This document shows, piece after piece, positions 1-64,000 of a stretch of 64,000 nucleotides of DNA. Under the pieces are notes generated by a model, which was given only the letters and a program-made list of their open reading frames with translations, was not told the DNA's origin and made no database searches. Numbering within the stretch: position 1 is the first letter of the stretch; each line of letters starts with the position of its first letter. Origin of the DNA: a virus; IMG/VR virus record IMGVR_UViG_3300032092_000011, positions 32,001 through 96,000 of that record. One strand, written 5' to 3'. The translations under genes were made by a program, and so were the position numbers.

Positions 1-935
1 ATGTTGTTTACAGTAATGGGAGTATAGTAAACAATTAGTGTTGTTCTAGAAGTGACGCACACTCACCACTCATAGATGGGCCCCTAGAGACCTTTGAGAC
101 CTTGGGGCCCGAAGGGCTCTGTGATAGGGGCGGGCATCCTTTCCGGACCGGGAAAAAAACGGGCCCTGGGGAACATCAAAGTCCTATTAGGGCCCCTATA
201 GTAGTCCAAGTTACAATGGGGACGGGCCCCATCTGGTCATCGCGGATTCTCTCTGCGCTTCTAGTTCTTATTATAACGGTTTTTTATTAGGTTAGGGGTT
301 CTTTGGGCCCTCGGTCATGCTCTAAGGCTTGGGAGTGAATCTGGACGGACCGTGATAATGTGTGCACTTCTGTGAAAGTGTTTTGCTATATTGCTAATTA
401 TTAGTAGTGATCTGTAGTGAAAGTCATGACCCTTGACTCCTGGACCCCTGCATGTCTACGAATTCGGGCCCCAGTGTTTACCCAGGAAATTGGCGCCCAG
501 AGTCTGGGTACCGGTATACCCGCACCCTCTAGGACTCCGATGGCCTCTGAGCACCTGGACTCCCCATGTGCCTAGAAGCCTAGGCACCCTAGAGCCTCCC
601 CTATTCGGGCGTTCCGTATCCGCTCTTCTATTACTCCTATACCTATAGGACTAGAAGTGTCTATAACGGACCACTAGGTGCCTACCTTACCTACTGAGCC
701 TTCCTATGCGTCTATTAGCTCTATCTAAGCGGTTATTGGATTATTGGGCCGGCACGGGTAGATGACCACTGTGAGCTAGTGACCAGCTCACCACTAGGGT
801 AGTGGCACGCCGGGGTGCACTCTAGGGTGAAAAAGTGCACCTGGAGTGTCACCTGGAAGCACTCCGGCAAGTGCTCCAGGAAGTGTTCTGGGAGTGCACT
901 CCGGTAAGTGTTCCTGGAGTGATCACCGGGAGTGA
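1..935. other. GC-rich non-coding block with clustered GGGCCC palindromes and degenerate short repeats (possible origin or terminal/packaging region)
   Basis: No credible ORF; GGGCCC at 78,105,161,190,224,305,466; degenerate AGTG..CCGG/CCTGG repeats at about 812-933. Confidence 0.45.
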
Positions 936-1370
936 TTATGCTGCTACTAACTCTTCGTTTTTAACGAAAGCTTTACTTGCCCATGTTTTAGCACCTACTA
1001 GTGAATATTGACGTTGGTCATACAGGGCAGTATTTAACCAATAAGAGTTAATAGTTCCTACAGTTAAGTCCATTAAGATAGCTTCGTCGATAACTGGAAT
1101 CTGTTTTCCTTTTTTAGCAAATACAGTTAACCAAATATCTGTACCTTCTGGGTTAAATTGCACTGTTTGTAGGGCACCTTTCTTAAAACCACTAATAAGT
1201 GTCTCAGGGTGCTTCATATAATGTTCATTGTCAAAGTCTCTACTATCACTAATAGTTAAGAAACCGGCACGACATTTAGTGATAAAACGGAATTTACCAG
1301 CAGTGTAACCTGACATAAAGTTAGATACGTGGATGTCTTTTTTGTTCGCTAAGATAATTGAATTGGTCAT
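936..1370 (-). CDS. hypothetical early protein
   Basis: ORF track 936-1436; start moved to ATG 1370 (MTNSIIL) because the upstream part is the promoter motif. Confidence 0.75.
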   Translation of the reverse strand: MTNSIILANKKDIHVSNFMSGYTAGKFRFITKCRAGFLTISDSRDFDNEHYMKHPETLISGFKKGALQTVQFNPEGTDIWLTVFAKKGKQIPVIDEAILMDLTVGTINSYWLNTALYDQRQYSLVGAKTWASKAFVKNEELVAA

Positions 1371-1389
1371 GAGTGGATGTTTTAATGTT

Positions 1390-1433
1390 ATATGTAAATA
1401 TAAACAAAATTCTTCAAACGGTAAAACTTTTTT
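1390..1433 (-). promoter_or_regulatory. class I (early, Bacteroidota sigmaA-like) promoter
   Basis: AAAAGTTTTACCGTTTGAAGAATTTTGTTTATATTTACATAT; recurs about 12 times upstream of genes. Confidence 0.8.
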
Positions 1434-1459
1434 CAAAGTTTTTTCAAATTATTTTTCAT

Positions 1460-1486
1460 AAAAAAGGGTCCCTTTCGGGACCCTTT
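1460..1486 (-). terminator. intrinsic terminator
   Basis: AAAGGGTCCC-tttc-GGGACCCTTT hairpin with A/T tracts, downstream of the HTH gene. Confidence 0.75.
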
Positions 1487-1519
1487 AAATGTTACCATTA
1501 GGTTTTTCTGCGTTGAGTC

Positions 1520-1756
1520 TTAGATAGTGGTCAAGGCAACATTTACATTACGACCGCGACCGCGATCATAAGCGGCATTCATAATACGAGAATTCTCATA
1601 TTTGCCGTTAAGAACATCACTCACATGTGTTGAACTATAACCAGTTTTTTCAGCGATGATAGTTACATCACCGTGACGTTTACGTTGATTATAATTTGCT
1701 AATTTTTGGGTGTAGCTTAATTTGTTATAGCTACTTGGTCTGTTAGAATTAAACAT
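1520..1756 (-). CDS. small helix-turn-helix DNA-binding protein
   Basis: TIIAEKTGYSSTHVSDVLNGK LacI/XRE-type HTH; start moved to MFNSNRP, downstream of the class II promoter. Confidence 0.7.
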   Translation of the reverse strand: MFNSNRPSSYNKLSYTQKLANYNQRKRHGDVTIIAEKTGYSSTHVSDVLNGKYENSRIMNAAYDRGRGRNVNVALTTI

Positions 1757-1777
1757 ATATTTGTTGTTTTGTTGAAT

Positions 1778-1806
1778 ATTATATAGGGGCCCTAGGAAAA
1801 GTTTCA
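1778..1806 (-). promoter_or_regulatory. class II promoter TGAAAC-N17-TATAAT
   Basis: Exact motif with 17-nt spacer, found at 5 sites plus 1 variant. Confidence 0.7.
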
Positions 1807-1828
1807 CAAAAATATTTCACAAAATATT

Positions 1829-1863
1829 TTTTTATTTCATGGATTTTGTTTATATTTACATAT
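1829..1863 (+). promoter_or_regulatory. class I promoter variant
   Basis: TTTTGTTTATATTTACATAT core. Confidence 0.6.
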
Positions 1864-2081
1864 GAAAAATAACAAGATGACATAATGCGACTAACACTCA
1901 CAGGGACTAACCTCCCGACAAGGGTTCGAACCTCCCCGGTTCGCAGAGGGTATACTCCGACCTGTTCTTTTTTTTAAAAAGACCTAGATGAGGTGCGTCA
2001 ATATAAAATTAATCAATTTTCTTGACATGGTAAAATAAAGTTATTAACAAAAAATGTTCATAACTTTGTGAAAATAATGTG

Positions 2082-2125
2082 AAAAAAGTTTTACCGTTTG
2101 GAGAATTATGTTTATATTTACATAT
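2082..2125 (+). promoter_or_regulatory. class I early promoter
   Basis: AAAAGTTTTACCGTTTGGAGAATTATGTTTATATTTACATAT; inverted GTTATTAACA/TGTTCATAAC boxes at 2040-2064. Confidence 0.8.
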
Positions 2126-2143
2126 AACAAATTAGCAATAACA

Positions 2144-2383
2144 ATGATTAATCTTTCTATCCAGGACAAATTCGACGGTTTAAACAAAATTGGTGACTTA
2201 CGTAACGCTATCGGTCAAGAGTTCAGTTATAACTTCTCTTCTACTTGCCGTGCTAAACTACTTAGTGTTAGCGAAGATGGTAACCGTTGTACTTTTCAAG
2301 AAGTTGAAGCATATGGTCGTAAACCTAAGCCCGGTGTTGGTACCGCAGCTAGTTGGTTGATCTGGAACTCTATGTTCTTCTAA
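2144..2383 (+). CDS. hypothetical early protein
   Basis: ORF 2108-2383, start moved to MINLSIQ downstream of the promoter. Confidence 0.75.
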   Translation: MINLSIQDKFDGLNKIGDLRNAIGQEFSYNFSSTCRAKLLSVSEDGNRCTFQEVEAYGRKPKPGVGTAASWLIWNSMFF

Positions 2384-2384
2384 T

Positions 2385-2413
2385 TGAAACCTTTTCTAAA
2401 TCTCATATATAAT
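2385..2413 (+). promoter_or_regulatory. class II promoter TGAAAC-N17-TATAAT
   Basis: Exact motif upstream of the ORF at 2448. Confidence 0.7.
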
Positions 2414-2447
2414 AATAGTAATTTTTAACAAAATAAACCAAACAAAC

Positions 2448-3596
2448 ATGGCAACAATTACAACCCTTTCAAACCAACTAGTTGAGCAACGTAAACAGGA
2501 AACTCTTAATGCTCAATCAATCCGTAAAACAGTCCCTTTCCGCGACATTAACCTTATCGATGACAAAACTATCGAATATAAAGGTACACGTATCGGTATT
2601 ACTAATGGATGTTTTAAGTCTCTATTGAAACTTATCGGTATGTCAAACCAGTTCGCTAAGAACTTCGAGTCATTATTTAACTCTGAAGCTAAAGCAACTT
2701 TTATTAACCGTATCAAAGATGCTATGGCATCTAACACCGGTCGTCTTAATGAAGTTACATTGGTTCTTTCACCGTTCAATAAAACTATCATTGGTATCAC
2801 CCGTAAAGCAACTGATCTTATTTCTAATGAGCAGTTCTTGGGAGTAGCTGAACGTATTATTGATCGTCAAGGTTTCGATGTTACTAACTGGTCAGTAGAC
2901 CCTACAAGCGGTATCGTCCAAATCAATGCATTTAACCCTAAAGCTACTTTCGAAGTTAACGGACTTAGCGATGAGGTTTTCACTGGAGGTATTACTTTCC
3001 GTAACTCACCTCTTCAAGGCTTCCAAGTTCTTCCATATGTAAACCGTATGTGGTGTACTAATGGTTTAACCACTTCACTTGCTGAAGAAGCTTACACTCT
3101 TAACTCTCTAGATTCAGTAACTATGGAGAAGTTCTTCGAACAACTTAACGAACTTCGTAAGAACAATTTTGCTCCAGTAAGTTTTGCTGATCGTGTTCGT
3201 AAAGCATCTAACACTCCTGCTTCACTTAATGAGATGCGCCAAGCATATAACCTCATCAACAAACACGTAGAGGACCAAGCAGATCGTTGGATCCCACTTA
3301 ATGAGAACCTTTCTGCTTACAAACGCAATGGTTTTGAAAATATGACTGTTGACCAAATGAAGAATGCTAAATCTAATCAGTCTCTATGGTCAGTAGTAAA
3401 TGGTCTTACTCACTTTGCAACTCATGCTCCTGAATTGATCACTTCTAACGTACAAGGTTACGATCAAACTCAGATGATGGTTCAAGCTGGTAACATCTTT
3501 GGTAAGAATCGTTTCGATCACGAAAACGATATGCCAAATCCGTTCGGTAATGACGCTTTGAACAACACGCTTCAAATCGGTTCACTACTTAACTAA
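2448..3596 (+). CDS. DUF932/DUF945-like phage protein
   Basis: 382 aa; FRNS...YVNRMWCTNGL and SLWSVVNGLT motifs typical of the family. Confidence 0.6.
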   Translation: MATITTLSNQLVEQRKQETLNAQSIRKTVPFRDINLIDDKTIEYKGTRIGITNGCFKSLLKLIGMSNQFAKNFESLFNSEAKATFINRIKDAMASNTGRLNEVTLVLSPFNKTIIGITRKATDLISNEQFLGVAERIIDRQGFDVTNWSVDPTSGIVQINAFNPKATFEVNGLSDEVFTGGITFRNSPLQGFQVLPYVNRMWCTNGLTTSLAEEAYTLNSLDSVTMEKFFEQLNELRKNNFAPVSFADRVRKASNTPASLNEMRQAYNLINKHVEDQADRWIPLNENLSAYKRNGFENMTVDQMKNAKSNQSLWSVVNGLTHFATHAPELITSNVQGYDQTQMMVQAGNIFGKNRFDHENDMPNPFGNDALNNTLQIGSLLN

Positions 3597-3616
3597 GTTT
3601 TGTTTTAATTGTTATG

Positions 3617-3642
3617 AAAGGGTCCGCAAGGACCCTTTTTTT
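3617..3642 (+). terminator. intrinsic terminator
   Basis: AAAGGGTCC-gcaa-GGACCCTTT followed by a T-run. Confidence 0.85.
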
Positions 3643-3675
3643 ATGAAAAAAAATCAAAAAAAGTGAAAAAAAGTG

Positions 3676-3720
3676 AAAAAAAGTTTTACCGTTTGAGAAA
3701 TTTTGTTTATATTTACATAT
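3676..3720 (+). promoter_or_regulatory. class I early promoter with phased A-tracts upstream
   Basis: Consensus motif preceded by repeated GTGAAAAAAA units. Confidence 0.8.
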
Positions 3721-3743
3721 CATTAATCGTTAAAGCAATATTT

Positions 3744-3974
3744 ATGAACAAATTAACTAAATTTTCGCCGATCTACAACACAGCCTTTTGTGTATTCTTC
3801 ATTTGGGTAGCCTATAGTACCGCTGCTGGAACTATCCAACAATACATTAAATTCGCCGGAATCGATAACGAGATCGCTTTCTGTTGTGTTGCTATGATGT
3901 TGGGAGCTATGTATTTCTACTTATCTGTATCTGACATTTTCGACGTAATCAAACGTTACCTTCAGAACAAGTAA
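3744..3974 (+). CDS. small two-TM membrane protein
   Basis: Start moved to MNKLTKF; two hydrophobic segments. Confidence 0.7.
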   Translation: MNKLTKFSPIYNTAFCVFFIWVAYSTAAGTIQQYIKFAGIDNEIAFCCVAMMLGAMYFYLSVSDIFDVIKRYLQNK

Positions 3975-3977
3975 AAA

Positions 3978-4038
3978 TGTTAATAACTTTTTGCAAAAAA
4001 GTTTTACCGTTTGAGAAATTATAGTTATATTTACATAT
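3978..4038 (+). promoter_or_regulatory. class I early promoter with upstream TGTTAATAAC box
   Basis: TGTTAATAAC-TTTTTGC-AAAAAAGTTTTACCGTTTGAGAAATTATAGTTATATTTACATAT. Confidence 0.8.
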
Positions 4039-4057
4039 CATTTAAAACATCCACATA

Positions 4058-5161
4058 ATGACAAGAGAACAATTCACAATTTCCGAAACCGCAACAGGTT
4101 ACATGTTAACAGAAGTTAGCAATCACAGGCAAGAATTTATCGAGCCTAGCCACCCTAAATTTGAATGGGTTTCTAAGAACCTAGGCCGTATCGTAAATAT
4201 TACCGAAGCCGGTCGTTGGAATAGCCAAAAAGATTACGAAAACCTATATGGCAACCAACCTAAATCACGTGGTAACCAAGAGGTAGCCACAGTTAAACCA
4301 AAGGTGGAGGTTAAATTAACCAAATTGGACGATCTAGATATTAACCCAGACTTGTTCGTACCACTTCCTACCAATACTATCTTTGACAAATTTGTCTCAG
4401 CTGAAGGTGGTTTCCTTCCCGGTTCAAATATCATGGCAGCAGGAGCTCCAGGTATTGGTAAGACAACTGTTCTCTTAGACCTCATCTCTAAACTAGATCA
4501 GGCCGGTAAGAAATGTCTCTTTATCTCTGCCGAGATGAACCGAATCGACATGGCCCGTTATCTTAAGCGTTTCCCTCACTGGGGCCAGTTACCTATCCTA
4601 TTCTTATCCGACTACGAAGAGTGTCCGAAAGAGGCAATCGAAAAAATCCTAGATGAAGGTTGGGATATAGTCCTGACCGACTCTTATACCGAAGTAAACG
4701 ACACGGTAAAAGAAGAGTGTAACCTTTCTCGTGGTAAGGTGGAGAAGTGGTTCCTAAACCTAATGTCCAGTAACAACGACGGTCATAATGCGGCCCGTAA
4801 GCATACAACCTTTATTACGATCCTACAGCTATCTAAAGGCGGTAACTTCGTCGGGTCGAATAAACTAAAACACATGACTACCGCGATGATGAACCTGGCT
4901 TGGGACGGTTCAGAAAACTCCGGTCAGCGTTATATGGAGTTTACTAAGAACCGCGTCGGCCAAGTAAATAAGAAACTCTATTTCGGTCTCCAAAACGGAG
5001 TTAGCTTCGACGAGGCCAGATACCTACGAGACCTGTATAACGACGAGATAGTCGAAGCAGAACGCGCACAGTTAGGTAAAGAAGCCGATGCCTTCGACAG
5101 GCTATTCGGTATCGGGGTAGAGGAGATAGAAGAATCCGTAGAAGAGAGCATAGAAGCCTAA
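4058..5161 (+). CDS. RadA/Sms-like RecA-family ATPase (no Zn finger, no Lon domain)
   Basis: Walker A GAPGIGKT, FISAEM, Walker B VLTDS, GSNKLKHM and KNRVG motifs. Confidence 0.8.
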   Translation: MTREQFTISETATGYMLTEVSNHRQEFIEPSHPKFEWVSKNLGRIVNITEAGRWNSQKDYENLYGNQPKSRGNQEVATVKPKVEVKLTKLDDLDINPDLFVPLPTNTIFDKFVSAEGGFLPGSNIMAAGAPGIGKTTVLLDLISKLDQAGKKCLFISAEMNRIDMARYLKRFPHWGQLPILFLSDYEECPKEAIEKILDEGWDIVLTDSYTEVNDTVKEECNLSRGKVEKWFLNLMSSNNDGHNAARKHTTFITILQLSKGGNFVGSNKLKHMTTAMMNLAWDGSENSGQRYMEFTKNRVGQVNKKLYFGLQNGVSFDEARYLRDLYNDEIVEAERAQLGKEADAFDRLFGIGVEEIEESVEESIEA

Positions 5162-5760
5162 CCGACCGGTTAGAGCCTCCAGGTAATTTGGGCCCAGAGT
5201 GGATGCTGGGCCCTTACCTGTGTCTGGCGGCTGGTAGCCTGATGAGTCTCCGGGGTGATGGTCTGGGATGGTGTGCCGGCCACCACTGCGTGAATAATAG
5301 TCCCGGAAGGTGCAAACGCCGTGGTGGGGACCTCCGGCACTCACCGGGTAGTGGCAGGTTTCCGGAGTGTGATTGCGCACCCTTTGGTTTAAGGGAACCT
5401 AGAGGACTACCTTGCGGGCTTGAACACTATATATCATGTTCTTCTACGTACGCGCGCGTGTAGGGATGGTAGGATCTTAAGACCAGTAGGAGTCGGTTAT
5501 GGCCTGGAGGCTTGGAGGGTAGGGACGGGACTTGCAGGGCCTAGAACGGGACGGGTCTTATATCTATATGCTGTTCTTCTATATCTGGATGGGTTGGGTC
5601 TTTACTTATATCCTTATTGTGCTTGTAGTACTTATCTAGGTTTCTTTTATTCTTATTTAGAATTTTATTTATTATATTGGGTATTGGGGGCACGGGTGGT
5701 TCTGGCTCTCCGGTGCCTAGTGATAGAAAAAGGGAGCCGGTTAGGACTCCCTCTTGGTTG
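5162..5760. other. second GC-rich non-coding block at the convergence of transcription
   Basis: No credible ORF; GGGCCC at 5190 and 5208; CACTCACCGGG/CCGGAGTG motifs like those at 812-933. Confidence 0.45.
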
Positions 5761-5776
5761 TTGGGTTATCTGGGTT

Positions 5777-6037
5777 TTAGGCTTGCGCCTTAGGTACTAG
5801 GATTGCCGGGACTGGATCAACCGGAGTCCAAGTGCTTGGACGGGTTCTGGTTGGTGGTTCAATCTCGCCAGTCTCTTCGTTATTCACTGGTAGACCTACT
5901 ATCTCTGGTTGATAAACATATACATCATGATTTGGATGCGCTGCGACTAGTCTCTCTACACTTCCTGGATAATGCTGTATCTGGTAAGTTATACCATTAA
6001 TTTCTTCTTGTTGATTATAGATTATTGTATATGACAT
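5777..6037 (-). CDS. hypothetical protein
   Basis: 86-aa ORF co-directional with the upstream operon. Confidence 0.6.
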   Translation of the reverse strand: MSYTIIYNQQEEINGITYQIQHYPGSVERLVAAHPNHDVYVYQPEIVGLPVNNEETGEIEPPTRTRPSTWTPVDPVPAILVPKAQA

Positions 6038-6055
6038 TGTAATTCTTATTTAGAT

Positions 6056-6454
6056 TTAACCTTTAATTTCTACTAGTTTTAAACGGATTTCTTTTGGTAG
6101 TTCCGACCATGGAAGTTTAGTTAGTTCTTCGGTCTGGAAATCTTGGCCAAAACATCTCCATAACATTTGCTTACGTTCATCTAGGCCTCCGCGGTTCCAA
6201 AGCTCATTACCCCATCTTTTTAGCTCGGCTTCATAGATTTCGTTTTCAGGTACTCCAGCCTTGATTAGTTGACGGGTAAAATCTTCTTTAGCATCCTTTG
6301 ATTTAAACTTATATGCGTCAGTTGAGGTTTGTTTACCGTCCCTAGAGAACTGGTCGCGGAAGATTTCACCAGCCATTAGGGCATATCTTAATGAAATGGT
6401 TACTTCATTCTTGGCCTCGCTGACAAACTGTTCGTATAGTTTTACGTGTTTCAT
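6056..6454 (-). CDS. putative capsid-targeted internal protein (CTS-like tag)
   Basis: N-terminus MKHVKLYEQFVSE. Confidence 0.7.
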   Translation of the reverse strand: MKHVKLYEQFVSEAKNEVTISLRYALMAGEIFRDQFSRDGKQTSTDAYKFKSKDAKEDFTRQLIKAGVPENEIYEAELKRWGNELWNRGGLDERKQMLWRCFGQDFQTEELTKLPWSELPKEIRLKLVEIKG

Positions 6455-6455
6455 A

Positions 6456-6926
6456 TTACATTGACCTTTTTATTACTTCAAAAGTTATGTTTAATTCGTC
6501 TAGGAATGCTCTGGTATCTACATAGATTTGACCAACTCTGTCCTTCTCACCAGGATTATCACCATTCGTAATATCATAGATGGTTAAGAGTGTAGCATTT
6601 ACTGGCTCTCTACCTTGTAAATTAGCATCATTTAACCATTCTTGGCTTTGGTGTAATCTAAAGGTTGGACGATCAGGTTTATTACCATTTGGCTTTACAA
6701 CATGATATTGAACGTGCGTAAACATTGTTCCACCTTCAAAGCTTTCAATTCTCTTAGTTGCCTCTTCAGTGGTTTTTGAAGTTCTAAGCATGTATTTTTT
6801 TAGCCATTTCTCTGCAGTCTTTAAAGATTTTGAATCAGGACTAGCAGGTTTAAAGTTTCTACTAGTATATTCATTTAGCTGATCAGCTTGATTTGAAAAT
6901 TCTTCAAATAATTTTACGTATTTCAT
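6456..6926 (-). CDS. putative capsid-targeted internal protein (CTS-like tag)
   Basis: N-terminus MKYVKLFEEF...LNE. Confidence 0.7.
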   Translation of the reverse strand: MKYVKLFEEFSNQADQLNEYTSRNFKPASPDSKSLKTAEKWLKKYMLRTSKTTEEATKRIESFEGGTMFTHVQYHVVKPNGNKPDRPTFRLHQSQEWLNDANLQGREPVNATLLTIYDITNGDNPGEKDRVGQIYVDTRAFLDELNITFEVIKRSM

Positions 6927-6940
6927 GATTATGTGATTTT

Positions 6941-7312
6941 TTAGTCTTCTCTGTTATCTCTGTACCAGTATGCCCAATCTATAACCTCTTCAATAAACTC
7001 ATCTAAGCTCATTGCAACTTGGTCGCCAGCTGGGACTAGTCCATCTTCAAAGCTTGCGATCCATTTCTCTGCATCTTCGTCCCATTCGAAACCAATATAG
7101 TGGTCATCTACTTTGTGAACGACTATGATTGAATTTTTTGATGCAGTTACTTTTAGCTCTCTAAAGAAGGGTTTTATCTCAGATGCTGCATTTTTAAAAT
7201 CTTTATCTGAGTATGCGTTCTGATCTTCTACTGAAGTTTTATCTTCTGTGAAATAACCCTCATTTACTTCAGACTTCTTAATAAAACTTTCAAATAATTT
7301 TACGTGTTTCAT
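6941..7312 (-). CDS. putative capsid-targeted internal protein (CTS-like tag)
   Basis: N-terminus MKHVKLFESF...VNE. Confidence 0.7.
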   Translation of the reverse strand: MKHVKLFESFIKKSEVNEGYFTEDKTSVEDQNAYSDKDFKNAASEIKPFFRELKVTASKNSIIVVHKVDDHYIGFEWDEDAEKWIASFEDGLVPAGDQVAMSLDEFIEEVIDWAYWYRDNRED

Positions 7313-7346
7313 TGTTGATTAATTTTATTTTCTTTATTTATCACAA

Positions 7347-7373
7347 TAAAAAAGGGTCCTTGTGAGACCCTTT
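7347..7373 (-). terminator. intrinsic terminator
   Basis: AAAGGGTC..GACCCTTT hairpin with U-tract on the minus strand, after ferritin. Confidence 0.7.
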
Positions 7374-7394
7374 CTATTTCGGAAACTTTGTCTA

Positions 7395-7937
7395 TTATCC
7401 TAAGTACATTTCTTCAAAGTGAAGAATGTCTAGGCGCTTATCGACATCAATTAATTGTAATGCATTTAATAAGTCAGAGTATTCTGCAACTGATGCAGTT
7501 TGACCTTGTCTAAACTCTTGTAAGAAATCAAACGTTGCAATATCAATCGAGAATAACATTTGAGAATCTTTATTATACTTGGTAAAAAGATCGTACTCTA
7601 ATTTGTATGCTCCTTCAATAACTTCAGGTAGGTTAGCAAAATCAAAGGTTGTAGTAACCTTTGGAATTGTTGGAAGAGCGTTCCAATCTACAATATATTT
7701 TTGAATTTTCTGAGCATGCTCTAATTCATTCATTGATTCTTTTGCAAAGAACGCTGCTGCTTTTTCGTATCCTACGCCTTTACACCAATTAGATGCTGCA
7801 TTGTAGTAATAATGCGCAGTATATTCATCACCAATTCTATCGTTTAAAACTTTAACAACAGCATCAGCAAGAACTACAGGTTGAACCATTTTTGAATTTG
7901 CAGCTGGTACCACTGCTCCATTAGTTGCTTGTTTCAT
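7395..7937 (-). CDS. ftn: non-haem ferritin
   Basis: LNDRIGDEYTAHYYY, FFAKESMNELEHAQK and TFDFLQEF..Q..SVAE ferroxidase-centre pattern. Confidence 0.85.
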   Translation of the reverse strand: MKQATNGAVVPAANSKMVQPVVLADAVVKVLNDRIGDEYTAHYYYNAASNWCKGVGYEKAAAFFAKESMNELEHAQKIQKYIVDWNALPTIPKVTTTFDFANLPEVIEGAYKLEYDLFTKYNKDSQMLFSIDIATFDFLQEFRQGQTASVAEYSDLLNALQLIDVDKRLDILHFEEMYLG

Positions 7938-7972
7938 TGTATTTTACTATTTGATTTAATTATTTATCTCTT

Positions 7973-8533
7973 TTAATGTGGATGCTTAACAAGATTAGCC
8001 TTAATCTTAACAGAATCTCCTAACTCTTTGGCTAATTCTTTAATTAAATTGATATTATTAACATCATCATCAAAAAACGTAATATCAACATATCCTTGTT
8101 CGATGAACCATCTCATTGCCTCTTTTTTCTTTTCAGCAATAGTCCCATTTAATCTCATCTTTGGGTCATTAATTGCCCAAATGAATTCTCTTTTAACATG
8201 GAAGCCAACATGTTCTTTTAACCATGTGTAAACCATATCTTGGTCATCTCGTGCTGTAATAACTCCAATGGCATTTCCTCTTTTGTAGTTTTTTTCAAGA
8301 ATGTCTAATTGAGTTTGAATCATTCGTCCCGCCTTCATAATTTCTAGGCTTTTAAAATCATCAAAATTTAAGATATGATTCTTATTTTTTTGATAACCAT
8401 TGAATTCTTCTGGAGTCAATTCATGACATTCTCCAGTTCGAGCATCACAAACTCGAATCTTGGCGTCAGTAATTACTAACGTATCATCTAAGTCGAAAAT
8501 GAGAATTTTACTCTTTGAAAATGCTTCGTTCAT
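7973..8533 (-). CDS. HAD-superfamily phosphatase
   Basis: FDLDDT motif I, ITAR motif II, K motif III, FFDDD motif IV. Confidence 0.8.
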   Translation of the reverse strand: MNEAFSKSKILIFDLDDTLVITDAKIRVCDARTGECHELTPEEFNGYQKNKNHILNFDDFKSLEIMKAGRMIQTQLDILEKNYKRGNAIGVITARDDQDMVYTWLKEHVGFHVKREFIWAINDPKMRLNGTIAEKKKEAMRWFIEQGYVDITFFDDDVNNINLIKELAKELGDSVKIKANLVKHPH

Positions 8534-8687
8534 CGTAAATTATACACATTTTTGCTAATTTGTTTATATATTCATTAAAAATAGTGTAAAAATAAAAAAA
8601 GGTGGTCACAGAGAACCACCAGGCTAGAATATCTTTGAGTGAAATGATATATCAATCACATGAATTTTGTGTTTAACCTATCACACT

Positions 8688-9278
8688 TTACGATAACTCA
8701 CTATCTAATTGTTTATCAATTGTTTTGATTTTTTGGTTGTCTTGTCTTGCCATTTTTTGCAAAGTTCTTTTAATATCGTCATCTGCAAATTTAAGTAAAA
8801 CTTCAGTAGATTTAAATCTTGCTTCTAATTTTAGTTTAGAAACATATTTAGCAAGAGTTTCATTCTCTTCTCCAATTGAGTCCATCATTGTAATAATATC
8901 CTCTTCTTGAGCTTCTAAAAGATCAATTTGAGCATCATGTGTTGAATCACTTTTATGAGATTTTGGAGCAGTGCCTCTAGTATTATAATCATAAGCATCA
9001 TACTTAGATTCAAGTTCATCTTCAAATTGTTCAACTTGGTCTCCTTCGATTTTAAGTTTGCCAACCTTTACGCGAACTTCAACTAATTTTTCAGCTAATT
9101 TTCTTAGTTCTCTTTTCTTAAATGGATTTAGGACTAGTCCTTTAACAAAATCAAAGAATCCTTCACCGATTAAAGAATCTAATTCTTCCGGCGTATACTT
9201 TTCGCTAACATGTTGATGAAGATTGTTTACAAACTCCTTTCTTTCAAAATGTTCTTCAAATGTTTTAATTTTTTTCAT
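8688..9278 (-). CDS. coiled-coil protein with CTS-like tag
   Basis: N-terminus MKKIKTFEEHF. Confidence 0.65.
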   Translation of the reverse strand: MKKIKTFEEHFERKEFVNNLHQHVSEKYTPEELDSLIGEGFFDFVKGLVLNPFKKRELRKLAEKLVEVRVKVGKLKIEGDQVEQFEDELESKYDAYDYNTRGTAPKSHKSDSTHDAQIDLLEAQEEDIITMMDSIGEENETLAKYVSKLKLEARFKSTEVLLKFADDDIKRTLQKMARQDNQKIKTIDKQLDSELS

Positions 9279-9949
9279 TAGAATTCAGGTATACCACCAA
9301 TTTTTTTAGCTCTGTTTCTCCAAAGATTTAAAACCGTTTCTTTATCTTTTTGATCTAGTTCTTGCGTATTTAAATATCTATCTACTGTATTTATCATTTT
9401 CTCTCTGCGCTTTCTACTCTCAAATCTAAGACATTGTATATTTGCATCAACCTCTTTTGGAAGCATTAGATATTCCGTTTTTCCCATTAATCCACTCTCA
9501 ATCATGATTCTCAATATATCATCATTTTCAAAGGGTTTTCCATTTTTATAATTAGGACCATCTTGTGTTATATGTTCAATCTCATGTCGAATAACGCTAC
9601 ATAGATAATAATAGATTTCTTCCCAATATTCTGGCAACCAAGAAGGATCTACCATAAAATAGATTTGAATAAAAGGCGTTGTAGGATCTCCATCATCATC
9701 CTCATCTCTTCCATCTGCTCCAGTCTGATCAAGTATTTCAAATTTATCACCCTTAAAGTAAATATCGCAATAAATATCAAATTCTAAATCTTCTTCGATT
9801 TGGTCAAAATAAGAAGATTCTAACTTTCCATCTTTAAAGTCTTTTAACCAAAAAGAAAACGCCGAAGCTGCTATTCTCGATGAAAGTCGATCATAGTAAC
9901 TCCGGCGTCTAGATTTATTCTTATTGATATTATTTACATAGTCCATCAA
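9278..9949 (-). CDS. putative zinc metallopeptidase-fold protein
   Basis: IRHEIEHITQ plus downstream Y....KEVDA. Confidence 0.55.
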   Translation of the reverse strand: MMDYVNNINKNKSRRRSYYDRLSSRIAASAFSFWLKDFKDGKLESSYFDQIEEDLEFDIYCDIYFKGDKFEILDQTGADGRDEDDDGDPTTPFIQIYFMVDPSWLPEYWEEIYYYLCSVIRHEIEHITQDGPNYKNGKPFENDDILRIMIESGLMGKTEYLMLPKEVDANIQCLRFESRKRREKMINTVDRYLNTQELDQKDKETVLNLWRNRAKKIGGIPEF

Positions 9950-9957
9950 TAATTATA

Positions 9958-12900
9958 TTAGCAATCTAACTTTAGTTTCTCAATTTCTTGATAAAGTTCT
10001 TTAATTGCTTGAATTAAAATAGGAATTAATCCATCATAAATCACAGCTTTATATTCACTATTTGGTATATTTTTAACTAGATCAGGTACAATCTGTTCAA
10101 GCTCTTGTGCAATTACACCATAACTTAATTGTCCTGATTTATCTGGTGCCTTTCTAAGCATTTCTTCGCTCCAGTTATATGTAACACCATCAATACGCAT
10201 AATTAAATCTAACGCATTCTTAATAACCTCTATATTTGTCTTTAATCTAGCATCTGAAGAAATAGTTACATCAGAAAATGTTGGTGATGAATTAGTATTT
10301 ACATATTGGTTCATTGCCGACGCATAAACGTTTGAAGTTCCTGTTGGGCCTGTAGGACCTGTAGGACCTGTAGGACCTGTTGGACCAGGACCTCCATTAG
10401 AACCCGCAGGGCCGGTTGCACCTTGAGGACCAGTTGGGCCTGTAGGACCTGTAGGACCAGGACCTCCAGCTGAACCATCTCTACCAGTTGCACCTTGAGG
10501 ACCAGTTGGGCCTGTTGCTCCGGTTCCACCAGTTCCACCAGTAGGACCAGTTGCGCCTTGAGGACCAGTTGGGCCTGTAGGACCAGTTGCTCCTTGTGCT
10601 CCAGTCGAACCATTAGTACCATTAGTACCGGCAGGTCCAGTAGGACCAGTAGGACCTTGTCTACCTTGAGGACCTAGTGGGCCAGTTCCACCAGTCGCAC
10701 CAGTTGCTCCTTGAGCTCCAGTTCCTCCAGTTCCACCAGTCGGACCAGTTGCTCCTTGGGGACCGGTTGCTCCAGTTCCACCAGTTGAACCGGTAAAACC
10801 TTGAGGACCAATCGGGCCAGTAGGACCTGTTGGACCGGGACCTCCGGCTGAACCATCTCTACCAGTTGCACCTTGAAGACCAGTAGGACCTGTAGGACCA
10901 GTTGCTCCAGTTCCACCGGTTGGGCCTGTTGCGCCTTGAGGACCAATCGGGCCAGTAGGACCAGTTGCACCCTGTATACCAGTTGCACCAGTTCCACCAG
11001 TAGGACCTGTAAAACCTTGAGGACCAGTTGCTCCAGTTCCACCAGTCGAACCAGTTGCTCCTTGAGGTCCGGTTGAACCAGTATCTCCTTTAATACCAGT
11101 AGGACCTTGATTACCTTGAGGACCAGTTGCTCCTGTATTTCCAGTAATACCAGTAGGACCTTGATTACCTTGAGGACCAGTTGCTCCTGTATTTCCAGTA
11201 ATACCAGTAGGACCTTGATTACCTTGAGGACCTGTATTTCCTTGTAATCCAGTAGGACCTTGATTACCTTGAGGACCGGTTGGACCTTGACGACCTTGTG
11301 AACCAATTGGTCCAGTTGGTCCAGTTGGTCCAACTAAATTAATTGAAAGAAACCAAAGTTCTCCATCCCATTGATATAATCTTCCTGTATTTAAATCAAT
11401 ATAAGTTTGTCCAGCAAATTCTCCAAAACCAGATGGATCTCCATATCCTGATGTTGATCCATTAAATCCATTTGGTCCTGTTGCTCCAGTCCCACCATCG
11501 TTACCAGTTGGACCAGTTGGACCTTGTCTACCTTGTGCTCCAATAACTCCTTGCGGACCGGTAGGTCCTTGGTTACCTTGTGCTCCAGTAGTTCCTTGAA
11601 GACCAGTTGGACCTTGATTACCTTGTGCTCCAGTAGTTCCTTGTAATCCAGTAGGGCCTTGATTTCCTTGTGCTCCAGTAGTTCCTTGTAATCCAGTTGG
11701 GCCTTGGTTACCTTGAGCTCCAGTATTTCCTTGAGGTCCAATAGATCCTTGAATACCTTGAGATCCAATAGATCCTTGAATACCTTGAAGACCTTGAAGA
11801 CCGGTAGATCCTTGAATACCTTGAAGACCAGTAGATCCTTGAATACCTTGAAGACCAGTAGATCCTTGAATACCTTGAGCACCGGTATCACCCTTATCGC
11901 CAGTTGTTGTAAATGTTACAATTATATTTTCATTATCATTCCACGGGCCAGTTAAAGGTCCATCTACATAAGAAACTGGAATATCAAAATGATTTCCATG
12001 ATGAATATGTGATGCTGTAATAGCGTAAATTATATATGATGAGTTATTGCTCTCTTGTGTTAATTTAATATAACCTTTAACAGCACTTGTTGAATCATCA
12101 ATTGTTTGTAAAAAACTGCTAATATCTGTTGCAAGTCTATCGACACCTGAAATACCTAACAAAGTAGCAGCTCGAACATCATCACTAGTTATTAATATGT
12201 AACCGTCTGTTATATTTTCAATAAAAGTTTCGGTATCAAATCTATAATAAAAAGAAGCTCCACCAAAACTACCATCACGACCCTGATTACCTTGAGCTCC
12301 TACAGTTCCTTGTAAACCAGTCGGCCCTTGGTTACCTTGAGCTCCTACAGTTCCTTGTAAACCAGTCGGCCCTTGGTTACCTTGTGCTCCAGTAGTTCCT
12401 TGTAAACCGGTTGGACCTTGATTTCCTTGTAAACCAGTCGGTCCTTGATTACCCTGTGCTCCAGTAATTCCTTGTAAACCAGTCGGTCCTTGATTTCCTT
12501 GTGCTCCAGTAGTTCCTTGTAAACCAGTAATACCAGTCGGACCTTGATTACCTTGTGCTCCAGTAGTTCCTTGTAAACCAGTTGGACCTTGATTACCTTG
12601 TGCTCCAGTAGTTCCTTGTAATCCAGTTGGGCCTTGGTTACCTTGTGGACCAGTAATTCCTTGTAATCCAGTCGGTCCTTGGTTACCTTGTGGACCAGTA
12701 GGACCTTGACGGCCTTGAGAACCTGTAGCGCCTTGAGAGCCAGTAGCTCCAACCATATCAAATGAATAAACCCAAGTTTCTCCATCCCAAAAATATGCTC
12801 TACCAGTATTAATATCAATGTATGTCTGTCCATAAAAGTCTCCTTGTATTGAAGGAAGACCTTGAAAAGATAAAGTACCATTATATCCATTATTTCCTAT

Positions 12901-14334
12901 CGGACCCTGCACGCCCTGTGCTCCTGTATTTCCTTGATAACCAATAATACCTTGAAGACCCTGTGTTCCAACGGCACCTTGCGCTCCTGTTGCTCCTTGA
13001 TTTCCTTCAAGACCAGTAGGACCTTGACGACCTTGAGAACCCTGTACACCATCTATACCATCTCGACCCATGTCACCTTGAGGACCGGTAAATCCTTGGT
13101 CTCCTTGCCATCCCATCGAACCCATATCACCTTGAGGACCTGTCATACCCATGTCACCTTGAGGACCGGTAAATCCTTGGTCTCCTTGCCATCCCATCGA
13201 ACCCATGTCACCTTGAGGACCTGTCATACCCATGTCACCTTGAGGACCGGTAAATCCTTGGTCTCCTTGCCATCCCATCGGACCTATATCACCTTGAGGA
13301 CCTGTCATACCCATATCACCTTGAGGACCTGATGGACCTTGAATACCTGCAGCTCCTTGAACAGACATATCAGTAATATATGTCCATGAACCATTCCATA
13401 AATAGAGTGCTCCATAATCTGGATCTGTTTGGTCTAGCGCTCCTGCAACTAATCCAAATTGACCAATTGGGGTTTCAGTATATGATAATAAATTGTCTAA
13501 TGTATTAAATATTTGATGAATAATAAAACCTTGTCCACTAGCACCCTGAGAACCATCAGTACCACGATCACCTTGAGAACCTGCAGCACCTTGAGCACCG
13601 GTTGCTCCTTGAGCACCTGTTGCTCCTTGTGGACCTGTTGCTCCTTGAGCACCGTCATTTCCACCTTCACCCTGAATAGAAGGACCAGTAGGACCTTGAG
13701 GACCCCTAATATTTCCTTCTTGAAGCCAGTTATCTCCATCCCATTCATATAAATCGCCAGTATCAATGTCTATATACTGATCATTTCTAATAGGATTTGG
13801 GATAAGAACTGGTGTTTGAGGTATACCGCTTCCTGAATACCATTTAGAACCATCTTCTCCCGCAGCGCCTTGTACTCCCGCAGCGCCTTGTGTTCCTATA
13901 GAACCCTGTGCTCCTATTTCACCCTGTGCTCCTGTTGCTCCTTGTGCTCCATCTAATCCAGATCCACCTTCAAGAATTGTCCAAATACCGTTTCCTCCAT
14001 ATACTAAATTATATGCAGTGTATGGAACATCCATTGAAGAATATCCAATTGAATTGATATTAACACCATTTATAATTATATTAGCTGTTTCATCAGGATG
14101 CCTGATGATTTTAGGACCTCCATTGCTAATGACTCCATTAGGATCGCTAATAGAGAATGTCATTCCTGGTAAGAGTTTAATTCTACCAGATTGAACAGTT
14201 CTAGGAAGTCTAATATAAAAATCAGGACCGCCTGTTCCAGGCCCTAATATAAATTCTGAACTTGTTAATGGAAGGACATAATATGGTTGTCCACCTGTTG
14301 AAGTAATGGTACTAACATTAGTAAATGCTGACAT
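9958..14334 (-). CDS. collagen-like fibre protein with C-terminal peptidase S74 chaperone domain
   Basis: Long Gly-X-Y tracts; C-terminal SDARLKTNI...GVIAQE...LIQAIKEL. Confidence 0.85.
13070..13330 (-). repeat. 81-nt tandem repeat (about 3 copies) inside the collagen gene
   Basis: Encodes [27 protein letters not shown] three times, near-identical at DNA level. Confidence 0.8.
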
Positions 14335-14392
14335 TTAAAGTGACGTATTTTTGGTATCTTTACTATGTATCTATCCCTAAAAATAAGTTAAA

Positions 14393-14452
14393 AATTTAGA
14401 ATTATCCTAAATTCTAAATTGAGAATGCCTAAGACTAGTCTTAGGCATTCTC
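14393..14452. terminator. tandem hairpins including a perfect 32-bp palindrome
   Basis: GAGAATGCCTAAGACT|AGTCTTAGGCATTCTC at 14421-14452; 11-bp inverted repeat at 14393-14420. Confidence 0.55.
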
Positions 14453-14472
14453 TTTATACTAATTTTGTATTA

Positions 14473-17400
14473 TTAGTATGGACTTATAGTCGGCATATTA
14501 AATACAATAATATTAGGAACTTGTGAATTTGGGGGTAATTGAATCCAACCGCCTTGAGGATCAATACCACCAGAAATACAATTTGAACCAACATAATAGT
14601 TATCAACTGCATTTACATCATTCCATAATGATAAGTGTAATCCAGTTGGTGAGTGCATATAAACAGAATCTAATAAAATGCTTCTATCTTGAGTACCTAC
14701 TTGCGGTGCAGTTAAGATAAATCCACCACCTGAAACAATATCCATTGATGTTTGATGCAATATAATTCTATGTTTTATTGAACCGTTTTGAGTTTCTCTA
14801 ATAATCCATGAATTTAATGCTGCATAACCCGTACCTACGTCTGGTGTTGATTCTATATCATAGCCTTGATGATTAAGTTTTAGTGTTGATGATTTAGAAC
14901 TAATAGTTCCACTAATCAATCTAATAACTGAAGACCAACCTTGTGCTGTTGAAAATAATTCTAAATGACAATTATCAACGAATAAATCGGCATTTACAAC
15001 TTCAACAACAACGCCATCCATAAATCCAGAATCGCTGCAATCAACTTTAACATAAATATCATTTAATGATATTATCATTTCCGATCCATCGTTACCTTGA
15101 ATTAATCCTCTACCATTAACATATATTTTGCTTTGACTTCTTCCGCCTCCCTTTATTTTAAATTCAGCACCGTTGTTTATTTCGAATATACATGAAAGTT
15201 GACCACCTACTGCATTAATTCTTACATTTGGTGAAAGATTTAAAGCAACAGTACCGATAATATCGATTGGATTTGTAGCTGACATGCCGTAAATACCAGG
15301 ATTTACGTAAACTTCATATCTTGTAATACTATTTGTTATACAATATCCCATTGCTCCTTCAATAGTTGCCCATGGATTTGTAGGATCTCCTAATACAGCA
15401 GTACCATCGTTACCATTTGGATCAACATATAATATTTGATCGTATAATACTGAGAATCCAACTCCATTAGAACCTTGTGCTCCAGTTGGACCTTGGTTAC
15501 CTTGTGCACCACTAGTTCCATTAATACCTTGGAAACCTAAAGGACCTTGATTTCCTTGAGGACCCGCAATACCCTGAGCTCCGGTTGGACCTTGACGACC
15601 TTGAGAACCTTGAGCTCCCGTAGAACCTTGTGCGCCAATTGTATTAAATGAGAAATCCCAATTTCCACCATTCCAAGTATAAAAATCACCAGTTAATACA
15701 TCAATATATGTTTGACCTACAAATGATCCTATTACATTATTACTATTAGGATCTCCATTTCCAGAAAGTGTGCCACTAGCACCATTATCACCCTGTGATC
15801 CAGTGTTTCCTTGAGGACCAGTTGGACCTTGTACACCTTGTAAACCTTGAGGACCGGTTGGACCTTGTCTACCCTGTGCTCCCGTCGAACCAGTATCTCC
15901 TTGAGCTCCAGTCGGACCTTGACGACCTTGAGAACCTTGAGCTCCTGCAGAACCTTGAGCTCCAGTAGAACCTTGAGCTCCAGAACTACCAACAGAACCT
16001 TTAATATTTCCTTGAGGAATCCAGTTTGCTCCGTCCCATTCATAAACATCGCCATTGTCTAAATCTAACCAATGTTCTCCAATAATGAATATTCCTGGAT
16101 TGTATGCTCCTGGAGGTACTCCATTTTCAGAATACCACTTAATAACTTCACCAGTCGAACCTTGTGCTCCTGCAGAACCTTGTGCTCCAGTTGGACCTTG
16201 AATTCCTTGAATACCAGTTGAACCTTGCGGGCCATGATCTCCCTGGAATCCTTTTTCTCCTTGTGGACCCGTTAAACCCTGAGGACCTGTTGAACCTTGA
16301 ATACCAGTAGGTCCTTGATTTCCTTGAGGACCTGAAATACCTTGATTTCCTTGAGGACCTAAAGGACCTTGATTTCCTTGAGGACCTGCAACACCTTGAG
16401 AACCAGTTGGACCTTGAACTCCAGCTGCACCAACAACCGACATATCAGTAATATAAGTCCATTGCGCACCATCCCAAAGATATAATTTACCATAATCTGG
16501 ATCGCTTGGATCTAAACTTCCTGCAACTAAACCAAATTCTCCGGCCGGAGTTGAGGTATCTGATAATAAACTATTCAAATCATTATAGATTTGATTAATA
16601 TGGAATCCTTGACCAACATCACCTTGGAATCCTTGAGCTCCAATTGAACCTTGCGCTCCAGTTGGACCTTGGTTACCTTGGTTACCTTGAGCTCCAGTTG
16701 GACCTTGGTTACCTTGAGCTCCAGTTGCTCCTTGAAGACCGGTTGGACCTTGGTTACCTTGAGCTCCAGTTGCTCCTTGAAGACCGGTTGGACCTTGGTT
16801 ACCTTGTTGACCGGTTGGACCTTGGTTACCTTGAGCTCCAGTTGCTCCTTGAAGACCGGTTGGACCTTGGTTACCTTGAGAACCCTGTTGACCAGTTGGA
16901 CCTTGGTTACCTTGAGCTCCAGTTGCTCCTTGAAGACCGGTTGGACCTTGGTTACCTTGAGAACCCTGTTGTCCAGTCGGACCTTGATTTCCTTGAGCTC
17001 CAGTCGGACCTTGATTTCCTTGAGCTCCAGTCGGACCTTGATTTCCTTGAGAACCCTGAGGACCAGTAGGACCTTCAGTAGCACCTAACGTTGTAACAAT
17101 ATGTGAATAATCAGCAACACCCTCAGTATAAAACTTAATAGTTCTATTAGCATTATCATCATTTGTTGCAAATATTTCAACTAATACTTTATCAGTTGGG
17201 TCAACATATTTAGTTGTTATAAATAGATCTTGGTAAACATCAACAATTGTGGTTGCATTTGTGTCCCATCCAATTAAATGTGCATTCGTTGTTCCCCAAA
17301 CTTGTAAAACATTACCATTTGGATCAGTTCTTGATACTTTTACGTATACTTGAATATTATCATTTACCGATGCTTTTGTAAAGTGCATTTTAAATTGCTG

Positions 17401-19413
17401 AATTCCCGCCGGAACAAGCGCAACGCCTAATCCAACGGGTGTTAAGAATTTAGTTACTAATGCATCTGATTGTAGAGCAGTAAGATTCGTTGTAACAGTT
17501 TGTTGAGCTCCAGAAACTGGAATCGGAGATATTTCATTAATATCATTTGCTCCTCCTCCATTATTAACAAGAACAACCGACTCATTCATATAGAATGTTT
17601 GTCCGCTTGACGAACCTCTATCACCTTGGAATCCTTGAGGACCTTGATTTCCTTGAGGACCAGTAACTCCCTGCAATCCTGTTGAACCTTGTAAACCAGT
17701 TGGACCTTGATTTCCTTGTGCTCCAGTTGCTCCCTGTGCTCCAGTATCTCCTTGTGCTCCAGTATCTCCTTGAGGACCAGTTGGACCTTGATCACCTTGA
17801 GGTCCTGGAGTACCGGTTACAAACGATATGCTCCAAATATTATTTGAAAATACATCATAATATCCAGATCCTCCTGAAATAAACGTTAAAGCATAAAAAG
17901 CATATGTACCGTAAAAGCTAGAAGTTGTTATTTCGTAAGTTGCATAGCTATTAGCGTCTACAGTATTTGTTAGAATAACCTTAGTTCCGGCGGTAATTGA
18001 AGATAGAAAAGAAGTCTGATCACCGATTGGATTACCATTCACATCAATAGCCTCATTACTTACCAATAATTGAGCAAATCCAGCTAATGTATTACTAGGA
18101 CCACCATTAAAACGGTAATGTGTATTTGATGGATTTCCTCCTATGTAATAATGTAATGTTGTTGATGGAGAATCAATACCTGTATCTCCTTGAGGACCGG
18201 TTTCTCCTTGAGGACCAGTAGGTCCTTGATTTCCTTGATTTCCTTGTGCTCCAGTTGCTCCTTGAGATCCAATAGAACCTTGAGGACCTGTAGGACCTTG
18301 TACACCATCAGCACCTTGAACCGACATATCAGTAATATATTGCCATTGGGCACCATCCCATAAATAGAGTGCTCCATAATTTGGATCATTTTGCGGTAAA
18401 TTACCAGCAACTAAACCAAATTTACCAGGTTGTACATTCTGGCTTGGATTATCAGCTAATAGCAATTGTAGGTCATCATAGATAAAATCAATTTCAAAAC
18501 CATATCCAGTATCACCTTGACTACCTTGTGCTCCAACATTTCCTTGTGCTCCAACATTTCCTTGAGCTCCAGTCGAACCTTGAGGACCTGTTAGACCTTG
18601 AAGACCAGTTGGACCTTGGTTTCCTTGAAACCCAGTTGGACCTTGGTTTCCTTGTGCTCCTAATCCACCTTGAGCACCTACAGAACCTTGAACTCCAGTT
18701 GCTCCCTGCGCTCCAGTATCTCCTTGAGGACCCATTATTGAACCTTGAAGAATCCAGTTTCCATTCTGGAAAATATAAACATTTCCGCTATTAATTTCTA
18801 AATAGTGATCGTTTTCTTCATATGGCTGACCTGTATATACATTAATAGGCTGAGGTTGTATAATATCACTATACCATTTGCTTCCATCAGCACCGCCAAC
18901 ACCTTGAGAACCTACAGCTCCTTGATTACCTATAGAACCTTGAGCTCCTGTATTACCTTGAGCTCCTGTTGCACCAGTTGAACCTTGAGCTCCTGTATTA
19001 CCTTGAGCTCCTGCGGAACCTTGTGGTCCAGTTGGACCTTGTCTACCTTGATAGCCTTGAGTTCCTAAAGGTCCAGTTGCTCCTTGAGCACCAGTATTTC
19101 CTTGAGGACCAGTAGGACCGCCAGATGAAACTGATTCAACATTCCAAAAGTAATTACCGTTAATATCTTGTCTAAATACTAGTGTTTTACCAATATCTGA
19201 ATTAGACATTTCATATTGATCTTCGCCGGTTGCATTACCTCTAATGGCATAATTTTTAATCATTTCTCCAGCAAGAGCAAGATTATAGTCCATTTCTTCG
19301 TGTGTCAATGGACGATCAAAATCCGATGGAATTAATGGAATATAAAAACCATTAACGTCACGATGTTTACCGTGATCGAAACTGTATTCTGTGATTTTCT
19401 TTAATGTAGACAT
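14473..19413 (-). CDS. collagen-like fibre protein with globular (probably beta-helical) C-terminus
   Basis: Gly-X-Y tracts interrupted by knob modules shared with 9958-14334; [24 protein letters not shown] beta-helix entry motif; N-terminal [11 protein letters not shown]. Confidence 0.8.
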
Positions 19414-19421
19414 TAAACTGA

Positions 19422-19943
19422 TTAGTATGTTTTGTATGTATTATATAATTGAAGTATTTCTTCGATTGATGAATTAAACATCTGATGAATATATCCGCAG
19501 TCAATATATTCGCTTTGAGCTTTAATATATTCATCAAGATATAATTCATCATAAATTTTACGAACTTTATTAAGTGTTCTAGTGTATTCAGATAATTGTG
19601 AAAATTGCATTGCATTAATCTTATCCACATCTTTGGAAATCCAACCAGTGCCTTCTCTATATTCGATAAAACGATTAGCTCTATCAACACTAAAATTAAA
19701 ACTTCTTAATGAATATAAACATTGATCGATACAATTTCTTTCAACTGCTGTTCTAGTGGTAATTGGAGCTGTATTTTGTATATAGTCTCCAAGTTCATCC
19801 ATATTCATTTTCACAAGAGTTTTGGTTGAGTTTCTAAACTTGTTTTCTTTCAAAATCATGATTTCATTAACTTCTCCGCCAAATGCTCTAAAATTATCTA
19901 GGTAAATGTACGCTAGAACTAATGTGATTCTATCAACTATCAT
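19422..19943 (-). CDS. hypothetical protein
   Basis: 173-aa ORF in operon. Confidence 0.7.
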
Positions 19944-19944
19944 A

Positions 19945-20346
19945 TTATTTCACTCCCATATATTTAGTAAAGTAATAAATGATAATAGTACCTATTCCAG
20001 AAAGAAGACCCCATAAAATTTTTGTCGCAGTTGACTTAAATTTCATAAGTTCTTCATGTTCTCTTACCATTTTTTCATAATTATCCTCATCTTTTTCTTT
20101 TTCAATTCGAAAAGATGTGTTTTTATTCACAGCAACAACAATTCCATCATTTGGATTAAGTAGTTGTTTTTTAAGCTCGCGAATTTCATTTTTCATTTCA
20201 TTTTGATTTTCCATTAGGAGTCGAATTGCTGACTCTAATTGAATATACGATGGATCTTCCATCTTACGACGAAATGATTCAAAAGCCTTATATAAGCTCT
20301 CGATTAACTCTTTTGGTGACTGATTGTCTGGATTTTCTGGAAACAC
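19945..20346 (-). CDS. coiled-coil protein with C-terminal TM helix (holin-like?)
   Basis: ILWGLLSGIGTIIIYYF TM segment; GTG start. Confidence 0.6.
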   Translation of the reverse strand: MFPENPDNQSPKELIESLYKAFESFRRKMEDPSYIQLESAIRLLMENQNEMKNEIRELKKQLLNPNDGIVVAVNKNTSFRIEKEKDEDNYEKMVREHEELMKFKSTATKILWGLLSGIGTIIIYYFTKYMGVK

Positions 20347-20426
20347 GATAAGTCCTATTCTTTTTTTATCAGTTTATATATTCTTGACAAAAAAGAATAG
20401 GACCAGTTAAATGATATATACTTGGC

Positions 20427-20873
20427 TTAATTGTTAGAATCTGAACCGTCTAAATTGGCTCCTACAGCATAGTGTGCCATATATTCTTCACGGCTCATAG
20501 CATGTTGAGATGCTAAATGTGCAATTTGATCGCGATCAAAATTAGGATCTGGAGTTGGAACTTGAACATTTGAAGTTCCAATGTTTTTAACAGACCAAAG
20601 TCCATAAGTTAAAACTTGTGGATTTCCAGCATTAGGATTAGTTACAATAACATCATCTTCAATGCCTTCTTGTAATTTATGAAAATTTTGGCTTGCTTGT
20701 GTAATATAGTTTTCAGCTTTTGCAATATGGTCTTGAATCCAACCTGGAATATCAAATTCCATAGTACCAATTTTACCTTGCAACTCGGTGGCCGCATCAA
20801 TAATAGCCTTTAAACTATTATGTGCCATTGAAACTTCATGGTCTCCAGCTTCTTTAATAAGTTTTTTACTCAT
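20427..20873 (-). CDS. putative virion protein
   Basis: MSKKLIKEA leader; DHEVSMA...WIQDHIAKA; late-type GATATATA upstream. Confidence 0.6.
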   Translation of the reverse strand: MSKKLIKEAGDHEVSMAHNSLKAIIDAATELQGKIGTMEFDIPGWIQDHIAKAENYITQASQNFHKLQEGIEDDVIVTNPNAGNPQVLTYGLWSVKNIGTSNVQVPTPDPNFDRDQIAHLASQHAMSREEYMAHYAVGANLDGSDSNN

Positions 20874-20906
20874 CGGAATTGTATAATTTTTCTATTCTAT
20901 ATATCT

Positions 20907-21476
20907 TTATTGGAAAAGTTCCTTCAGATCATAGTCATCGATGGTCTTTTTAAGAGCTTGAATATAATGAGGTGCTTCAGCATAGCTAGCAGAAAGATAT
21001 TGATAATATGCTTCTTCAGAATTTATACTACCTAAATAACGAGCTTGGTAAAATGCATAATCATAAACTGATTCTCTCCAAGTATTATAATATGCATGGT
21101 TATTTTGAGTACCAGATGATGTTGTAACTCTAGCTCGAGCCTCTTTCATGCCAAATAGATTATTGTTCTCACGAAAGATGTGGCTTTTCCAGTGACCAGT
21201 TTCAACCATCGATTGAGCTAATGGAATCCATGGATATTTGATATTTAAATCTTTCATCATCATGACGAGTTTATCCTTGGTAAAAACATCATGTTGTTTG
21301 ATTTCTATCACTCTCTCCATATCAGACATTCCCTCTAAAGCCTTCATTTTACCACGTTGATAGGAAATGTACATTGTTAAACAATATGCTGTCGTGATGA
21401 TTGTAAATACACGTAAATAAGCCTTGAAACTTATTTTTTCGTGGATAATCTTTGATTTATTGTAACGATATAACAT
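20907..21476 (-). CDS. membrane-anchored glucosaminidase (GH73/FlgJ-like peptidoglycan hydrolase)
   Basis: AQSMVETGH, NNLFGMK and YA motifs; N-terminal TM; start moved to MLYRY. Confidence 0.8.
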   Translation of the reverse strand: MLYRYNKSKIIHEKISFKAYLRVFTIITTAYCLTMYISYQRGKMKALEGMSDMERVIEIKQHDVFTKDKLVMMMKDLNIKYPWIPLAQSMVETGHWKSHIFRENNNLFGMKEARARVTTSSGTQNNHAYYNTWRESVYDYAFYQARYLGSINSEEAYYQYLSASYAEAPHYIQALKKTIDDYDLKELFQ

Positions 21477-21495
21477 AATCTTATTTTTGTTTACA

Positions 21496-21538
21496 ATGTA
21501 AATATAAACAAAATTTTTCAAACGGTAAAACTTTTTTT
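21496..21538 (-). promoter_or_regulatory. class I early promoter
   Basis: AAAAGTTTTACCGTTTGAAAAATTTTGTTTATATTTACAT. Confidence 0.8.
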
Positions 21539-21603
21539 GAAAAAAAGTGAAAAAAAGTGAAAAAAGTTTAGAGAGCAAAGTCAAGTGCTGACCCGGCGTA
21601 CCT

Positions 21604-21933
21604 TCATTTGCTCTCTACTTGTTCGTCTTTACGACGCAAATAAAAGTATAAGCCAAAAAATGATGCTGATCCTAGGTAAAATATTCCAGACGTCATCCAA
21701 TAAGAATTTGTCCATTGCATTACAGTATAAAAAGCTGCGTCGAAACCCAGGGGGTTCAGAAAGGTCGCTATCACCAAGGCAGCAGTTGCTCGATTCTTTT
21801 TGATTATTTTTCTCACGTTGTATACTGTCTCCGTCCATATTATTAGGTTGTGATTTGTTGACCATAGTCGACAATCTATATATCTTTTAAAAGAAAAAAG
21901 CACCTTGTTTCCAAAGTGCTTTAATTTTTTCAT
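21604..21933 (-). CDS. small membrane protein
   Basis: Hydrophobic segments ATAALVIATFLNPLGFD and GIFYLGSASFFGLYFY; start uncertain. Confidence 0.6.
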   Translation of the reverse strand: MKKLKHFGNKVLFSFKRYIDCRLWSTNHNLIIWTETVYNVRKIIKKNRATAALVIATFLNPLGFDAAFYTVMQWTNSYWMTSGIFYLGSASFFGLYFYLRRKDEQVESK

Positions 21934-22130
21934 GCTGGACCTCCAACTCCGAAATAGACCCACCAATCTGACTCATCGTTTTCATCGATGTGAAAATACG
22001 AAAGATAGTCAATATTCTCATGGAGACTATTTTCTAAACTTTCTAATTTCTCGCACACAGACTTTACCGGGTTTGTCTTACTGGGATCATTTTCAGAAGG
22101 ACGTAACAGCTCTTCTGATAAATGTTCCAT
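21930..22130 (-). CDS. hypothetical protein
   Basis: 66-aa acidic ORF overlapping the next start (ATGA). Confidence 0.5.
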   Translation of the reverse strand: MEHLSEELLRPSENDPSKTNPVKSVCEKLESLENSLHENIDYLSYFHIDENDESDWWVYFGVGGPA

Positions 22131-22227
22131 AGTGCTGAAAAATGATGTTTTTGGTGTGAAGTAGAATTACTTCTCAATCTATATATTATAATAATACTAA
22201 AATGTTTACTCTTTAGAGTGAAATATT

Positions 22228-22650
22228 TTAATTTTGTTGTGTTATCTTACTGTTAACATAATCAGTCAAATCTTTAACACTTCCTCTAAATGCTCTAATA
22301 TCTACTAATCTTTTATCTTCACCTGGATCTCCAACAAATGTATCAGAATCTTTAGATTCATTAAGATTATTCATAATGATAATTTCAACATCTAATGGAC
22401 TAAATGTGTTTGATAAAATACCAATGTCTTCTAAATTGGCTCTAACTTGTTTTGCTGCTTTTTCAGCATCTTTTCCAATAAGAGTTTTATGTTTCTTTAA
22501 AGCATCTTCAATTTCACGAAGTGCTTCTTTTGGAATATAATTAACATGAAGTTGTGCAGTACTATCTAGCGCATCTAAAATATTCTTTGCAATCTTAGAA
22601 AGATTAGCAGCCTCATTTACATGTTGTTCGTATAACTTAATATGCTTCAT
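22228..22650 (-). CDS. putative capsid-targeted internal protein
   Basis: MKHIKLYEQHVNE; internal LNE. Confidence 0.7.
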   Translation of the reverse strand: MKHIKLYEQHVNEAANLSKIAKNILDALDSTAQLHVNYIPKEALREIEDALKKHKTLIGKDAEKAAKQVRANLEDIGILSNTFSPLDVEIIIMNNLNESKDSDTFVGDPGEDKRLVDIRAFRGSVKDLTDYVNSKITQQN

Positions 22651-22654
22651 GTTA

Positions 22655-23155
22655 TTATTTTATTTGTTGAATAGTATATTCAATTAGTTCTAGCGCTGGT
22701 TTTTCTAAATCTTTATCCATTTTAAAGATAGCGCGTTTATTAAAGGGTTCAAAGTTCATATCAAAATACTTCTTAGCAGCAATAAAGATATCTGCAACTT
22801 TTTTTGCTATACCCTTTGGATCTGCTTTAAGTTCATCAATAGTGAGTGTTATGGTATCACCGATAGATTTACGATAGAGTTTCACACCTTTATCATCTTC
22901 AGAACCACACCCTACTTTAACATAAAGCTTATTATCACGGTTTGAATGCTCAATAACTATAAGAACATTACTAGGTAATCCGAGGTAATTCAAGTACTTA
23001 CCCCCAAATACTTCACCTGAATAGTAAATGTAATTTGTGCCGTGATGATTATTTATAATTTCTGGGTTTCTTCCATTCCAAAGAGCAGCATTAATAGTCA
23101 ATCTTTCTGCTTTTTCTTCGTTAATAAAATGTTCGAATAACTTAATATGCTTCAT
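22655..23155 (-). CDS. putative capsid-targeted internal protein
   Basis: MKHIKLFEHFINE. Confidence 0.7.
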   Translation of the reverse strand: MKHIKLFEHFINEEKAERLTINAALWNGRNPEIINNHHGTNYIYYSGEVFGGKYLNYLGLPSNVLIVIEHSNRDNKLYVKVGCGSEDDKGVKLYRKSIGDTITLTIDELKADPKGIAKKVADIFIAAKKYFDMNFEPFNKRAIFKMDKDLEKPALELIEYTIQQIK

Positions 23156-23159
23156 GTTA

Positions 23160-23750
23160 TTATTTTAATTTTTTATCATGACCGCCATCTCTAACTTCTT
23201 TGGCTAAATCCTTGTCAGCTTTACCCCAAGTTCCATCACCTTTAGTAAGGAATGAATTTACTCGAGCATAACCCCATTGCTGTTGATTAGCTCCAGGTCT
23301 GTGGCCTGTTTTCCAAGCTGCCATACCACGTCTCATTACTGCTCTAAGAATTCCAATTGGAACTCCGGTCTCTTCAGATTTATTCTTTAAACCAGTTTCA
23401 ATAGCATCATCATCAATAGGACTTCTATCAGTTGATTGTTCTACTTCCTCGACGATTCTTGAAATTTCTACACTAGTATATTCAAAAGCCTCATCCTTCT
23501 TATCACCGTATAATTCATGATAAGTTTTAGTATGTTTAGATGTTTTTACCTTTCCTTTTTCTCTAGCCTCTTCATCTCCAGGTAATTCTTTATAGGCTTT
23601 TGGATTATCATCATCCATTTCAGCCTGTTTCTTCATCTGTTCTTTCTTATCCTCTTCAGTTTCATCATCTAATCCAGTCATATAAGGGTCTGGACCGCGC
23701 TTTTTATCAGCTTCAATAACGTATTGTTCGTATAGTTTAATGAATTTCAT
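23160..23750 (-). CDS. CTS-tagged protein with DUF5824-like C-terminal domain
   Basis: MKFIKLYEQYVIE; RGMAAWKTGHRPGANQQQWGYARVNSF. Confidence 0.65.
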   Translation of the reverse strand: MKFIKLYEQYVIEADKKRGPDPYMTGLDDETEEDKKEQMKKQAEMDDDNPKAYKELPGDEEAREKGKVKTSKHTKTYHELYGDKKDEAFEYTSVEISRIVEEVEQSTDRSPIDDDAIETGLKNKSEETGVPIGILRAVMRRGMAAWKTGHRPGANQQQWGYARVNSFLTKGDGTWGKADKDLAKEVRDGGHDKKLK

Positions 23751-23759
23751 TATAAACAA

Positions 23760-25316
23760 TTAGTTTTTTGGCCATAAAAATACTGTTCCTGGATCGCCAA
23801 ATTGGCCATACCAACCGCATTTATCTAAGAATTTAGCAAGATCTTTATGTATTCCTTGTGGATATTTAGATCCACCATGATAATAGTTAAACATATCATC
23901 TTTAGCATTTGGCATTAATTTACCTTCACTACCACCTAACCAAATACCGCCTTCTTCGCCATCAAATTCTTCAGAAGTTTTTACAAAACTAAGGCCATAT
24001 TTATCACGCATTGTAGTCATCATTTCATCTCTTGTTAAGATTTTAGCTTCATTAACTTTAGATTCAAAAGCTTTATCTTTTTTAGGAGCAGGAAGAATAT
24101 CACCGGGTTGAGGTAATTTATCATATTGTTTTAACCAATTCTCCTCAAGCATCATACCAAACATTCCATGGAATCTTTTATCTGGAACCTTTGAAGTATC
24201 AGGAAAACTTGACATGATTACTTTATTAACATTAATAACGTAGATTTCATCGGCTTTAGTATCAATTGCATAAGTTACTAAAGTTTTTTCGTAATCTTTA
24301 GCCTTAAACATTGCTTCATTAACAAACATCTCTTCATTCCAAACTACCATTCCACCAGCATCTTCAATATGAATTTTTGCTCTAGGATATTCTCTACGTA
24401 ATGCTTCAAATTCAGCAGGTAAAATTTCTTTAGTTTTAATATCAATTCTTTGACCTACTACTTTTTTATTCTCAATAGCAACTAGTGACCAAGGACCAGA
24501 ACCTCCAGCCTTAACACCTCTCATCATTTTTGCCCACGATGTAGTTGCTTCTTCAAATATACCATTAGATGCTAAATCAAAAAGAATTTCAGCAATCTTT
24601 TTAGCCTTTGAGCCTTTATGGCCATAACCGCTTACAGTTTCTTCTGCTTCATCTTTGGTCATATCACCAAGTTCCCATGGATCATATTCTCCTAATAAAT
24701 CTTGAAGAATTGCTTTTGCTTCTTTTTCTTCAGCAGATTCATTAACAAATGATTCTTCAATTTTCTTAGCAGCTAATTTAGAATCTTTCTTAGAAACATT
24801 ATCTAAGTAAGAACCATCTCCCCACCAAGCAACAACTGCTTCAGTATCTGCTGTAGAATGAAAACCTGATCCAGCTTTATAGATTGCAATTTCTTTGCAT
24901 TTACCTGATGCAATCTTCTCTTTAGTAAATAACATTGCGTCTTTCTCAGATTTAAACTTTTTAGCAGCACGAACTCCATCGGAATAATGTACTTCAAAAG
25001 CTTCGGTTATGAATGATTCTTCAATATAGCTCCAAACTTCTCCATCTAATTCACCAGCACTTAAACCTTCTCCATCAAATGAACCAGAATTTAATTCTTT
25101 ATCATCTCCGTCATAAATGGTCCACCAAATGTCATCACCATCATTGTCTATTTCAAGCCTTCTTTCTTCACCATCTTCATCATAATATTTAGAAGCTAGT
25201 TTGCCTTTTACATCCCAACCATCTCTTTTTAAATCAGATAAAACTGACGACCATGATGAACTACCAACTCTAGCGGCTTCACCAATAAAATGTTCAAATA
25301 ATCTTACTTTTTTCAT
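23760..25316 (-). CDS. CTS-tagged multidomain protein, probable protease-cleaved polyprotein
   Basis: MKKVRLFEHFIGE; internal EESFITE, EESFVNE, FEE, EEMFVNE and FESKVNE linkers. Confidence 0.65.
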   Translation of the reverse strand: MKKVRLFEHFIGEAARVGSSSWSSVLSDLKRDGWDVKGKLASKYYDEDGEERRLEIDNDGDDIWWTIYDGDDKELNSGSFDGEGLSAGELDGEVWSYIEESFITEAFEVHYSDGVRAAKKFKSEKDAMLFTKEKIASGKCKEIAIYKAGSGFHSTADTEAVVAWWGDGSYLDNVSKKDSKLAAKKIEESFVNESAEEKEAKAILQDLLGEYDPWELGDMTKDEAEETVSGYGHKGSKAKKIAEILFDLASNGIFEEATTSWAKMMRGVKAGGSGPWSLVAIENKKVVGQRIDIKTKEILPAEFEALRREYPRAKIHIEDAGGMVVWNEEMFVNEAMFKAKDYEKTLVTYAIDTKADEIYVINVNKVIMSSFPDTSKVPDKRFHGMFGMMLEENWLKQYDKLPQPGDILPAPKKDKAFESKVNEAKILTRDEMMTTMRDKYGLSFVKTSEEFDGEEGGIWLGGSEGKLMPNAKDDMFNYYHGGSKYPQGIHKDLAKFLDKCGWYGQFGDPGTVFLWPKN

Positions 25317-25344
25317 TGTTTAACTATATTTTATAGTCTATATA

Positions 25345-25797
25345 TTACTTTGATAAAAGATAATCTAAAACTATGCTCCAATCTTTGAAATTAGGCTGTC
25401 CAAATTGAATCCATTCACCTTTAAATTCTGCGGCGCCATTATTTGGTCGATCATCAATAAGATAATCACCAATGCAAAGGTCTTTACGATGAGAAAGGAT
25501 TAAACGTTTATGTGCATATTTACCAAGATGTTGTTGAACCCATCTGCGCTTTGCACTGAAAGCACTTACGTTGCTCCAAGGAGCAGTGCTTAAGAAATAA
25601 ATGTCGTATTTGTCCCAAAGTGTCTTGATAGCTTCAATGGCTCCAGGCATTGGATCTGGATCATCAAATAGATGTTTATCAATCGAAGTTAATTTACCTA
25701 GTTTTGAAACAGCATCGGCGCCATGGCGCTTAATAGCATGATTTTCTAGGTCGACCATGACTCCGTCAAGGTCAATATACAGGATTTTCTTATTCAT
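25345..25797 (-). CDS. 5'(3')-deoxyribonucleotidase (NT5C-type HAD)
   Basis: YIDLDGVMVD, STAPW, KRRWV, GDYLIDDRP. Confidence 0.85.
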   Translation of the reverse strand: MNKKILYIDLDGVMVDLENHAIKRHGADAVSKLGKLTSIDKHLFDDPDPMPGAIEAIKTLWDKYDIYFLSTAPWSNVSAFSAKRRWVQQHLGKYAHKRLILSHRKDLCIGDYLIDDRPNNGAAEFKGEWIQFGQPNFKDWSIVLDYLLSK

Positions 25798-25798
25798 A

Positions 25799-26014
25799 TT
25801 ATCGTTCTAAAATTACAAATGTACCAAAATGTTTATCAAAAACTTGAACTAAATGTTCATAATCACCAGCAATCATTTCTCCAATTATTTGATCTTTATT
25901 TAAACCGAGTTGGCTTGCTAATCTGGTCGCAGTTCCCATTAAGAAGAATGCGTTTCCTTGAGGACCAGTAAGATCGATAATAATTTCTGAAGATTGTTGT
26001 TTTTCTCTAATCAT
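25799..26014 (-). CDS. conserved phage hypothetical protein
   Basis: IDLTGPQGNAFFLMG...GDYEHLVQVFD..FG. Confidence 0.7.
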   Translation of the reverse strand: MIREKQQSSEIIIDLTGPQGNAFFLMGTATRLASQLGLNKDQIIGEMIAGDYEHLVQVFDKHFGTFVILER

Positions 26015-26032
26015 ATTCTTTTCTAATTAATG

Positions 26033-26103
26033 ATATGTAAATATAAACAATTTTCTTTAAATGGTAAAACTTTTTTCACCATTTTCAAAAAAAGTTATTA
26101 ACA
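26033..26103 (-). promoter_or_regulatory. class I promoter with TGTTAATAAC box
   Basis: Consensus variant plus box at 26094-26103. Confidence 0.75.
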
Positions 26104-26111
26104 TTTTTAAA

Positions 26112-26411
26112 TTAATCACCAGAATCAATATGATATGCATCACCGCAGTGAATACATTCATGTCTGTGATAACAATTACTTATTGTTTTAGAAACATATT
26201 CATGAGTACATGGCGTTCCGTCTGGTCGTAGTTTAACTTCTCCAGTTGGTCGACCAAACATGTATTGGCTTCCACAGTTTCCACATCCCAAGGTATGAGT
26301 TTCTTTATCATACCCAGAATAAATGCGACAATATCTTTCTTGTTCTGGTTTTACTGGAACTCTTTTGGTTCCATTGCAAACGGGACAGGTTCCCTTTAGA
26401 TTCGTATTCAT
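26112..26411 (-). CDS. zinc-binding (CxxC) protein
   Basis: CPVCNG, CGNCG, CTH and CIHCG. Confidence 0.7.
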   Translation of the reverse strand: MNTNLKGTCPVCNGTKRVPVKPEQERYCRIYSGYDKETHTLGCGNCGSQYMFGRPTGEVKLRPDGTPCTHEYVSKTISNCYHRHECIHCGDAYHIDSGD

Positions 26412-26422
26412 ATTGATTAATT

Positions 26423-26464
26423 TATGTAAATATAATCAATTTCCATGAAACGAAAAAACTTTTA
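26423..26464 (-). promoter_or_regulatory. class I promoter variant
   Basis: AAAAGTTTTTTCGTTTCATGGAAATTGATTATATTTACATA. Confidence 0.65.
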
Positions 26465-26474
26465 GTGAATTATT

Positions 26475-27209
26475 TTAAGAAATTTTATTCTTGTCTGGAA
26501 CTGACATTTCTTTGATCCATTTCTTACCGATCGGATTCTCAACTGGTTTATGTGCTGATTTGCCAATAATGCGTTCCATTTCACTAACTGTACTATTATC
26601 GCTTCCTGAATTATCAACAATAAACATTTTATTCTTAAAGAAGTTTTGAAAACGACCTAGATTTTGTTGAACTTCTTTCCACATAGATTCAACCATTTCT
26701 GGAGCTAGTGTTCTCTGGCGCATCATATTTCTTTCCTGTGCCACTTCTAGAGAAGTATTTACAAAAATCATATGAACATCATACCCAAAATCTTTCAACA
26801 TAGTAGCCCATCCTGTGATTTTATCATAGTCCTTACCAGTACCATCAATAATCATGCCTAAACGACCATTAATATACGCATCCATTCGGTGCTTAGTAAC
26901 ATTCTTAGCCTTGTCTCTAAGTTTCATTACCTCATCCCAAGTTGTTGCATCATTTTTATAATCACCTAGTTTCGAGGCTTCATAACCCATTCTTTCAAGT
27001 TCATATTGAAATGCAAGATCTGAATTAATTAATTTTAGGCCAGTGCTCATTGAAAGAGTTGAGGTTGAGTCCTCTCTAAAGCCAAAAATTTGATTAACCA
27101 CATAAGATTTACCTGAACCTGGTCCACCAGCCATAAAATAGGCTTTTAGGATCCCTGGATCGTGAACTCCTTCACTAATAAACTGTTCAAATAATTTTAT
27201 ATGTTTCAT
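26475..27209 (-). CDS. CTS-tagged P-loop kinase (zeta-toxin/AAA_33/PNK-kinase-like)
   Basis: MKHIKLFEQFISE; FMAGGPGSGKS; IIDGTG; VNTSLEVAQERN..RQR lid. Confidence 0.75.
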   Translation of the reverse strand: MKHIKLFEQFISEGVHDPGILKAYFMAGGPGSGKSYVVNQIFGFREDSTSTLSMSTGLKLINSDLAFQYELERMGYEASKLGDYKNDATTWDEVMKLRDKAKNVTKHRMDAYINGRLGMIIDGTGKDYDKITGWATMLKDFGYDVHMIFVNTSLEVAQERNMMRQRTLAPEMVESMWKEVQQNLGRFQNFFKNKMFIVDNSGSDNSTVSEMERIIGKSAHKPVENPIGKKWIKEMSVPDKNKIS

Positions 27210-27210
27210 A

Positions 27211-27768
27211 TTAATATTCAAATGGAGGTGTTCCGTAATCAGAGTGTTTTACAGCATACCACATGCTAGCAGGACCTTGAATATACCACCAACCACGATC
27301 AGAATCTACCAGTTGATATTCACCTTTTAATTTAACATCTTTAAAACCACCTCTAGAGAAGTTTTTTGTTACTGGAACTCCATCGTCCCAAGTTTTATTA
27401 GTTGATTGAGCTTTAAAAGTTGTACCATCAAATTTACCTAGAAAAACTTTAGCATCATATCCATCAGCTTGCTCATCTTTTGCAAATTGATTAACTGCAC
27501 TTTCATTAGCTTCATTTACAGATTCTTTAACTGCAGCCTTGGCAAGTTTACCTAAATCTTGGTATTTGATGCCATATTTCATCAAACCATCTTCATCAGC
27601 ATACATATCTAAGAATTCTTCCATGCCTTTAACATCACCAGCACTAATTAGTTCATAGTATTCATCCTGTAATTCAGGATCTTCAGGCATCCATTTATCA
27701 ATGTTACCTAACGCATTTTGGATTTTGTCTTCATTAACGAAGCTTTCAAATAATTTTACCTTTTTCAT
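27211..27768 (-). CDS. CTS-tagged two-domain protein
   Basis: MKKVKLFESFVNE; internal KESVNEANES linker. Confidence 0.7.
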   Translation of the reverse strand: MKKVKLFESFVNEDKIQNALGNIDKWMPEDPELQDEYYELISAGDVKGMEEFLDMYADEDGLMKYGIKYQDLGKLAKAAVKESVNEANESAVNQFAKDEQADGYDAKVFLGKFDGTTFKAQSTNKTWDDGVPVTKNFSRGGFKDVKLKGEYQLVDSDRGWWYIQGPASMWYAVKHSDYGTPPFEY

Positions 27769-27775
27769 ATACTAT

Positions 27776-28075
27776 TTATTCTAATTCTAAGTTATCAATA
27801 TCACCGCGCTTAATTGCATCTAGTTGTGTCTTAATTTCATGAACTCTCCATTCATAGTCAAAAACTTCATCAGCATTACAGCGACCGCCTTTATGTGCCT
27901 TTTTGATGACTGATAACTCCTTCTTGGCACGTTGTAATTCTTTTTCTAATGCCTCTTGAATAGCATGATTTTTATCAATGGTAACAAGTGAGGGCTGCTG
28001 AGGTTTCTTTTCTTCTTTCGTAACTTGGATTCCAAAGTCGCTAAAGATGTACTGGGCCATTTCAAAACGTGTCAT
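27776..28075 (-). CDS. hypothetical coiled-coil protein
   Basis: ORF track 27776-28102; start uncertain. Confidence 0.6.
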   Translation of the reverse strand: MTRFEMAQYIFSDFGIQVTKEEKKPQQPSLVTIDKNHAIQEALEKELQRAKKELSVIKKAHKGGRCNADEVFDYEWRVHEIKTQLDAIKRGDIDNLELE

Positions 28076-28106
28076 AGTGGTAGAGTTTTTATTTTCCAAC
28101 AACTCT

Positions 28107-30080
28107 TTATTTATTCACTTCTAAGTCTTTAAAATATTCGTCTTTTAAAATATTATTAGAATCTACTAAGGTTACCATTGATCCAGCGTGGTGGGGTTGC
28201 CCTTCATCATGAACTAGGACTTTTTTGCCCGCACTAATTCCAAGCCACATGTGGTCCCCAGCTCCGCAAATTAAGTAATCTGCCCAATGCAGCGCATTCC
28301 AAACATGTCCCCAATTCCCATCAATACGAATGGCATCTTTCAGGGTCATTCCAACACTCAGGATGTCTCGACCCATGCGCTTATGTATATCAATAATCTC
28401 TTGCCAAGCATCTAAACTAAGTGAACTGCCTTGATTTGAGACAACTACATATCGATTCTGTGTTGGTCTAGAAACAGCTCTCAGAGTTACAAATTGTAGC
28501 CTCTCTTCAACTTTAACGCCTAATTGTTTACCAACTTCCTCTAACCAATCACCATCGGTTAGGTTAATCTCCTGTGTCATATCAATTTCAGGTTTCCAAA
28601 TGCTCCATTCAGTAGGCCACATAGGAGCAACTTTTGCCTTACGAGTATACCAACCCCAGTTAATTATATCATGAAAGGCTGATCGGAGCCAAACCTTACC
28701 CAGACCCTTCTCAATGCTCCATTGTGCAATGGCTTCGACGGCTGCAAGTGTTGCGCCAAGGGTTTCGTTCTTGAGTTCTAATAGAACATGTGCACCTTTT
28801 AAATATGGTGCATGTCGCTCTTCTCGATCCTCCCATTTTACCGTAATTGATGCGTCCTCTCGAAGTGGTAGTGCAATTCTAGTTTGGCGTTCATCTGAAA
28901 GTAAAATTGTTCCACCCTCTTCATTACCTAGACTCCATTTGATCTCACACTCTCGATCCGAGAGGTTAGTAACAATTGGACCATTGTGCCATTCAATACT
29001 CAATTGATGTGGTGGCTGCTCTACTGCGTCTCTACTAGGTTTTTCTTGTAATAGGTCATGATATGTTAATGATAACTGTTGACGAAATCTAATGTTATCC
29101 TCACCATTTATTGGTTTAGGACTAGGGCATCCGCAGTTTAAACGGTCATGTAGTGTAAATACATCGGCATCTAGGTTTCCGGTCATTGGAGTAAAAATGC
29201 CCTCATATTGGTCTCGGTATGACCGAAGCGGCAATGCAATCATGCGAACTCCATAGGCCATGGCTTGTCGGCATTGGAAAGGGTCAATGTCTTGGATGGT
29301 GGTGTGCAGCATTATGTCGGCAACTCGAAGCCACTTCCAGACATCTACTTGCTCTCCCCAGGCGATGACATTCGGTGGCAGGGCCAGTAGGTCGACCTGG
29401 TGGCCCATGGGTCCGACCATGTGAAACTGGTATTTATCACCTTGGGTTTCCCAGAATTTTTGGGCTATGCTTAGGAAATAGTCCTGGTTATTGGCCTCGG
29501 TGAAGGGGCCGATATTTACGATATGTTTTTTCTCACCTGAAATTTTAAAATCTCCTAAAATCTCCTGAGTGCTCATAGACTCTGAAGAATCTTCAACATC
29601 AATAGGAAATTGGATTAGAAATAGGGGCGACCTCATCAGAGCAAATTGATTCTCGACTTGGTCTAATGAATGTAGATAGAAAGCATCTGGTTCCCACTGT
29701 TTTCTGCAAATTGCGTCAGCCGCCGAAGTGTGCGAAGTTTCTACTATTCTCCAATTCTTTTGAGGGTCATAAATCCAATCATATAAGTTTTTTGGCATAA
29801 CTGGTTCTAGATTCTCTGGCATTTCCTCAAAGTGGATAATATCAGGTTGAACATCTAGTAGGAACCCTGTTAATTCATTAGGAGTACCAAGAGTCAGGAA
29901 ATGGTTATTATCAACCAATTCCATTACTTTATCCCTGTGTAAGCTCGGTGTTTTGGTCCACTCAACAATATACACATCATGTGAATCTTTTTTCATTTCA
30001 ACTATTCTTCGCATCAGCATTGTAGTTGCTGGCGACATTTCTAATCTCGGAATGATATAAACTATTTTTAAACTATTCAT
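28107..30080 (-). CDS. multi-domain glycosyltransferase (GT-B/GT4-like N-half, GT9/heptosyltransferase-like C-half), divergent
   Basis: PDIIHFEEMPE, NIGPFTEANNQ, AMAYG; TLGATLA; WHNGP; LHWADYLI. Confidence 0.6.
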   Translation of the reverse strand: MNSLKIVYIIPRLEMSPATTMLMRRIVEMKKDSHDVYIVEWTKTPSLHRDKVMELVDNNHFLTLGTPNELTGFLLDVQPDIIHFEEMPENLEPVMPKNLYDWIYDPQKNWRIVETSHTSAADAICRKQWEPDAFYLHSLDQVENQFALMRSPLFLIQFPIDVEDSSESMSTQEILGDFKISGEKKHIVNIGPFTEANNQDYFLSIAQKFWETQGDKYQFHMVGPMGHQVDLLALPPNVIAWGEQVDVWKWLRVADIMLHTTIQDIDPFQCRQAMAYGVRMIALPLRSYRDQYEGIFTPMTGNLDADVFTLHDRLNCGCPSPKPINGEDNIRFRQQLSLTYHDLLQEKPSRDAVEQPPHQLSIEWHNGPIVTNLSDRECEIKWSLGNEEGGTILLSDERQTRIALPLREDASITVKWEDREERHAPYLKGAHVLLELKNETLGATLAAVEAIAQWSIEKGLGKVWLRSAFHDIINWGWYTRKAKVAPMWPTEWSIWKPEIDMTQEINLTDGDWLEEVGKQLGVKVEERLQFVTLRAVSRPTQNRYVVVSNQGSSLSLDAWQEIIDIHKRMGRDILSVGMTLKDAIRIDGNWGHVWNALHWADYLICGAGDHMWLGISAGKKVLVHDEGQPHHAGSMVTLVDSNNILKDEYFKDLEVNK

Positions 30081-30501
30081 AGCTTTCTAATATTTGCTTA
30101 ATTTCTTGTTTAGTTTCTTCAATAACCCGGTATACCGAATTAATTCTGGTTGTCTTAAACCTAAATTTATAAATGTAATTATTATATTGTCCTTTTACTG
30201 AAAGTTCACAAAAAACAGTATAACGTGGTTTCTTTTTTAATAAAAATTCGGCCAAATCAGTTTTAATAATTTGAGATTTAGCCTTACCAGTTAGAGCGTA
30301 ATCAACCGTCACATAAGCAGATAGGTCTAGATACTGGTTGTCATATTCCATAAAATCATATCTTCTTTTGACACCATTTGTTAAAAGAAACATCTCATAA
30401 GCAACAAAAGCACTTCCTTGTTGGACGTGCTTAAGAGTGTTGCTTTCTAATTCTTTTGAAATATATGGTCTTGGAATATTAATTAGATTTTCAAGAATCA
30501 T
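30073..30501 (-). CDS. hypothetical protein
   Basis: 142-aa ORF in operon. Confidence 0.7.
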   Translation of the reverse strand: MILENLINIPRPYISKELESNTLKHVQQGSAFVAYEMFLLTNGVKRRYDFMEYDNQYLDLSAYVTVDYALTGKAKSQIIKTDLAEFLLKKKPRYTVFCELSVKGQYNNYIYKFRFKTTRINSVYRVIEETKQEIKQILESYE

Positions 30502-30503
30502 AC

Positions 30504-31229
30504 TTATTTTCTTTTAAGATAAAAACCATTTTGATCCTGATCTTTATCAAAATCAACAATTATAGATCTTTTTGTCTTATTAGAATTAACTAATCCCTCG
30601 CTAGATTCCTGATTTGACTGTTCAATAATATCAACTAAATCTGGTAAACTTTCAGAAGATTCAATGCTTTTTTCAACTGATTGAAAATCTTCTTCGGTTG
30701 GCTGAACATTTTTAATTTCTTCTTGTAAATCATCGTATGAATTTACAACATTTCGCATGTCCTCAATCGATTCTTCCAGAGGATATTCAGGAGTTTTAGT
30801 ATCAGGTTTAATATAATCTACTAATGATTTAATAAATCCTAGTGCTACAAGTGGTAAGATAGCACCAGAAACAAACGCAAGAATACGCTTTTGATACAAT
30901 GGATCTTCTTCAATTAAATTAAAAAGTTGAGACCATGTTTCATAATTCTGAATATTCTTAAATGCATAATACATGTTTCCTTGCATCTGCATTAATGTAA
31001 TCGTAATGAATAATGCCCATACTAATGTTTTATTCATTTTATCTAAAACAATTAATGATGCTAGTGATGCTGCTGCACCAAGCTCAAAGGCTATAGCCAA
31101 TGTTACTGCTAACCAATACGGGTTTGATAATTCAAAAAAGTCAACTACGTGAATGGTAGAAATAACACTAACCATTAAATATAATGATACAAAAGTACCA
31201 ATAATAAATTTACTCGTTAGGTTCTTCAT
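30504..31229 (-). CDS. multi-pass membrane protein
   Basis: Four hydrophobic helices followed by an acidic tail. Confidence 0.75.
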   Translation of the reverse strand: MKNLTSKFIIGTFVSLYLMVSVISTIHVVDFFELSNPYWLAVTLAIAFELGAAASLASLIVLDKMNKTLVWALFITITLMQMQGNMYYAFKNIQNYETWSQLFNLIEEDPLYQKRILAFVSGAILPLVALGFIKSLVDYIKPDTKTPEYPLEESIEDMRNVVNSYDDLQEEIKNVQPTEEDFQSVEKSIESSESLPDLVDIIEQSNQESSEGLVNSNKTKRSIIVDFDKDQDQNGFYLKRK

Positions 31230-31413
31230 CTTTATTTTCCTTTTGGTTTTTATACGGAAGCCATTGATTAACTACTTCAGCTCGATCTTCGCAGCCGCAA
31301 TCCTCGTATCCCGCTAATTTTGCTATAGAATCAGCAAGTTTGGCGATCCCTATTTTTTTATTAAAATTTAATAGGGTATCGCCAAATCCACGTTCTTCTT
31401 TTTCAATTGCCAT
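31210..31413 (-). CDS. small CGC-motif phage protein
   Basis: GFGDT...GI...CGCEDRAEVVNQW. Confidence 0.65.
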   Translation of the reverse strand: MAIEKEERGFGDTLLNFNKKIGIAKLADSIAKLAGYEDCGCEDRAEVVNQWLPYKNQKENKDEEPNE

Positions 31414-31703
31414 TATTTAGATGACTCTAATTTTTGTAATTCTTTATCAATTTCAGTCTGACGTGTTACATCAAGCAACTTACGATCAGTTGATTGAATC
31501 ATACGCTTTTCAGATTTTAAACCTTCGATTTTAAGATCTTTAGAACTTGGCAAAGAATCAATTACTGCTTTTTGAGCTTGAAACTCTTTTTTAACTTTAG
31601 TAATTTCAGAATCAATAGAGCATGCTTTTAACCATGTCATGATAACTAATGCTAAAATTAGTTTAGTTCCGTGTTTTTCTAAAAATAAATTAAATTTTTC
31701 CAT
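31413..31703 (-). CDS. membrane-anchored coiled-coil protein
   Basis: LILALVIMTWLKAC hydrophobic N-terminus. Confidence 0.65.
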   Translation of the reverse strand: MEKFNLFLEKHGTKLILALVIMTWLKACSIDSEITKVKKEFQAQKAVIDSLPSSKDLKIEGLKSEKRMIQSTDRKLLDVTRQTEIDKELQKLESSK

Positions 31704-31726
31704 GATTTTACTTTTTATATTATATT

Positions 31727-32473
31727 CTATATATTTTGCATAGATTGTTTAAACTCGGCAAGTCTCTTTTGAAACTCAGCGAAATAGTATTTTATGTCTT
31801 TTTCTGTCAATGTGAATATCTGCGGACATTCATCAATCTCATTAGCAATCCAAATTTCAGCGCCCATTGGTCGAATTCCAGTTCTTTCCCAAAATGCAAC
31901 GAAATAGGCTGCGGCCTGTAGATAATAATCTTGAATCCAATCATCTTTCTTAGGCTTTCGGCTATTTTTATAGTCAATAATAAGTACTCTTTGATTTATC
32001 AATCTTGAAACATTATCGACTGTTCCAGCATATCCACCACCCTTAATAGACCATAAGAATTTTTCAGCGGCTAAAACCTCTTCAATCTTATCAAAAAACT
32101 GATCATGATTGTTCCAAAACTTCATAAAGAATTTTAAGCCTTCTTCAATGAATTCTACATCAAATTTCTTGATTTCTCGATCTTTATATAAAACCTTTCT
32201 TAATTCACCTAGTCTTTCCTCTTTAGAACCCTTTATTTGCTTGTATAATTCTATAAGACGGTGCATAACAGTTCCCCTGTTTGCTGAAAGTGTTGAGATT
32301 CTATTAGCCTCTTCTTCTCCAACTCTCTGTCTCCATGAATCTAAACCAGACTGATCACTGGTTCCACCAAGAACCGTGGTTACAGACGGAAAGAGGCCAA
32401 GAATTTCTTTGCCTCTTTTGACTTGGTAAAACCTTTTACCCTTTATTTCAACTCGTTTGATTGTTTCACTCAT
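31727..32473 (-). CDS. PD-(D/E)XK exonuclease (Cas4/lambda-exo-like phage exonuclease)
   Basis: PSVTTVL, RGTVMHRLIE, YAGTVD, IIDYK, YYLQAAAY. Confidence 0.85.
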   Translation of the reverse strand: MSETIKRVEIKGKRFYQVKRGKEILGLFPSVTTVLGGTSDQSGLDSWRQRVGEEEANRISTLSANRGTVMHRLIELYKQIKGSKEERLGELRKVLYKDREIKKFDVEFIEEGLKFFMKFWNNHDQFFDKIEEVLAAEKFLWSIKGGGYAGTVDNVSRLINQRVLIIDYKNSRKPKKDDWIQDYYLQAAAYFVAFWERTGIRPMGAEIWIANEIDECPQIFTLTEKDIKYYFAEFQKRLAEFKQSMQNI

Positions 32474-32474
32474 A

Positions 32475-32915
32475 CTATACTATTTTGTCCCATGGTACAA
32501 ACTTAACGATTGCCCAACCTGCAACAGAATATGCACTGGTCATAAATGATGCAGTTAAAAAGGATCCAAAATTAGCATAATCAGTTTCTGGATAGAGAAT
32601 CACAAGATACGAACTTGTACCTTCAATTTTACGGATATCTGGATATAAAACATCAGATAATCCATATTTCATTAAAATATTACTAATTGGACTTAAGGCT
32701 TGAATCACTAGAGATTGTTGTAGTAATTCTGGTTGTTTTAATTCTTCGTCATCTAAATTAATAACTGCATAAACTCTACCGATCCAATCTACTCTCAATC
32801 CTTGTTCGAATAGAGTAGGCTCAATTCCTTTAACAGCCTTATAAGCTTTAAATAATAAAATAAGTTCTTTTACAAAGTACCACCAGTACCTTACTAAATT
32901 AATTGGATTCCACAT
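32475..32915 (-). CDS. hypothetical membrane-associated protein
   Basis: LRVDWIGRVYAVINL; hydrophobic C-terminus. Confidence 0.7.
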   Translation of the reverse strand: MWNPINLVRYWWYFVKELILLFKAYKAVKGIEPTLFEQGLRVDWIGRVYAVINLDDEELKQPELLQQSLVIQALSPISNILMKYGLSDVLYPDIRKIEGTSSYLVILYPETDYANFGSFLTASFMTSAYSVAGWAIVKFVPWDKIV

Positions 32916-33192
32916 ATTCTAATTTGGTTTTCAGATTTTGTAAACTCTGAACACCGTGTAAACGATCGATCGGCTCGCCATCTTTAAATATTATAATCGT
33001 AGGAATATTCCTAATATTGTATTTAGATGCCATATCAAATGCCACATCAATGTCCACGCGATGAACTTTTACTTTACTTATATACTCTTCTTCAAATTTG
33101 TTTAAAGATGGTTCTAAAGCTCTACATGGTTGGCACCACTCAGCTCCAAATTTAACAAAATGAATACCCTTGTCTTCAAATTCCTGCGTCAT
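32899..33192 (-). CDS. trxA: thioredoxin
   Basis: FGAEWCQPC, NIRNIPT, FKDG. Confidence 0.9.
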   Translation of the reverse strand: MTQEFEDKGIHFVKFGAEWCQPCRALEPSLNKFEEEYISKVKVHRVDIDVAFDMASKYNIRNIPTIIIFKDGEPIDRLHGVQSLQNLKTKLEYVESN

Positions 33193-33518
33193 TTTATTTC
33201 TAATTTTATTTGTTTATTTGTATTGAACCATCCATTCTCTTGGTTAGCCTCATCAATTTCTCCAGATTCTAAAGATCCAGTATATTGAAGAGTAGAAGAA
33301 TCATAATACACTTGATTCGGACCTTCAACCAAAAGATGAACTGGATGTTCGTAATAAGAATCGTCATTAATAATTTCTTTAAAATTATTTGACAAATATT
33401 CTAAAAATGCCTTTTCTGTTTTTCCTTTAAATTCTGGAAAATCAACTGAATCTAATTCTACTGGCAATGTTGTTACTTTAATAACGCGTTCTTGCGTTCT
33501 TCTTACTGTTAACTTCAT
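33189..33518 (-). CDS. hypothetical protein
   Basis: 109-aa ORF with coupled start/stop. Confidence 0.7.
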   Translation of the reverse strand: MKLTVRRTQERVIKVTTLPVELDSVDFPEFKGKTEKAFLEYLSNNFKEIINDDSYYEHPVHLLVEGPNQVYYDSSTLQYTGSLESGEIDEANQENGWFNTNKQIKLEIK

Positions 33519-33521
33519 AGA

Positions 33522-33689
33522 TTATTTATTTGGTGTAAAAAACCATAGCAGAAGGTATGGTGCGCCTAATCCTGGAATAAAAACAAATGCAAATCTCCAA
33601 AAAATAGGATCAATACTAGTGTATTCACCTAAACCCTCACATACTCCACCGATATAACCATCCTTTGAATTTCTATAAAATTTGCGCAT
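33522..33689 (-). CDS. pspC: PspC-domain membrane protein (missing from the ORF track)
   Basis: Manual translation MRKFYRNSKDGYIGGVCEGLGEYTSIDPIFWRFAFVFIPGLGAPYLLLWFFTPNK; GGVCxGL signature. Confidence 0.85.
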   Translation of the reverse strand: MRKFYRNSKDGYIGGVCEGLGEYTSIDPIFWRFAFVFIPGLGAPYLLLWFFTPNK

Positions 33690-33933
33690 ATTTAACTATA
33701 ACTAAAATTATTACTATTATCATAATTGCTATGAAAGAATAAGCTCCCATTTTTTCAAAAAACTCAACTTGATCCTTTCTTCGACCTTGGTAATCTCTAG
33801 AATATTGAAATCTTTCAATATCTTCTACTGCCTTTTTCTTACATTTTGGATTTTCACAAAGATAGATTTCTCCAAGGTCTGGTTCAAAACCTATTTTCTT
33901 AACGGCTTTTTTATTACAATTAAAGCATTCCAT
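33673..33933 (-). CDS. small Zn-finger/TM protein
   Basis: CFNC...CENPKC and a C-terminal TM. Confidence 0.6.
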   Translation of the reverse strand: MECFNCNKKAVKKIGFEPDLGEIYLCENPKCKKKAVEDIERFQYSRDYQGRRKDQVEFFEKMGAYSFIAIMIIVIILVIVKYAQIL

Positions 33934-33943
33934 ATTATTATTG

Positions 33944-34156
33944 TTAGTAAACTATAAAATCTTTAAATTCTTCTCCATACTTTTCAAGATAAAACTTTTT
34001 AAAAGCTTTTTCATAAAGAAAAGCTTTAGCTTGATGTGGTGGTAGCGGATTTTTAATTAATTCATTAGTAACATAACTTTGGACTTCTTGATGAATTCCA
34101 TAGTTATATGCTTGGAATAGAATTGCTTCTATATGTTTTCCATCATTAATTGGCAT
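33944..34156 (-). CDS. hypothetical protein
   Basis: ORF track 33944-34186; likely start MPIND. Confidence 0.6.
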   Translation of the reverse strand: MPINDGKHIEAILFQAYNYGIHQEVQSYVTNELIKNPLPPHQAKAFLYEKAFKKFYLEKYGEEFKDFIVY

Positions 34157-34337
34157 CGCGCATTTTTTGTTTTTGTTTAATAACATGCTCTTTCAATTTT
34201 CCAGTCCATTCATGGAATTTTTCAATTGCATTATTACTATTTACTTGAACACATTTAAAAGTTTCGCCATCCTTTCTAATGAGAATTAAATCATCAGATA
34301 GTTCAATTTGGTAGCCGAGTTCGAGATTGTTAACCAT
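34146..34337 (-). CDS. hypothetical protein
   Basis: 63-aa ORF. Confidence 0.6.
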   Translation of the reverse strand: MVNNLELGYQIELSDDLILIRKDGETFKCVQVNSNNAIEKFHEWTGKLKEHVIKQKQKMRDAN

Positions 34338-34376
34338 ACTTATTTTATTTTAAATTTTGATTTTGTTTACTAAAAA

Positions 34377-34658
34377 TTAAATAGCTTCAGTCAAGCTAAG
34401 TGGAGCAGAAATAAGACTAATTTTACCATCTTCTCTTAAATGTACTTTAGTGCGGTTGATTTTGACAACTTTAAAGGTTTTACCAGCAGCTTGCGGATGG
34501 TTTACTTTAACAGTCATACCAACTTCAAGAGAACGTTTAACCATACGAGCATCTTGGCGGCGGCGCATTTTAATAATGTCAATAAGATCTGCATTTAACT
34601 GTGAAAGTTCGGCAGTAGAAAGGGTGTTGATTTGAGAAAGGATTTGTGAGTAGTTCAT
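34377..34658 (-). CDS. small early protein with SH3/KOW-like C-terminus
   Basis: LEVGMTVKV...VVKINRTKV; own class I promoter. Confidence 0.7.
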   Translation of the reverse strand: MNYSQILSQINTLSTAELSQLNADLIDIIKMRRRQDARMVKRSLEVGMTVKVNHPQAAGKTFKVVKINRTKVHLREDGKISLISAPLSLTEAI

Positions 34659-34680
34659 TTTGTTATTGTTTTAATTAATG

Positions 34681-34741
34681 ATATGTAAATATAACTATAA
34701 TTTTTCAAACGGTAAAACTTTTTTCAAAAAAGTTATTAACA
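34681..34741 (-). promoter_or_regulatory. class I promoter with TGTTAATAAC box
   Basis: TGTTAATAACTTTTTGAAAAAAGTTTTACCGTTTGAAAAATTATAGTTATATTTACATAT. Confidence 0.8.
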
Positions 34742-35173
34742 TTATGCAGCTTGTTTCTGCAAAGACTTTCTCCAATAAGGTAACAATTTATCATGAATGG
34801 ACTTACCAGCAGAAGAATAGGTAGAAATACCTAATTTCCAAAGATAGAAATCAATATCCCAACCGCTATCAACAACACCAGCATCAGCCAACCAACGAAG
34901 AGCTGTACGTTCATTACCAGCTCCTAAAGCAATGGTCTTTTTAACAGACTCGTTAAAAGCTTCAACAGCTTTAGCTTCGGCTACAGCTTCAGCTTCAGCA
35001 TTCTCTTTGCATACTTCAGCAAAACGAGCAAAATCAGCCTCAAGATCCTCTAAGGACATAGAATCATAATCGATACCACGGGGACGAAAACCATAAGCAT
35101 CTTTATGGAAGTCAGAATAGATTTGAATCATTTCTTCACGTGGAGTAAGTTTTGTAAGTTCTGAAGTTGTCAT
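34742..35173 (-). CDS. conserved T4-like phage early protein
   Basis: YSDFHKDAYGFRPR...IALGAGNERTALRW. Confidence 0.7.
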   Translation of the reverse strand: MTTSELTKLTPREEMIQIYSDFHKDAYGFRPRGIDYDSMSLEDLEADFARFAEVCKENAEAEAVAEAKAVEAFNESVKKTIALGAGNERTALRWLADAGVVDSGWDIDFYLWKLGISTYSSAGKSIHDKLLPYWRKSLQKQAA

Positions 35174-35193
35174 AATGTTATTGTTAATTTGTT

Positions 35194-35236
35194 ATATGTA
35201 AATATAAACAATTTTCTCCAAACGGTAAAACTTTTT
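35194..35236 (-). promoter_or_regulatory. class I early promoter
   Basis: AAAAGTTTTACCGTTTGGAGAAAATTGTTTATATTTACATAT. Confidence 0.8.
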
Positions 35237-35246
35237 CACTTTATTT

Positions 35247-35849
35247 TTAAAAATTTTTTAAAAAATTTATAGGTTCTTGACGACCAATATTATAGGATGG
35301 AATATTAACCTCTTCTCGTTCAGGATGCCATTGAACCCCCATGATAGTTTTATCAGGATTAATAAATCCTTCTACTGTGTAATCTAATGAATAATGTGAT
35401 GGTATCAATTTTCGACCGATAATTGCACAGTGTTGATGGTGTCTAGAATTTACAATGAATGTCTCTCCATTCTTAATATTCTTTACCCAATGAAATTGAG
35501 ATAATCTTTCATTATGGCATTCATCATCAGCAAATTGATCGATTAGATGGTTTTCTAAAACTCGTTCATTTAAGTTTTCTACAGTTCCACCAAAATGTAT
35601 GTTGATAAGTTGCATGCCTCGACAAATACCTAAAACTTTATATCCTCCTTCGATTGCTTGTTTTAGCCATTCAAACTCTAATTCGTCTCTAACTTTATTA
35701 ATTCCAATATCTGGCCCACCAGACAAAATTAGGGTCCCATCAACTTTATCTCCAGCTGATAGGACCCTGTATTCAATTTTGTTTGCAGCCAACCATTCAA
35801 TATAATTCTTAAGTTCAATAATTCCTTTAGGTGGTGCGATATTTACCAT
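35247..35849 (-). CDS. class I glutamine amidotransferase / peptidase C26 (PuuD-like)
   Basis: LSGGPDI, GICRGMQ, VNSRHHQ, GVQWHPE. Confidence 0.9.
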   Translation of the reverse strand: MVNIAPPKGIIELKNYIEWLAANKIEYRVLSAGDKVDGTLILSGGPDIGINKVRDELEFEWLKQAIEGGYKVLGICRGMQLINIHFGGTVENLNERVLENHLIDQFADDECHNERLSQFHWVKNIKNGETFIVNSRHHQHCAIIGRKLIPSHYSLDYTVEGFINPDKTIMGVQWHPEREEVNIPSYNIGRQEPINFLKNF

Positions 35850-35853
35850 GGTT

Positions 35854-36081
35854 CTACTTTTTCCAAGTTAATTTACCATCAACATGAATTTCTAAAATCT
35901 TAGATGCATCCTGTGAATTTAGAAGTGTGTTGACATATTTACTAGGATATTTAATCTTATCATAATCAACCGCATGTGTTTCAAATATAACCCTGACGAC
36001 TGAACCGCCTGGTTTGACTGAAAGATGATTAGTTCTCATCTCATCAGTTGGTTGATATAATTTTTTAAACTGTTCGTCCAT
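35854..36081 (-). CDS. hypothetical protein
   Basis: 75-aa ORF. Confidence 0.65.
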   Translation of the reverse strand: MDEQFKKLYQPTDEMRTNHLSVKPGGSVVRVIFETHAVDYDKIKYPSKYVNTLLNSQDASKILEIHVDGKLTWKK

Positions 36082-37369
36082 TTTCGTATACGTGTTTTAT
36101 AACTGGGAATCGAAGTGAATAACCACCATTTTGGTTTTGGCTCTCTTCAAAATACTGAACTGTGATTGTTTTACCAATGATTTCTCCAGGACTTGTGTAA
36201 TAATGTCTACGTTGTTCTTGACTAAATCCACTACCAACCTGAACTCGACAACCTTTATGTTCAATTACAACATTTCGCAACATGATTTCTTCAACCTCTT
36301 TACCATCAACAATTACTCGGTGAGGACCCATATCAACATCAACAACAACGTATTCTTCATCAAAGAATTGTTTAACTTTCATAATATCGTTGCTACGTTT
36401 TCCTTGGTATGCTGCATCTTTACGGAGCATTAAGCCTTCCCATTTGTTTTGAGTTGCAACTGCAAGGTGTTGTTGAAATTCTTCTTCAGTATCAACTTTA
36501 ACTTGCTCAAGTGGAGTAACAAAATCTAGTTCTCCAGCATAATTTTCAAACCAAGCTTTCATATTTGCTTGGCGTTCACTAAAAGTACGAACTGAAGATT
36601 GTGAACTAAATTCGCCAATCGTTAGCATATCAAATACAACAAATCTTGGTCGACGAATGGTATGATTTTTGCGTTTGATTTCCTTCATGATACCTTGGAA
36701 ATCTTCATTTCCGTTCTCATCCATGATACAAATTTCACCATCAAGAACCAAACTTTGTGGAATTCGACTTAATTCTTGTTGAATAACTCCAAGGGTTTCG
36801 AATTCATTTCCAGCGCGTGAGTAGAATTTTACTTCTCCGTTAGGCTGCATAATACAAATACAACGACAACCATCTAATTTACGACTTACGAACCACCTGT
36901 CTGACCACTTTACTTTCTTCTTTGTATCATTATTATAAGTCGCAGCTAGTGCAACCTCGAATGTCGGAATACATCCAGGAATCACTTTATTAATCATTGA
37001 TGTAGTTGATCGAGTTTTAAGGTTTCGATCAAGAATCATCCAAATTATCTCTTCGAATTCAGCATTTTCGCTAACAAACGTATTAACAGCTTGAATGGCG
37101 GAGTGGCCAGTGATATTACGATCACAGAGATCATCCAAAAGACTAAAAATATTAGTATAGTTGTTTTGTAGACCACGTAGGTCGTTGCGTTTTTGACAAT
37201 TTTTTGAAGTGACATAATATTGTTTAAAAGGCGAGTAAGTATACTCTAGAGCCTTAACAACTTCAGGATATTGAGAAAACTCTTTAATAACTGCAAGTTT
37301 GTCAGTGTTAGAGTTTGTCTGGTTTGATTTGTTTACAAAGTCCTGTAGTAGTTGTAACGTTTTTTCCAT
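36065..37369 (-). CDS. lig: ATP-dependent DNA ligase
   Basis: KLDGCR, LDGE, FDML, WEGLMLRK, VGSGFS, SLRFP; start moved to MEKTL. Confidence 0.95.
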   Translation of the reverse strand: MEKTLQLLQDFVNKSNQTNSNTDKLAVIKEFSQYPEVVKALEYTYSPFKQYYVTSKNCQKRNDLRGLQNNYTNIFSLLDDLCDRNITGHSAIQAVNTFVSENAEFEEIIWMILDRNLKTRSTTSMINKVIPGCIPTFEVALAATYNNDTKKKVKWSDRWFVSRKLDGCRCICIMQPNGEVKFYSRAGNEFETLGVIQQELSRIPQSLVLDGEICIMDENGNEDFQGIMKEIKRKNHTIRRPRFVVFDMLTIGEFSSQSSVRTFSERQANMKAWFENYAGELDFVTPLEQVKVDTEEEFQQHLAVATQNKWEGLMLRKDAAYQGKRSNDIMKVKQFFDEEYVVVDVDMGPHRVIVDGKEVEEIMLRNVVIEHKGCRVQVGSGFSQEQRRHYYTSPGEIIGKTITVQYFEESQNQNGGYSLRFPVIKHVYENGRTV

Positions 37370-37406
37370 ATTTATTTTATTTGATAATTTCAATTTGTTT
37401 AATTTG

Positions 37407-37477
37407 ATATGTAAATATAAACAAAAAACCCGACATAAAAAAATGTCGGGTGAAATATTTTCAAAAAGTTATTAACA
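37407..37477 (-). promoter_or_regulatory. class I promoter variant with internal hairpin and TGTTAATAAC box
   Basis: TTGTTTATATTTACATAT core; CCCGACAT/ATGTCGGG inverted repeat at 37428-37450. Confidence 0.65.
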
Positions 37478-37705
37478 TTATGCCTTTAAGTACTTCTCAG
37501 GTTCTCTAATAATATATTCTTCGGAGCTACCTTCAAATCGGCCAAAAATCTTGTTTCCTTCGATTTTAGTGATTTCTACCGGCTTTACAACTTTAATATT
37601 CTCTTTAGCCTTAGGATCCCATTCCATACCGTGCCAATTATAAGTTTTACCAACCTTAAATTTACCTTCATTAATGAAGCTTTCAAATAGTCTAACCTTT
37701 TTCAT
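37478..37705 (-). CDS. CTS-tagged small protein
   Basis: MKKVRLFESFINE. Confidence 0.7.
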   Translation of the reverse strand: MKKVRLFESFINEGKFKVGKTYNWHGMEWDPKAKENIKVVKPVEITKIEGNKIFGRFEGSSEEYIIREPEKYLKA

Positions 37706-37706
37706 A

Positions 37707-37946
37707 TTAATCTTTTAATGATAAAATTTTCATGTCCAATTGTAACATTTGATTCTTTAAATGATTCTTTTGGATCTTTAATTGTGTGATTGCCATTTTA
37801 ACTGGGTCTGGATCTTCATCCTTTCCCATATCTCTTAATGATTGTTCTAAATCTTGAAGTTGACTTCTAACATCTGTTATCTTTTGAGATAATTCAGATC
37901 TATCATTCTCAAGTATAAATTCCTCAAATAATCTAACAGATTTCAT
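37707..37946 (-). CDS. CTS-tagged small coiled-coil protein
   Basis: MKSVRLFEEFILE. Confidence 0.7.
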   Translation of the reverse strand: MKSVRLFEEFILENDRSELSQKITDVRSQLQDLEQSLRDMGKDEDPDPVKMAITQLKIQKNHLKNQMLQLDMKILSLKD

Positions 37947-38506
37947 TAAATCTCTAATTTAATTTTTTCGCCATTTGGTTGACTATAAACTATATATTCT
38001 GGATTAACTTGAAATTCCGTACCCTTTAACATATCAACATATTTCTGACCAAGACCCTTTTTAATATATGCGATTGTCATGTGTGGATGGTAATCAGGAT
38101 ATGAGTTAGTATGTGGTAATTTACAAAGTGCATCATTACAAGCATGCAAGAAGTTATTGCCTTCTTCCGTATAACCAACATCAAATTTTAAAACATCATA
38201 TTGATTTTCAAAAAGAGATGCATTATGTAATTTTAATTTGTCATATTGAAATTGACTAACAATTTCTTTAATATCATCAACCGTTACTTCTTTGTGTAAA
38301 CCGTATAAAAGTGTACAATGTGGCTCATCTTCTAAACCATAAGTTCTGTCTTCATCTTCGGTATAAAGATGATCTGGATTTATTGCGTCATGAATTTTAT
38401 TAATTTGAGAAAAACCAAAATATAACATAACACAACCATAGTCATAAGAATCTCCTTTCTTTTCATCGATTGCGATGAATTCTTCAAATAATTTTATATG
38501 TTTCAT
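37946..38506 (-). CDS. CTS-tagged 2H phosphoesterase (T4 gp57B/Acb1-like)
   Basis: MKHIKLFEEF; two HxT motifs PHCTLLY and YPDYHPHMTIAY. Confidence 0.8.
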   Translation of the reverse strand: MKHIKLFEEFIAIDEKKGDSYDYGCVMLYFGFSQINKIHDAINPDHLYTEDEDRTYGLEDEPHCTLLYGLHKEVTVDDIKEIVSQFQYDKLKLHNASLFENQYDVLKFDVGYTEEGNNFLHACNDALCKLPHTNSYPDYHPHMTIAYIKKGLGQKYVDMLKGTEFQVNPEYIVYSQPNGEKIKLEI

Positions 38507-38907
38507 ATCTTTACAAGATTTACTTTAATTTTAGTTTCACCAAGAGCCCATGCCGTCATTAATCGATGGTGACCATCATAGATTGATATTCCATCTGAAA
38601 ATTGAACTACATTAATTATTGGTAATTTACCAGGCTCAGCAATCATTCTTTTTACTTTATTGGCCTGAATATTTGGTTGAGTTATTTGAATATCTTTTAC
38701 ATTTACTGATTTAACTTTTGCATCTTTTTGGTTAGATTCAAATGCCTCAATCACTTCACTCCAAGTATGCTTGCTTTTATCAAAAACACCATCAATTTTT
38801 TTGGCATCTTCAAAGGTTGCACCCTTTGGCAAATCATCAATTTTTTGATTTGCTAATTCAACCTTTGATTCGTTAATAAATTGCTCAAATAACCTTACGA
38901 ATTTCAT
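38503..38907 (-). CDS. CTS-tagged ParB/Srx-like domain protein
   Basis: MKFVRLFEQFINE; ITQPNI...IYDGHHRL. Confidence 0.75.
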   Translation of the reverse strand: MKFVRLFEQFINESKVELANQKIDDLPKGATFEDAKKIDGVFDKSKHTWSEVIEAFESNQKDAKVKSVNVKDIQITQPNIQANKVKRMIAEPGKLPIINVVQFSDGISIYDGHHRLMTAWALGETKIKVNLVKI

Positions 38908-39644
38908 TATTTCTTTGGTTCTTTTTTATCATAATATTCCCAAACCTCATCTAATTGTTTAGGATCTACTAACCAACTTTCCCACCAGCCACCTCCAACT
39001 TCTTCAACAAGAGATCCGTCTTTTAATTTACGATATTCTTTCTCGTGAACTGTAATTTTAAAAGTTTTAGGTATAAATGGTAATGATTTAATATATTGAA
39101 ATGAACCGACCTTTTCATCACTGCCTTCGGTGATAGAAACGCCATTTCCAGTAAATCCATAATCTTTTCCTTCAGGTACAAATACGATTGCATTCAGATA
39201 GTAAGGTTTACCATCTTTACCCTGTTTAAATACAGAACTAAGTCTTTTATTTTGAAATGTTCCAGTTCCTTCTTCAGCATCTTCATAAACTGAGCAATCT
39301 GACCATTCATCATCAGTACATTCAATACCTTCACCAAGAGGCTCTTGTGCCAACATCTTTTTAATAGTATCAACAATTGCTCCAGCCGTAAAAGGCGCTG
39401 AAGCTCCAGATTGACCTGATTGTCCAAATTTATCAACAAGTGCTTCAATTTCTGGTACAAATTCGGCTATTAAAAGATTTTTACCTTCTTTTTCTGCTTT
39501 ATCTAAAAGTCTCTTTAATTCAGGATATTTAGATTCATTAAGAGATTCAACTTGAATCATCTTAATTCCTTCATGCAGAACTTTAACCAATTCCATCCTA
39601 ATAGAATCCGTTAAAAACTCTTCAAATAATTTTATCTTTTTCAT
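38907..39644 (-). CDS. CTS-tagged hypothetical protein
   Basis: MKKIKLFEEF; internal VESLNES. Confidence 0.7.
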   Translation of the reverse strand: MKKIKLFEEFLTDSIRMELVKVLHEGIKMIQVESLNESKYPELKRLLDKAEKEGKNLLIAEFVPEIEALVDKFGQSGQSGASAPFTAGAIVDTIKKMLAQEPLGEGIECTDDEWSDCSVYEDAEEGTGTFQNKRLSSVFKQGKDGKPYYLNAIVFVPEGKDYGFTGNGVSITEGSDEKVGSFQYIKSLPFIPKTFKITVHEKEYRKLKDGSLVEEVGGGWWESWLVDPKQLDEVWEYYDKKEPKK

Positions 39645-39654
39645 ATACTATATA

Positions 39655-41373
39655 TTATTGTAACATTTTGATACGCCCCTTGACTGATGGTGGCATCTTA
39701 CCAACTAGGCTTCGGAAACAAGCATCTAAAACATATGTTACAGCCCAATCATCTTTACTTCTGACTGATCGACCAACACCTTGTAAAAAACTAACTGAAG
39801 TTTTCCAATCATACCAATCTGGAACTTGTGTCATTTTGGCTTTAATATGTGGAGATCCTAATGATGGATATGGTACTTTAAAAAAGACCTGGAATCGACT
39901 AATATCATCTTTTAAGTCTAGACCTTCTAAAATTGATGGTCCAATTAATATACCATTCTCTGAATTTTTAAACTTATCTAGGGCATCAGCCTTTGATTTA
40001 GAGTCAACATAACTAATTAATCGATGTTTCCATTTACTCGACTCTAGAATCTTCTGAGTAAACTCGTATGAACCTGTGTGAATTACACCTCGATGTTCAT
40101 TGTGTTTAGATAGAACTTTATCTAAAATTTCAAGTACGCTGCCAAAGTTCTTGTCCTTCTCGCGCATTGACATTTTAAATTTATTTACAAATACAATTGG
40201 TGATTTATCATAATTAAAATCGTTGTTCAATCGGATAAATCGGGCATTCTCAATTCCCATAATCCTCATGTAACTGGCCGGATCGCCGATTGTTGCACTC
40301 ATGAAAACTTTAAAATCAGCCTTTTTATGTAAATGTTTCTTAATTAACCATTGTTCTTCAATACATGTAAATTCAGCCTCTTCCGCCATTTGATTTGCTA
40401 CCATTTTGTCAACTCCAACTTGCTGCAAAATTTCAATATAATCTTCAAATTTACAATGCATGTCCTTGATTCGATCAAATGAAGTAAAAGCAGATTGCCA
40501 GTCCTTTGGAACTGAAGAGTCACCAAATCTTTTCTTAGCAGTATTCTTAACATCTTTACCAATTGCCAAATAAATTTCAAAGAATTTCTTCAATTCTTCC
40601 ATTGTCATTAGTAGTTCTGGTTTATTAGTTGATTTTAAGAGTGTATAGAATATTGACTCAAGTTTATTCTTTGTGATATGTGGTTTATTAAAAGCCCATC
40701 TAGCCAAGAATTGATTTAAAGTTTGAATTCTGGTTAAAATAGTTTTATCAATCTTTGGACTAAAATGATTCTGTACAATCTCATCAATTTTATGCGCCTC
40801 ATCAAAGAATGCAAAATCTCGTTGTTCAAATGGAGATCCACCTTCTTCGGCTCTTTTATCTTCAACATAGTTGCGTTGAATCAGCCAAAAACTATAATTT
40901 AATAGTGCAATTCGGCTATTAATTGCCTTATCTCTAGCATTTAAATATCCACAGTTTGAATAACACGATAACTCTTTGGCCTTTTCGTAACTCATGCCCT
41001 TTAATCGACAATCACCAAGGCTGAATGGTAATCCATTCACCGAACAATCATAATTGTCAACTCCTTTCACTGAACCCCAGGGTAACTTTAACCTATATAA
41101 GTCCGATTCGTATTGGTCCTGTAAGCTTAGATCACTAGTAATTAAGTAACCTTTCTTACCTAACTCAATTAGAACCAAACTAGTAGCCATGGCAATGATT
41201 GATTTACCAGTTCCAGTCGGAGCATCAATTACAATAGTGCCTTCTGAATCTTCAAAATATGCTTGACAAATGGCTTCAACAGTTTCTCTTTGCCCAGTCC
41301 TAAATTGAAAATCGGGCCCAAGTAGGCCCTTCTCCAATATTTTATCTAATGTTTGTTTTATTTGCTCTTGCAC
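39655..41373 (-). CDS. DinG/XPD-family SF2 helicase
   Basis: FRTGQ, APTGTGKS, Cys cluster, DEAH, MSAT, EGLD, KVPYP, QGVGRSVR. Confidence 0.9.
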   Translation of the reverse strand: MQEQIKQTLDKILEKGLLGPDFQFRTGQRETVEAICQAYFEDSEGTIVIDAPTGTGKSIIAMATSLVLIELGKKGYLITSDLSLQDQYESDLYRLKLPWGSVKGVDNYDCSVNGLPFSLGDCRLKGMSYEKAKELSCYSNCGYLNARDKAINSRIALLNYSFWLIQRNYVEDKRAEEGGSPFEQRDFAFFDEAHKIDEIVQNHFSPKIDKTILTRIQTLNQFLARWAFNKPHITKNKLESIFYTLLKSTNKPELLMTMEELKKFFEIYLAIGKDVKNTAKKRFGDSSVPKDWQSAFTSFDRIKDMHCKFEDYIEILQQVGVDKMVANQMAEEAEFTCIEEQWLIKKHLHKKADFKVFMSATIGDPASYMRIMGIENARFIRLNNDFNYDKSPIVFVNKFKMSMREKDKNFGSVLEILDKVLSKHNEHRGVIHTGSYEFTQKILESSKWKHRLISYVDSKSKADALDKFKNSENGILIGPSILEGLDLKDDISRFQVFFKVPYPSLGSPHIKAKMTQVPDWYDWKTSVSFLQGVGRSVRSKDDWAVTYVLDACFRSLVGKMPPSVKGRIKMLQ

Positions 41374-42236
41374 TTAATATCTTTTAAATGTTGAATCCAA
41401 TCTTCTAATTTATGTGTGGGTTTCCAATCTAATAATTCTTCAGTATCAGATGGAAACTCTTGACTTGTAAATCTTTCGCCACGTCTAGTAGGTATTAATT
41501 TATATGGAGTTCCAAACAATTGTGCAACTTCTAGAATTGTTATATTTTTACCAGATCTAAGATGCCATTCATGGCAAAGATCTTTATTAGCAACTTTAAT
41601 TAAACCACTAACAACATCATTAACATGTGTAAAATCTCGGCTTTGACTTCCTGGTTCAACAACTGTCAATTCTTCATTGTTCATAAATTGACGTTCAAAA
41701 ATGCCAATCACAGTCGAATAATCGCCTTGCATAATTTGGCCAGGACCATAAACATTAAAGAAGTAACATATTTCATATTTTAAACCAAACCAGTCACCGT
41801 AGTTTTTAATTAATTCAACCATTTTAGCCTTACACCATGAATATGGAGAAAGGTTTTCATCTTTACCTCCATTTCCAAATTTAGATGAGGATGCTGAATA
41901 AATTAGTTTAGCTCTCCATTCTCGACATAAATTAATAATGATTGGTGTTCCTGTTAAAATAGTACGTTGAACATAGTCAATATCATCAAATGATTTAACT
42001 ATTCTAGAATATTCACCGAAATGATAGACAATATCAAAACTTTGGTTTCGAAAAATATGGTCAGCTTCCCATGTATGGCCTCGATAATATTCAACCCCAG
42101 ATACATGATTCTCTTGTTTTCCAGTAAAATAATTATCTAATACAGTAATTTGAGAATCTGGATATTGAGCCCTTAAGGCTTTTATTAAGTTACTACCAAT
42201 AAATCCAGCTCCGCCGGTAATAAGTATTTTATTCAT
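41358..42236 (-). CDS. NAD-dependent sugar epimerase/dehydratase
   Basis: TGGAGFIG, SASSS, PYSWCK, FNVYGP, RDFTHV. Confidence 0.9.
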   Translation of the reverse strand: MNKILITGGAGFIGSNLIKALRAQYPDSQITVLDNYFTGKQENHVSGVEYYRGHTWEADHIFRNQSFDIVYHFGEYSRIVKSFDDIDYVQRTILTGTPIIINLCREWRAKLIYSASSSKFGNGGKDENLSPYSWCKAKMVELIKNYGDWFGLKYEICYFFNVYGPGQIMQGDYSTVIGIFERQFMNNEELTVVEPGSQSRDFTHVNDVVSGLIKVANKDLCHEWHLRSGKNITILEVAQLFGTPYKLIPTRRGERFTSQEFPSDTEELLDWKPTHKLEDWIQHLKDIKCKSK

Positions 42237-42255
42237 ATAAACATATTGGCATTTG

Positions 42256-42329
42256 TGATCCCGTCAGGATTCGAACCTGAGACCTACTGCTTAGAAGGCA
42301 GTTGCTCTATCCAGCTGAGCTACGAGACC
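42256..42329 (-). tRNA. tRNA-Arg(UCU)
   Basis: Cloverleaf; ACTGC-CTTCTAA-GCAGT. Confidence 0.95.
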
Positions 42330-42364
42330 ATTTTGTAAAAATACATTATCGTTCTCTAACGAGT

Positions 42365-42652
42365 TTATTTTTTATTCTTTACAGGATCGCAACCGTTTTT
42401 GATTGTGTCCATTAATCTTGACTCTAATTTGTCTAATCTTGAATCTAATTGAGAATGTGTATTACTCTCTAATTCATCTACTCTGCGATTAATATCGTTT
42501 CGAAGGTCTTCAATTTCAAGATATAAATCTTGACTTGTGCGTTCTAATTCTTTTTCTGTTTTTCGTGCCTTAAAGAATCCAACAACAGCAACTACTGCTA
42601 ATGCAATAACCACCACCGATGACATCCCTAAAACAAATGATGTTGTTTCCAT
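42365..42652 (-). CDS. TM plus coiled-coil protein embedded between tRNAs
   Basis: N-terminal TM; flanked by a 13-bp inverted repeat. Confidence 0.75.
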   Translation of the reverse strand: METTSFVLGMSSVVVIALAVVAVVGFFKARKTEKELERTSQDLYLEIEDLRNDINRRVDELESNTHSQLDSRLDKLESRLMDTIKNGCDPVKNKK

Positions 42653-42690
42653 AATCTTTATGTTTTTTTATGTCAAAGAACGATAATGTG

Positions 42691-42763
42691 AGCTTCCGAC
42701 AGGAATCGAACCTGCAACCTATTGATTACAAATCAATTGCTCTACCTATTGAGCTACAGAAGC
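42691..42763 (-). tRNA. tRNA-Thr(UGU)
   Basis: ATTGA-TTTGTAA-TCAAT. Confidence 0.95.
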
Positions 42764-42792
42764 ATAAATATATAATAACATATTATATATTC

Positions 42793-43242
42793 TTAATAAT
42801 GAAGGTCGATGAAAAGAAGGTCTTGCTCGTCTTCGTAAAAGACTGGTGACCAAGCTGGATGGTATTGTTCTAAAAGCTTAGAATCTTTTAGGTCTTGTAT
42901 ATATTGTTCTGGATCTTCGATTCCAGGATATTCAGGTTCTTCTCCATTTTTGCGTTTCTCAACTTCTTCCCTCATCTTGATATTTAATTCTTCAGCTTCA
43001 TAGAATGCATATCCTTTTTTTGGATAAACTCCCCATCCTTCTGCTTTGGTTCCAGGTGGATAAGTTCCTCCATCTGAAGTTTGCATACCAGAAATATCAA
43101 TGCCTTCAAAATACTTATCTTCTACACGTTGAATCATAATCTTAGCGGTCAATGGAATGTTACGTTCTTCAATAAATTCAAGTAAATCTTGAACTGTCAT
43201 TCCTTGACTTTCAATTATTTCATTTTTACCAATTATCCTCAT
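42793..43242 (-). CDS. hypothetical protein
   Basis: 149-aa ORF. Confidence 0.7.
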   Translation of the reverse strand: MRIIGKNEIIESQGMTVQDLLEFIEERNIPLTAKIMIQRVEDKYFEGIDISGMQTSDGGTYPPGTKAEGWGVYPKKGYAFYEAEELNIKMREEVEKRKNGEEPEYPGIEDPEQYIQDLKDSKLLEQYHPAWSPVFYEDEQDLLFIDLHY

Positions 43243-43258
43243 TAGAATTAAATATTTG

Positions 43259-43341
43259 TACCTCAGGAGAGACTCGAACTCTCAATGTCTTACGACGCTA
43301 GATCCTAAGTCTAGTGTGTCTACCAATTCCACCACCAAGGC
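43259..43341 (-). tRNA. tRNA-Leu(UAG)
   Basis: CTAGA-CTTAGGA-TCTAG; long variable arm. Confidence 0.95.
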
Positions 43342-43345
43342 AAGT

Positions 43346-43407
43346 TACGGGATGCTGTTTTGCTTTTTCCAATAAAAGTTTGTAAATTTGCTGAAAGCAT
43401 CCCTGTA
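43346..43407 (-). ncRNA. CAGCAAA-scaffold ncRNA, copy 1 (hairpin cargo)
   Basis: GGGATGC-TTTCAGCAAAT-...CTTTT attgga AAAAG...AAAACA-GCATCCC. Confidence 0.6.
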
Positions 43408-43419
43408 TTGTGGCGCTAA

Positions 43420-43632
43420 TTACTTAGCGGAAGGTGCCAATGTAGTTGGAGAAACACCAGGAGCAGCAGGATCAACTGTTACAGTTGAATCTGTTGATGT
43501 AGAATCAGTTACTACAGCAGTAGAATCAACAGCAGTTGAATCTGAACCAGTTGTAGCAGTTCCGCTACCATTACCACAAGATGTCAATCCAATTACCATT
43601 GCGATTGCGAAAAGAAAAGTGTACTTTTTCAT
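43420..43632 (-). CDS. small Thr/Ser-rich lipoprotein
   Basis: MKK + hydrophobic + LTSC lipobox; DST repeats. Confidence 0.8.
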   Translation of the reverse strand: MKKYTFLFAIAMVIGLTSCGNGSGTATTGSDSTAVDSTAVVTDSTSTDSTVTVDPAAPGVSPTTLAPSAK

Positions 43633-43660
43633 GTTTTTGTTATTTTTTGTTTATTTGATA

Positions 43661-43689
43661 ATTATATAGGGTACTTAATCTTTGTTTCA
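43661..43689 (-). promoter_or_regulatory. class II promoter TGAAAC-N17-TATAAT
   Basis: Exact motif; upstream of the lipoprotein and the distal tRNA cluster. Confidence 0.7.
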
Positions 43690-43692
43690 AGT

Positions 43693-44055
43693 TTATTTAG
43701 AAACTTTTTTGAACTCTAAGAATTCAGTTGCCATTACAGCATCTCTATAAGTTTTCATTGCCGACTTAAAACTAACAGGCCGGCCTGATTTAGTTACAAG
43801 ATGCGTAAATCCACCTAAATGATAATCTTCATTAGGAGACCAAATAAGATAATAATGCTTCTTAATTCTATTTTTAGAATTAAGTTCATATGCTGGAGCC
43901 AAAGATCCAGTTCTCCAATCTTCTTTAAGAACGTTAATACTTTCGGCAAGTGCAACATGCTTTGGTAGGCCAGGACCATAATTGGCCTCAGTCCTTTGAT
44001 ACTCTATTAGAATATCCATTTTACCAATTTTAATGTGTTCGATTTTTCTACTCAT
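43693..44055 (-). CDS. hypothetical protein
   Basis: ORF track 43693-44073; likely start MSRKI. Confidence 0.65.
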   Translation of the reverse strand: MSRKIEHIKIGKMDILIEYQRTEANYGPGLPKHVALAESINVLKEDWRTGSLAPAYELNSKNRIKKHYYLIWSPNEDYHLGGFTHLVTKSGRPVSFKSAMKTYRDAVMATEFLEFKKVSK

Positions 44056-44066
44056 AATTTTATTAT

Positions 44067-44270
44067 TTACCAAGAATCCTCATCTGTTAAATCTAACTCA
44101 AGTTTAGTTAAGTGATTGTATACTTTAATAGAAGATCCCATACCGTACGAAGTAACTGACCATGTCATTAGGCCATATTCTCCGAACAGATCTTTAATCT
44201 TTTTAGCCCATTCATCAAATTTGGACTATTGTTCGTCGGATAATTCGATTTGTATTACTTTATTTGACAT
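44067..44270 (-). pseudogene. 67-codon phage gene with an in-frame TAG at codon 15
   Basis: MSNKVIQIELSDEQ*SKFDEWAKKIKDLFGEYG...ELDLTDEDSW fills the gap exactly; TAG at 44226-44228. Confidence 0.65.
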
Positions 44271-44937
44271 AAGCTTTTCTAAATAACATTACAACATCCA
44301 TAGCATCTTCAATTGCATTGTGTGTTACCACATCTCCTAATCCGGCACGTTCTTTACAAAGGCTAAGTCCAGGAGCGCAATCATCATTTTGCCAATCAAT
44401 AAATAGGACAGATGGATCTAGAGTTCGGCCACGAGCTTTTAAACATTGCTTCCATCTTGGTAACCTTTCTAAAAACTTGTTATCAAAGTTGGCAAAGTTC
44501 TTACCAGCTGCATTAAAGTAAAAAGGTTTCATTTTGGAAGTTAAAGCTGGATATGATTTACCATTAACGATTTCAAAATGACCGGTTGGATCGTATTTAC
44601 CATCTAGTGCACCATTATCATATAGGAATTGAAAGATTCTCTTTGCTACATCTTCTTCATAAAGATATTCACGACCAGTTCGTTGCTCAATTTCTTTACG
44701 TTCTTCATCAGTTCTAGCCAATTTGTATTCTAAAATGTCGGCAATTAGTTGACGATTCATATTAATCGCAAAGATTTCACCTTCAATTCTTTCACGAATA
44801 ATGGCAATTTCTAGTTTTGGTAATTCTTCAATTGGTTTAATATCAATAGTATCTTCTACTACTAATCCAATTGATAATGTCTGTGTTGATTCGTTATCGA
44901 TTCCGGTGGTTTCGATATCAATGCTTACGTATTTCAT
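44260..44937 (-). CDS. DEDDh 3'-5' exonuclease
   Basis: SIDIETTG, GKNFANFD, HNAIEDA. Confidence 0.85.
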   Translation of the reverse strand: MKYVSIDIETTGIDNESTQTLSIGLVVEDTIDIKPIEELPKLEIAIIRERIEGEIFAINMNRQLIADILEYKLARTDEERKEIEQRTGREYLYEEDVAKRIFQFLYDNGALDGKYDPTGHFEIVNGKSYPALTSKMKPFYFNAAGKNFANFDNKFLERLPRWKQCLKARGRTLDPSVLFIDWQNDDCAPGLSLCKERAGLGDVVTHNAIEDAMDVVMLFRKAYVK

Positions 44938-45527
44938 ATTAAAAATTTTAAGATTTCTTCTTTAACACCGCTCTGTTTGATTCCTTCTCGATTACGAGGA
45001 GTATGAACAAAATTTGTTAATCCTGGCTTTTTATCACTACTATCTTTAGAAGCAAATCGATCGCCTAAGAATTTAACACTCATATCTAAATCATCAATGG
45101 CAACCCAATGTGTAATTTCTGGGTGATTTTCAACCCAATGATTGATTTCCATGCTACGTTCTAGTTCTAATTCAGCTCTAAAACGAAAACCAGACCATTC
45201 GCTTGGATACAGGTCTTTAAACATATCAGTCGTTGCAATTGGAGCCTTAATAATACCTTGATTTAAGTAGTATTCTCCTAATTCTTGTAAATTAGCATGC
45301 AATCTCCAATCAGAACTAACTACAATTTCAGCTCCAGTTTGTTCTAAAATTTCATTTAAGATTTTAATTGCTTTTTTATCAAAATTATCGAATCTGTATT
45401 CGACTGGCATTTCACGAGTAGTCATGGATAGTTTCCTACCACCCCATTCCTTTTGCTTTTTGAAGCGACCGCCCCAATTATCAGCAAGGCAAATTACGCC
45501 ATCGTTATCTAAAAATACAATTTTCAT
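44934..45527 (-). CDS. HAD phosphatase (Swiss-Army-knife RNA-repair-like)
   Basis: FLDNDGV, IVVSSDWR, WVAIDD. Confidence 0.8.
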   Translation of the reverse strand: MKIVFLDNDGVICLADNWGGRFKKQKEWGGRKLSMTTREMPVEYRFDNFDKKAIKILNEILEQTGAEIVVSSDWRLHANLQELGEYYLNQGIIKAPIATTDMFKDLYPSEWSGFRFRAELELERSMEINHWVENHPEITHWVAIDDLDMSVKFLGDRFASKDSSDKKPGLTNFVHTPRNREGIKQSGVKEEILKFLI

Positions 45528-45560
45528 AAGTATTATATGTTTGTTTCGGAAAAAGTTTAT

Positions 45561-45588
45561 AAAAAAACCCTGACGAAGTCAGGGTTTT
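45561..45588 (-). terminator. intrinsic terminator
   Basis: AAAACCCTGAC-gaa-GTCAGGGTTTT with a 7-U tract on the minus strand. Confidence 0.85.
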
Positions 45589-45609
45589 ATATGTAGATTT
45601 TAAATGTGA

Positions 45610-46644
45610 TTAATGATCTGCATTTTCGCCTTCTTCGCCTTTTGGCTTAATAAGTGCTTCGATTACGGCAATGATTGCCAGGTATTTTGCGGTTGCTGTA
45701 ATAAAATGAACAACTGTACCGATTCCAGGAATTACGCTGAGAATTGCTCCTTCTGCTGCATGTTTTACTTGATATTCAGCAACAACACCGATGATTGATG
45801 CTAATACAGCAAATTCATAAGGTCCTGGTGCTCCAGCAAGCTGAGTTGCATAGAATGAGAATTTATTAAGTGCTCCACCTGCAACTTTTTCTGCTGCTTG
45901 TTTAACTTTATCTAAAAGGCTAAATGGAGGAATATGGTGCATCTTATGAGCGATTGCAGAAACAAATGGAATTCCTCCACCCTCTTCAACAATATCAGTA
46001 AAATCAACTGTTCCATTAAGAATGGCTTCATTTAGTGAATGTACTATAGCTAATTCAAAACTTTCATTAGATTTATCATCTTCTTTAGCAGCTTCCATAC
46101 CAGCTTTAGTTGCTTGTGAAACGAAACCAGACAGAGCCCAAGTTTTCATTGCTTTAGCAGAAGCACCTAATTGTTTTACCTCTTCAATTAAAGCATTTTT
46201 AGTTTTTTCTCCAGCACTATCGATTTTTTCTTTAATAACTTTACCTGCCTTTCCTGCTTCAGCTTTATAATAACTAGCTGCGCCATTCCATGCTGATTCA
46301 ATTGCTTCTTTAATTTTGGTTGCAATTAATTTAACAACGCTTACAATATTTCCGCCTAATTTAATGATTTTTTCTTGAGCATCGGAAAGAGCATTTTTAC
46401 CTTTAGTTTTAACAACATCTACCGCATTGTCAAATTTGGCTTTCATTTTAGCAACTAAACTTTCTTCATTAATAGTTTCAATAAAAGCTGTATCGAAAAG
46501 ACCAGATTCAATAATAATTTGAGCTTCATTTAGAAAAGGCTTTACATCATTGAATTGAGAGATAATATTAAATAAAAGTTCTCTACGAGATTCTACCAAA
46601 GTGCTATGATTAACAAATTGGTTATAAGACATTAATTGGCTCAC
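45610..46644 (-). CDS. helical Ala-rich putative virion/ejection protein with variant CTS
   Basis: GTG start SQLMSYNQFVN...LVES; internal LNE/INE; hydrophobic C-terminal helices. Confidence 0.65.
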   Translation of the reverse strand: MSQLMSYNQFVNHSTLVESRRELLFNIISQFNDVKPFLNEAQIIIESGLFDTAFIETINEESLVAKMKAKFDNAVDVVKTKGKNALSDAQEKIIKLGGNIVSVVKLIATKIKEAIESAWNGAASYYKAEAGKAGKVIKEKIDSAGEKTKNALIEEVKQLGASAKAMKTWALSGFVSQATKAGMEAAKEDDKSNESFELAIVHSLNEAILNGTVDFTDIVEEGGGIPFVSAIAHKMHHIPPFSLLDKVKQAAEKVAGGALNKFSFYATQLAGAPGPYEFAVLASIIGVVAEYQVKHAAEGAILSVIPGIGTVVHFITATAKYLAIIAVIEALIKPKGEEGENADH

Positions 46645-46693
46645 AGTAATTTACACAATTTTTATTTCTTTATATATTTCTAATATAAAATTG

Positions 46694-46766
46694 AGCGGAA
46701 GACGAGATTCGAACTCGCGACCCCAACCTTGGCAAGGTTGTGCTCTACCAGCTGAGCTACTTCCGC
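46694..46766 (-). tRNA. tRNA-Gly(GCC)
   Basis: CAACC-TTGCCAA-GGTTG. Confidence 0.95.
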
Positions 46767-46771
46767 ATTAT

Positions 46772-46858
46772 GGGTAGGATCAGACGTGTTCTGCATAGCA
46801 GGTCTGCCTACCGAGACCTCGTCGTTAACTTTCGTCAGAGCGTACCGAGACACTAGGT
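46772..46858 (-). ncRNA. candidate structured RNA
   Basis: GC-rich; GGTAGG/CCTACC, CAGAC/GTCTG and CTGC/GCAG stems; GAAA tetraloop hairpin. Confidence 0.4.
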
Positions 46859-46867
46859 AAAAATAAC

Positions 46868-46986
46868 AGGATGGGTTTTGTACGTGCTCTACCAACTGAG
46901 CTACTGGTCCCGAGAGATCAGGCCGGACTCGAACCGACGACCACGAGGTTAACAGCCTAGATTTTATTATTTGCAGTAACCATCCT
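46868..46986 (-). ncRNA. CAGCAAA-scaffold ncRNA, copy 2, carrying a circularly permuted tRNA-Asn(GUU)
   Basis: AGGATGG-TTACTGCAAAT...AGG CTGTTAA CCTCG TGGTC GTCGG TTCGAGT CCGGC CTGATCT ctcg GGACCAG TA GCTC AGTTGGTA GAGC A CG...AAAAC-CCATCCT. Confidence 0.85.
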
Positions 46987-46990
46987 TATT

Positions 46991-47956
46991 TTATATCTCA
47001 TTATATGATTCTTCTAATATTAAATTAATTTCATCAAATAATTCCTTATATTTTTCTTTAATCCCATTAAAATGATCTAAATCCGCTAATAATCTTAACA
47101 AAATAGAAATCCTAACATGCGGGTTATCATAAAGAAATTTCTTGCCCCAAATATGCTGTATCTCATCTTCTATTTTAAGACTCTCTTCGCTAGAACTAAT
47201 GTTAGGAATCCATCTTTTATTCCAAATCATTTCTTCCATATAGAGACATGCTCTATAAACATTTGGTTTAATAGTTCCATAGGATATTCCTAATTTTCTA
47301 GCTATAACAGGTAATAATCTTTGTTCAATAAAAAGAGAACTTCTTCTTTCAATTTTTTCATCATCTATTTCTTTATTGTATGATATTATCTTAATAGATT
47401 CGTCATACCAATTATCTATAAGTTCTCTTGTTCGATTTTTAAAATGAAGAATTGCAGCGTTTAATGGCCAATAATTCCAATTAAATCGATTAATATCTTC
47501 AAGATCTAGCCAATTAGAAGGATCATGGTACATGTTGTATTTTGAATCAGTATCAAAATTCTCTTTATGAAAGACATGGAAATCGTAACCCTTATCAATT
47601 AGATTTTTACCTTTAATCCATAAGTCAGTATCGAAGATACAAAACTCATTATACATTTTAGATAATTCTCTTGCTACAAATATTTTTGAAAAACTCCAAT
47701 ATCTAGATGCTTTATCTTTATGAGGCATTCTTGTTAATAAATGTAAATCGATTCCATCATATTCTTCAAATATCTTGTATTTTAAAATAGAATCTAAATG
47801 CTCTTGATTTGCAATTAACCGCATTGGACCATAATTTTCTTTCCAATATAAAACAGAGACAAGTTGTATTAAAACGTTGATTGCATCGTATTTATTATCT
47901 TTAATCTCTCTAAATTTATTTTCAAATTTATAATAAACATGATAGCCTCTAATCAT
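46991..47956 (-). CDS. putative nucleotide-sugar transferase (DUF6734-like)
   Basis: WSFSKI, FDTD (DxD), NAAI, IEQRLL, HIWG. Confidence 0.55.
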   Translation of the reverse strand: MIRGYHVYYKFENKFREIKDNKYDAINVLIQLVSVLYWKENYGPMRLIANQEHLDSILKYKIFEEYDGIDLHLLTRMPHKDKASRYWSFSKIFVARELSKMYNEFCIFDTDLWIKGKNLIDKGYDFHVFHKENFDTDSKYNMYHDPSNWLDLEDINRFNWNYWPLNAAILHFKNRTRELIDNWYDESIKIISYNKEIDDEKIERRSSLFIEQRLLPVIARKLGISYGTIKPNVYRACLYMEEMIWNKRWIPNISSSEESLKIEDEIQHIWGKKFLYDNPHVRISILLRLLADLDHFNGIKEKYKELFDEINLILEESYNEI

Positions 47957-47974
47957 TGTTCTATAATATATTTC

Positions 47975-48106
47975 GGATTCCTGTTATATGGACCAGCGCG
48001 TTTACCAATTTCGCCACCCTTCAGATTATTTATTCGATTGTTGAAGGGGTAGGACTCGAACCTACAGTATACCGGTTTCTTTCCTTAATTTTGCTGTAAG
48101 GAATCC
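47975..48106 (-). ncRNA. CAGCAAA-scaffold ncRNA, copy 3, carrying a permuted tRNA (Leu-type D-loop)
   Basis: GGATTCC-TTACAGCAAAA...ACCGG TATACT GTAGG TTCGAGT CCTAC CCCTTCA [18 nt] TGAAGGG TGGCGAAATTGGTAAACGC G CTGGT...AACA-GGAATCC. Confidence 0.8.
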
Positions 48107-48109
48107 ATT

Positions 48110-48186
48110 TGGCGGCTCGTACGGGACTCGAACCCGTGACCTTCGCCGTGACAGGGCGACATTGTAACCAACTCTACTAACGAGCC
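48110..48186 (-). tRNA. tRNA-Asp(GUC), CCA encoded
   Basis: TCGCC-CTGTCAC-GGCGA. Confidence 0.95.
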
Positions 48187-48192
48187 AAATAG

Positions 48193-48266
48193 TAGACAAT
48201 GATGGACTCGAACCATCGACCTCCTCGGTATCAGCGAGGCGCTCTAACCAACTGAGCTAAATGTCT
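48193..48266 (-). tRNA. tRNA-Ile(GAU)
   Basis: CCTCG-CTGATAC-CGAGG. Confidence 0.95.
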
Positions 48267-48386
48267 AAATATGAGAGGTCTCCGATGCCTCCTCTCGCGG
48301 TGGATATTTAATGACGTTTTGTATAATGCTGTATCAGCAAGTCGCAAGTTCCACTTATACGTCAAACTCGAATCGGTATTAAGGTG

Positions 48387-48458
48387 TAGCCCGTACGAGA
48401 ATCGAACTCGTCTCTCATCCGTGAAAGGGATGCGTCCTAACCGATAGACTAACGGGCC
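48387..48458 (-). tRNA. tRNA-Glu(UUC)
   Basis: CATCC-CTTTCAC-GGATG. Confidence 0.95.
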
Positions 48459-48465
48459 AAATTTG

Positions 48466-48537
48466 CTCCCCGGGTAGGATTTGAACCTACGACCACACGA
48501 TTAACAGTCGCGTGCTCTACCACTGAGCTACCGAGGA
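48466..48537 (-). tRNA. tRNA-Asn(GUU)
   Basis: CGCGA-CTGTTAA-TCGTG. Confidence 0.95.
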
Positions 48538-48547
48538 ATAAAATAAA

Positions 48548-48730
48548 TCTTCCATGCGCATTAACATGGTCAAGAAGTAACCGATGGTTTGTTCCCCATC
48601 GCCTGATGCCGTGCACAGCAGAGCAGGGTCTCCTACATAGCAACTCGGGGCATGATTACTCTCAATAAAGGTTGCGATCCTGCGAGAGCCGAGTTCCCTT
48701 TCAACGGTGCTAATCCGTCCTATGTGAGAT
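48548..48730 (-). ncRNA. candidate ~185-nt multi-stem ncRNA
   Basis: GC-rich spacer; ACATAG/CTATGT, AACTCGG/CCGAGTT, CTCTC/GAGAG, CGATGG/CCATCG and CCATG/CATGG stems. Confidence 0.55.
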
Positions 48731-48737
48731 TTATTCG

Positions 48738-48811
48738 TGGAGGATATCGGATTCGAACCGATGACCCCTTGCGTGCAAGGCAAGTGCTCTAGCCAACTGA
48801 GCTAATCCCCC
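48738..48811 (-). tRNA. tRNA-Ala(UGC)
   Basis: CTTGC-CTTGCAC-GCAAG. Confidence 0.95.
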
Positions 48812-48874
48812 GAAAAGAGTTAGGATCTGAGTCTTACGATACCTAGGATTCTTCTGCTCCATCCATACTCTCTT

Positions 48875-48950
<76 letters not shown>

Positions 48951-48958
48951 ATATATTG

Positions 48959-49029
48959 TTGTCCCCGAAGGATTCGAACCTCCACTAGATGGACCAAAAC
49001 CATCTGTCCTGCCATTAGACGAGAGGACA
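48959..49029 (-). tRNA. tRNA-Gln(UUG)
   Basis: GATGG-TTTTGGT-CCATC. Confidence 0.95.
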
Positions 49030-49035
49030 AGATAC

Positions 49036-49093
49036 TGGATGCGCTTGTGTCAAAGTTAAAGTTTGATTTTGTAAAATTTGCTGCATGCATCCA
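49036..49093 (-). ncRNA. CAGCAAA-scaffold ncRNA, copy 4 (anticodon-like hairpin cargo)
   Basis: TGGATGC-ATGCAGCAAAT-...TCAAA CTTTAAC TTTGA...-GCATCCA. Confidence 0.65.
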
Positions 49094-49099
49094 AAATTC

Positions 49100-49432
49100 T
49101 TATTGCTCTTCCGATATGTCAAAGATCGATTTGCCTTTTTTAGTCATAAAGATAATGTCTTCACCATTAGCATCTTCAACCCAATCAATTAGTCCATCTT
49201 CTTTCATTTGGTCTAATTCTTGATTAAATCTTGCTTTAAAAAAAGCATATTCAAATTGCTCTTCAGTCATTTGAAATTCTTCTCCTTTTGTAAAACATTC
49301 GAAGAATATTTCAGAAATAGATTCAACTAAATATTCAGGAGTTGGATCTTCTTCTTGCAATGTTGGTTTAAGTAATTCAACAACATTTTCAGCTTCAACT
49401 CTGACTTTCTGTGGCCAATTTGTTTTTTCCAT
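49100..49432 (-). CDS. acidic hypothetical protein (winged-helix-like C-terminus)
   Basis: GLIDW...IFMTKKG. Confidence 0.7.
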   Translation of the reverse strand: MEKTNWPQKVRVEAENVVELLKPTLQEEDPTPEYLVESISEIFFECFTKGEEFQMTEEQFEYAFFKARFNQELDQMKEDGLIDWVEDANGEDIIFMTKKGKSIFDISEEQ

Positions 49433-49434
49433 TG

Positions 49435-49701
49435 TTATTTTATAATGAATACTCGATAAGGTTTCATGAGTGTCAATTTAGAACCATCTGAATTGTAGTA
49501 CCAAATAGAATCTTCATTCTGACCATAAATTGTATCAGTGTACGCGATTGCTGGTCTAAGTTCTTCTGTAACATTAATCTCAGTCAAGCCAACTTGACGC
49601 TCGATTCTAGTTGGAACCATTCCTTCAATCTTGTACTTATATTCTTTACCTTTACATGAAAAGAAAAGAATTGATAAACCTATTGCATAAATTACTTTCA
49701 T
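49435..49701 (-). CDS. small lipoprotein
   Basis: Start moved to MKVIYAIGLSILFFSC (the upstream part overlaps a tRNA). Confidence 0.75.
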   Translation of the reverse strand: MKVIYAIGLSILFFSCKGKEYKYKIEGMVPTRIERQVGLTEINVTEELRPAIAYTDTIYGQNEDSIWYYNSDGSKLTLMKPYRVFIIK

Positions 49702-49713
49702 CTTATAAAATTT

Positions 49714-49802
49714 TGGTACTCGAGGCGGGAATCGAACCCGCACGAACCTTACGGTCCATCAGATTTTAAGTCTGACGTGTCTACCTATTCCACCACCCGA
49801 GC
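49714..49802 (-). tRNA. tRNA-Leu(UAA), CCA encoded
   Basis: TCAGA-CTTAAAA-TCTGA; long variable arm. Confidence 0.95.
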
Positions 49803-49842
49803 ATGTTTAAGTATCTTCAATAACTTTAAGAACGTTACATCT

Positions 49843-49871
49843 ATTATATCTGATGAAATCAGATTGTTTCA
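49843..49871 (-). promoter_or_regulatory. class II promoter TGAAAC-N17-TATAAT for the middle tRNA cluster
   Basis: Exact motif about 40 nt upstream of tRNA-Leu(UAA). Confidence 0.7.
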
Positions 49872-49886
49872 TAACATGTTATTGAA

Positions 49887-52800
49887 TTATCCGCAATAAA
49901 GATAACCGTAGATTCCAGTTGCCTTACCTTCACTATCAAAAGTACAATCTTCCATACATTTACCCAATGTAAATGAATTTATAGTTTGTCTTTCCTCGTA
50001 TTGAGGTGTTCCATTGTCAAATCCAATAATGACATATTCAACTGGTTGTTTCATTGCGTATCCTGGTACGTCAGAAGAACATAGTAAATCTCCTTTTAGA
50101 ACTGGACCATTTTGGTTACATACTTTTATACCTTGTAATCCTGTTTTAGCATCGAATGAATCTCCTAATGAAGCAACTCTCCATATACTTTTTTGATTTC
50201 TGTCCGCCAATGGTATTTTATTTCCAAATGAATCTCTATATTGATAATCTTTTTCTGAAGTATCTTTTCCATTTATTAAGAATCTATCTAATGGACTTTC
50301 CTGTATAGAAAAATCAACTTCTTGCCATAAAATACCAACAATTGCCGGGTCTTTTGCAGAAGATGCTTTAACTAATTCATTGTTTCCATCTAATTTAACA
50401 AGATCTCCAACTTCTAATATAACATCATTTCTTTTAGTATATTGGTGAGACAATGTTGTTGCTATTGCTTCTCCATATGGTTGCTCACGAGGATCTGTAC
50501 CTCCTCTGTAATTTACATAGTCATCTGCGAGTAATTCAAAATCTTGTTGATATTGAATAAAATTAGTTTTCGTTGATTCAAAATCAGTTTTAAAAGCACC
50601 AAATCTTGTAGTTCCAATGTACGCATCATTTCTCATTTTAAGCATTTGACGTGCACCTAATTCCGGATCTTCAACGATGTCAACTTCAAAGAAATCATTC
50701 ATTGGACTTCCGCCTACCGTAGCACCTGAAGTAATATCAATATCTCCTTTAAATGCTGCGGTACCGTCTGGTGCAATATAGAAGTTTTTAGCATTGATTG
50801 CACCTAGATCTAAGTTAATACCCATACCAGCCGTAGAATAAGTATTCCATGCTGATGTGTGATTTGCTGGGAAGTTACCATTCTTAATTATACCAGTAGT
50901 TATCTTTCCACCATCAATAGTAGTGGATGTTGTTAAAAACTGAGAAGTATCTGGAGCTGGACCTTGTGGACCTGTGGCTCCCTGAATAGATTTTGCAAAA
51001 CTTTGAGTTTTAGTAAAGCTAAAACTTGCACCATTTGCTCTTTTTCCAGAAATCGTGTATGTTATCGATGCTGTATTAGCTGTCATATTATTATGATCGC
51101 CAATCGTTGCATAATTACCGCTATCAGTAATACTTCCCGGAGTAATTGAACTACCTGTTCTTGTTAAAGTCCATCTACTAGCAGAGGTTCCTGATCCATC
51201 ATAAATTAATTCAGTAGCTCCTTCATATAATCTTATGGTAGTTCCTGAACCAGTATAAGTAACAACACCAGCACTAGTTGTAGGTAAAGTATGCGCTTCA
51301 TTACTAAGAATTACTGTCATACCATCAGTACCAGGTGCTCCATCGATACCATTAACGCCATCAACTCCGTCTCTACCATTAACGCCATCAACTCCGTCTC
51401 TACCATTAGTACCATTAGTACCATTAGCACCATTAGTACCATTAGTTCCTGGTTTAATTCCAGACATTGTGATTTGGTCACGTGCTAAAACTGTACCTGT
51501 TGTACCGCCTTCTCTAATCTGTACTTCTATTTTGTCAGGCATACTGTCAAAACTAGATTGTGGAGTATATGTGTATGTTGTAGAAGTACCATTTTGAACA
51601 GATACATCATTTTTAAAGAATTGATAATATACAGTTCCGCTTGTATTTAAAGCAGCTGCAGTAATTGTAGTGCTTGTAGGAGATGGAGTTGTTCCAGAAG
51701 TATTATATACAAATACCTGATCTACACAAGTTAGGTTTACAGCTCTTGCATTTGCTCCAGCTGCACCGTCTGCTCCGTCTGCACCGTCAACACCATTAGC
51801 ACCTTGAATAGATTTTGCAAAACTTTGAGTTTTAGTAAAGCTAAAGCTTGTACCATTTGCTCTTTTTCCAGTAATAGCATACACTATAGAAGCTACGTTA
51901 GCAGTCATGTTGCTGTGATCGCCAATCGTTGCATAATTACCGCTATCAGTAATACTTCCCGGAGTAATTGAACTCCCTGTTCTTGTTAAAGTCCATTTAC
52001 CAGCGGTAGAACCAGATCCATCATAGACTAATTCAGTAGCGCCTTCATATAATCTTATAGTAGTTCCTGAACCAGCATATGTAACTGTTCCTGTGTTTGT
52101 TGTTGGCAGAGTATGTGCTTCATTACTAAGAATTACTGTCATACCATCAGTACCAGGTGCTCCATCGATACCATTAACGCCATCAACTCCGTCTCTACCA
52201 TCAGTACCATCAGTACCATTAGTTCCTGGTTTAATTCCAGACATTGTGATTTGGTCACGTGCTAAAACTGTGCCTGTTGTACCGCCTTCTCTAATCTGTA
52301 CTTCTATCTTGTCAGGCATGCTAGCAAAACTAGATTGTGGAGTATATGTGTATGTTGATGCTGTCCCATTTTGAACAGATACATCATTTTTAAAGAATTG
52401 ATAATATACAGTTCCGCTTGTATTTAAAGCAGCGGCTGTTATTACTGAACTAACTGGTGAAGGATTTGTTCCGGACGCATCATATACAAATACCTGATCT
52501 ACGCAAGTTAGGTTTACGGCTCTTGCATTTGCTCCAGCTGAACCGTCTGCTCCGTCTGCTCCGTCAACACCGTCAGCTCCTTTGACTAAAACCCAATTAT
52601 AAAGTGATGAATCTGTTGAATCAGCTTCGGTAAAATCAGTATAAGTTCCCATATACTCTCTACCAGTCGGATCGCTTACGCTAAAATCAATAATTTGATT
52701 GCTGCCATTTTTATTTGCATATGCAATATGTAAATATGAAGTTTGTCCATCAACACCATTAACACCAGGAAGACCATTCTCACCATTAGCTCCATCAGCA

Positions 52801-54854
52801 CCTTTAACTAATTGCCATTTCCATAAAGTACTTCCAGATGGTGCATCAGCAGCGGTTGTATCAACATAAGTACCTATGTATAATTTTCCGGCTGCGTTTT
52901 GACTAAAGCCTCCTCCAGAAGCATTGTCAGCATATGCAATGTGAAAATACGTTGAAACACCATCAGCGCCAGGAGCACCAGGAAGACCATCTGCACCGTC
53001 TAAACCATTAGTACCTGGGGCACCTTGTGGGCCAGGAGCTCCATCTACACCATTAGTACCAGCAGGACCTTGTGGACCGGCAGAAAAACTAACAGCTCCA
53101 TTAAATGCAACTTGTCCATCGATAATAGAGAATGGAGTTAATAATTGTCCATTTGGACCTCCAGTAGATACTTTAAAAGAATCTGCTGTAAATGAAATTG
53201 AACTACCTGTTTCATCAGCTCCTAATCTCATTCCAGCAACATTACCATCAGCATTTACTTCTAGAGTATATTGTGCATTTACTTTATTAGTAAGAGCATT
53301 AATATCAGCACTCATTGATTGAGTTACTCCAGCAGTTTGTTCTTCTAATTCTGCTATTAAATTAGTTGTTGAAGTTACAGTTGCTTGATTAGCAGTTGCA
53401 ATTGCTGAATCAATAACTGTTTTAAGAGCAGAAGACTGGCTAAAACCAGTTATTGATCCATTATCTATTGTATATTGTGCTTCTAGTGTATTTAATCTAG
53501 TTACAGTTGCTCCATCACCATTACTTAAAGAAGCAATCTCTTCACTAATATTTGTTAATGCCTCTGCTCTAATAGCAGCTTCTCCAGCAATTGCTTCAGC
53601 AATATCAACTTCGAATTGCGTACCTAAATTAGTAACTGAAAGAGCAACGGCTTCATTAGCAGTTGTTAATGCGGATATTGAACTTTCAACTCCTGCAATT
53701 GCCTGTGTTCTTAAAAGATTTTGATTATCTTCTAGGTCTGTTAAATCACTTGCAAATGAAGCACTTAAATTAGTTACTGCTTGTGCAGTTGCTGAATTAG
53801 CATCATTTAACGTAGTCAATGTTTGATTTATACTGGAAATTGCTGATGTTCTTGCTTGAGTTTCAATTCCTAAAAGTCGTGCTCTTTCAGCAGCTTCTTC
53901 AGCAATAGCACTAACTCTTTCAGCAGCTTCTGCTTCTAAATCTTCAATTGTTGCTAATCCAGTTAAATCAGCACCTGGAATTGAACTTACAGCACTTTGA
54001 ATTGCTGATGTTCTAGCCAATACTTCAGCTGCTAGAGCATTTTGTCTTGCTAATGCTTCAGTTGAAATTGCTCCAGTAATTTCACTAGTAAAAGATGTGC
54101 TTAAATCCGTAACTGATTGCGCAGTTGCTTCATTAGCATTAGATAGTGAAGTTAAAGTTTGATTAATATCTGAAATTGCAGATATTCTTAATGCTGCTTC
54201 AGAACTAACAGCAGCTTCAATTTCAGCTTCAAAAGAAGTATTTATATTATTTACTGTTTCGGCAAGAGCTTCATTAGCATTAGATAATGAAGTTATAGTT
54301 TGATTTATATTTGAAATTGCAGCTGTTCTTGCTAATGTTTCAGCGCCAACTGCTGTTTCAATTTCAGCTTCAAAAGAAGTATTTATATTATTTACAGTTT
54401 GTGCGAGTGCTGAATTTGAATTAGCTAATGTTGTTAATTGACTAGTTACGCTTGTTAATGCTTGTGTTCTAGCTGTTGTTTCTAAACCAATAACTCGGGC
54501 TCTTTCAGCTGCTTCTTCTAATAATCTACTATTAGTAACTAATTCATTACCATTAACTTGCATATTACCATTAGCCATGCTAATTGAATTTGATCCAAGA
54601 TAGATTGTGCTGTTACTTAAGTAAATATCTCTAAATCTTAGAGTTGGCGTACCTAAATCATGAATTTCATTTTGATCAGGTATAATACTAAATGCAACTT
54701 GTCCATTAAAAGACGAACCAGTCCCGCCTTCAAAACCATCAAGTAGTTCAGAAATTTCAGTAAGTTGCTGATTAATTGCAGCAAAATTATCGTTAAGCGT
54801 TTTACGCGAATCTTTTATACCATCGGTTCCTAGTAGTGGTGTTATTGAAGCCAT
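49887..54854 (-). CDS. mosaic tail fibre / host-specificity protein
   Basis: Coiled-coil repeats; lambda J/DUF1983-like YTLEVNADGNVAGMRLG..FTADSF; HIAYA..GTY repeats; collagen linkers; C-terminal NQNGPVLKGDLLCSSDVPGYAMKQ chaperone-like domain. Confidence 0.8.
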   Translation of the reverse strand: MASITPLLGTDGIKDSRKTLNDNFAAINQQLTEISELLDGFEGGTGSSFNGQVAFSIIPDQNEIHDLGTPTLRFRDIYLSNSTIYLGSNSISMANGNMQVNGNELVTNSRLLEEAAERARVIGLETTARTQALTSVTSQLTTLANSNSALAQTVNNINTSFEAEIETAVGAETLARTAAISNINQTITSLSNANEALAETVNNINTSFEAEIEAAVSSEAALRISAISDINQTLTSLSNANEATAQSVTDLSTSFTSEITGAISTEALARQNALAAEVLARTSAIQSAVSSIPGADLTGLATIEDLEAEAAERVSAIAEEAAERARLLGIETQARTSAISSINQTLTTLNDANSATAQAVTNLSASFASDLTDLEDNQNLLRTQAIAGVESSISALTTANEAVALSVTNLGTQFEVDIAEAIAGEAAIRAEALTNISEEIASLSNGDGATVTRLNTLEAQYTIDNGSITGFSQSSALKTVIDSAIATANQATVTSTTNLIAELEEQTAGVTQSMSADINALTNKVNAQYTLEVNADGNVAGMRLGADETGSSISFTADSFKVSTGGPNGQLLTPFSIIDGQVAFNGAVSFSAGPQGPAGTNGVDGAPGPQGAPGTNGLDGADGLPGAPGADGVSTYFHIAYADNASGGGFSQNAAGKLYIGTYVDTTAADAPSGSTLWKWQLVKGADGANGENGLPGVNGVDGQTSYLHIAYANKNGSNQIIDFSVSDPTGREYMGTYTDFTEADSTDSSLYNWVLVKGADGVDGADGADGSAGANARAVNLTCVDQVFVYDASGTNPSPVSSVITAAALNTSGTVYYQFFKNDVSVQNGTASTYTYTPQSSFASMPDKIEVQIREGGTTGTVLARDQITMSGIKPGTNGTDGTDGRDGVDGVNGIDGAPGTDGMTVILSNEAHTLPTTNTGTVTYAGSGTTIRLYEGATELVYDGSGSTAGKWTLTRTGSSITPGSITDSGNYATIGDHSNMTANVASIVYAITGKRANGTSFSFTKTQSFAKSIQGANGVDGADGADGAAGANARAVNLTCVDQVFVYNTSGTTPSPTSTTITAAALNTSGTVYYQFFKNDVSVQNGTSTTYTYTPQSSFDSMPDKIEVQIREGGTTGTVLARDQITMSGIKPGTNGTNGANGTNGTNGRDGVDGVNGRDGVDGVNGIDGAPGTDGMTVILSNEAHTLPTTSAGVVTYTGSGTTIRLYEGATELIYDGSGTSASRWTLTRTGSSITPGSITDSGNYATIGDHNNMTANTASITYTISGKRANGASFSFTKTQSFAKSIQGATGPQGPAPDTSQFLTTSTTIDGGKITTGIIKNGNFPANHTSAWNTYSTAGMGINLDLGAINAKNFYIAPDGTAAFKGDIDITSGATVGGSPMNDFFEVDIVEDPELGARQMLKMRNDAYIGTTRFGAFKTDFESTKTNFIQYQQDFELLADDYVNYRGGTDPREQPYGEAIATTLSHQYTKRNDVILEVGDLVKLDGNNELVKASSAKDPAIVGILWQEVDFSIQESPLDRFLINGKDTSEKDYQYRDSFGNKIPLADRNQKSIWRVASLGDSFDAKTGLQGIKVCNQNGPVLKGDLLCSSDVPGYAMKQPVEYVIIGFDNGTPQYEERQTINSFTLGKCMEDCTFDSEGKATGIYGYLYCG
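50984..52570 (-). repeat. internal tandem duplication (~0.8 kb, 2 copies) in the fibre gene
   Basis: GANARAVNLTCVDQVFVY...KTQSFAKSIQG block repeated with high DNA identity. Confidence 0.85.
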
Positions 54855-54905
54855 TTCTTAGTTATTTTATATTTTAAATATCGTATTATATATTTAGTTT
54901 TTTTG

Positions 54906-54990
54906 CGGAAGCTACAGGATTCGAACCTGTGGGACCGTGAAGTCCGCCACTTTAGCAAAGTGGCACGATAGACCGCTCTGACAAACTTCC
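54906..54990 (-). tRNA. tRNA-Ser(GCU)
   Basis: CCACT-TTGCTAA-AGTGG; long variable arm. Confidence 0.93.
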
Positions 54991-54992
54991 AA

Positions 54993-55069
54993 TGGGGTGA
55001 CCAGTGGGGATCGAACCCACGACAACTAGAACCACAATCTAGTGCTCTACCAACTGAGCTATGGCCACC
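54993..55069 (-). tRNA. tRNA-His(GUG), G-1 and CCA encoded
   Basis: CTAGA-TTGTGGT-TCTAG. Confidence 0.95.
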
Positions 55070-55074
55070 ATGTG

Positions 55075-55149
55075 TTGCGAGACCGGGACTCGAACCCGGA
55101 ACTTCGGCTTATGAGACCGACGAGATAACCATTTTCTACGCATCTCGCA
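55075..55149 (-). tRNA. tRNA-Met(CAU)
   Basis: TCGGT-CTCATAA-GCCGA. Confidence 0.88.
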
Positions 55150-55156
55150 ATATAAT

Positions 55157-55286
55157 AAAAAGAGGTTTCGGGTCTTTCAGGGTTACTGATTATTAATGTT
55201 AAGGAGATGGGTGCACTGTCTACTCTAAACCCTTTTTCGACCTTTTTCCATCTAATTAATAATTACAGCTTCACTACCTCTTTTTT
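55157..55286 (-). ncRNA. candidate rod-shaped ncRNA with internal bubbles (6S-like shape)
   Basis: Nested stems AAAAGAGGT/ACCTCTTTT, ATTATTAAT/ATTAATAAT and AGATGG/CCATCT. Confidence 0.5.
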
Positions 55287-55287
55287 G

Positions 55288-55359
55288 TAGTCAATAAAGG
55301 ATTCGAACCCTTATCTCTTGATCCGTAGTCAAGTGTTCTATCCGTTGAACTAATCGACT
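55288..55359 (-). tRNA. tRNA-Arg(ACG)
   Basis: CTTGA-CTACGGA-TCAAG. Confidence 0.95.
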
Positions 55360-55367
55360 AAATTATG

Positions 55368-55441
55368 TGGACCAGCCTGGGCTCGAACCAGGGACCTACG
55401 CATTATGAGTGCGGTGCTCTAACCAACTGAGCTACAAGTCC
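55368..55441 (-). tRNA. tRNA(CAU), probably Ile2 (lysidine)
   Basis: CGCA-CTCATAA-TGCG; Ile-type body GGACTTG..CTGGTCCA; third CAU tRNA in the window. Confidence 0.8.
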
Positions 55442-55447
55442 ATTTTG

Positions 55448-55518
55448 CACGGGTGGAGAGATTCGAACTCCCATCGACGGTTTTGGAGACCGGAATGCTA
55501 CCATTGCACCACACCCGT
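55448..55518 (-). tRNA. tRNA-Trp(CCA)
   Basis: CGGT-CTCCAAA-ACCG. Confidence 0.93.
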
Positions 55519-55521
55519 AAA

Positions 55522-55659
55522 TTAAGGAAAAGAGAAGATGGTTCAGTGGACATCTCTTTTTACAATCGGCTTTACTTTGGTTTATACCTGCAAACTCCGA
55601 TAATAACGATCAGTATAAACTCTTGAATCATAGTTATTATCATTCCCCGATTAACCTTA
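55522..55659 (-). ncRNA. candidate multi-stem ncRNA
   Basis: TAAGG/CCTTA, AATCGG/CCGATT, GATAATAAC/GTTATTATC and AGATG/CATCT stems. Confidence 0.5.
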
Positions 55660-55660
55660 G

Positions 55661-55742
55661 TGCCTGCAGAAGGACTCGAACCTCCGAACCCGTAAGGGAG
55701 CTGATTTACAGTCAGCTGCAATTGCCGCTATGCGATACAGGC
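55661..55742 (-). tRNA. tRNA-Tyr(GUA)
   Basis: GCTGA-CTGTAAA-TCAGC. Confidence 0.95.
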
Positions 55743-55814
55743 AAATTCCAATTTTGATGGGCTCATCTGATAATATGTTTCAATTACCCAGCACTTGAGA
55801 TTGGGAACTCCTAG

Positions 55815-55889
55815 TACATCTTGAAGGATTCGAACCTCCGACCCTCTCGGTGTAAACGAGATGCTCTAAACCAACTGAGCTAAAGATGC
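55815..55889 (-). tRNA. tRNA-Val(UAC)
   Basis: TCTCG-TTTACAC-CGAGA. Confidence 0.95.
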
Positions 55890-55894
55890 ATGGC

Positions 55895-55988
55895 GCTTCA
55901 TATTATTCACAATTGATAATCATATTGGATTATCCACTCAAACTTACGACAGCTTTTAACTGAGAGATCGTAAGATTGTGTATGAAGC
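55895..55988 (-). ncRNA. candidate structured spacer RNA
   Basis: GCTTCATA/TATGAAGC closing helix; CTTACGA/TCGTAAG and GATAATC/GATTATC stems. Confidence 0.5.
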
Positions 55989-55993
55989 ATGTG

Positions 55994-56067
55994 TGACCCC
56001 GACAAGATTCGAACTTGTGACTCCCTCATTAAAAGTGAGGTGCTCTAGCCAACTGAGCTACGAGGTC
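55994..56067 (-). tRNA. tRNA-Lys(UUU)
   Basis: CCTCA-CTTTTAA-TGAGG. Confidence 0.95.
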
Positions 56068-56161
56068 AAATTTCGTCTTTTCCTTACCGCTTACTATTCA
56101 CATTGCCAGTCCGAAGTTACTGTCGGATGCTTACTTCTTTCGAAGAGTCAATAGTACATTG

Positions 56162-56233
56162 AGCAGGTAGAGAGAATCGAACTCTCATCTCCAGATTGGA
56201 AGTCTGGAGTAATAGCCGTTATACGATACCTGC
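56162..56233 (-). tRNA. tRNA-Gly(UCC)
   Basis: CCAGA-CTTCCAA-TCTGG. Confidence 0.95.
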
Positions 56234-56239
56234 TTGTTG

Positions 56240-56315
56240 TCGGATAGGCAAGATTCGAACTTGCGTGCTCTGCATCCCAAATGCAGCGAGATAAACCTAA
56301 CTCCTCTACTATCCG
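56240..56315 (-). tRNA. tRNA-Pro(UGG)
   Basis: CTGCA-TTTGGGA-TGCAG. Confidence 0.93.
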
Positions 56316-56324
56316 TTTATTTTG

Positions 56325-56397
56325 TGGTGCGGGGCAGGATCGAACTGCCGACACCAGGATTTTCAGTCCTGTGCTCTACCTACTGAGCTACCGCACC
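56325..56397 (-). tRNA. tRNA-Phe(GAA)
   Basis: CAGGA-CTGAAAA-TCCTG. Confidence 0.95.
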
Positions 56398-56403
56398 AAG
56401 TTG

Positions 56404-56473
56404 AGTACAAGGTTGGAATCGAACCAACTCCGCAGATTTTGCAGACCTGCTGGCCTCCAAGACCAACTCGTAC
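56404..56473 (-). tRNA. tRNA-Cys(GCA)
   Basis: GCAGG-TCTGCAAAA-TCTGC region with GCA anticodon; short D-arm. Confidence 0.88.
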
Positions 56474-56486
56474 TTTTTTTGCCAAT

Positions 56487-56498
56487 ATGTCAAAGAAC
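56487..56498 (-). promoter_or_regulatory. boxA-like antitermination element
   Basis: GTTCTTTGACAT just before the first tRNA; identical copy at 42670-42681. Confidence 0.6.
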
Positions 56499-56516
56499 TC
56501 TTGTTCCTAAAACTTT

Positions 56517-56560
56517 ATGCTAATATAAACAAAAAGTTTCAAATAAAAAAATATTTCAAA
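56517..56560 (-). promoter_or_regulatory. class I promoter variant for the tRNA array
   Basis: TTTTTATTTGAAACTTTTTGTTTATATTAGCAT. Confidence 0.55.
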
Positions 56561-56583
56561 AACTTTTTCACTTTCACCTAAAT

Positions 56584-56615
56584 AAAAAAAGCTCGACTTT
56601 TAACGGTCGAGCTTT
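56584..56615 (-). terminator. attenuator terminator hairpin
   Basis: AAAGCTCGAC-cgttaaaa-GTCGAGCTTTTTTT. Confidence 0.9.
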
Positions 56616-56644
56616 CTTGTTAGGATATATGAATATTCAAACTG

Positions 56645-56737
56645 TTACAAGAGAGCCCGCCCACGATCACATGCGCCATACGGTTTAACGCTAAACCATA
56701 AATTCATGTTTTCGATATGTTGCCCTATTCGTTGCAT
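56645..56737 (-). CDS. leader (attenuator) peptide of the tRNA operon (missing from the ORF track)
   Basis: MQRIGQHIENMNLWFSVKPYGACDRGRALL*; its 3' end pairs 14/16 with the terminator 5' arm. Confidence 0.85.
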   Translation of the reverse strand: MQRIGQHIENMNLWFSVKPYGACDRGRALL

Positions 56738-56757
56738 TAGTTTGTTATTTTTGTAGT

Positions 56758-56786
56758 ATTATAATCTATATATCGGTATTGTTTCA
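56758..56786 (-). promoter_or_regulatory. class II promoter TGAAAC-N17-TATAAT (with embedded GATATATA) for the leader
   Basis: Exact motif about 20 nt upstream of the leader ATG. Confidence 0.7.
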
Positions 56787-56790
56787 AAAA

Positions 56791-57009
56791 TTATTGATTT
56801 TTATCAAATTTTTTACAATCAATTTTTCCTACTTCCTGATAAGCTTGAAATAAGAGTGTTAAAGCTTCATCGACTTTGGTCGAAACTTCTTTCTCTAGCT
56901 TACATACTGGATGCTGTAATATATGGTCATCTATTGTACTCATAATTACATGAAGTCGATCCAGCATTTCATGATAATGAAATTTATCTAATTTATCTTT
57001 TACACTCAT
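56791..57009 (-). CDS. conserved hypothetical protein
   Basis: DKFHYHEMLDR...HILQHP. Confidence 0.7.
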   Translation of the reverse strand: MSVKDKLDKFHYHEMLDRLHVIMSTIDDHILQHPVCKLEKEVSTKVDEALTLLFQAYQEVGKIDCKKFDKNQ

Positions 57010-57704
57010 ATAAATGAATCTAGTGTTACTATTTTAAGACCGCATAATTTATCGCAAATTTCTCTAGAAAAATCTTGATCTGATTGATAGTGAATTCCGC
57101 CTTGTACTCTAGTGTGTGCAACTTTATCACAAAACTCTGCAATTTTTTCTGCATGTTCTGGATATTTTTGACCAAGAATAGAAGCAATCATATATGAATC
57201 AAGAGCATGTCCACTTGGGTACGATGCAGTTGCAGCATTAGTCGGGCAAACTTGAAACATTCCAATTCCTAAAGGTCTTGCTAATTGCCATGGTCTTGCT
57301 CTATTATAATAATTCTTTAATTTATAAAGAAGAGGATCTGTAAAATCTGCGATTTTCTTTATTAAATCTTCATTGTCATCTAAACCTAACTCTTCTAGAA
57401 ATTCGCCAATCACTTCATTAATATCTTTTTCAACATCTTCAATTAACTCAATATCTTTATCAGTTAAATTATTTTGTTGTTTTAAAATGCTTTGTAATTC
57501 TTCAGCAGCTTCTGGACTTGAATTCTTTGGAAAAGGCTTGTTAAAGAATTCTTCTAAGATTCCTTTTTCACGACACATCTTCATAACAAGAGGTTCTTCT
57601 TCAACCATATATGTTTTACGATGTTTTAATGCTTCATTACCATAACCAAGCATATCAATTTGGTTAAAGTCAGCAAACTCATTATATGATTTAATTTTTG
57701 CCAT
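57006..57704 (-). CDS. PAP2-superfamily acid phosphatase with variant CTS
   Basis: K..YNRARP, SYPSGH, RVQGGIHYQSD; N-terminus MAKIKSYNEF. Confidence 0.85.
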   Translation of the reverse strand: MAKIKSYNEFADFNQIDMLGYGNEALKHRKTYMVEEEPLVMKMCREKGILEEFFNKPFPKNSSPEAAEELQSILKQQNNLTDKDIELIEDVEKDINEVIGEFLEELGLDDNEDLIKKIADFTDPLLYKLKNYYNRARPWQLARPLGIGMFQVCPTNAATASYPSGHALDSYMIASILGQKYPEHAEKIAEFCDKVAHTRVQGGIHYQSDQDFSREICDKLCGLKIVTLDSFI

Positions 57705-58200
57705 TTTTAATCTTCTTTGTTATTTTTTTAAGACCTTCGTTCATAATACGATTCTGCTCTGTTAAAGTTTCATCAATTTGAATAATTGTTCGTTGCGATG
57801 ATTCCATTTTAAGAACCCTTTCATCTCCTTCAGAACCTTCATCTATTATATTAGTTTTTTGAAGATTTGTTTTATTTGGTACCTTACAATTTGCTGCAGT
57901 TCTTTGTAAATCTTCAATCATTTTTAAAATTTCTTGCTCTCTTTGAAATACTCTATCAGTGCATTCAATTTGTGTTTCTTGAACTCGTAGATTAAGGTCT
58001 GACACTTCTTTTCTAAGTTGATTAATCTCATTAGCCTTTTCGGTTAATTGAGTCTTTAGCTCAGTATCGTCATACGTTAGTGAAGAAACTATTTTGGGAC
58101 CAACTGTAATAAAAGTTATTGACAATAATAAAATACACAAGGCCAGTATTCTCTGACCCTGTGTAAACTTACTTAATATTTGTGATATGTACTTAAACAT
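57691..58200 (-). CDS. TM plus coiled-coil protein (i-spanin-like position)
   Basis: N-terminal TM and long coiled coil, coupled to the putative endolysin. Confidence 0.6.
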   Translation of the reverse strand: MFKYISQILSKFTQGQRILALCILLLSITFITVGPKIVSSLTYDDTELKTQLTEKANEINQLRKEVSDLNLRVQETQIECTDRVFQREQEILKMIEDLQRTAANCKVPNKTNLQKTNIIDEGSEGDERVLKMESSQRTIIQIDETLTEQNRIMNEGLKKITKKIKNGKN

Positions 58201-58790
58201 TATTTAATATCACTTGATTCAATCAATGTATAAGTGAATGACTTACCATGGATTGCAGCTGCTTTTCTACAAATTGCCATAAATGATTCAAAATCTGCAG
58301 CTTTTTTAAATACTTGACATCCTTCTGACCAGTTTTCAACATAAGTCGAATCAGCGCCAGCTTTGTGAATATTAATACCGAAGATACCTTCTTGAATTTT
58401 AGACTCATCATAAGTCATATCTCTATTTGGATCACGATAAACTTTTACGGGTTTTTGTTGCTTAAGAGCTTCATATTTACCTTGGTGTAAACCTAAAGTA
58501 TGCGAACCTCTATATTGACCTTCAACTAATCTAGCAACACCAGCAGCATTATGATATTCTTTAACACCTTTAGTTCCTGGATCTGTTGTACAAGGCCAGA
58601 AATGGAATTTCCATGCGCCGCCTTCTTTATATGAAACAGTCATAATGTCATCAAATACATTGGTAACTTTATTTCCCGTAGCTGAATTTCTAACTCCTAC
58701 GATATTAACATCGAAATCTTTGGCACCTTCAAACCACGCATATCCTTTTGCTTTTACCGCGGCTTCGATTTGTTCTCTTGTGTAACTCAT
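58200..58790 (-). CDS. putative endolysin (L,D-transpeptidase-like His/Cys fold)
   Basis: TTDPG, GINIHKAG...WSEGCQV. Confidence 0.7.
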   Translation of the reverse strand: MSYTREQIEAAVKAKGYAWFEGAKDFDVNIVGVRNSATGNKVTNVFDDIMTVSYKEGGAWKFHFWPCTTDPGTKGVKEYHNAAGVARLVEGQYRGSHTLGLHQGKYEALKQQKPVKVYRDPNRDMTYDESKIQEGIFGINIHKAGADSTYVENWSEGCQVFKKAADFESFMAICRKAAAIHGKSFTYTLIESSDIK

Positions 58791-58827
58791 AACTAATTAT
58801 TATTTTTATTTTAGGATATTTATTCTT

Positions 58828-59235
58828 TTATATTGTTGAATAATTAAGCATTGTATTAGACCCAGAATCTACAATTTTAAGTCCTTCATTTCGGTCAATA
58901 AATAACCATTCACAATCAGTTAAATCAAATTTATTTAGATGGTCAATAACTTCTGATACTTCAAAACACGAACATGAGTAAATATCAAATTGAAACATTG
59001 CTGGATCTTGTTTATCCCAAACATGTATTGCAGCATGTGATGTTGCTAATGTTACTGTTCCGGTAATTCCTTCATTTCCAGGTTCATCTACATAAACAGA
59101 AGTTGGACCTGCAACTACTACCATTCTTACTTTTTTAACTAGTTCTCTAAACCAATTGTTTAAAACTTCTTCTGATTTTGGTGGGTTTTTCATGTGACCT
59201 TTTACTAAAAGGTGTAAATGATTTGGCGTAAACAT
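58828..59235 (-). CDS. speD: S-adenosylmethionine decarboxylase proenzyme
   Basis: GITGTVTLATSHAAIHVW...FDIYSC; TSH self-cleavage site. Confidence 0.85.
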   Translation of the reverse strand: MFTPNHLHLLVKGHMKNPPKSEEVLNNWFRELVKKVRMVVVAGPTSVYVDEPGNEGITGTVTLATSHAAIHVWDKQDPAMFQFDIYSCSCFEVSEVIDHLNKFDLTDCEWLFIDRNEGLKIVDSGSNTMLNYSTI

Positions 59236-59284
59236 AAATGCTATACTAAGTTTTCTTTTATATATTTGTCGACGTAGTATGATA

Positions 59285-59737
59285 TTATTGATGTTTGATT
59301 ATCTGATTTACTGCATTTAAGAATAACCAATCTTCGACATTTTCTAATTTACATAAAAAATTATATTCATACACGTATGCATCATGTTCTTCCTTTTTCT
59401 CTGTTAATTTAATCTTAGCTCTCCAAACATATAGGTGGTATGATTCGTGAACCAGGATGGCCGCAATATTATTAATTGAATTCATATTCATATCTCTAAC
59501 AGTGATTGCTATTGTACTCGGAAGTTTCGTCGTTGAATGGTCACCAATAATAAATTCAACCTCTTTACAATGGTCAATTAATAATTTATAAGCATTTGAA
59601 TCTTTCTCTTTAATTAGAGAAATGGCTGAATCTACCTTAGATTTCCAGCCATCTCCAACATCATCGATTTTGATTTGTCCAAAAAGAGTATTTGTGATTA
59701 ATAAGAATACGAATATTAAGGCATTTTGGTAACGCAT
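59285..59737 (-). CDS. secreted HExxH metallopeptidase-like protein
   Basis: Signal peptide ending FGQ; ILVHESYH...EE..AY. Confidence 0.65.
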   Translation of the reverse strand: MRYQNALIFVFLLITNTLFGQIKIDDVGDGWKSKVDSAISLIKEKDSNAYKLLIDHCKEVEFIIGDHSTTKLPSTIAITVRDMNMNSINNIAAILVHESYHLYVWRAKIKLTEKKEEHDAYVYEYNFLCKLENVEDWLFLNAVNQIIKHQ

Positions 59738-60168
59738 TGTTCAATAGCTCTTTTTAACGCGTTTGATACTGTCATTTTTGAGAATGGAACTTTACCATCA
59801 ACGAGTTCAATCATTACTGCTCGAACTTCAGTTTCAGACTCTCCAAATCCTTCATATTTTTGGCCTTTATAATAGAATCTAACACCAACTTGAGTTACTT
59901 GATTAGTTTTTTCAACTCCTGCAATTCTAATAGTTGTTTTAGGAATTCCAAAATAAAATACTTCAATTTTAACTGGTTCCCCTTTTTCTGACAAACAATA
60001 TTTTGCTGATAACATGTCTTCAGCAATTTGCTCAATACCAAATTTAATATCTCTATTGCCAAGTTCTCTTAATTTTGCAGTTGAATAAACTGTGTCTATT
60101 TTAACACATTCTTGCGAGAATACAAAAACTGGCATTAAAAATAATATAATTAATAATAAATTTTTCAT
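59716..60168 (-). CDS. secreted protein
   Basis: Signal peptide ending FSQ. Confidence 0.7.
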   Translation of the reverse strand: MKNLLLIILFLMPVFVFSQECVKIDTVYSTAKLRELGNRDIKFGIEQIAEDMLSAKYCLSEKGEPVKIEVFYFGIPKTTIRIAGVEKTNQVTQVGVRFYYKGQKYEGFGESETEVRAVMIELVDGKVPFSKMTVSNALKRAIEQCVTKMP

Positions 60169-61922
60169 TAGTTAGCGAATCCTGTTTTTATCAGATAGAA
60201 CGTTGAAGAACCACCTGCTGTTGGGTTAGTTAAAGTTACAGTTTGAGTACCTGGATATGTTGCAGACAAATTAGATGTTGATGTGTTTATAATACTCCAT
60301 TCGGTATTTGTAAATAATCTATATGACGGTACTGTAAACGCGTTTCCATTAATTCTTTTATAGATTAAATAAACATCAGATATTGTTAAATTAGAATTTC
60401 CATTGGTATTCATTCTATAATAATCTTTAGCATTAAATGTTTGTGATAATACCTTTTGATTAAATATTGCTGCGTCAGCTGTGCTAGGTGCTGAAAAAGT
60501 TAAACCATCAATAGTTACTTGAAAATCATAACTAGCAATATCTAATGAAGTTGAAATTGTAAATACTCCAGAACTATTAGTATTATATGTTTGTAATAAC
60601 GTATATGTTGATCCTGCTTTTGTTTTATAATATAACTTAACAGTGATATTTTGAACACCAATTCCTTCAGAATTATAAATAGTTCCTGAATAAGTAAATG
60701 GGGTTGGATAATTTACAGTTGCAACAACTGGGGTTCTTGTTGAACTAACACATCCAGTTGATGAATTTCTAGCTTGTACGTAATAAGTTGTAGTTGCTGA
60801 AATACTGGGTGTTGTAAATGATAGCGTTCCAGATCCACCAGATAAAACGTTACCTCCAGTTGCATTAGCATACCAATCTGCAGTAATTCCAGTTCCAGTG
60901 GTTGCTGATAATGATACTGTTCCAGCAAGAGTTCTACTTCCATCAACTCCAGTCGGCGCAGATGGTGAAGTTGCAGGACTACATGCAATTTGATGAGTAA
61001 CAAAACCTGTATAAAATTGAGTAAATGTTTGATTTGCTGGATCTGTCCATGTACCAAACTCAACTACATATCCACCGACACTTGAAAAATTACCATCACG
61101 TAAATCATTCCAGTTGCTATTTCCGTTCCATTTAGTTACAGCATGGTCTTCTCCAATTGAACCATCTGAATTATTAGGTTCTCCACCAGCCCATGCTGAA
61201 TATCGACCGGGTGCTGTTGTTCCAGTGGATCCGTATGACCATGTTGTTGCATTAGTAACAGAAGTAGATGCAGTCCAAATAACAGTTCCAGTTTCTGGTC
61301 CAGCATCAATTCTCCAAGATCCTTCTTGAGTTGCATCAGATAAAGCTATCCAAATATTACTTACAGGTACATTTGCAAAGATAAAATTCTGTTCATCAGC
61401 ATCCATGATATTTGCTAAATATCCAGTTTGACCTTTAAATGTTTGGGCAGCAGCTGCACTTTTTGCAGAAGAATAAGATACTGCACCGGTGATTGGTCGA
61501 TAAAAGTGACCATTTGATGGTAAGTAAAAATATCCAGTTGGATTTTCGGTTGCAGTTACTGCAATATAAAGATTTCCTGGAACTGAACCAGTATTTACTC
61601 TTAATGAAGCTAATACAGTATTAATATTTGATTGGGTACCAGTAAAACTAATTCTAGTAAAATTAGATGTTATGTTATAACCAGTACTTGCTGATACACC
61701 AGAAGTAGTATTAAATCGCAAAGTTGTTCCAGCTGGAGGATTTACTAATCCAACAGTAACTAATAAAGTTGTAGTTGAATTAAATCCAGAAACAGAAAAG
61801 CCAGAAGCGCTTTGATTTGAAGTACTTTGATTGTATGAAGTTGCTGACGGACTTGTAACACTTTGTGTAAATCCATCTAATGTTAATAAAACACATGTTA
61901 GAAATATTAATAATCTTTTCAT
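60168..61922 (-). CDS. secreted adhesin-like protein (C-type lectin, Ig-like and dockerin-like domains)
   Basis: Signal peptide; NGHFY...GYLANI...EQNFI...WAGGEPNN...WNDL...YVVEF; TTTYYVQA...RTPVVATV. Confidence 0.75.
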   Translation of the reverse strand: MKRLLIFLTCVLLTLDGFTQSVTSPSATSYNQSTSNQSASGFSVSGFNSTTTLLVTVGLVNPPAGTTLRFNTTSGVSASTGYNITSNFTRISFTGTQSNINTVLASLRVNTGSVPGNLYIAVTATENPTGYFYLPSNGHFYRPITGAVSYSSAKSAAAAQTFKGQTGYLANIMDADEQNFIFANVPVSNIWIALSDATQEGSWRIDAGPETGTVIWTASTSVTNATTWSYGSTGTTAPGRYSAWAGGEPNNSDGSIGEDHAVTKWNGNSNWNDLRDGNFSSVGGYVVEFGTWTDPANQTFTQFYTGFVTHQIACSPATSPSAPTGVDGSRTLAGTVSLSATTGTGITADWYANATGGNVLSGGSGTLSFTTPSISATTTYYVQARNSSTGCVSSTRTPVVATVNYPTPFTYSGTIYNSEGIGVQNITVKLYYKTKAGSTYTLLQTYNTNSSGVFTISTSLDIASYDFQVTIDGLTFSAPSTADAAIFNQKVLSQTFNAKDYYRMNTNGNSNLTISDVYLIYKRINGNAFTVPSYRLFTNTEWSIINTSTSNLSATYPGTQTVTLTNPTAGGSSTFYLIKTGFAN

Positions 61923-63505
61923 TACAATAACATTCTAGTTCCCATCATCACTGTATAATTTAGGGCAGCATCTTTAATAGCCCAAGCTCCACCAACATTA
62001 ATATTTATTTTAAATCTTTTTGTGATACCGACATTAGTTCCAATGATAGGTAAAACTACATGAGGTGATTTTAATAATATATCGTTATAATAACTAACAT
62101 ATGGGGCGTAAACATAGAGTAACATTGTTTTAACTGCGATTCTCTTATTTACATTCCAATCATGCATTCCTCCGGCAATTACGGCAGTTCCAATAAAAGG
62201 TTCTCCATAAACTTGACCAGAAGAAGCTGTTAACATATAAACAAGCTTCATATTTTTAGGCTTATTAAGCGTCCACATCTGTCCTAACGCTAATGTTCCA
62301 TAAAGAGTTGGCTTAGCTTCAAATCCAATTGTTACTGAAGTTGAAATTAGGTCAATTCTTTTTGGTTTCATAAATGCATAGAATCCTGTAATATTTGGAC
62401 CTCTAAGTGCAGAAGTGTAATCAGCATTTATACCCCAACTTCTTCTACCATCCCATCTCATTGATGTTAAACCACCTGTAACTTTACCACCGTAAGTAAC
62501 ATCAGAATTCTTAAAGTTGAACCCAACAAAATCACTACTTGCTAAAATTGAAGGTCTATTTCCATTTTTTGCGCCAGCTCCCGCTGCTTTATTATTTCCA
62601 CCAGAACTTCCACTACCATCTCCAGAAGAAGATCCAATTGAATTTACTGAGCTTCCAACTAAGTTTGTTTTCCCTTCGCTTTCTGATCCAGTTGTTCCTG
62701 TTTCTTGAGAATTTCCTTGGCCCGAACCATTGCCTGTTCCAGTTCCATTCCCGCCTGAACCAGTATTGCCGCTATTCTGACCTGATCCGTTGTTGGTTGT
62801 TGATCCTGTAGTTCCTGAGCCTTGCGAACCAGATCCGGTTGAACTCGAACCTTGCGAACTTGTGCCGGTTGAACTTGATCCTGTGGTTCCTGAACTTTGC
62901 GAACTTGTGCCGGTTGAACTTGATCCGCCCTGTGTGCCATTTTGGTTTCCCTGTCCATTATTAGATCCAGTGCTACTTGAGTTATTGCCAGTCCCGCTAC
63001 CATTGCTAGAACCACTAGACACATTATTGTTACTATTGTTTCCATTTGATTGGTTATTTTTATTACCACCTTTAGATCCAGAACTAGAATTTCCACCGGT
63101 AGAAGTTTGCATACTACCAACACTTCCACCCAGCATATTACTAGTTCCAGTTGCCATATCTGCTAATGATGATAATGAGTTAACAATACCTAAAAAATTA
63201 ATAGCAGAACTTTGAGCAACTGTTACAGCAGCTGGCATACCAACAACGCTAGCACATGGATTATTATTACCAAACGATGAAAAAACACCTTGCGCCCAAG
63301 ACTCGAACGTTCCACTGTAAAAGTCTCCTGGCGCAAATGTTCTAATTTGTCCGTAATATGTTACAGTAACTCCATTAGAAGGTACCGATATTGTTTTTAT
63401 TGCTCCAGTACATGGATCAGTGTATGAATATGAAATTGTCTGTCCATAAGATACTCCTGAAAATAACAAGAAAAACAAGAAGATGATAAGATTTTTAACA
63501 TACAT
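61922..63505 (-). CDS. secreted protein with G/S/N-rich linker and C-terminal outer-membrane beta-barrel-like domain
   Basis: Signal peptide; YSYTDPC; low-complexity GSSSTG repeats; amphipathic beta strands. Confidence 0.65.
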   Translation of the reverse strand: MYVKNLIIFLFFLLFSGVSYGQTISYSYTDPCTGAIKTISVPSNGVTVTYYGQIRTFAPGDFYSGTFESWAQGVFSSFGNNNPCASVVGMPAAVTVAQSSAINFLGIVNSLSSLADMATGTSNMLGGSVGSMQTSTGGNSSSGSKGGNKNNQSNGNNSNNNVSSGSSNGSGTGNNSSSTGSNNGQGNQNGTQGGSSSTGTSSQSSGTTGSSSTGTSSQGSSSTGSGSQGSGTTGSTTNNGSGQNSGNTGSGGNGTGTGNGSGQGNSQETGTTGSESEGKTNLVGSSVNSIGSSSGDGSGSSGGNNKAAGAGAKNGNRPSILASSDFVGFNFKNSDVTYGGKVTGGLTSMRWDGRRSWGINADYTSALRGPNITGFYAFMKPKRIDLISTSVTIGFEAKPTLYGTLALGQMWTLNKPKNMKLVYMLTASSGQVYGEPFIGTAVIAGGMHDWNVNKRIAVKTMLLYVYAPYVSYYNDILLKSPHVVLPIIGTNVGITKRFKININVGGAWAIKDAALNYTVMMGTRMLL

Positions 63506-63506
63506 T

Positions 63507-64000
63507 TTATGATTTAAAGATTCCTTTTTTAATCATACGACTTACAATTCTTGCTGCGGCTGTTTCTAGTGACTTCTTAGTTGTAATACCAATATGAGAT
63601 TGATTGAATTTAATTTCACTATCGTCAATTCCATCTAGAATTGAAACAGTTTTAACCGTTTTAGCCTCTCCTAATCCAGATCCGACTAAAACTTCTCCAG
63701 TCTCAGCATCAACAAAGCGAACTTGAAGACCTAAACGCGTAATTTGTGTTGTTTGAGATTGTCCATTAATTTTTACAACCTCATCATCAGATACTGAAAA
63801 GTCATATACCTCAATATAAACAAAGTATTTAGCAAGTTTAATTTTACCCTTGCCATCCATTGTATTTTCAGTAAATCCTTTTGCTGATGCTTTAAATTGG
63901 TTAATCATTCTTTCTTTGATTTCCAATTTATCTTCAGTAAATACGAATCGGTTTGTATATTCTAAATATTCTAATACAATATTAGTTACACCAAGACCAA
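63507..64000 (-). CDS. CsgG/HfaB-family protein (5' end beyond the window)
   Basis: Frame open to the window edge: GLGVTNIVLEYLEYTNRFVFTEDK...LQVRFVDAETGEV..GSG.G. Confidence 0.75.
   Translation of the reverse strand, partial: GLGVTNIVLEYLEYTNRFVFTEDKLEIKERMINQFKASAKGFTENTMDGKGKIKLAKYFVYIEVYDFSVSDDEVVKINGQSQTTQITRLGLQVRFVDAETGEVLVGSGLGEAKTVKTVSILDGIDDSEIKFNQSHIGITTKKSLETAAARIVSRMIKKGIFKS

Follow-up and report, generated by a model that had tools for sequence, protein, structure and literature searches.

The tRNA genes and their surroundings

The window analyzed here, a stretch of 64,000 nt taken from a 109.8-kb IMG/VR record, probably derives from an uncultured large phage of Bacteroidota. 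In agreement with the original prediction, ARAGORN places 25 tRNA genes in it, all on the minus strand, and these are the full tRNA complement of the record. Twenty-two of them lie proximal to a short open reading frame (ORF), the leader, and three are distal. The features of the locus, in the direction of transcription, are the following.

56758-56787, minus strand: promoter-like site before the leader, TTGAAAC-N17-TATAAT, with 11 of 12 consensus matches
56645-56737, minus strand: leader ORF, 30 codons plus stop, with 19 amino-acid types
56679-56700, minus strand: apical 9-bp hairpin within the ORF (codons 13-20), found in the minimum-free-energy folds of all three variants
56647-56659, minus strand: antiterminator 5' strand (region 2), from codon 27 to the first base of the stop codon, pairing with 56620-56608
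56608-56620, minus strand: antiterminator 3' strand (region 3), pairing with 56659-56647 and overlapping the 5' arm of the terminator
56580-56618, minus strand: intrinsic terminator with a 13-bp stem, an 8-nt loop and seven T (folds at -14.2 kcal/mol)
56482-56498, minus strand: boxA, GTTCTTTGACATATTGG, 8 nt upstream of tRNA-Cys, assigned by 17-mer identity
54905-56473, minus strand: first tRNA block, 13 genes (ARAGORN)
49887-54854, minus strand: tail-fibre-like gene of 1655 aa with collagen-like parts and PHROG matches to tail fibre and host-range proteins
49843-49871, minus strand: second promoter with an exact TGAAAC-N17-TATAAT sequence, immediately before tRNA-Leu(UAA), without a leader ORF
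46693-49802, minus strand: second proximal tRNA block (ARAGORN)
45561-45585, minus strand: intrinsic terminator after a 344-aa ORF, a G+C-rich stem followed by seven T, which closes the proximal region
43661-43690, minus strand: third consensus promoter, by sequence match, which heads the distal unit
42255-43632, minus strand: distal unit (ARAGORN tRNAs, ORFs and a boxA)

The first block encodes tRNAs for Cys, Phe, Pro, Gly-UCC, Lys, Val, Tyr, Trp, CAU, Arg-ACG, CAU, His, and Ser-GCU. The second has Leu-UAA, Gln, an initiator-like CAU, Ala, Asn, Glu, Ile-GAU, Asp, and Gly-GCC, together with small ORFs, a boxA-like site, and matches to the freshwater-1 and YrlA-like RNAs. Among the CAU tRNAs, that at 55367-55441 resembles Ile2 and that at 48875-48950 an initiator. 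As originally predicted, Thr-UGU, Arg-UCU, and Leu-UAG lie beyond the terminator at 45585-45561 and behind a promoter of their own (43690-43661), and both elements are present. Their unit comprises a Thr-rich lipoprotein ORF (43632-43420), tRNA-Leu(UAG), a 149-aa ORF, tRNA-Thr(UGU), a boxA (42681-42669), a 95-aa ORF, and tRNA-Arg(UCU). The related genome G001 has an equivalent distal unit, which also carries Ile-GAU.

The fibre gene is an insertion between the two proximal blocks, which had been proposed to be a single regulon later split by this gene. In line with this proposal, the two clusters are adjacent in G001 and in L090, where the fibre gene is absent from the equivalent place. However, the promoter before tRNA-Leu(UAA) is kept at the equivalent place in both, and is thus conserved in all three genomes, so that the second cluster also has its own leaderless promoter.

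The leader ORF, its hairpins, and boxA

The leader ORF sits between a promoter (56787-56758) and the tRNA genes (from 56473). The window contains five exact TGAAAC-N17-TATAAT sites, this promoter among them, and G001 and L005 retain it. The 5' UTR is A-rich and lacks a Shine-Dalgarno site, which is present in only 9 of 53 genes of this phage; a true lipoprotein gene of the phage has a matching promoter and a similar 5' UTR, again without such a site. The leader ORF is presumably translated.

The composition of the leader is unusual. All 19 amino-acid types fall within codons 1-24, Thr alone being missing, and such a diversity (at least 19 types in 24 codons) is expected with P = 7.8e-5 given the amino-acid usage of the phage and P = 2.6e-4 in shuffles of the leader's own bases. 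Across the six frames of the window, which hold 39,002 stop-free 24-codon windows, the leader is the sole locus to reach this number. We found no runs of repeated regulatory codons: an amino acid is used at most three times in the 30 codons and at most twice in codons 1-24.

As predicted, each proximal tRNA can read a leader codon, and 21 of the 22 do so by Watson-Crick or standard wobble pairing; the reading of GTT by Val-UAC requires a modified U34, and that of ATA requires that one of the three CAU tRNAs be Ile2. In codons 1-26, Arg is encoded only by CGA/CGT, Leu by TTA, and Ser by AGC, a match to the tRNAs that has P ~0.03 given the peptide (Ser x Arg x Arg x Leu). The CGG at codon 27 has no reader among the 25 phage tRNAs. 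The claim that the leader has no ACN, AGR, or CTN codon is correct for codons 1-28 and fails at codon 29, which is CTC. At the level of amino acids, the leader covers 11 of the 11 types of the first block (leaving Met out of the count), but this cover is uninformative in the window alone (hypergeometric P 0.1-0.4). Because a leader of 19 types fits almost any array, the codon match in the window alone is weak evidence.

Seven variants of the peptide are on record, with the first 25 residues nearly invariant and a variable C-terminus. The single-base changes at codons 10, 16, and 25 of the three DNA variants are all synonymous and at the third position, codon 25 being CGT, CGA, or CGG; the one other change in codons 1-25 is ATC>ACA at codon 8 of L005. 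In the 14 distinct sequences of the group-B cassettes, the ORF frame has 0 stops, versus 37 and 66 in the other two. The variable sites of their ORFs are spread evenly over the three codon positions (22, 23, and 23; pS 0.32, pN 0.26), which fits a scenario where only translation matters, and also fits a non-coding RNA.

Two mutually exclusive structures can form at the end of the leader. The antiterminator pairs 12 of 13 positions (-17.0 kcal/mol), with z = -4.95, a value reached by 0 of 300 shuffles (z = -4.65 in G001 and -4.49 in L008). G001 and L005 can form an equivalent pairing, in which one T-A pair has become A-T by compensatory change, and their terminator stem carries a compensatory T-A to C-G change. 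Over 59 unique cassettes, the antiterminator has P < 0.01 in 13, when about 0.6 are expected, and the pairing usually ends 0-18 nt from the ORF end (stop codon included). It is not significant relative to shuffles in the main group-B cassettes and in L082; the group-B consensus fold is limited to the terminator and a small hairpin that surrounds the stop codon. The apical hairpin, whose loop contains the AGC>AGT change, is a possible pause hairpin.

When the transcript is folded as it is prior to synthesis of the terminator 3' arm, the antiterminator has a probability of 0.79-0.99, which drops to 0.3-0.5 (0.0-0.3 in L008) only when the footprint of a ribosome is placed at codon 23 or beyond. 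At equilibrium, the full-length leader of the window keeps the terminator in almost every ribosome position (P 0.64-0.97), and a model of attenuation therefore requires kinetic control. No Rfam family matched the leader region, and no T-box (RF00230) was detected at E <= 1 between 41000 and 58000.

The 17-mer boxA before tRNA-Cys is identical to the boxA of the 16S-23S spacer of Bacteroidota rRNA operons; Pedobacter, Flavihumibacter, and Niabella are among the genera that have it between tRNA-Ala and the 23S rRNA. Dozens of phage arrays have it 7-14 nt ahead of a tRNA, and more copies precede other tRNAs. The boxA-like site of the second block (49127-49111) has two mismatches to the 17-mer, one of them within the 13-mer core. 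Since boxA works as RNA, by bringing NusB and SuhB to the polymerase (PMC4807359), transcripts of the array must start upstream of it and pass the terminator; Nus factors would load there. In L008, boxA begins two bases past the T run of the terminator. In L082/L090 and in the group-B cassettes a tRNA begins 10-15 nt past the terminator, too close for a promoter to fit in between. In the window, about 60 additional bases separate boxA from the terminator, and a weak promoter-like site among them (TGAAAC-N16-CATAAA) could bypass the switch.

Leaders and tRNA blocks across related cassettes

The original prediction proposed to compare the leader with the array across relatives, and we did so in about 40 related cassettes from IMG/VR, with hand-chosen ORFs and tRNA blocks that are cut by the ends of the loci. 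Leaders track the tRNAs behind them, by amino acid and, for Leu and Arg, by codon family. They cover 0.929 of the tRNA amino-acid types of their own block, versus 0.808 +/- 0.018 for shuffled leaders (none of 20,000 reaches the observed value), and the result holds with one leader per sequence cluster (permutation P < 0.002). The pooled odds ratio between leader and block is 5.0. The codon families used for Leu and Arg follow the isoacceptor of the block (P = 0.0014 and 0.0085, respectively), and that of Ser does not in these cassettes. The broader the block, the more diverse its leader tends to be (rho = 0.45, P = 0.019), and genomes with two blocks have leaders that complement each other.

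Interpretation and related systems

Given the anatomy and conservation of the locus, its alternative pairings, the boxA identity, and the tracking seen across the family, we think it reasonably probable that the 30-codon ORF and the hairpins downstream constitute a ribosome-mediated (leader-peptide) transcription attenuator that gates the phage tRNA genes. We infer that translation of the leader is coupled to termination. The polymerase would start at the 56787-56758 promoter and copy the leader, whose final codons (CGG GCT CTC TTG T) could pair with the 5' arm of the terminator and thereby block it. A fast ribosome would sit on the last codons or the stop, letting the terminator form and ending transcription around 56580, while a ribosome slowed anywhere in the first ~22 codons would let the antiterminator form and the polymerase continue. 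The latter would then copy the boxA shared with the host rRNA spacer, may take on Nus factors, and would become processive through the untranslated array. Across this family, leaders are written in the amino acids of the tRNAs behind them, with Leu and Arg in the matching codon families; the array of this phage is nearly complete, and so its leader is nearly pan-amino-acid. Having one or two codons per amino acid and no run, it should respond weakly to the shortage of a single tRNA, unless depletion is severe. The succession of a test leader, a switchable terminator, and a boxA before the tRNAs suggests that the phage probably makes these tRNAs on demand.

A stricter version of the link between leader and cargo was part of the original prediction: co-evolution codon by codon, with Thr, AGR, and CTN excluded because their tRNAs are in a separately regulated distal unit. 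We regard it as unlikely. It is consistent with the observation that, in the window and in G001, the leader lacks a single amino acid, Thr, for which only the distal unit supplies a tRNA, with the restricted codons at positions 1-26, and with the Leu and Arg families across cassettes; moreover, since a ribosome at codon 23 or beyond no longer favours the antiterminator, omitting codons 27-30 from the comparison is mechanistically defensible. However, a single missing amino acid coincides with the distal unit by chance 1 time in 20, and the relatives contradict the exclusion. The close variant L005 (peptide P0002, on 11 contigs) carries Thr (ACA), CGG, and AGG at codons 8, 25, and 27, respectively. 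In the outgroup L090/L082, which has the same array order, the leader contains Thr though tRNA-Thr is distal, and lacks Cys and Glu though both tRNAs are proximal. G001 lacks proximal tRNAs for two codons that its leader keeps, GGC (it has no tRNA-Gly(GCC)) and ATC (its Ile-GAU is distal), and P0001 has lost GGC. Finally, Thr is still present in 6 of the 9 leaders whose block has no tRNA-Thr. The link between sensor and cargo is supported at the level of amino acids and of Leu/Arg codon families and not as an exclusion of Thr, AGR, and CTN codons, for which an adaptive meaning can only be conjectured; a deliberate setting-apart of the three unsampled tRNAs is not established.

Two other explanations were weighed. 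The promoter, ORF, and terminator could be a small gene in its own right, for a micro-protein or dual-function small RNA, with the tRNAs expressed by constitutive leak past its terminator or from other promoters and no regulatory coupling. The self-completeness of this unit, the dominance of its strong terminator at equilibrium, the high conservation of the first 25 residues in close relatives, and the second, leaderless promoter that serves part of the array all speak in its favour, but a small gene leaves unexplained the conserved and significant complementarity between the ORF 3' end and the terminator 5' arm, as well as leaders whose composition tracks the block, including complementary ones in the same genome. 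Across the family the peptide is almost free to vary, and in relatives a tRNA or boxA adjoins the terminator. Overall, the small gene is a distinctly improbable account. One could also see the region as a non-coding structured 5' leader of the tRNA precursor, e.g. a processing or boxB-like element, whose open frame and diversity are incidental. The fold is indeed strong (z = -5.6 and -4.4), the AAC>AAT, AGC>AGT, and CGT>CGA changes fit the hairpin, and neither a Shine-Dalgarno site nor, in group B, codon-position bias is present. Yet every variant keeps the frame open, whereas stops come and go in the other frames, codon 25 occurs in three synonymous forms, the diversity has P ~1e-4 even with the leader's own base composition, and the amino acids track the tRNAs; a missing Shine-Dalgarno site is normal for this phage, and the region has no Rfam match. 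We thus consider a purely non-coding leader very unlikely.

If the attenuator exists, its role may be broader than the sensing of individual tRNAs. Tentatively, the leader could monitor, as a sentinel, all of the infected cell's decoding capacity, with boxA then providing an rRNA-like processive polymerase. With about one codon per amino acid, the depletion of any host tRNA, for example by anticodon nucleases or other tRNA-targeting defences (PMC10264068, PMC11555353), would stall the ribosome and open the attenuator, thereby turning on the phage's replacement tRNAs until decoding recovers and the loop closes.

Decades of debate surround the question of why phages have tRNA genes (PMC10264068), and our literature search found no paper describing a leader-peptide attenuator before phage tRNA arrays. 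If the proposed mechanism is true, the phage gauges decoding capacity and supplies tRNAs on demand, and codon compensation versus escape from tRNA-cleaving defences becomes directly testable with a reporter. Classical attenuation would extend from enzyme operons to RNA genes, and phages would borrow the antitermination signal of host rRNA, a signal that would serve as a host-phylum marker for uncultured phages.

The closest relatives of the proposed element are the leader-peptide attenuators of the amino-acid operons of enterobacteria, i.e. trpL, hisL, pheL, thrL, and the multivalent ilvGMEDA (modelled in PMC1183508; for pheL see PMC3082878). The phage locus shares with them a short ORF between promoter and cargo, exclusive terminator and antiterminator structures with an antiterminator strand at the ORF end, codons related to what the cargo supplies, and, as proposed here, termination upon timely arrival of the ribosome. 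In contrast, its cargo consists of tRNA genes instead of biosynthetic enzymes, its leader samples up to 19-20 amino acids with one or two codons each and no run, and a boxA follows the terminator. It is also phage-borne, probably operates in Bacteroidota, and lacks a Shine-Dalgarno site.

The antitermination of rRNA operons relies on boxA and on the Nus factors NusB, NusE(S10), NusA, NusG, and SuhB (PMC4807359, PMC10250234). As in these operons, the phage has a boxA, identical over 17 nt to that of many Bacteroidota 16S-23S spacers, within the transcribed leader that precedes a long operon of untranslated RNAs. It differs in placing this predicted Nus site 7-14 nt before tRNA genes, after an attenuator, and no boxB or boxC was identified in the phage element.

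T-box riboswitches sense tRNA charging directly and control a terminator. The phage element would similarly couple the state of the tRNA pool to a choice between terminator and antiterminator. Yet, it has neither a specifier loop nor a T-box motif, and sensing would run via the translating ribosome, over many codons at once.

Organization of the tRNA region

The window covers bases 32001-96000 of its source, an IMG/VR virus record. This record has a length of 109.8 kb and an estimated completeness of 42%, and all of its 25 tRNA genes lie on the minus strand between 42255 and 56473 of the window. The original prediction associated 22 of them, in two proximal clusters, with the codons of a short leader ORF and set the other three apart in a distal unit. 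This observation is confirmed, and the interpretation given to it is partly supported. Every proximal tRNA can indeed read one of the leader codons listed, with the provisos that Val-UAC reads GTT only if its U34 is modified and that ATA requires a lysidine-type CAU tRNA. Thr-UGU, Arg-UCU, and Leu-UAG indeed lie beyond the 45585-45561 terminator and behind the promoter at 43690-43661.

Features of the tRNA region in the window
56787-56758 (-): promoter-like site TTGAAAC-N17-TATAAT, ahead of the leader
between this site and the leader ORF (-): A-rich 5' UTR
56737-56645 (-): leader ORF, 30 codons
56618-56580 (-): terminator, a 13-bp hairpin followed by seven T
56498-56482 (-): motif GTTCTTTGACATATTGG, upstream of tRNA-Cys; exact 17-mer of boxA (rRNA-type antitermination motif)
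56473 (-): start of the first tRNA gene, tRNA-Cys
49887-54854 (-): tail-fibre-like gene inside the tRNA region, 1655 aa, with collagen-like parts
49871-49843 (-): exact consensus promoter without leader, directly before tRNA-Leu(UAA); kept in the closely related virus genome G001 and in the outgroup locus L090
49111-49127 (-): boxA copy with two mismatches, one within the core
45585-45561 (-): good terminator closing the proximal region
43690-43661 (-): third consensus promoter, ahead of the distal unit
42669-42681 (-): boxA copy, 13-nt core match only

Exact TGAAAC-N17-TATAAT sites occur five times in the whole window (1806, 2385, 43689, 49871, and 56786). The proximal clusters had been seen as one regulon later split by the fibre gene. 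This gene is absent at that place from G001 and L090, and it is most simply regarded as an insertion in this lineage, between tRNA-Ser and the tRNA-Leu(UAA) promoter. The idea of a single regulon calls for qualification, because the second cluster has a promoter of its own, whose conservation means that the nine tRNAs have their own entry point; they can also be reached by read-through from the first block. At the site where the window carries the fibre gene, between tRNA-Ser(GCU) and the internal promoter, G001 has a tRNA-like sequence with a long insert (locus L004, ~14010-14125 (-)).

Several other elements are found in these arrays. A match to the freshwater-1 RNA (RF02979) lies between tRNA-Ala and tRNA-Asn (48576-48637 (-); 69.4 bits for a gathering score of 72, E = 1.5e-14), and a YrlA Y RNA-like match (RF02553; 43.5 bits, below the gathering score) lies just upstream of tRNA-Gly(GCC), at 46854-46970 (-). 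The distal unit opens with a small lipoprotein ORF (43420-43632 (-) in the window, 8062-8250 (-) in L004) that is very Thr-rich in both phages and stands directly ahead of the tRNA-Thr unit. We considered it as a Thr-sensing distal leader but set this aside, since it has a signal peptide and a lipobox and no terminator behind it. Immediately 5' of tRNA-Leu(UAG) there is a hairpin, GGGATGC...CAGCAAA...GCATCCC (43346-43405 (-)), with no T run after it; it is conserved in G001 (L004, ~7985-8040 and ~6640-6700 (-)), where it also stands 5' of tRNA-Thr. ARAGORN identified tmRNA-like genes in two related phage contigs (L004, 7065-7352 (-), and L051, 1220-1600 (-)), the one of G001 having the tag ANDNFALAA.

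The leader ORF and its predicted switch

Codons 1-24 of the leader encode 19 amino-acid types, Thr alone being missing, and no second locus reaches 19 types in a six-frame scan of the window (39,002 stretches of 24 codons free of stops). The chance of such diversity is 7.8e-5 given the amino-acid usage of the phage, and 2.6e-4 in shuffles of the leader's own bases. The sensing segment of the leader was said to lack ACN, AGR, and CTN codons: this holds for codons 1-28, but codon 29 is CTC. The match between leader and tRNAs is weak evidence when this window is taken alone, since the synonymous codon usage by which codons 1-26 are readable has, given the peptide, P ~0.03, and the cover of the block amino acids is nearly automatic (P 0.1-0.4 for the 18 non-Met types). 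Codon 27 (CGG) is without any reading phage tRNA. Among codons rare in the phage, the leader uses GGG twice, CGG, CCG, CTC, and AGC.

The same leader occurs in G001 (IMGVR_UViG_3300021963_000133, loci L002 and L004), where a neighbouring protein has 76% identity to its counterpart in the window, and a third DNA variant was found in a 1-kb metagenome contig (L005). Protein collections contain seven peptide variants, in which residues 1-25 are almost invariant and the C-terminus is variable. Among the three DNA variants, codons 10, 16, and 25 have single-base changes, all of them synonymous and at the third position (CGT, CGA, or CGG at codon 25). The sole other change in codons 1-25 is ATC to ACA at codon 8 of L005, which replaces the second Ile by Thr and gives this leader all 20 amino acids within 24 codons (P ~1e-6). 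The corresponding Thr-containing peptide, P0002, is present on 20-kb contigs, and another variant, P0001, has the second Gly changed to Ala. Searches of the phage record collection by blastn and tblastn revealed no relatives, and a degenerate leader pattern had no match in species genomes. For the conserved Trp-Phe core, a role as an arrest peptide was also considered; Trp in the leader goes with tRNA-Trp in the block.

The last ORF codons (56659-56647) can pair at 12 of 13 positions with the 5' arm of the terminator (56620-56608), giving an antiterminator duplex of -17.0 kcal/mol in the window (z = -4.95). An 8-9-bp version of it is kept in G001 and L005, with one compensatory pair, and the terminator stem shows a compensatory change as well. 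When the transcript was folded as it stands before the 3' arm of the terminator is made, with ribosome footprints, the antiterminator was the default state (P 0.79-0.99), lost only with a footprint on the stop codon or from codon 23 onwards. Folding of the full-length leader of the window at equilibrium, under ribosome masks, favours the terminator and shows no switch; hence, the decision would need kinetic control of the kind known from trp-type attenuators. The leader would then act as a gauge of translation speed: a ribosome crossing the ORF in time would block the antiterminator and transcription would stop, whereas a delay in the decoding of any one of codons 1 to ~22 would let the polymerase pass the terminator.

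Leaders and tRNA cargo across cassettes

We searched the fetched loci for cassettes by architecture only (an ORF, a terminator, and a tRNA within 300 nt) and obtained 59 unique ones. A significant duplex between ORF end and terminator arm (P < 0.01) is present in 13 of the 59, for ~0.6 expected. Extreme amino-acid diversity is not universal in such leaders, a possibility that we ruled out given a mean z of only +0.64 over the 59 cassettes. It marks the clade of the window, whose leaders have 17-20 types within codons 1-24; all 20 occur in the 31 residues of one leader (L051:912-1007:-), and three others (L082:3055-3150:-, L008:5540-5626:+, and L095:4485-4577:-) have 18 each. Leader diversity correlates positively with the breadth of the tRNA block behind it (rho = 0.45, P = 0.019).

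Tracking of the cargo by the leader at first seemed refuted. The G001 leader keeps GGC without Gly-GCC, and ATC though Ile-GAU is in the distal unit, while the L008, L095, and L082 leaders each lack two amino acids whose tRNAs stand in their own block. Family-level tests overturned this judgement: nearly complete leaders are simply uninformative on tracking. In three two-cassette genomes (L078, L084, and L076) Glu and Gly are missing from the long leader, and those of L078 and L084 lack Asp and Ala as well; the long leader of L076 does contain Asp. The missing amino acids have their tRNAs in the other block, which follows a second leader that is rich in precisely these residues, and each of these leaders has a complete (100%) cover of the block behind it. 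In the set of 40 unique cassettes the own-block cover amounts to 0.929, compared with 0.808 +/- 0.018 when leaders are shuffled (a value reached in 0 of 20,000 shuffles); when each of the 29 sequence clusters was represented by a single leader, P stayed below 0.002 in all 200 resamplings. The odds ratio pooled over amino acids is 5.0 (P = 5e-10, uncorrected for relatedness). Codon families follow the isoacceptors too: TTR:CTN is 10:2 in leaders before blocks with only the Leu-UAA type and 7:20 before those with only the Leu-UAG type (P = 0.0014), and CGN:AGR is 14:5 for Arg-ACG blocks and 1:7 for Arg-UCU blocks (P = 0.0085). There was no such effect for Ser codon families in the 40-cassette set. 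The comparison of leaders with anticodons across genomes, a check set beforehand, thus bears out the general idea of a match between sensor and cargo.

The prediction for this locus that we regard as rather probable is a functional attenuator of the ribosome-mediated type, matched to the tRNA genes behind it. An adaptive basis for the fine partition of codons (Thr, AGR, and CTN) seems unlikely to us. These codons had been thought to be left out because their tRNAs are distal, but L005 contains an acquired Thr codon as well as AGG and CGG, and the leader of L090/L082, the outgroup with the same array order, has Thr with a distal tRNA-Thr and lacks Cys and Glu, whose tRNAs are both proximal. Thr is also present in 6 of the 9 leaders without tRNA-Thr in the block. 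Our remaining confidence is shared between two readings, a stand-alone small gene and a non-coding leader. In group B, a set of related cassettes with 14 distinct sequences, there are 0 stops in the ORF frame, against 37 and 66 in the other two, and variable sites are even over the three codon positions (pS ~ pN), as expected if translation matters but the peptide does not.

boxA, probable host, and known attenuators

The motif before tRNA-Cys, GTTCTTTGACATATTGG, is an exact copy of the boxA of Bacteroidota rRNA spacers; its reading as a promoter (extended -10 or Bacteroidota -7 box) was dropped on this account. Exact copies of the 17-mer are present in >116 IMG/VR contigs, in dozens of which the motif stands 7-14 nt before a tRNA of a phage array. 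Among species genomes it is found almost only in Bacteroidota (e.g., Pedobacter, Mucilaginibacter, Chitinophaga, and Niabella), between tRNA-Ala and 23S rRNA, which is the spacer boxA position of rRNA operons according to spacer boxA work as cited in PMC4807359. Niabella has a boxA-like GTTCTTTAAAA upstream of the 16S gene too. Two phage arrays with the same boxA (L009 and L072) carry tRNAs with anticodon CTA, would-be amber suppressors, the one of L009 lying ~3095 nt behind its leader.

Since boxA works at the RNA level, transcription of the array must begin upstream of the motif and run through the terminator. The boxA of L008 begins two bases after the T run of the terminator, and in L082/L090 and the group-B cassettes the tRNA begins 10-15 nt after the terminator, which leaves no room for a separate promoter between them. 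The motif also indicates that the phage host is probably a member of Bacteroidota, in agreement with the near absence of Shine-Dalgarno sites in the phage (present in 9 of 53 genes). A true lipoprotein gene of the phage shares the promoter of the leader and its type of 5' UTR.

Full-text literature searches returned no paper that describes an attenuator or a boxA in the tRNA arrays of phages. The logic proposed for the locus is that of known leader-peptide attenuators (PMC1183508, PMC3082878), with which it shares four defining features, whereas their runs of regulatory codons are absent from its leader. New relative to these systems are the nature of the cargo (tRNA genes), a leader that samples nearly all amino acids, and the boxA behind.

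What the first reader, a model, noticed from the sequence alone, without database searches (positions are those of the whole stretch)
46868..46986. Circularly permuted tRNA-Asn(GUU) mounted on an RNA scaffold
Seen: the minus-strand order is anticodon hairpin (AGG-CTGTTAA-CCTCG), variable loop, T-arm (GTCGG-TTCGAGT-CCGGC), acceptor 3' strand, a 4-nt loop, acceptor 5' strand, D-arm (GCTC-AGTTGGTA-GAGC), then A-CG. Joining CG to AGG rebuilds a perfect CGAGG/CCTCG anticodon stem, so the break is between positions 28 and 29. The whole is enclosed by an AGGATGG/CCATCCT helix. A normal tRNA-Asn(GUU) exists at 48466. Known: permuted tRNA genes occur in some algae and archaea, and bacterial YrlA Y RNAs have a T-before-D tRNA-like domain with a closed acceptor stem but no anticodon loop. 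Inference: either a non-chargeable full-shape tRNA decoy or bait for anticodon nucleases, or a precursor that is spliced via a circle.
Basis: partly seen in the sequence, partly recalled or inferred. Interest (0 to 1): 0.88.

Follow-up and report, generated by a model that had tools for sequence, protein, structure and literature searches.

The report
Sealed tRNA look-alike on Y-RNA handle
A large phage encodes a 119-base RNA that folds into a complete tRNA-Asn shape with its chargeable end sealed, mounted on a conserved "handle"; in many other phages that handle travels with a Ro60-shaped protein gene, so this is probably a bait-carrying partner RNA, not a working tRNA.

Summary
On the minus strand, 46986-46868 reads: closing helix, CUGCAAA handle, A-rich linker, anticodon hairpin, variable loop, T arm, sealed acceptor stem, D arm, A-CG, linker, closing helix. 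Rejoined in silico, ARAGORN calls it tRNA-Asn(GUU).

It is a YrlA-type Y-RNA-like tRNA mimic (Rfam RF02553, 43.5 bits, below the gathering score of 69).

The split anticodon arm is widespread. Of 105 such phage RNAs, 67 have a 5-bp stem shared between the 3' tail and a local hairpin, plus a 7-nt loop (U33 90%, purine-37 96%). About 5 are expected by permutation. A mycobacteriophage RNA that matches the YrlA model just upstream of its annotated Ro gene has the same arm; the YrlA literature labels such a hairpin a "V" arm.

The handle (helix plus C(A/U)GCAA) marks a subclass. Its phages lack TROVE Ro60 (1 of 47 records) but carry a DUF2828-vWA protein (19 of 22 complete genomes, against 0 of 15), often adjacent. 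The predicted fold of that protein matches Ro60.

This record (42% complete) and ten related fragments show no such gene. Function is inferred only.

Other agents of this scan reported the same class on other DNA. I found it in no paper I could search.

Verdict: a new variant of a known kind.

The parts
46980..46986 (-). Closing (scaffold) helix, 5' strand AGGATGG. It can extend outward by pairing AAAATAA with TTATTTT around a GT bulge.
   Evidence: Read directly. It pairs with 46868-46874. The equivalent helix covaries across about 70 related phage RNAs. The MFE fold extends it.
46970..46976 (-). Handle motif CTGCAAA, a variant of the class consensus CAGCAA(A), 3 nt after the helix.
   Evidence: The same CTGCAAA is in homologue L073. 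CAGCAA sits in the same place in dozens of viral contigs and in the three other cassettes of this window.
46959..46969 (-). A-rich single-stranded 5' linker TAATAAAATCT.
   Evidence: A-rich linkers are general in the class.
46944..46958 (-). Anticodon-arm mimic: AGG (positions 29-31), loop CTGTTAA (32-38, triplet GUU), CCTCG (39-43).
   Evidence: In 34 aligned RNAs all three hairpin pairs show changes on both sides. Loop signature across 67 RNAs: U33 60/67, purine-37 64/67.
46939..46943 (-). Variable loop TGGTC; C48 is the Levitt-pair partner of G15.
   Evidence: and the alignment to the YrlA model.
46922..46938 (-). T arm GTCGG-TTCGAGT-CCGGC.
   Evidence: Covariation in three of five pairs.
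46904..46921 (-). Sealed acceptor stem-loop CTGATCT-CTCG-GGACCAG (7 pairs, one C/A mismatch); no free 3' end and no CCA.
   Evidence: All seven pairs covary in relatives. In L073 the stem is fully compensated, 8 bp with a UUCG loop.
46886..46903 (-). U8 A9 and the D arm GCTC-AGTTGGTA-GAGC.
46883..46885 (-). A26, then C27 G28. These two bases pair with C42 G43 and complete the anticodon stem across the strand break.
   Evidence: Both tail pairs show changes on both sides, four pair types each. Permutation test.
46875..46882 (-). A-rich 3' linker TACAAAAC.
46868..46874 (-). Closing helix, 3' strand CCATCCT. It is followed by GTTATTTTTA (46858-46867), the G plus U-rich tail common in the class.
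43349..43403 (-). Sister cassette 1: GGGATGCT helix plus CAGCAAA handle, with no tRNA-like cargo.
   Evidence: An orthologue with the same helix is kept in relatives L254 and L257, just upstream of tRNA-Leu.
47974..48107 (-). Sister cassette 3: TGGATTCCT helix plus CAGCAAA handle. The cargo has plain YrlA topology: a 5-bp stem formed by the two ends (ACCGG/CTGGT), T arm, a 7-bp acceptor with a long loop, and a Leu-type D arm. There is no anticodon loop.
   Evidence: Partial YrlA match of 18.3 bits.
49035..49094 (-). Sister cassette 4: TTGGATGC helix plus CAGCAAA handle. The only cargo is an anticodon-like hairpin, TCAAA-CTTTAAC-TTTGA.

Best explanation
This is a Y-RNA-like small RNA of the YrlA type, encoded in the tRNA island of a large phage that probably infects Bacteroidota.

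It has two modules.
- Module 1 is a closing helix followed by C(A/U)GCAA(A) and A-rich linkers. This is the conserved handle. By genomic association in other phages, it is the likely docking site for a Ro60-fold protein of the DUF2828-vWA family.
- Module 2 is a complete, circularly permuted tRNA-Asn(GUU) shape. The T arm, D arm and all tertiary partners are intact. The acceptor end is sealed by a loop, so it cannot be charged. The anticodon arm is rebuilt from a 3-bp local hairpin stacked on 2 bp contributed by the 3' tail.

The most likely working is that the handle holds the ring protein while the tRNA-shaped module presents an uncharged tRNA look-alike, with a real anticodon loop, to a protein that reads tRNA elbows and anticodon loops. 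It would act as bait, decoy or adaptor in the conflict between phage and host over tRNAs.

What is shown: the fold (by covariation), membership of the RNA class, the link between handle and protein in other phages, and the Ro60 fold of that protein.

What is inferred: binding in this phage, and the bait function.
For: Fold:
- Direct reading.
- ARAGORN calls tRNA-Asn(gtt) after in-silico rejoining.
- YrlA model match at 43.5 bits, E 2.9e-8.
- Covariation in 34 aligned RNAs scores 0.878 against 0.189 in shuffles, 0 of 500 shuffles as high. All five pairs of the split anticodon stem and all seven acceptor pairs change on both sides.
- Among 105 non-redundant elements not selected for anticodon-arm pairing, 67 have a perfect split 5-bp arm with a 7-nt loop. 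The mean is 4.7 (maximum 13) when both partner strands are permuted among elements.
- Loop signature: U33 60/67, purine-37 64/67, A38 58/67.

Class:
73 of the closed-acceptor RNAs carry the handle in front of a covarying helix.
- This window holds four cassettes with the handle.

Partner:
- TROVE is present in 1 of 47 records of the CAGCAA class. In a first, mixed set it was in 29 of 45, and the 16 without it included every RNA with the CAGCAA handle.
- A 470-590 aa DUF2828+DUF7788 protein is encoded in 25 of 71 fetched loci, often directly beside the RNA on the same strand.
- DUF7788 is present in 19 of 22 complete genomes that lack TROVE, and in 0 of 15 with TROVE. Two of the three without it carry a third, handle-less kind of RNA.
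- The AlphaFold model (pLDDT 77) matches Ro60 over its full length: 2i91 and 1yvp at E 1e-10, also phage phiLo Ro60 and Deinococcus Rsr.

Context:
- RNA-repair-type and anti-defence genes lie nearby: HAD_SAK_2, an exonuclease-like protein, a ligase, a kinase, and a homologue of the Thoeris inhibitor Tad3.
- The commonest loop triplets in the class are UGU 11, UUU 10 and GUU 9 of 67. These are the three tRNAs cleaved by the PARIS nuclease AriB (PMC12409363). They make up 45% of the mimics against 24% of real phage tRNAs with matching bodies (binomial p = 1.5e-4).
Against: - No TROVE, DUF2828 or DUF7788 gene is in the 109.8-kb record or in ten related fragments. All of these are 4-42% complete, so this is absence of evidence. 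Even so, the partner is unproven for this phage.
- The two flanking ORFs (321 and 344 aa) are unrelated to the partner family.
- The handle here is CUGCAAA, not CAGCAAA; only L073 shares this.
- The close relative L254 lacks this cassette at the matching site, so the cassette is dispensable or mobile.
- There are no expression data. Promoter and terminator scans are uninformative.
- The enrichment of triplets is biased by my search patterns and by related sequences in the sample.
- Whether the hairpin stacks on the 2-bp tail helix (anticodon-arm mimic) or branches off it (the 'V arm' of Chen 2014) has not been measured.
Confidence: 0.6

Rival explanations
1. It is a stand-alone decoy. The sealed tRNA-Asn shape soaks up a host anticodon nuclease or another tRNA-targeting defence protein by itself. 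The handle and helix only stabilise the RNA or define its ends, and no Ro60-like partner is involved in this phage.
For: No Ro60-fold gene is in this record or in ten related fragments. The nearest sequenced phages by helicase similarity also lack DUF7788. The anticodon-loop signature is under selection. GUU, UUU and UGU dominate, and these are the AriB targets (PMC12409363).
Against: The handle sequence is conserved far beyond what helix stability needs. In complete genomes it tracks the DUF2828 gene: 19 of 22 against 0 of 15, often adjacent. Cassettes 1 and 4 of this window carry the handle with little or no tRNA body, so the handle itself is the constant functional part.
Confidence: 0.2
2. 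It is a classical YrlA that borrows the host's own Ro60 (Rsr). The phage RNA would load onto a bacterial TROVE protein and redirect it, for example together with PNPase, as proposed for Thermus phage phiLo.
For: It has YrlA topology and a sub-threshold match to the YrlA model. The Bacteroides control genome has a TROVE gene. The phiLo Ro60-Yrl RNAs form complexes with host PNPase (PMC12135203).
Against: The Rsr-binding motif GNCGAAN0-1G (PMC4201824) is absent. Phage RNAs that do sit with TROVE genes carry a different 5' motif, G(Y)G(Y)AGA ... GGUUAC. The CAGCAA class is almost never found with TROVE.
Confidence: 0.1
3. It is a circularly permuted pre-tRNA. The scaffold would be excised, positions 28 and 29 ligated through a circular intermediate, and the acceptor loop opened to give a working tRNA-Asn.
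For: The gene order matches the permuted tRNA genes of red algae and some archaea. The rejoined sequence scores as tRNA-Asn. Wang et al. raised the possibility for YrlA in general (10.1101/312249). M. smegmatis YrlA is an RNase P substrate (PMC4201824).
Against: There is no bulge-helix-bulge motif: the junction has 21-nt and 8-nt A-rich single strands. The acceptor has a C/A mismatch and no discriminator or CCA. In relatives the acceptor length varies (3-10 uninterrupted pairs, most often 8) and the break point moves between positions 27/28 and 30/31. Many loops are not real anticodons, for example those ending in GGA. A normal tRNA-Asn(GUU) is present. No bacterial splicing endonuclease is known (10.1101/312249).
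Confidence: 0.05
4. It is an evolutionary relic of a tandem tRNA pair or a recombination scar, with no function of its own.
For: The dimeric-tRNA origin model for YrlA (cited in 10.1101/312249) would leave exactly this arrangement: the anticodon arm, variable loop and T arm of tRNA 1, followed by the acceptor 5' strand and D arm of tRNA 2. The cassette is missing from the close relative L254.
Against: Compensatory changes occur in every helix across dozens of unrelated phages. The handle is conserved. An 87%-identical copy sits in a different genomic context.
Confidence: 0.05

Closest known systems
YrlA Y RNAs of bacteria and mycobacteriophages, bound by Ro60/Rsr (Rfam RF02553; Chen et al. 2014, PMC4201824; structure in 10.1101/312249)
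   Same: The T arm precedes the D arm. The acceptor stem between them is closed. All tRNA tertiary partners are kept. The 5' and 3' ends pair to form a protein-binding stem. The RNAs are encoded among or beside tRNA genes, and several different RNAs occur per genome. The RNA matching the YrlA model upstream of the ArcherS7 Ro gene even has the same split anticodon arm, CUC-AUUGCAA-GAG plus CU/AG.
   Different: The handle is C(A/U)GCAA after a short helix, not GNCGAAN0-1G. Long A-rich linkers replace a continuous stem. The linked protein in the class is DUF2828-vWA, not Pfam TROVE. The score is below Rfam's gathering threshold (43.5 against 69). The literature reads the extra hairpin as a variable arm and states that the crystallised YrlA lacks an anticodon loop.
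Thermus phage phiLo Ro60 with Yrl1 and Yrl2 (PMC12135203)
   Same: A phage-encoded Ro60-fold protein with phage-encoded partner RNAs next to its gene. The proposed role is in countering host functions through RNA-protein complexes.
   Different: phiLo Ro60 is a recognisable Ro60 homologue, and its RNAs were found through a CGAA motif. No tRNA-shaped cargo with an anticodon loop is described there.
Circularly permuted tRNA genes of Cyanidioschyzon merolae and some archaea (as cited in 10.1101/312249)
   Same: The 3' half is encoded before the 5' half. The acceptor stem is closed in the primary transcript. The ends pair next to the anticodon stem.
   Different: Those genes have a bulge-helix-bulge motif, are processed through a circle into the cell's only copy of a working tRNA, and have exact 7-bp acceptors. 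None of this holds here.
Phage tRNA variants that escape anticodon nucleases, such as T5 tRNA-Lys, tRNA-Thr and tRNA-Asn against PARIS AriB (PMC11464382, PMC12409363)
   Same: They are encoded in a phage tRNA island and have the same anticodon identities (GUU here; UUU and UGU in sister RNAs elsewhere). The context is tRNA-centred conflict between phage and host.
   Different: Those are real, chargeable tRNAs that replace cleaved host tRNAs. This RNA cannot be charged and could only act by binding.

Membership tests
YrlA (Rfam RF02553; Chen et al. 2014) | T stem-loop 5' of the D stem-loop, with a closed acceptor-like stem-loop between them | tested here: met
   Direct reading and a full-length alignment to the model, positions 1-114.
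YrlA (Rfam RF02553; Chen et al. 2014) | Conserved tRNA tertiary nucleotides (U8/A14, Levitt pair 15/48, G18G19, T-loop UUCRA, UA before the D stem) | tested here: met
   All are present in the sequence: U8 A9, A14 G15, G18 G19, C48, UUCGAGU.
YrlA (Rfam RF02553; Chen et al. 2014) | Score at or above Rfam's gathering threshold (69 bits) | tested here: not met
   43.5 bits. The RNA beside the ArcherS7 Ro gene scores only 36.1, and 12 loci from phages with TROVE also fail the threshold. The threshold is therefore a poor test for phage members.
YrlA (Rfam RF02553; Chen et al. 2014) | GNCGAAN0-1G motif near the 5' end (proposed Rsr contact) | tested here: not met
   The 5' part reads AGGATGG-TTA-CTGCAAA. 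No GNCGAA is present.
YrlA (Rfam RF02553; Chen et al. 2014) | Encoded within about 4 kb of a TROVE-domain Ro60 gene on the same strand | tested here: not met
   No TROVE match anywhere in the 109.8-kb record. The record is only 42% complete, but nothing lies within 4 kb.
CAGCAA-handle tRNA-mimic RNAs linked to DUF2828-vWA Ro60-fold proteins (in no paper or Rfam family I could search) | Closing helix of 6-9 bp, then 0-4 nt, then C(A/U)GCAA, with A-rich linkers to the cargo and a G plus U-rich tail after the 3' strand | tested here: met
   AGGATGG-TTA-CTGCAAA ... CCATCCT-GTTATTTTT. The same layout appears in 73 related RNAs.
CAGCAA-handle tRNA-mimic RNAs linked to DUF2828-vWA Ro60-fold proteins (in no paper or Rfam family I could search) | A DUF2828+DUF7788 (Ro60-fold) gene in the same genome, often adjacent | tested here: inconclusive
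   No match in this record or in ten related fragments; all are 4-42% complete. In complete genomes of the class it is present in 19 of 22.
Circularly permuted tRNA genes (algal and archaeal type) | Bulge-helix-bulge motif at the junction of the paired ends, for the splicing endonuclease | tested here: not met
   The strands leave the anticodon stem as 21-nt and 8-nt single-stranded A-rich linkers. No 3-nt bulges flank a 4-bp helix.
Circularly permuted tRNA genes (algal and archaeal type) | Matures into a canonical tRNA: exact 7-bp acceptor, discriminator base, and the isoacceptor is needed | tested here: not met
   C4/A69 mismatch, no discriminator or CCA. The acceptor in relatives has 3-10 uninterrupted pairs. 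A normal tRNA-Asn(gtt) lies at 48465-48537. Maturation itself cannot be tested with these tools.

The most novel reading that the evidence does not exclude
Large phages carry a second, undescribed branch of the Ro60/Y-RNA particle. A DUF2828-vWA ring protein would dock on a CAGCAA handle and display interchangeable cargo: whole sealed tRNAs, bare anticodon arms, or nothing. The anticodon identities (Asn GUU here; Lys UUU and Thr UGU elsewhere) would be chosen to trap, sense or hand over to repair enzymes the host's anticodon nucleases, such as PARIS AriB or PrrC-type enzymes. In short, a programmable tRNA-decoy anti-defence system. The same reading would give the tRNA-like domain of classical YrlA RNAs, whose effector is still unknown, a function to test.
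Probability: 0.2. Interest if true: 0.85.

Novelty: new variant of a known kind. Interest (0 to 1): 0.68.

Why it matters
Ro60 and its Y RNAs are conserved from bacteria to humans. What the tRNA-like domain of bacterial Y RNAs binds is still unknown.

This element adds three things.
- In many phage members, including one beside a mycobacteriophage Ro gene, the mimic is a whole tRNA. Its anticodon arm has been rebuilt and is under selection, with U33, purine-37, a 5-bp stem and a 7-nt loop. The unknown effector may therefore read anticodon loops.
- A large set of phage RNAs with a different handle travels with a different Ro60-fold protein, DUF2828-vWA. This widens the Ro60 particle family.
- The cargo is modular. 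This window alone has four kinds.

These points make direct experiments possible: pull-downs with the DUF2828 protein, and cleavage and competition assays with anticodon nucleases. Either could show whether phages use sealed tRNA look-alikes against tRNA-targeting immunity.

Tried and rejected
- Single-sequence folding: not significant (z = -0.67). I relied on comparison with homologues instead.
- Rfam at gathering thresholds: only tRNAs in the window. The permissive search gave no ribozyme or other family over the element.
- Searching the phage collection with 500 nt around the element: only the neighbouring tRNA-Gly matched.
- Looking for relatives through the upstream 321-aa ORF: none in viral contigs. 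Neither flanking ORF has a Pfam or PHROG family, and neither is related to the DUF2828 profile.
- tblastn of all ORFs of this record against 16 loci that lack TROVE: no shared protein. The RNA class therefore crosses unrelated phages.
- A generic whole-genome scan for 'helix + CWGCAA + helix': no better than shuffled sequence (33 hits against 9-22). Only the four cassettes in the tRNA island, which share a GGAT-type helix, are credible.
- Nearest sequenced phages by helicase similarity (LR756500, Chryseobacterium MA9V-2, Tenacibaculum PTm1): no DUF7788. LR756500 has no CAGCAA-plus-T-arm cassette, and its weak YrlA hit is a pair of tandem tRNAs.
- Specific descent from the resident tRNA-Asn: rejected. 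The rejoined sequence is no closer to tRNA-Asn (53 identities) than to tRNA-Phe (56).
- Papers I could not read: Burroughs and Aravind 2016, Sim and Wolin 2018, and the 2020 Annual Review on Ro60. My statement that the class is undescribed covers only the searchable library.
Full report
WHAT IS THERE. The window is part of a 109.8-kb viral contig that CheckV estimates to be 42% complete. It carries 25 tRNA genes on the minus strand. Its helicase is closest to those of very large phages of Bacteroidota: an uncultured 462-kb phage at 45% identity, then phages of Chryseobacterium, Prevotella (Lak) and Tenacibaculum.

The order is: AGGATGG; TTA; CTGCAAA; an 11-nt A-rich linker; AGG-CTGTTAA-CCTCG; TGGTC; the T arm GTCGG-TTCGAGT-CCGGC; an acceptor stem CTGATCT/GGACCAG closed by CTCG; TA; the D arm GCTC-AGTTGGTA-GAGC; A; CG; TACAAAAC; CCATCCT.

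The CG after the D arm pairs with the CG that ends CCTCG, and AGG pairs with CCT. The result is a 5-bp anticodon stem with a strand break between positions 28 and 29, and a 7-nt loop C-U-GUU-A-A. The usual tertiary partners are all present. When I cut the acceptor loop and joined 28 to 29 in a script, ARAGORN called a cloverleaf tRNA-Asn(gtt). The thermodynamic fold of the single sequence is not significant, so the argument rests on comparison with homologues.

WHAT FAMILY. The only Rfam family that matches is YrlA (RF02553): full length, 43.5 bits, E 2.9e-8, below the gathering score of 69.

YrlA RNAs are the tRNA-like Y RNAs bound by bacterial and phage Ro60. The T arm comes first, the acceptor stem is closed, the D arm follows, and the two ends pair to form the protein-binding stem (PMC4201824; 10.1101/312249). 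The gathering score is a poor test for phage members. The RNA that matches the model 190 nt upstream of the annotated Ro gene of mycobacteriophage ArcherS7 scores 36.1 bits. Twelve loci from phages that encode TROVE also stay below threshold.

THE SPLIT ANTICODON ARM IS REAL AND GENERAL. Two pattern scans of IMG/VR each reached the 120-contig limit.

From them I extracted 105 non-redundant RNAs with a T arm, a closed acceptor and a D arm, and no downstream tRNA. In 67 of them the five bases before the variable loop are all paired: one to four by the 3' tail that follows the D arm, and the rest by a local strand across a 7-nt loop. When both partner strands were permuted among the RNAs, the mean was 4.7 and the maximum 13. 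The break point moves (2+3, 3+2, 1+4, 4+1), but the total stays at 5 bp. Hairpins of only 2 bp occur, and these make sense only if stacked on the tail helix.

The loop has the anticodon signature: U33 in 60 of 67, a purine at 37 in 64 of 67, and A38 in 58 of 67.

On a MAFFT alignment of 34 RNAs with the same 2+3 layout as the window, all five pairs of the split stem and all seven acceptor pairs show changes on both sides, with four or more pair types each. The covariation score is 0.878 against 0.189 in shuffles (0 of 500 as high) and at most 0.195 when partners are slid. These rows were chosen for pairing in the split stem, so only the covariation in that stem counts as evidence there, not the percentage paired.

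The closest homologue is L073, 87% identical over 124 nt, in a 7.7-kb tRNA island between tRNA-Pro and tRNA-Leu. It keeps AGGCTGTTAACCTCG and has a fully compensated 8-bp acceptor with a UUCG loop.

The ArcherS7 RNA has the same arm: GGUUAC-CUC-AUUGCAA-GAG-AG-AGGUC, with CU after the D arm. Chen et al. described a fourth, less conserved 'V' stem-loop upstream of the T arm and equated it with the variable arm. [quoted passage not shown] In the texts I could read, however, it has not been interpreted as an anticodon arm.

THE HANDLE MARKS A SUBCLASS WITH A DIFFERENT PROTEIN. RNAs that sit in phages with a TROVE gene carry a 5' motif G(Y)G(Y)AGA ... GGUUAC. The window's RNA instead has a 7-bp helix, three bases, then CTGCAAA.

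The same layout recurs with abundant helix covariation in 73 RNAs: a helix of 6-9 bp, usually starting AGR and ending YCU, then 0-4 bases, CAGCAA, A-rich linkers, and a G plus U-rich tail.

TROVE was found in 29 of 45 records of the first, mixed set. The 16 without it included every RNA with the CAGCAA handle. In a second set chosen by the handle, TROVE was in 1 of 47 records, and in 1 of the 17 that are at least 90% complete.

Clustering the ORFs in the fetched flanks gave one dominant family, present in 25 of 71 loci. It is 470-590 aa long, often lies directly beside the RNA on the same strand, and matches DUF2828 plus DUF7788 in Pfam, with weak vWA hits. DUF7788 is present in 19 of 22 complete genomes that lack TROVE and in 0 of 15 that have it. 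Two of the three exceptions carry a third, handle-less kind of RNA.

A profile of the family finds only a vWA domain in the PDB by sequence. An AlphaFold model built from the family alignment (pLDDT 77, pTM 0.74) matches Ro60 over about 540 columns: 2i91 and 1yvp at E 1e-10, then the phiLo phage Ro60 and Deinococcus Rsr. The partner in this subclass is therefore a Ro60-fold paralogue that Pfam's TROVE model does not see.

THIS PHAGE. The window holds four cassettes with a GGAT-type helix and the handle, all on the tRNA strand and all intergenic.
- 43349-43403 has no tRNA-like cargo.
- 46868-46986 is the present element.
- 47974-48107 has plain YrlA topology with a Leu-type D arm and no anticodon loop.
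- 49035-49094 carries only an anticodon-like hairpin.

Neither TROVE, DUF2828, DUF7788 nor the family profile matches anywhere in the record. The same holds for ten related contigs (helicase identity 42-78%, each 4-36% complete). The partner is therefore unproven here.

Relatives L254 and L257 keep the orthologue of cassette 1 and have another handle cassette. They lack the present element. In L254 the homologue of the upstream 321-aa ORF is followed directly by the conserved spacer that lies downstream of the element in this window. Together with the L073 copy in a different context, this makes the element a mobile or dispensable cassette.

Nearby genes include a HAD domain of the 'Swiss Army Knife' RNA-repair type, an exonuclease-like protein, an ATP-dependent ligase, a zeta/AAA_33-type kinase and a homologue of the Thoeris inhibitor Tad3.

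HOW IT MOST LIKELY WORKS. Shown: the fold, membership of the RNA class, the handle-protein link in other phages, and the Ro60 fold of that protein.

Inferred: in the infected cell the handle docks on a Ro60-like ring. Flexible A-rich linkers hold out a sealed, uncharged tRNA-Asn look-alike with a genuine anticodon loop. This is recognised by a protein that reads tRNA shape and anticodon.

Known Ro60 particles use the Y RNA to tether a second protein, such as PNPase in Deinococcus and in the phiLo system (PMC4201824, PMC12135203). For a phage that invests in 25 tRNAs, repair-type enzymes and an anti-defence gene, the obvious candidates are host tRNA-targeting nucleases or tRNA repair and modification enzymes.

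One suggestive observation: the commonest loop triplets in the class are UGU, UUU and GUU (30 of 67). These are the three tRNAs cut by PARIS AriB (PMC12409363). They make up 24% of real phage tRNAs with the same D-arm and T-loop pattern in the same loci (binomial p = 1.5e-4). The sample is shaped by my search patterns and contains related sequences, so this is a lead and not a result.

RIVALS. A permuted pre-tRNA is unlikely. There is no bulge-helix-bulge motif, the acceptor is mismatched and of variable length, the break point moves, many loops are not real anticodons, and a normal tRNA-Asn gene is present. A relic is excluded by the covariation. A stand-alone decoy, or use of a host Ro60, cannot be excluded for this phage because no partner gene is in hand.

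NOVELTY. The kind is known: a Y RNA with a permuted tRNA mimic. Three things are new relative to what I could read. The first is the demonstration that the extra hairpin completes an anticodon arm that is under selection. The second is the CAGCAA-handle subclass linked to a DUF2828-vWA Ro60-fold protein. The third is the modular cargo.

Full-text searches for DUF2828, permuted tRNA with bacteriophage, and YrlA or Y RNA with phage found no description. Three key reviews or papers were not available.

Other agents of this scan reported the same class on other DNA. I reached the handle-protein link independently before reading those notes.

Noticed in passing
window 46767-46867 (minus strand); L254:5351-5403: The roughly 100-nt spacer between this element and tRNA-Gly is conserved in the related phage contig L254, where it directly follows the homologue of the 321-aa ORF. 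The sequence is GTGTCTCG..GCTCTGACGAAAGTTAACGACGAGGTCTCGGTAGGCAG...GTCTGATCCTACCCATAAT. The only difference is an 11-nt hairpin tip present here and absent there. It ends right at the 5' end of a tRNA gene in both phages. The fold is not significant (z = -0.84) and there is no Rfam match. It may be a conserved tRNA leader or processing element.
   Followed up: partly
L254:5404-5520: At the site of tRNA-Gly, the relative has a tRNA-like gene (acceptor GCAAGAA/TTCTTGC, normal D and T arms) with about 30 extra bases where the anticodon arm and variable region should be. ARAGORN did not call it.
   Followed up: no
window 43349-43403, 47974-48107, 49035-49094 (minus strand): Three more cassettes share the GGAT-type helix and the CAGCAAA handle but carry different cargo: none, a YrlA-type body without an anticodon loop, and a bare anticodon-like hairpin with the triplet UUA.
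   Followed up: partly
window 38907-39644 (minus strand): A 245-aa protein matches Pfam Tad3, the type I Thoeris inhibitor (E 3.3e-15). It is an anti-defence gene about 7 kb from the element, next to a Rad3-type helicase.
   Followed up: no
window 44934-45527, 44260-44937, 36065-37393, 26475-27221 (minus strand): A set of RNA-repair-type genes: a HAD domain of the 'Swiss Army Knife' RNA repair proteins, an exonuclease-like protein, an ATP-dependent DNA/RNA ligase, and a zeta-toxin/AAA_33-type kinase.
   Followed up: no
L040, L041, L101, L123 (records G008, G009, G034, G041): A third kind of YrlA-like RNA has the motif UUGGGGAACUAU and a full 5-bp stem formed by the two ends. Two of its phage genomes are rated 100% complete and have neither TROVE nor DUF7788. 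Its partner, if any, is unknown.
   Followed up: no
L254:8908-8968 and L257:8907-8968: Relatives of this phage carry a further handle cassette (TGGGATAC ... CAGCAAC ... GTATCCCG) just upstream of tRNA-Thr. It has no counterpart among the four cassettes of this window.
   Followed up: no
window 9958-14334 and 49887-54854 (minus strand): Two very large proteins (1458 and 1655 aa) contain collagen triple-helix repeats. One ends in an endosialidase-chaperone domain, so they are probably tail fibres. One of them splits the tRNA island in two.
   Followed up: no

What the first reader, a model, noticed from the sequence alone, without database searches (positions are those of the whole stretch)
47975..48106. 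Second permuted tRNA, broken in the anticodon loop, with a possible conformational switch
Seen: the 3' half (ACCGG-TATACT-GTAGG TTCGAGT CCTAC-CCCTTCA-A-CAA) precedes the 5' half (TGAAGGG-TG-GCGAAATTGGTAAACGC-G-CTGGT). The acceptor stem is a perfect 7 bp, and an 18-nt AT-rich spacer separates the halves, which RNase P and 3' nucleases could remove. No canonical 7-nt anticodon loop can be assigned. TTCCTTA/TAAGGAA can also form a 7-bp hairpin that loops out CAGCAAAAT and competes with the closing helix. Inference: after spacer removal this could be a chargeable but non-decoding tRNA mimic, similar in logic to two-piece tmRNA.
Basis: partly seen in the sequence, partly recalled or inferred. Interest (0 to 1): 0.7.

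Follow-up and report, generated by a model that had tools for sequence, protein, structure and literature searches.

The report
Phage Y-RNA-like leucine-tRNA mimic
This is a real, conserved small RNA gene in a large phage's tRNA cluster: a leucine-tRNA look-alike written back to front and mounted on a conserved "handle". It most likely works like a bacterial Y RNA, as the partner of a phage Ro60-like protein, and not as a decoding tRNA.

Summary
On the minus strand at 48106-47975 lie, in order: an 8-bp closing stem, the motif UACAGCAA, the 3' strand of an anticodon-type stem, a T arm, a perfect 7-bp acceptor stem split by an 18-nt insert, a D arm of leucine-tRNA type, and the matching strands.

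Nine homologues in other phage contigs keep all five helices. 97% of cells pair and 23 of 28 pairs show changes on both sides.

The permuted order is that of YrlA-type bacterial Y RNAs. However, the published Ro60 motif and an adjacent TROVE gene are missing.

The same handle tags three other RNAs in the window. In relatives it directly flanks a DUF2828/DUF7788 gene, which looks Ro60-like. This contig stops about 2.5-3 kb short of where that gene sits in a collinear relative.

The acceptor 3' strand is followed by A-CAA. That is the commonest 3' trailer among the phage's own tRNAs (12 of 25). More distant homologues encode A-CCA. Opening by RNase P and CCA completion are therefore plausible; Mycobacterium smegmatis YrlA is the precedent.

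The proposed conformational switch is not conserved. Expression could not be tested.

Earlier notes of this scan describe the same handle-plus-DUF2828 pairing on dozens of other genomes. I found no paper or Rfam family for it.

The parts
48099..48106 (-). 5' strand of the 8-bp closing stem (GGAUUCCU). It starts 3 nt after the CCA of tRNA-Asp.
   Evidence: 8 of 8 pairs change on both sides across homologues
48091..48098 (-). Handle motif UACAGCAA, unpaired, directly 3' of the closing-stem strand.
   Evidence: CUUACAGCAA is invariant in the six close homologues. The same motif occurs in three other cassettes of the window and beside DUF2828 genes in relatives.
48077..48090 (-). A-rich 5' linker, variable in sequence. 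It holds the 3' arm of the non-conserved alternative hairpin.
48072..48076 (-). ACCGG, the 3' strand of the anticodon-type stem. It pairs with CUGGU at 47996-47992.
   Evidence: 4 of 5 pairs change on both sides
48049..48071 (-). Short variable loop (UAUACU) and T arm (GUAGG-UUCGAGU-CCUAC) with a canonical T loop.
   Evidence: The more distant homologues L025 and L045 keep a class-II variable arm here.
48042..48048 (-). Acceptor 3' strand CCCUUCA.
   Evidence: Perfect 7 bp with 48023-48017; 7 of 7 pairs change on both sides.
48024..48041 (-). Discriminator A, then CAA, then an A/U-rich insert (18 nt in all). Probably removed by RNase P and 3' trimming.
   Evidence: ACAA is conserved while the rest varies in sequence and length. 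The N73-CAA trailer is found in 12 of 25 phage tRNAs. Distant homologues have ACCA.
48017..48023 (-). Acceptor 5' strand UGAAGGG. RNase P cleavage is predicted on its 5' side.
   Evidence: cleavage is inferred, not shown
47997..48016 (-). U8 G9, a D arm of leucine-tRNA type (GCG-AAAUUGGUAAA-CGC) and G26.
   Evidence: Its best matches among the 25 tRNAs are the two tRNA-Leu genes. One D-stem pair changes on both sides.
47992..47996 (-). CUGGU, the 5' strand of the anticodon-type stem.
47983..47991 (-). 3' linker CCAUAUAAC, A-rich. It takes the place of an anticodon loop.
47975..47982 (-). 3' strand of the closing stem (AGGAAUCC).
46868..46986 (-). Sibling cassette with the same handle type (UACUGCAA), carrying a sealed tRNA-Asn(GUU)-like body.
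   Evidence: Rfam YrlA 43.5 bits, E = 5e-9, full length. Conserved at L016:10951-11070.
43346..43407 (-). Short cassette with the same handle (CAGCAAA) and no tRNA-like body. It abuts tRNA-Leu(UAG).
   Evidence: z = -3.15; conserved at L016:14561-14616
49036..49093 (-). Short cassette with the same handle (CAGCAAA) and no tRNA-like body. It abuts tRNA-Gln.
   Evidence: a like cassette lies at L016:15900-15958

Best explanation
The element is a Y-RNA-like small RNA of the YrlA architectural type.

How it is made (inferred): it is co-transcribed with the phage tRNA operon and released when the flanking tRNA is processed.

How it folds (shown by covariation): an 8-bp closing stem, the unpaired motif UACAGCAA and an A-rich 3' linker form a handle. 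On this handle sits an L-shaped body derived from tRNA-Leu, with an anticodon-type stem, T arm, 7-bp acceptor stem and D arm, but no anticodon loop.

What the handle does (inferred from gene neighbourhood): it is the docking module for a phage-encoded Ro60-like protein (DUF2828 plus a DUF7788 vWA domain). In this record that gene most likely lies just beyond the contig end. The tRNA-shaped body is the displayed part and would engage tRNA-binding enzymes or tRNA-targeting factors.

Further processing (inferred, about even odds): RNase P cuts 5' of U1 of the acceptor, the 3' side is trimmed, and the end is completed to CCA. This gives a two-piece RNA held together by 20 base pairs, as shown for M. 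smegmatis YrlA.

Charging with leucine is possible, because A73 and an intact tRNA elbow are present, but it is speculative.
For: Structure:
- Five helices with 97.1% pairing and 23 of 28 pairs changed on both sides.
- One copy per related phage.

Topology:
- The order T arm, acceptor hairpin, D arm is that of Rfam YrlA.
- The sibling cassette matches YrlA over its full length at 43.5 bits.

Handle:
- Four cassettes in the window share a stem plus C(A/U)GCAAA. All four are conserved in L016.
- The same stem plus (U)UACAGCAA lies directly after or before DUF2828 genes in G003, G002 and G006.
- In the complete 115-kb phage G006 the target homologue lies 5.4 kb downstream of that gene on the same strand.
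- G000 is collinear with G002 and ends about 2.5-3 kb before the DUF2828 position.

The protein:
- It carries DUF7788, which also occurs on true TROVE proteins.
- hhalign gives 97.2% to the vWA part of a TROVE alignment.
- 27 of its 30 nearest named Atlas clusters are TROVE plus vWA_Ro60.

True TROVE genes in other phages:
- In crAss001 and cr106_1 the TROVE gene is followed by arrays of stem plus UAC(U/A)UCAA. In cr111_1 a stem plus UACAUCGAA lies upstream of it.

Processing:
- The A-CAA trailer matches 12 of 25 phage tRNAs.
- A-CCA is encoded in L025, L045 and L021.
- Insert length and sequence are unconstrained.
- M. smegmatis YrlA is the precedent (PMC4201824).
- L016 carries a permuted tmRNA with a 17-nt spacer.
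Against: - No DUF2828 or TROVE gene lies in the 110-kb record itself. The partner is inferred from synteny.
- G004 holds a distant homologue (L021) but has neither gene, at 84% completeness.
- In G002 and G003 the target homologue lies 26 and 65 kb from the DUF2828 gene, so linkage is loose.
- The N-terminal half of DUF2828 was not shown here to be a TROVE-like ring. hhalign aligned only the vWA domain, and the single-sequence fold was unusable (pLDDT 37).
- The published Ro60 motif GNCGAA(N)G is absent.
- The Rfam YrlA score of the target (18.3 bits) is within the range that ordinary tandem tRNAs give (17-26 bits).
- No expression, processing or binding data could be obtained.
Confidence: 0.68

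Rival explanations
1. It is a stable tRNA-Leu-shaped decoy or sponge that acts without a Ro60-like partner. The closing stem and A-rich motif only protect the ends or mark processing sites in the tRNA operon. The body titrates a host tRNA-binding enzyme or a tRNA-cleaving defence nuclease.
For: - The element sits in a tRNA operon that also holds an RNA-repair-type HAD domain gene.
- No partner gene lies in the record.
- G004 has a distant homologue but no DUF2828 or TROVE gene.
- Distances of 26-65 kb from the DUF2828 gene in G002 and G003.
Against: - The motif is invariant while the stem around it covaries, which points to sequence-specific recognition.
- The same handle clusters right beside DUF2828 genes, and a variant of it beside TROVE genes, in unrelated phages.
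Confidence: 0.17
2. It is a permuted tRNA gene that matures into a normal decoding tRNA by end-joining at the anticodon region and opening at the acceptor, as in the red alga Cyanidioschyzon merolae.
For: - Perfect acceptor stem, tRNA-like 3' trailer and intact D and T arms.
- The phage encodes a ligase with an RNA-ligase-domain match and a HAD RNA-repair domain.
Against: - No 7-nt anticodon loop with U33 can be built from the bases flanking the anticodon-type stem, and these bases differ between homologues (CC/AA on one side, GAA/AGA on the other).
- Instead of a bulge-helix-bulge junction there are 24-nt and 9-nt linkers holding a conserved handle that cargo-less RNAs also carry.
- The phage already has tRNA-Leu(UAA) and tRNA-Leu(UAG).
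Confidence: 0.03
3. It is a two-piece tmRNA-like ribosome-rescue RNA.
For: - The gene order (3' tRNA domain, short A/T-rich spacer, 5' tRNA domain) is the same as in the permuted tmRNA that ARAGORN finds in the relative L016.
- No tmRNA was found in G000.
Against: - No tag reading frame, resume codon or pseudoknots follow the 5' domain. The RNA closes on itself 40 nt later.
- Position 3:70 is A-U, not the G-U alanine determinant.
- It has a full D arm and an anticodon-type stem, which tmRNAs lack.
- L016 has both the tmRNA and a homologue of this element.
Confidence: 0.02
4. It is a decaying remnant of a tandem tRNA duplication with no function.
For: The Rfam YrlA model scores ordinary tandem tRNAs as high as this element. 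Chen et al. warn of this artefact.
Against: - Conserved with compensatory changes in all helices across phages whose neighbouring proteins are only about 50% identical.
- The flanks are not tRNA halves but a handle shared with other RNAs.
Confidence: 0.02

Closest known systems
YrlA-type bacterial and mycobacteriophage Y RNAs bound by Ro60/Rsr (Rfam RF02553; Chen et al. 2014, PMC4201824)
   Same: - Two-module design: the 5' and 3' ends pair into a protein-binding stem, and the far end is a tRNA mimic in the order T arm, acceptor hairpin, D arm.
- It coexists with shorter RNAs that share the stem module (YrlB-like).
- M. smegmatis YrlA also has a 7-bp acceptor stem, is cut by RNase P and gains CCA.
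   Different: - The handle motif is UACAGCAA, not GNCGAA(N)G.
- The likely partner is a DUF2828/DUF7788 protein, not a Pfam-TROVE Ro60.
- No partner gene lies within 4 kb. It is not in this record, and lies 5-65 kb away in relatives.
- The body is clearly derived from tRNA-Leu.
- The gene is embedded in a tRNA operon.
- The Rfam score is far below threshold.
Handle-tagged RNA arrays beside phage DUF2828 (Ro60-like) genes. I found no paper or Rfam family for these; earlier notes of this scan report them on dozens of genomes.
   Same: - Closing stem of 7-8 bp, (U)UACAGCAA, an A-rich 3' linker and interchangeable tRNA-derived bodies.
- I confirmed such handles directly beside the DUF2828 genes of G002, G003 and G006.
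   Different: Here the RNA lies in the tRNA array, away from the gene, and the gene itself is outside the recovered contig.
Two-piece (permuted) tmRNA
   Same: Permuted order of the tRNA-like domain, with a short spacer that must be excised to free a CCA end. A real example lies in the related phage L016.
   Different: No tag frame, no pseudoknots and no alanine identity pair. It has a full D arm and an anticodon-type stem.
Permuted tRNA genes of Cyanidioschyzon merolae and other algae
   Same: The 3' half precedes the 5' half in the gene.
   Different: Those mature through a circular intermediate at a bulge-helix-bulge junction into ordinary decoding tRNAs. Here there is no anticodon loop, no such junction and no known bacterial splicing endonuclease.
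Dictyostelium Class I RNAs (Rfam RF01414)
   Same: A terminal stem followed directly by the 11-nt motif CCUUACAGCAA, which occurs letter for letter at 48101-48091.
   Different: A eukaryotic RNA of 42-65 nt without a tRNA body. The Rfam score is only 15.9 bits (E = 1.8), and no relationship was tested here.

Membership tests
YrlA (Rfam RF02553; Chen et al. 2014) | tRNA-like domain in the order T arm, acceptor stem-loop, D arm, closed by a stem formed from the RNA's 5' and 3' ends | tested here: met
YrlA (Rfam RF02553; Chen et al. 2014) | GNCGAA(N)G motif near the 5' end (the Ro60 recognition element) | tested here: not met
   The 5' module reads UACAGCAAA. A bridging variant, UACAUCGAA, occurs in L045 and beside the TROVE gene of cr111_1.
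YrlA (Rfam RF02553; Chen et al. 2014) | Encoded within about 4 kb of a Ro60/TROVE gene on the same strand | tested here: not met
   No TROVE gene in the 110-kb record by the Pfam model or by a custom profile. The record is 42% complete.
YrlA (Rfam RF02553; Chen et al. 2014) | Score at or above the Rfam gathering threshold (69 bits) | tested here: not met
   18.3 bits. Tandem tRNAs score 17-26 bits.
YrlA (Rfam RF02553; Chen et al. 2014) | Bound by Ro60/Rsr in cells | not testable with these tools
   Needs immunoprecipitation.
ACAGCAA-handle RNAs of phage DUF2828 (Ro60-like) loci | Closing stem of 7-8 bp, unpaired (U)UACAGCAA directly 3' of its 5' strand, and an A-rich linker before the 3' strand | tested here: met
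ACAGCAA-handle RNAs of phage DUF2828 (Ro60-like) loci | A DUF2828/DUF7788 gene in the same genome, with handles beside it | tested here: inconclusive
   Absent from G000. Present with flanking handles in the relatives G002 and G003 and in G006. Synteny puts it about 2.5-3 kb beyond the end of G000.
Canonical tRNA | Contiguous cloverleaf with a 7-nt anticodon loop | tested here: not met
   Not called by ARAGORN or the Rfam tRNA model. No anticodon loop can be assigned.
Two-piece tmRNA | Tag reading frame with a resume codon, pseudoknots and a G3-U70 alanine determinant | tested here: not met
   ARAGORN tmRNA search of G000 finds none. Position 3:70 is A-U.
Algal/archaeal-type permuted tRNA gene | Bulge-helix-bulge junction, and a complete anticodon loop after joining | tested here: not met
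   Linkers of 24 and 9 nt with the handle motif; the flanking bases are not conserved.

The most novel reading that the evidence does not exclude
After RNase P opening and CCA completion, the two-piece RNA is leucylated. The Ro60-like particle then carries a charged tRNA-Leu body that cannot decode. It could act as bait or a competitive substrate for host factors that read the acceptor and elbow of tRNA-Leu (LeuRS, aminoacyl-tRNA-dependent transferases, acceptor-stem nucleases), or as an amino-acid donor. That would make this an aminoacylated Y RNA.
Probability: 0.1. Interest if true: 0.85.

Novelty: new variant of a known kind. Interest (0 to 1): 0.6.

Why it matters
Y RNAs that imitate tRNA are known from bacteria and mycobacteriophages, but what the tRNA-shaped part is for remains open.

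This element belongs to a widespread phage RNA family that I found in neither the papers searched nor Rfam. The family uses a different handle and probably a different Ro60-like protein. The RNAs sit inside phage tRNA operons, next to RNA-repair-type genes.

This member keeps the marks of a tRNA 3' end and an acceptor stem that can be opened. It is therefore a good test case for two questions: are such mimics processed and charged, and do phage Ro60-like particles take part in the phage-host conflict over tRNAs?

Tried and rejected
- Rfam at gathering thresholds finds only the 24 tRNAs. The YrlA hit to the target (18.3 bits) is not evidence by itself, because tandem tRNAs score alike.
- The downstream 321-aa gene was suspected to be an RNA partner. 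Its model (pLDDT 75) matches GT-A glycosyltransferases, so it is unrelated. Its relatives in L017 and L018 abut tRNA-Asp with no such element between.
- TROVE searches: none in G000, G002, G003, G004, G006, G007-G009, G001 or LR756500.1. A custom TROVE profile against all G000 frames gave nothing. G005 has a TROVE gene, but 112 kb from its permuted element and without handles nearby.
- The genome-contig scan with the G005 TROVE protein found no relative. I did not use the second scan.
- The viral pattern scan for handle plus T arm gave two unrelated contigs, L001 and L002, with similar handles. These were only partly analysed.
- The single-sequence fold of the DUF2828 protein was unusable (pLDDT 37). 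Its Ro60-like ring is therefore not confirmed here.
- The conformational switch was rejected on conservation.
- L026 scored 47 bits with the model but looks like tandem tRNA-Leu copies, so I set it aside. It remains one of the ten rows counted.
A 208-kb contig carrying the identical neighbour protein could therefore not be fetched.
- Paper searches for permuted tRNA in phages, crAss TROVE Y RNAs and the 11-nt motif found no description.

Full report
**Setting.** The window is bases 32001-96000 of a 109,841-bp IMG/VR virus record that is judged 42% complete. It carries 25 tRNA genes, all on the minus strand. Its helicase is closest to those of huge and jumbo phages, among them phages of Bacteroidota hosts: LR756500.1 at 45% identity, then phages of Chryseobacterium, Prevotella (Lak) and Tenacibaculum.

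**The observation.** The minus strand from 48106 to 47975 reads as follows.
- An 8-bp closing-stem strand (GGAUUCCU), which starts 3 nt after the CCA of tRNA-Asp.
- UACAGCAA, followed by an A-rich linker.
- ACCGG, then a 6-nt variable loop.
- A canonical T arm.
- CCCUUCA, then A-CAA and 14 further A/U-rich bases.
- UGAAGGG, then UG.
- A 3-bp D stem with the loop AAAUUGGUAAA.
- G, then CUGGU, then a 9-nt linker.
- The closing-stem partner (AGGAAUCC).

The 5' half is most like the phage's two tRNA-Leu genes. The more distant homologues L025 and L045 still carry a class-II variable arm. The body therefore descends from tRNA-Leu.

**It is real and conserved.**
- The protein encoded just downstream has relatives of 50-73% identity, and an alignment of them led to related viral contigs.
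- In L016 all four handle cassettes of the window recur, among them a homologue of the target at L016:15752-15889.
- A pattern scan found further copies.
- A covariance model built from six sequences scores the close homologues at 139-172 bits. It scores L025 at 62 bits, L045 at 59 and L021 at 47. It finds exactly one copy in each of G002, G003 and G006.
- On the 10-sequence alignment 97.1% of cells pair, against 40-48% for slid partners. 23 of 28 pairs change on both sides, and no shuffle out of 500 reaches these values.
- That alignment was fitted to the model. However, the compensatory changes are also plain in the unfitted pairwise alignment: two acceptor pairs, one D-stem pair and several closing-stem pairs. 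One of the ten rows (L026) is probably a tandem tRNA-Leu.
- A decayed tandem duplication is excluded.

**What kind of thing it is.**
- The order T arm, acceptor hairpin, D arm, closed by a terminal stem, is the architecture of YrlA-type Y RNAs (PMC4201824).
- Rfam's YrlA model aligns to exactly these three arms (18.3 bits). That score is not informative, because tandem tRNAs in the same genome reach 17-26 bits.
- The neighbouring cassette at 46868-46986 carries a sealed tRNA-Asn-like body on the same type of handle. It matches YrlA over its full length at 43.5 bits.
- The published defining features beyond topology are not met. The GNCGAA(N)G motif is replaced by UACAGCAA, and no TROVE gene lies in the record.

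**The handle and its likely partner.**
- Four cassettes in the window share a covarying stem, then 2-3 nt, then C(A/U)GCAAA, with an A-rich linker before the 3' strand. Two carry tRNA-like bodies and two carry none. This parallels the YrlA/YrlB pairing.
- True TROVE genes of crAss-like phages are followed on the same strand by arrays of stem plus UAC(U/A)UCAA. There are five in 700 nt in crAss001, where about 0.04-0.09 would be expected by chance, and four in cr106_1. Some of these handles are inserted into tRNA bodies.
- cr111_1 and L045 show UACAUCGAA, which bridges to the YrlA motif.
- Notes from earlier sessions of this scan pointed to DUF2828 proteins. I tested this.
- DUF2828 plus DUF7788 genes of 475-489 aa are present in G002 and G003, the close relatives that carry the target homologue. 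One is also present in the complete 115-kb G006.
- In all three, stems followed by (U)UACAGCAA lie directly beside the gene.
- In G006 the target homologue lies 5.4 kb downstream on the same strand.
- G000 is collinear with G002 gene by gene, and ends at the point that corresponds to G002 position ~38.2 kb. The DUF2828 gene there starts about 2.5-3 kb further on. Its absence from this record is therefore most simply a truncated contig.
- DUF7788, the C-terminal domain of the DUF2828 protein, also occurs on genuine TROVE proteins.
- A profile comparison aligns that domain to the vWA part of a TROVE alignment at 97.2% probability.
- 27 of its 30 nearest named clusters in the ESM Atlas are TROVE plus vWA_Ro60. 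This is a lead, not proof.
- I could not confirm a Ro60-like ring for the N-terminal half.

**Processing.**
- The acceptor stem is a perfect 7 bp, and its 3' strand is followed by A-CAA.
- Twelve of the phage's 25 tRNAs have exactly an N73-CAA trailer and three have CCA.
- ACAA is invariant in the six close homologues, while the rest of the insert varies in sequence and in length (18-21 nt).
- L025, L045 and L021 encode A-CCA.
- By contrast, the sibling's acceptor is sealed by a tetraloop in L016.
- M. smegmatis YrlA is the one YrlA with a 7-bp acceptor. It is cut by RNase P in vitro, and is cleaved and CCA-tailed in vivo (PMC4201824).
- The relative L016 carries a truly permuted tmRNA gene with a 17-nt A/T-rich spacer between its 3' and 5' tRNA domains. 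Removal of such a spacer is therefore routine in this system.
- I rate two-piece maturation at about even odds. Leucylation is possible in principle, since A73 and an intact elbow are present, but unlikely to be provable without experiment.

**What is not supported.**
- The competing hairpin exists here (-5.0 kcal/mol), but its partner segment is not conserved (-0.6 to -0.9 in the five close homologues).
- A route to a decoding tRNA is unlikely, because no anticodon loop can be built and the linker bases differ between homologues.
- It is not a tmRNA.

**Limits.**
- No expression or end-mapping data could be obtained.
- The longer assembly of this phage could not be fetched.
- Binding is inferred from gene neighbourhood only.

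**Novelty.** The topology and the idea of a Y RNA that mimics tRNA are published. The UACAGCAA handle, the DUF2828-type partner and the placement inside tRNA operons were in neither the papers I searched nor Rfam. Earlier notes of this scan describe the same pairing on dozens of other genomes, so this is one more member of that family. It is notable for its tRNA-Leu body with an acceptor stem that can be opened.

Noticed in passing
window 46868-46986 (-): Sibling cassette: the same handle type (UACUGCAA) carrying a complete tRNA-Asn(GUU)-like body. Its acceptor is sealed by a short loop, and the break lies inside the anticodon stem. Rfam YrlA 43.5 bits, full length. Conserved at L016:10951-11070, where the acceptor has a UUCG tetraloop.
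   Followed up: partly
window 43346-43407 (-) and 49036-49093 (-): Two short cassettes with the same stem plus CAGCAAA handle and only an A/U-rich interior. Each abuts the 5' end of a tRNA (Leu-UAG, Gln). Counterparts lie at L016:14561-14616 and 15900-15958.
   Followed up: partly
window 48101-48091 (-): The 11-mer CCUUACAGCAA next to the closing stem is letter for letter the conserved motif of Dictyostelium Class I RNAs, in the same position relative to a terminal stem (Rfam RF01414, 15.9 bits, E = 1.8). Earlier notes of this scan mention the same resemblance. I did not test any relationship.
   Followed up: no
L016:15249-15536 (also L017, L018): Related phages encode a permuted (two-piece) tmRNA just after tRNA-Ile(GAU): 3' tRNA domain with CCA, a 17-nt spacer, the 5' domain, and the tag ANDNFALAA. 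ARAGORN finds no tmRNA in the 110-kb record of this phage.
   Followed up: partly
window 42255-56473 (-): Twelve of the 25 tRNA genes are followed by N73-CAA and three by CCA. Nearly all encode C74 only, which suggests a shared 3'-end maturation signal.
   Followed up: partly
window 44934-45527 (-): A 197-aa ORF inside the tRNA array matches the HAD domain of 'Swiss Army Knife' RNA repair proteins (PF18143, 1e-20). The neighbouring 225-aa and 344-aa ORFs have no clear family.
   Followed up: no
window 46991-47956 (-) and 49887-54854 (-): Two protein genes interrupt the tRNA array: a 321-aa GT-A-fold glycosyltransferase with a DXD motif, and a 1655-aa protein with collagen triple-helix repeats.
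   Followed up: partly
L057 (crAss001, MH675552.1) 5900-6620; L060 (cr106_1) 5366-5800: Directly downstream of the TROVE gene of crAss-like phages lie 4-5 RNAs with a stem plus UAC(U/A)UCAA. Two in crAss001 and one in cr106_1 are tRNA bodies with the handle inserted where the anticodon arm should be. I found no published description of these.
   Followed up: partly
G000 versus G002 (L016, L070-L072): The two phages are collinear, but the RNA block moved. In G002 the order is tRNA-Ile, tmRNA, target homologue, short cassette, all between tRNA-Leu(UAG) and tRNA-Thr. In this window tRNA-Ile and the target lie next to tRNA-Asp, 5 kb away, and the tmRNA is missing.
   Followed up: partly
L001:5572-5645, 5740-5820; L002:5236-5060 (-), 5040-4969 (-), 4957-4902 (-): Unrelated viral contigs, one of them binned as a giant-virus MAG, carry stem plus UACAGCAA cassettes beside tRNA genes. 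This suggests a wide spread of the handle.
   Followed up: no
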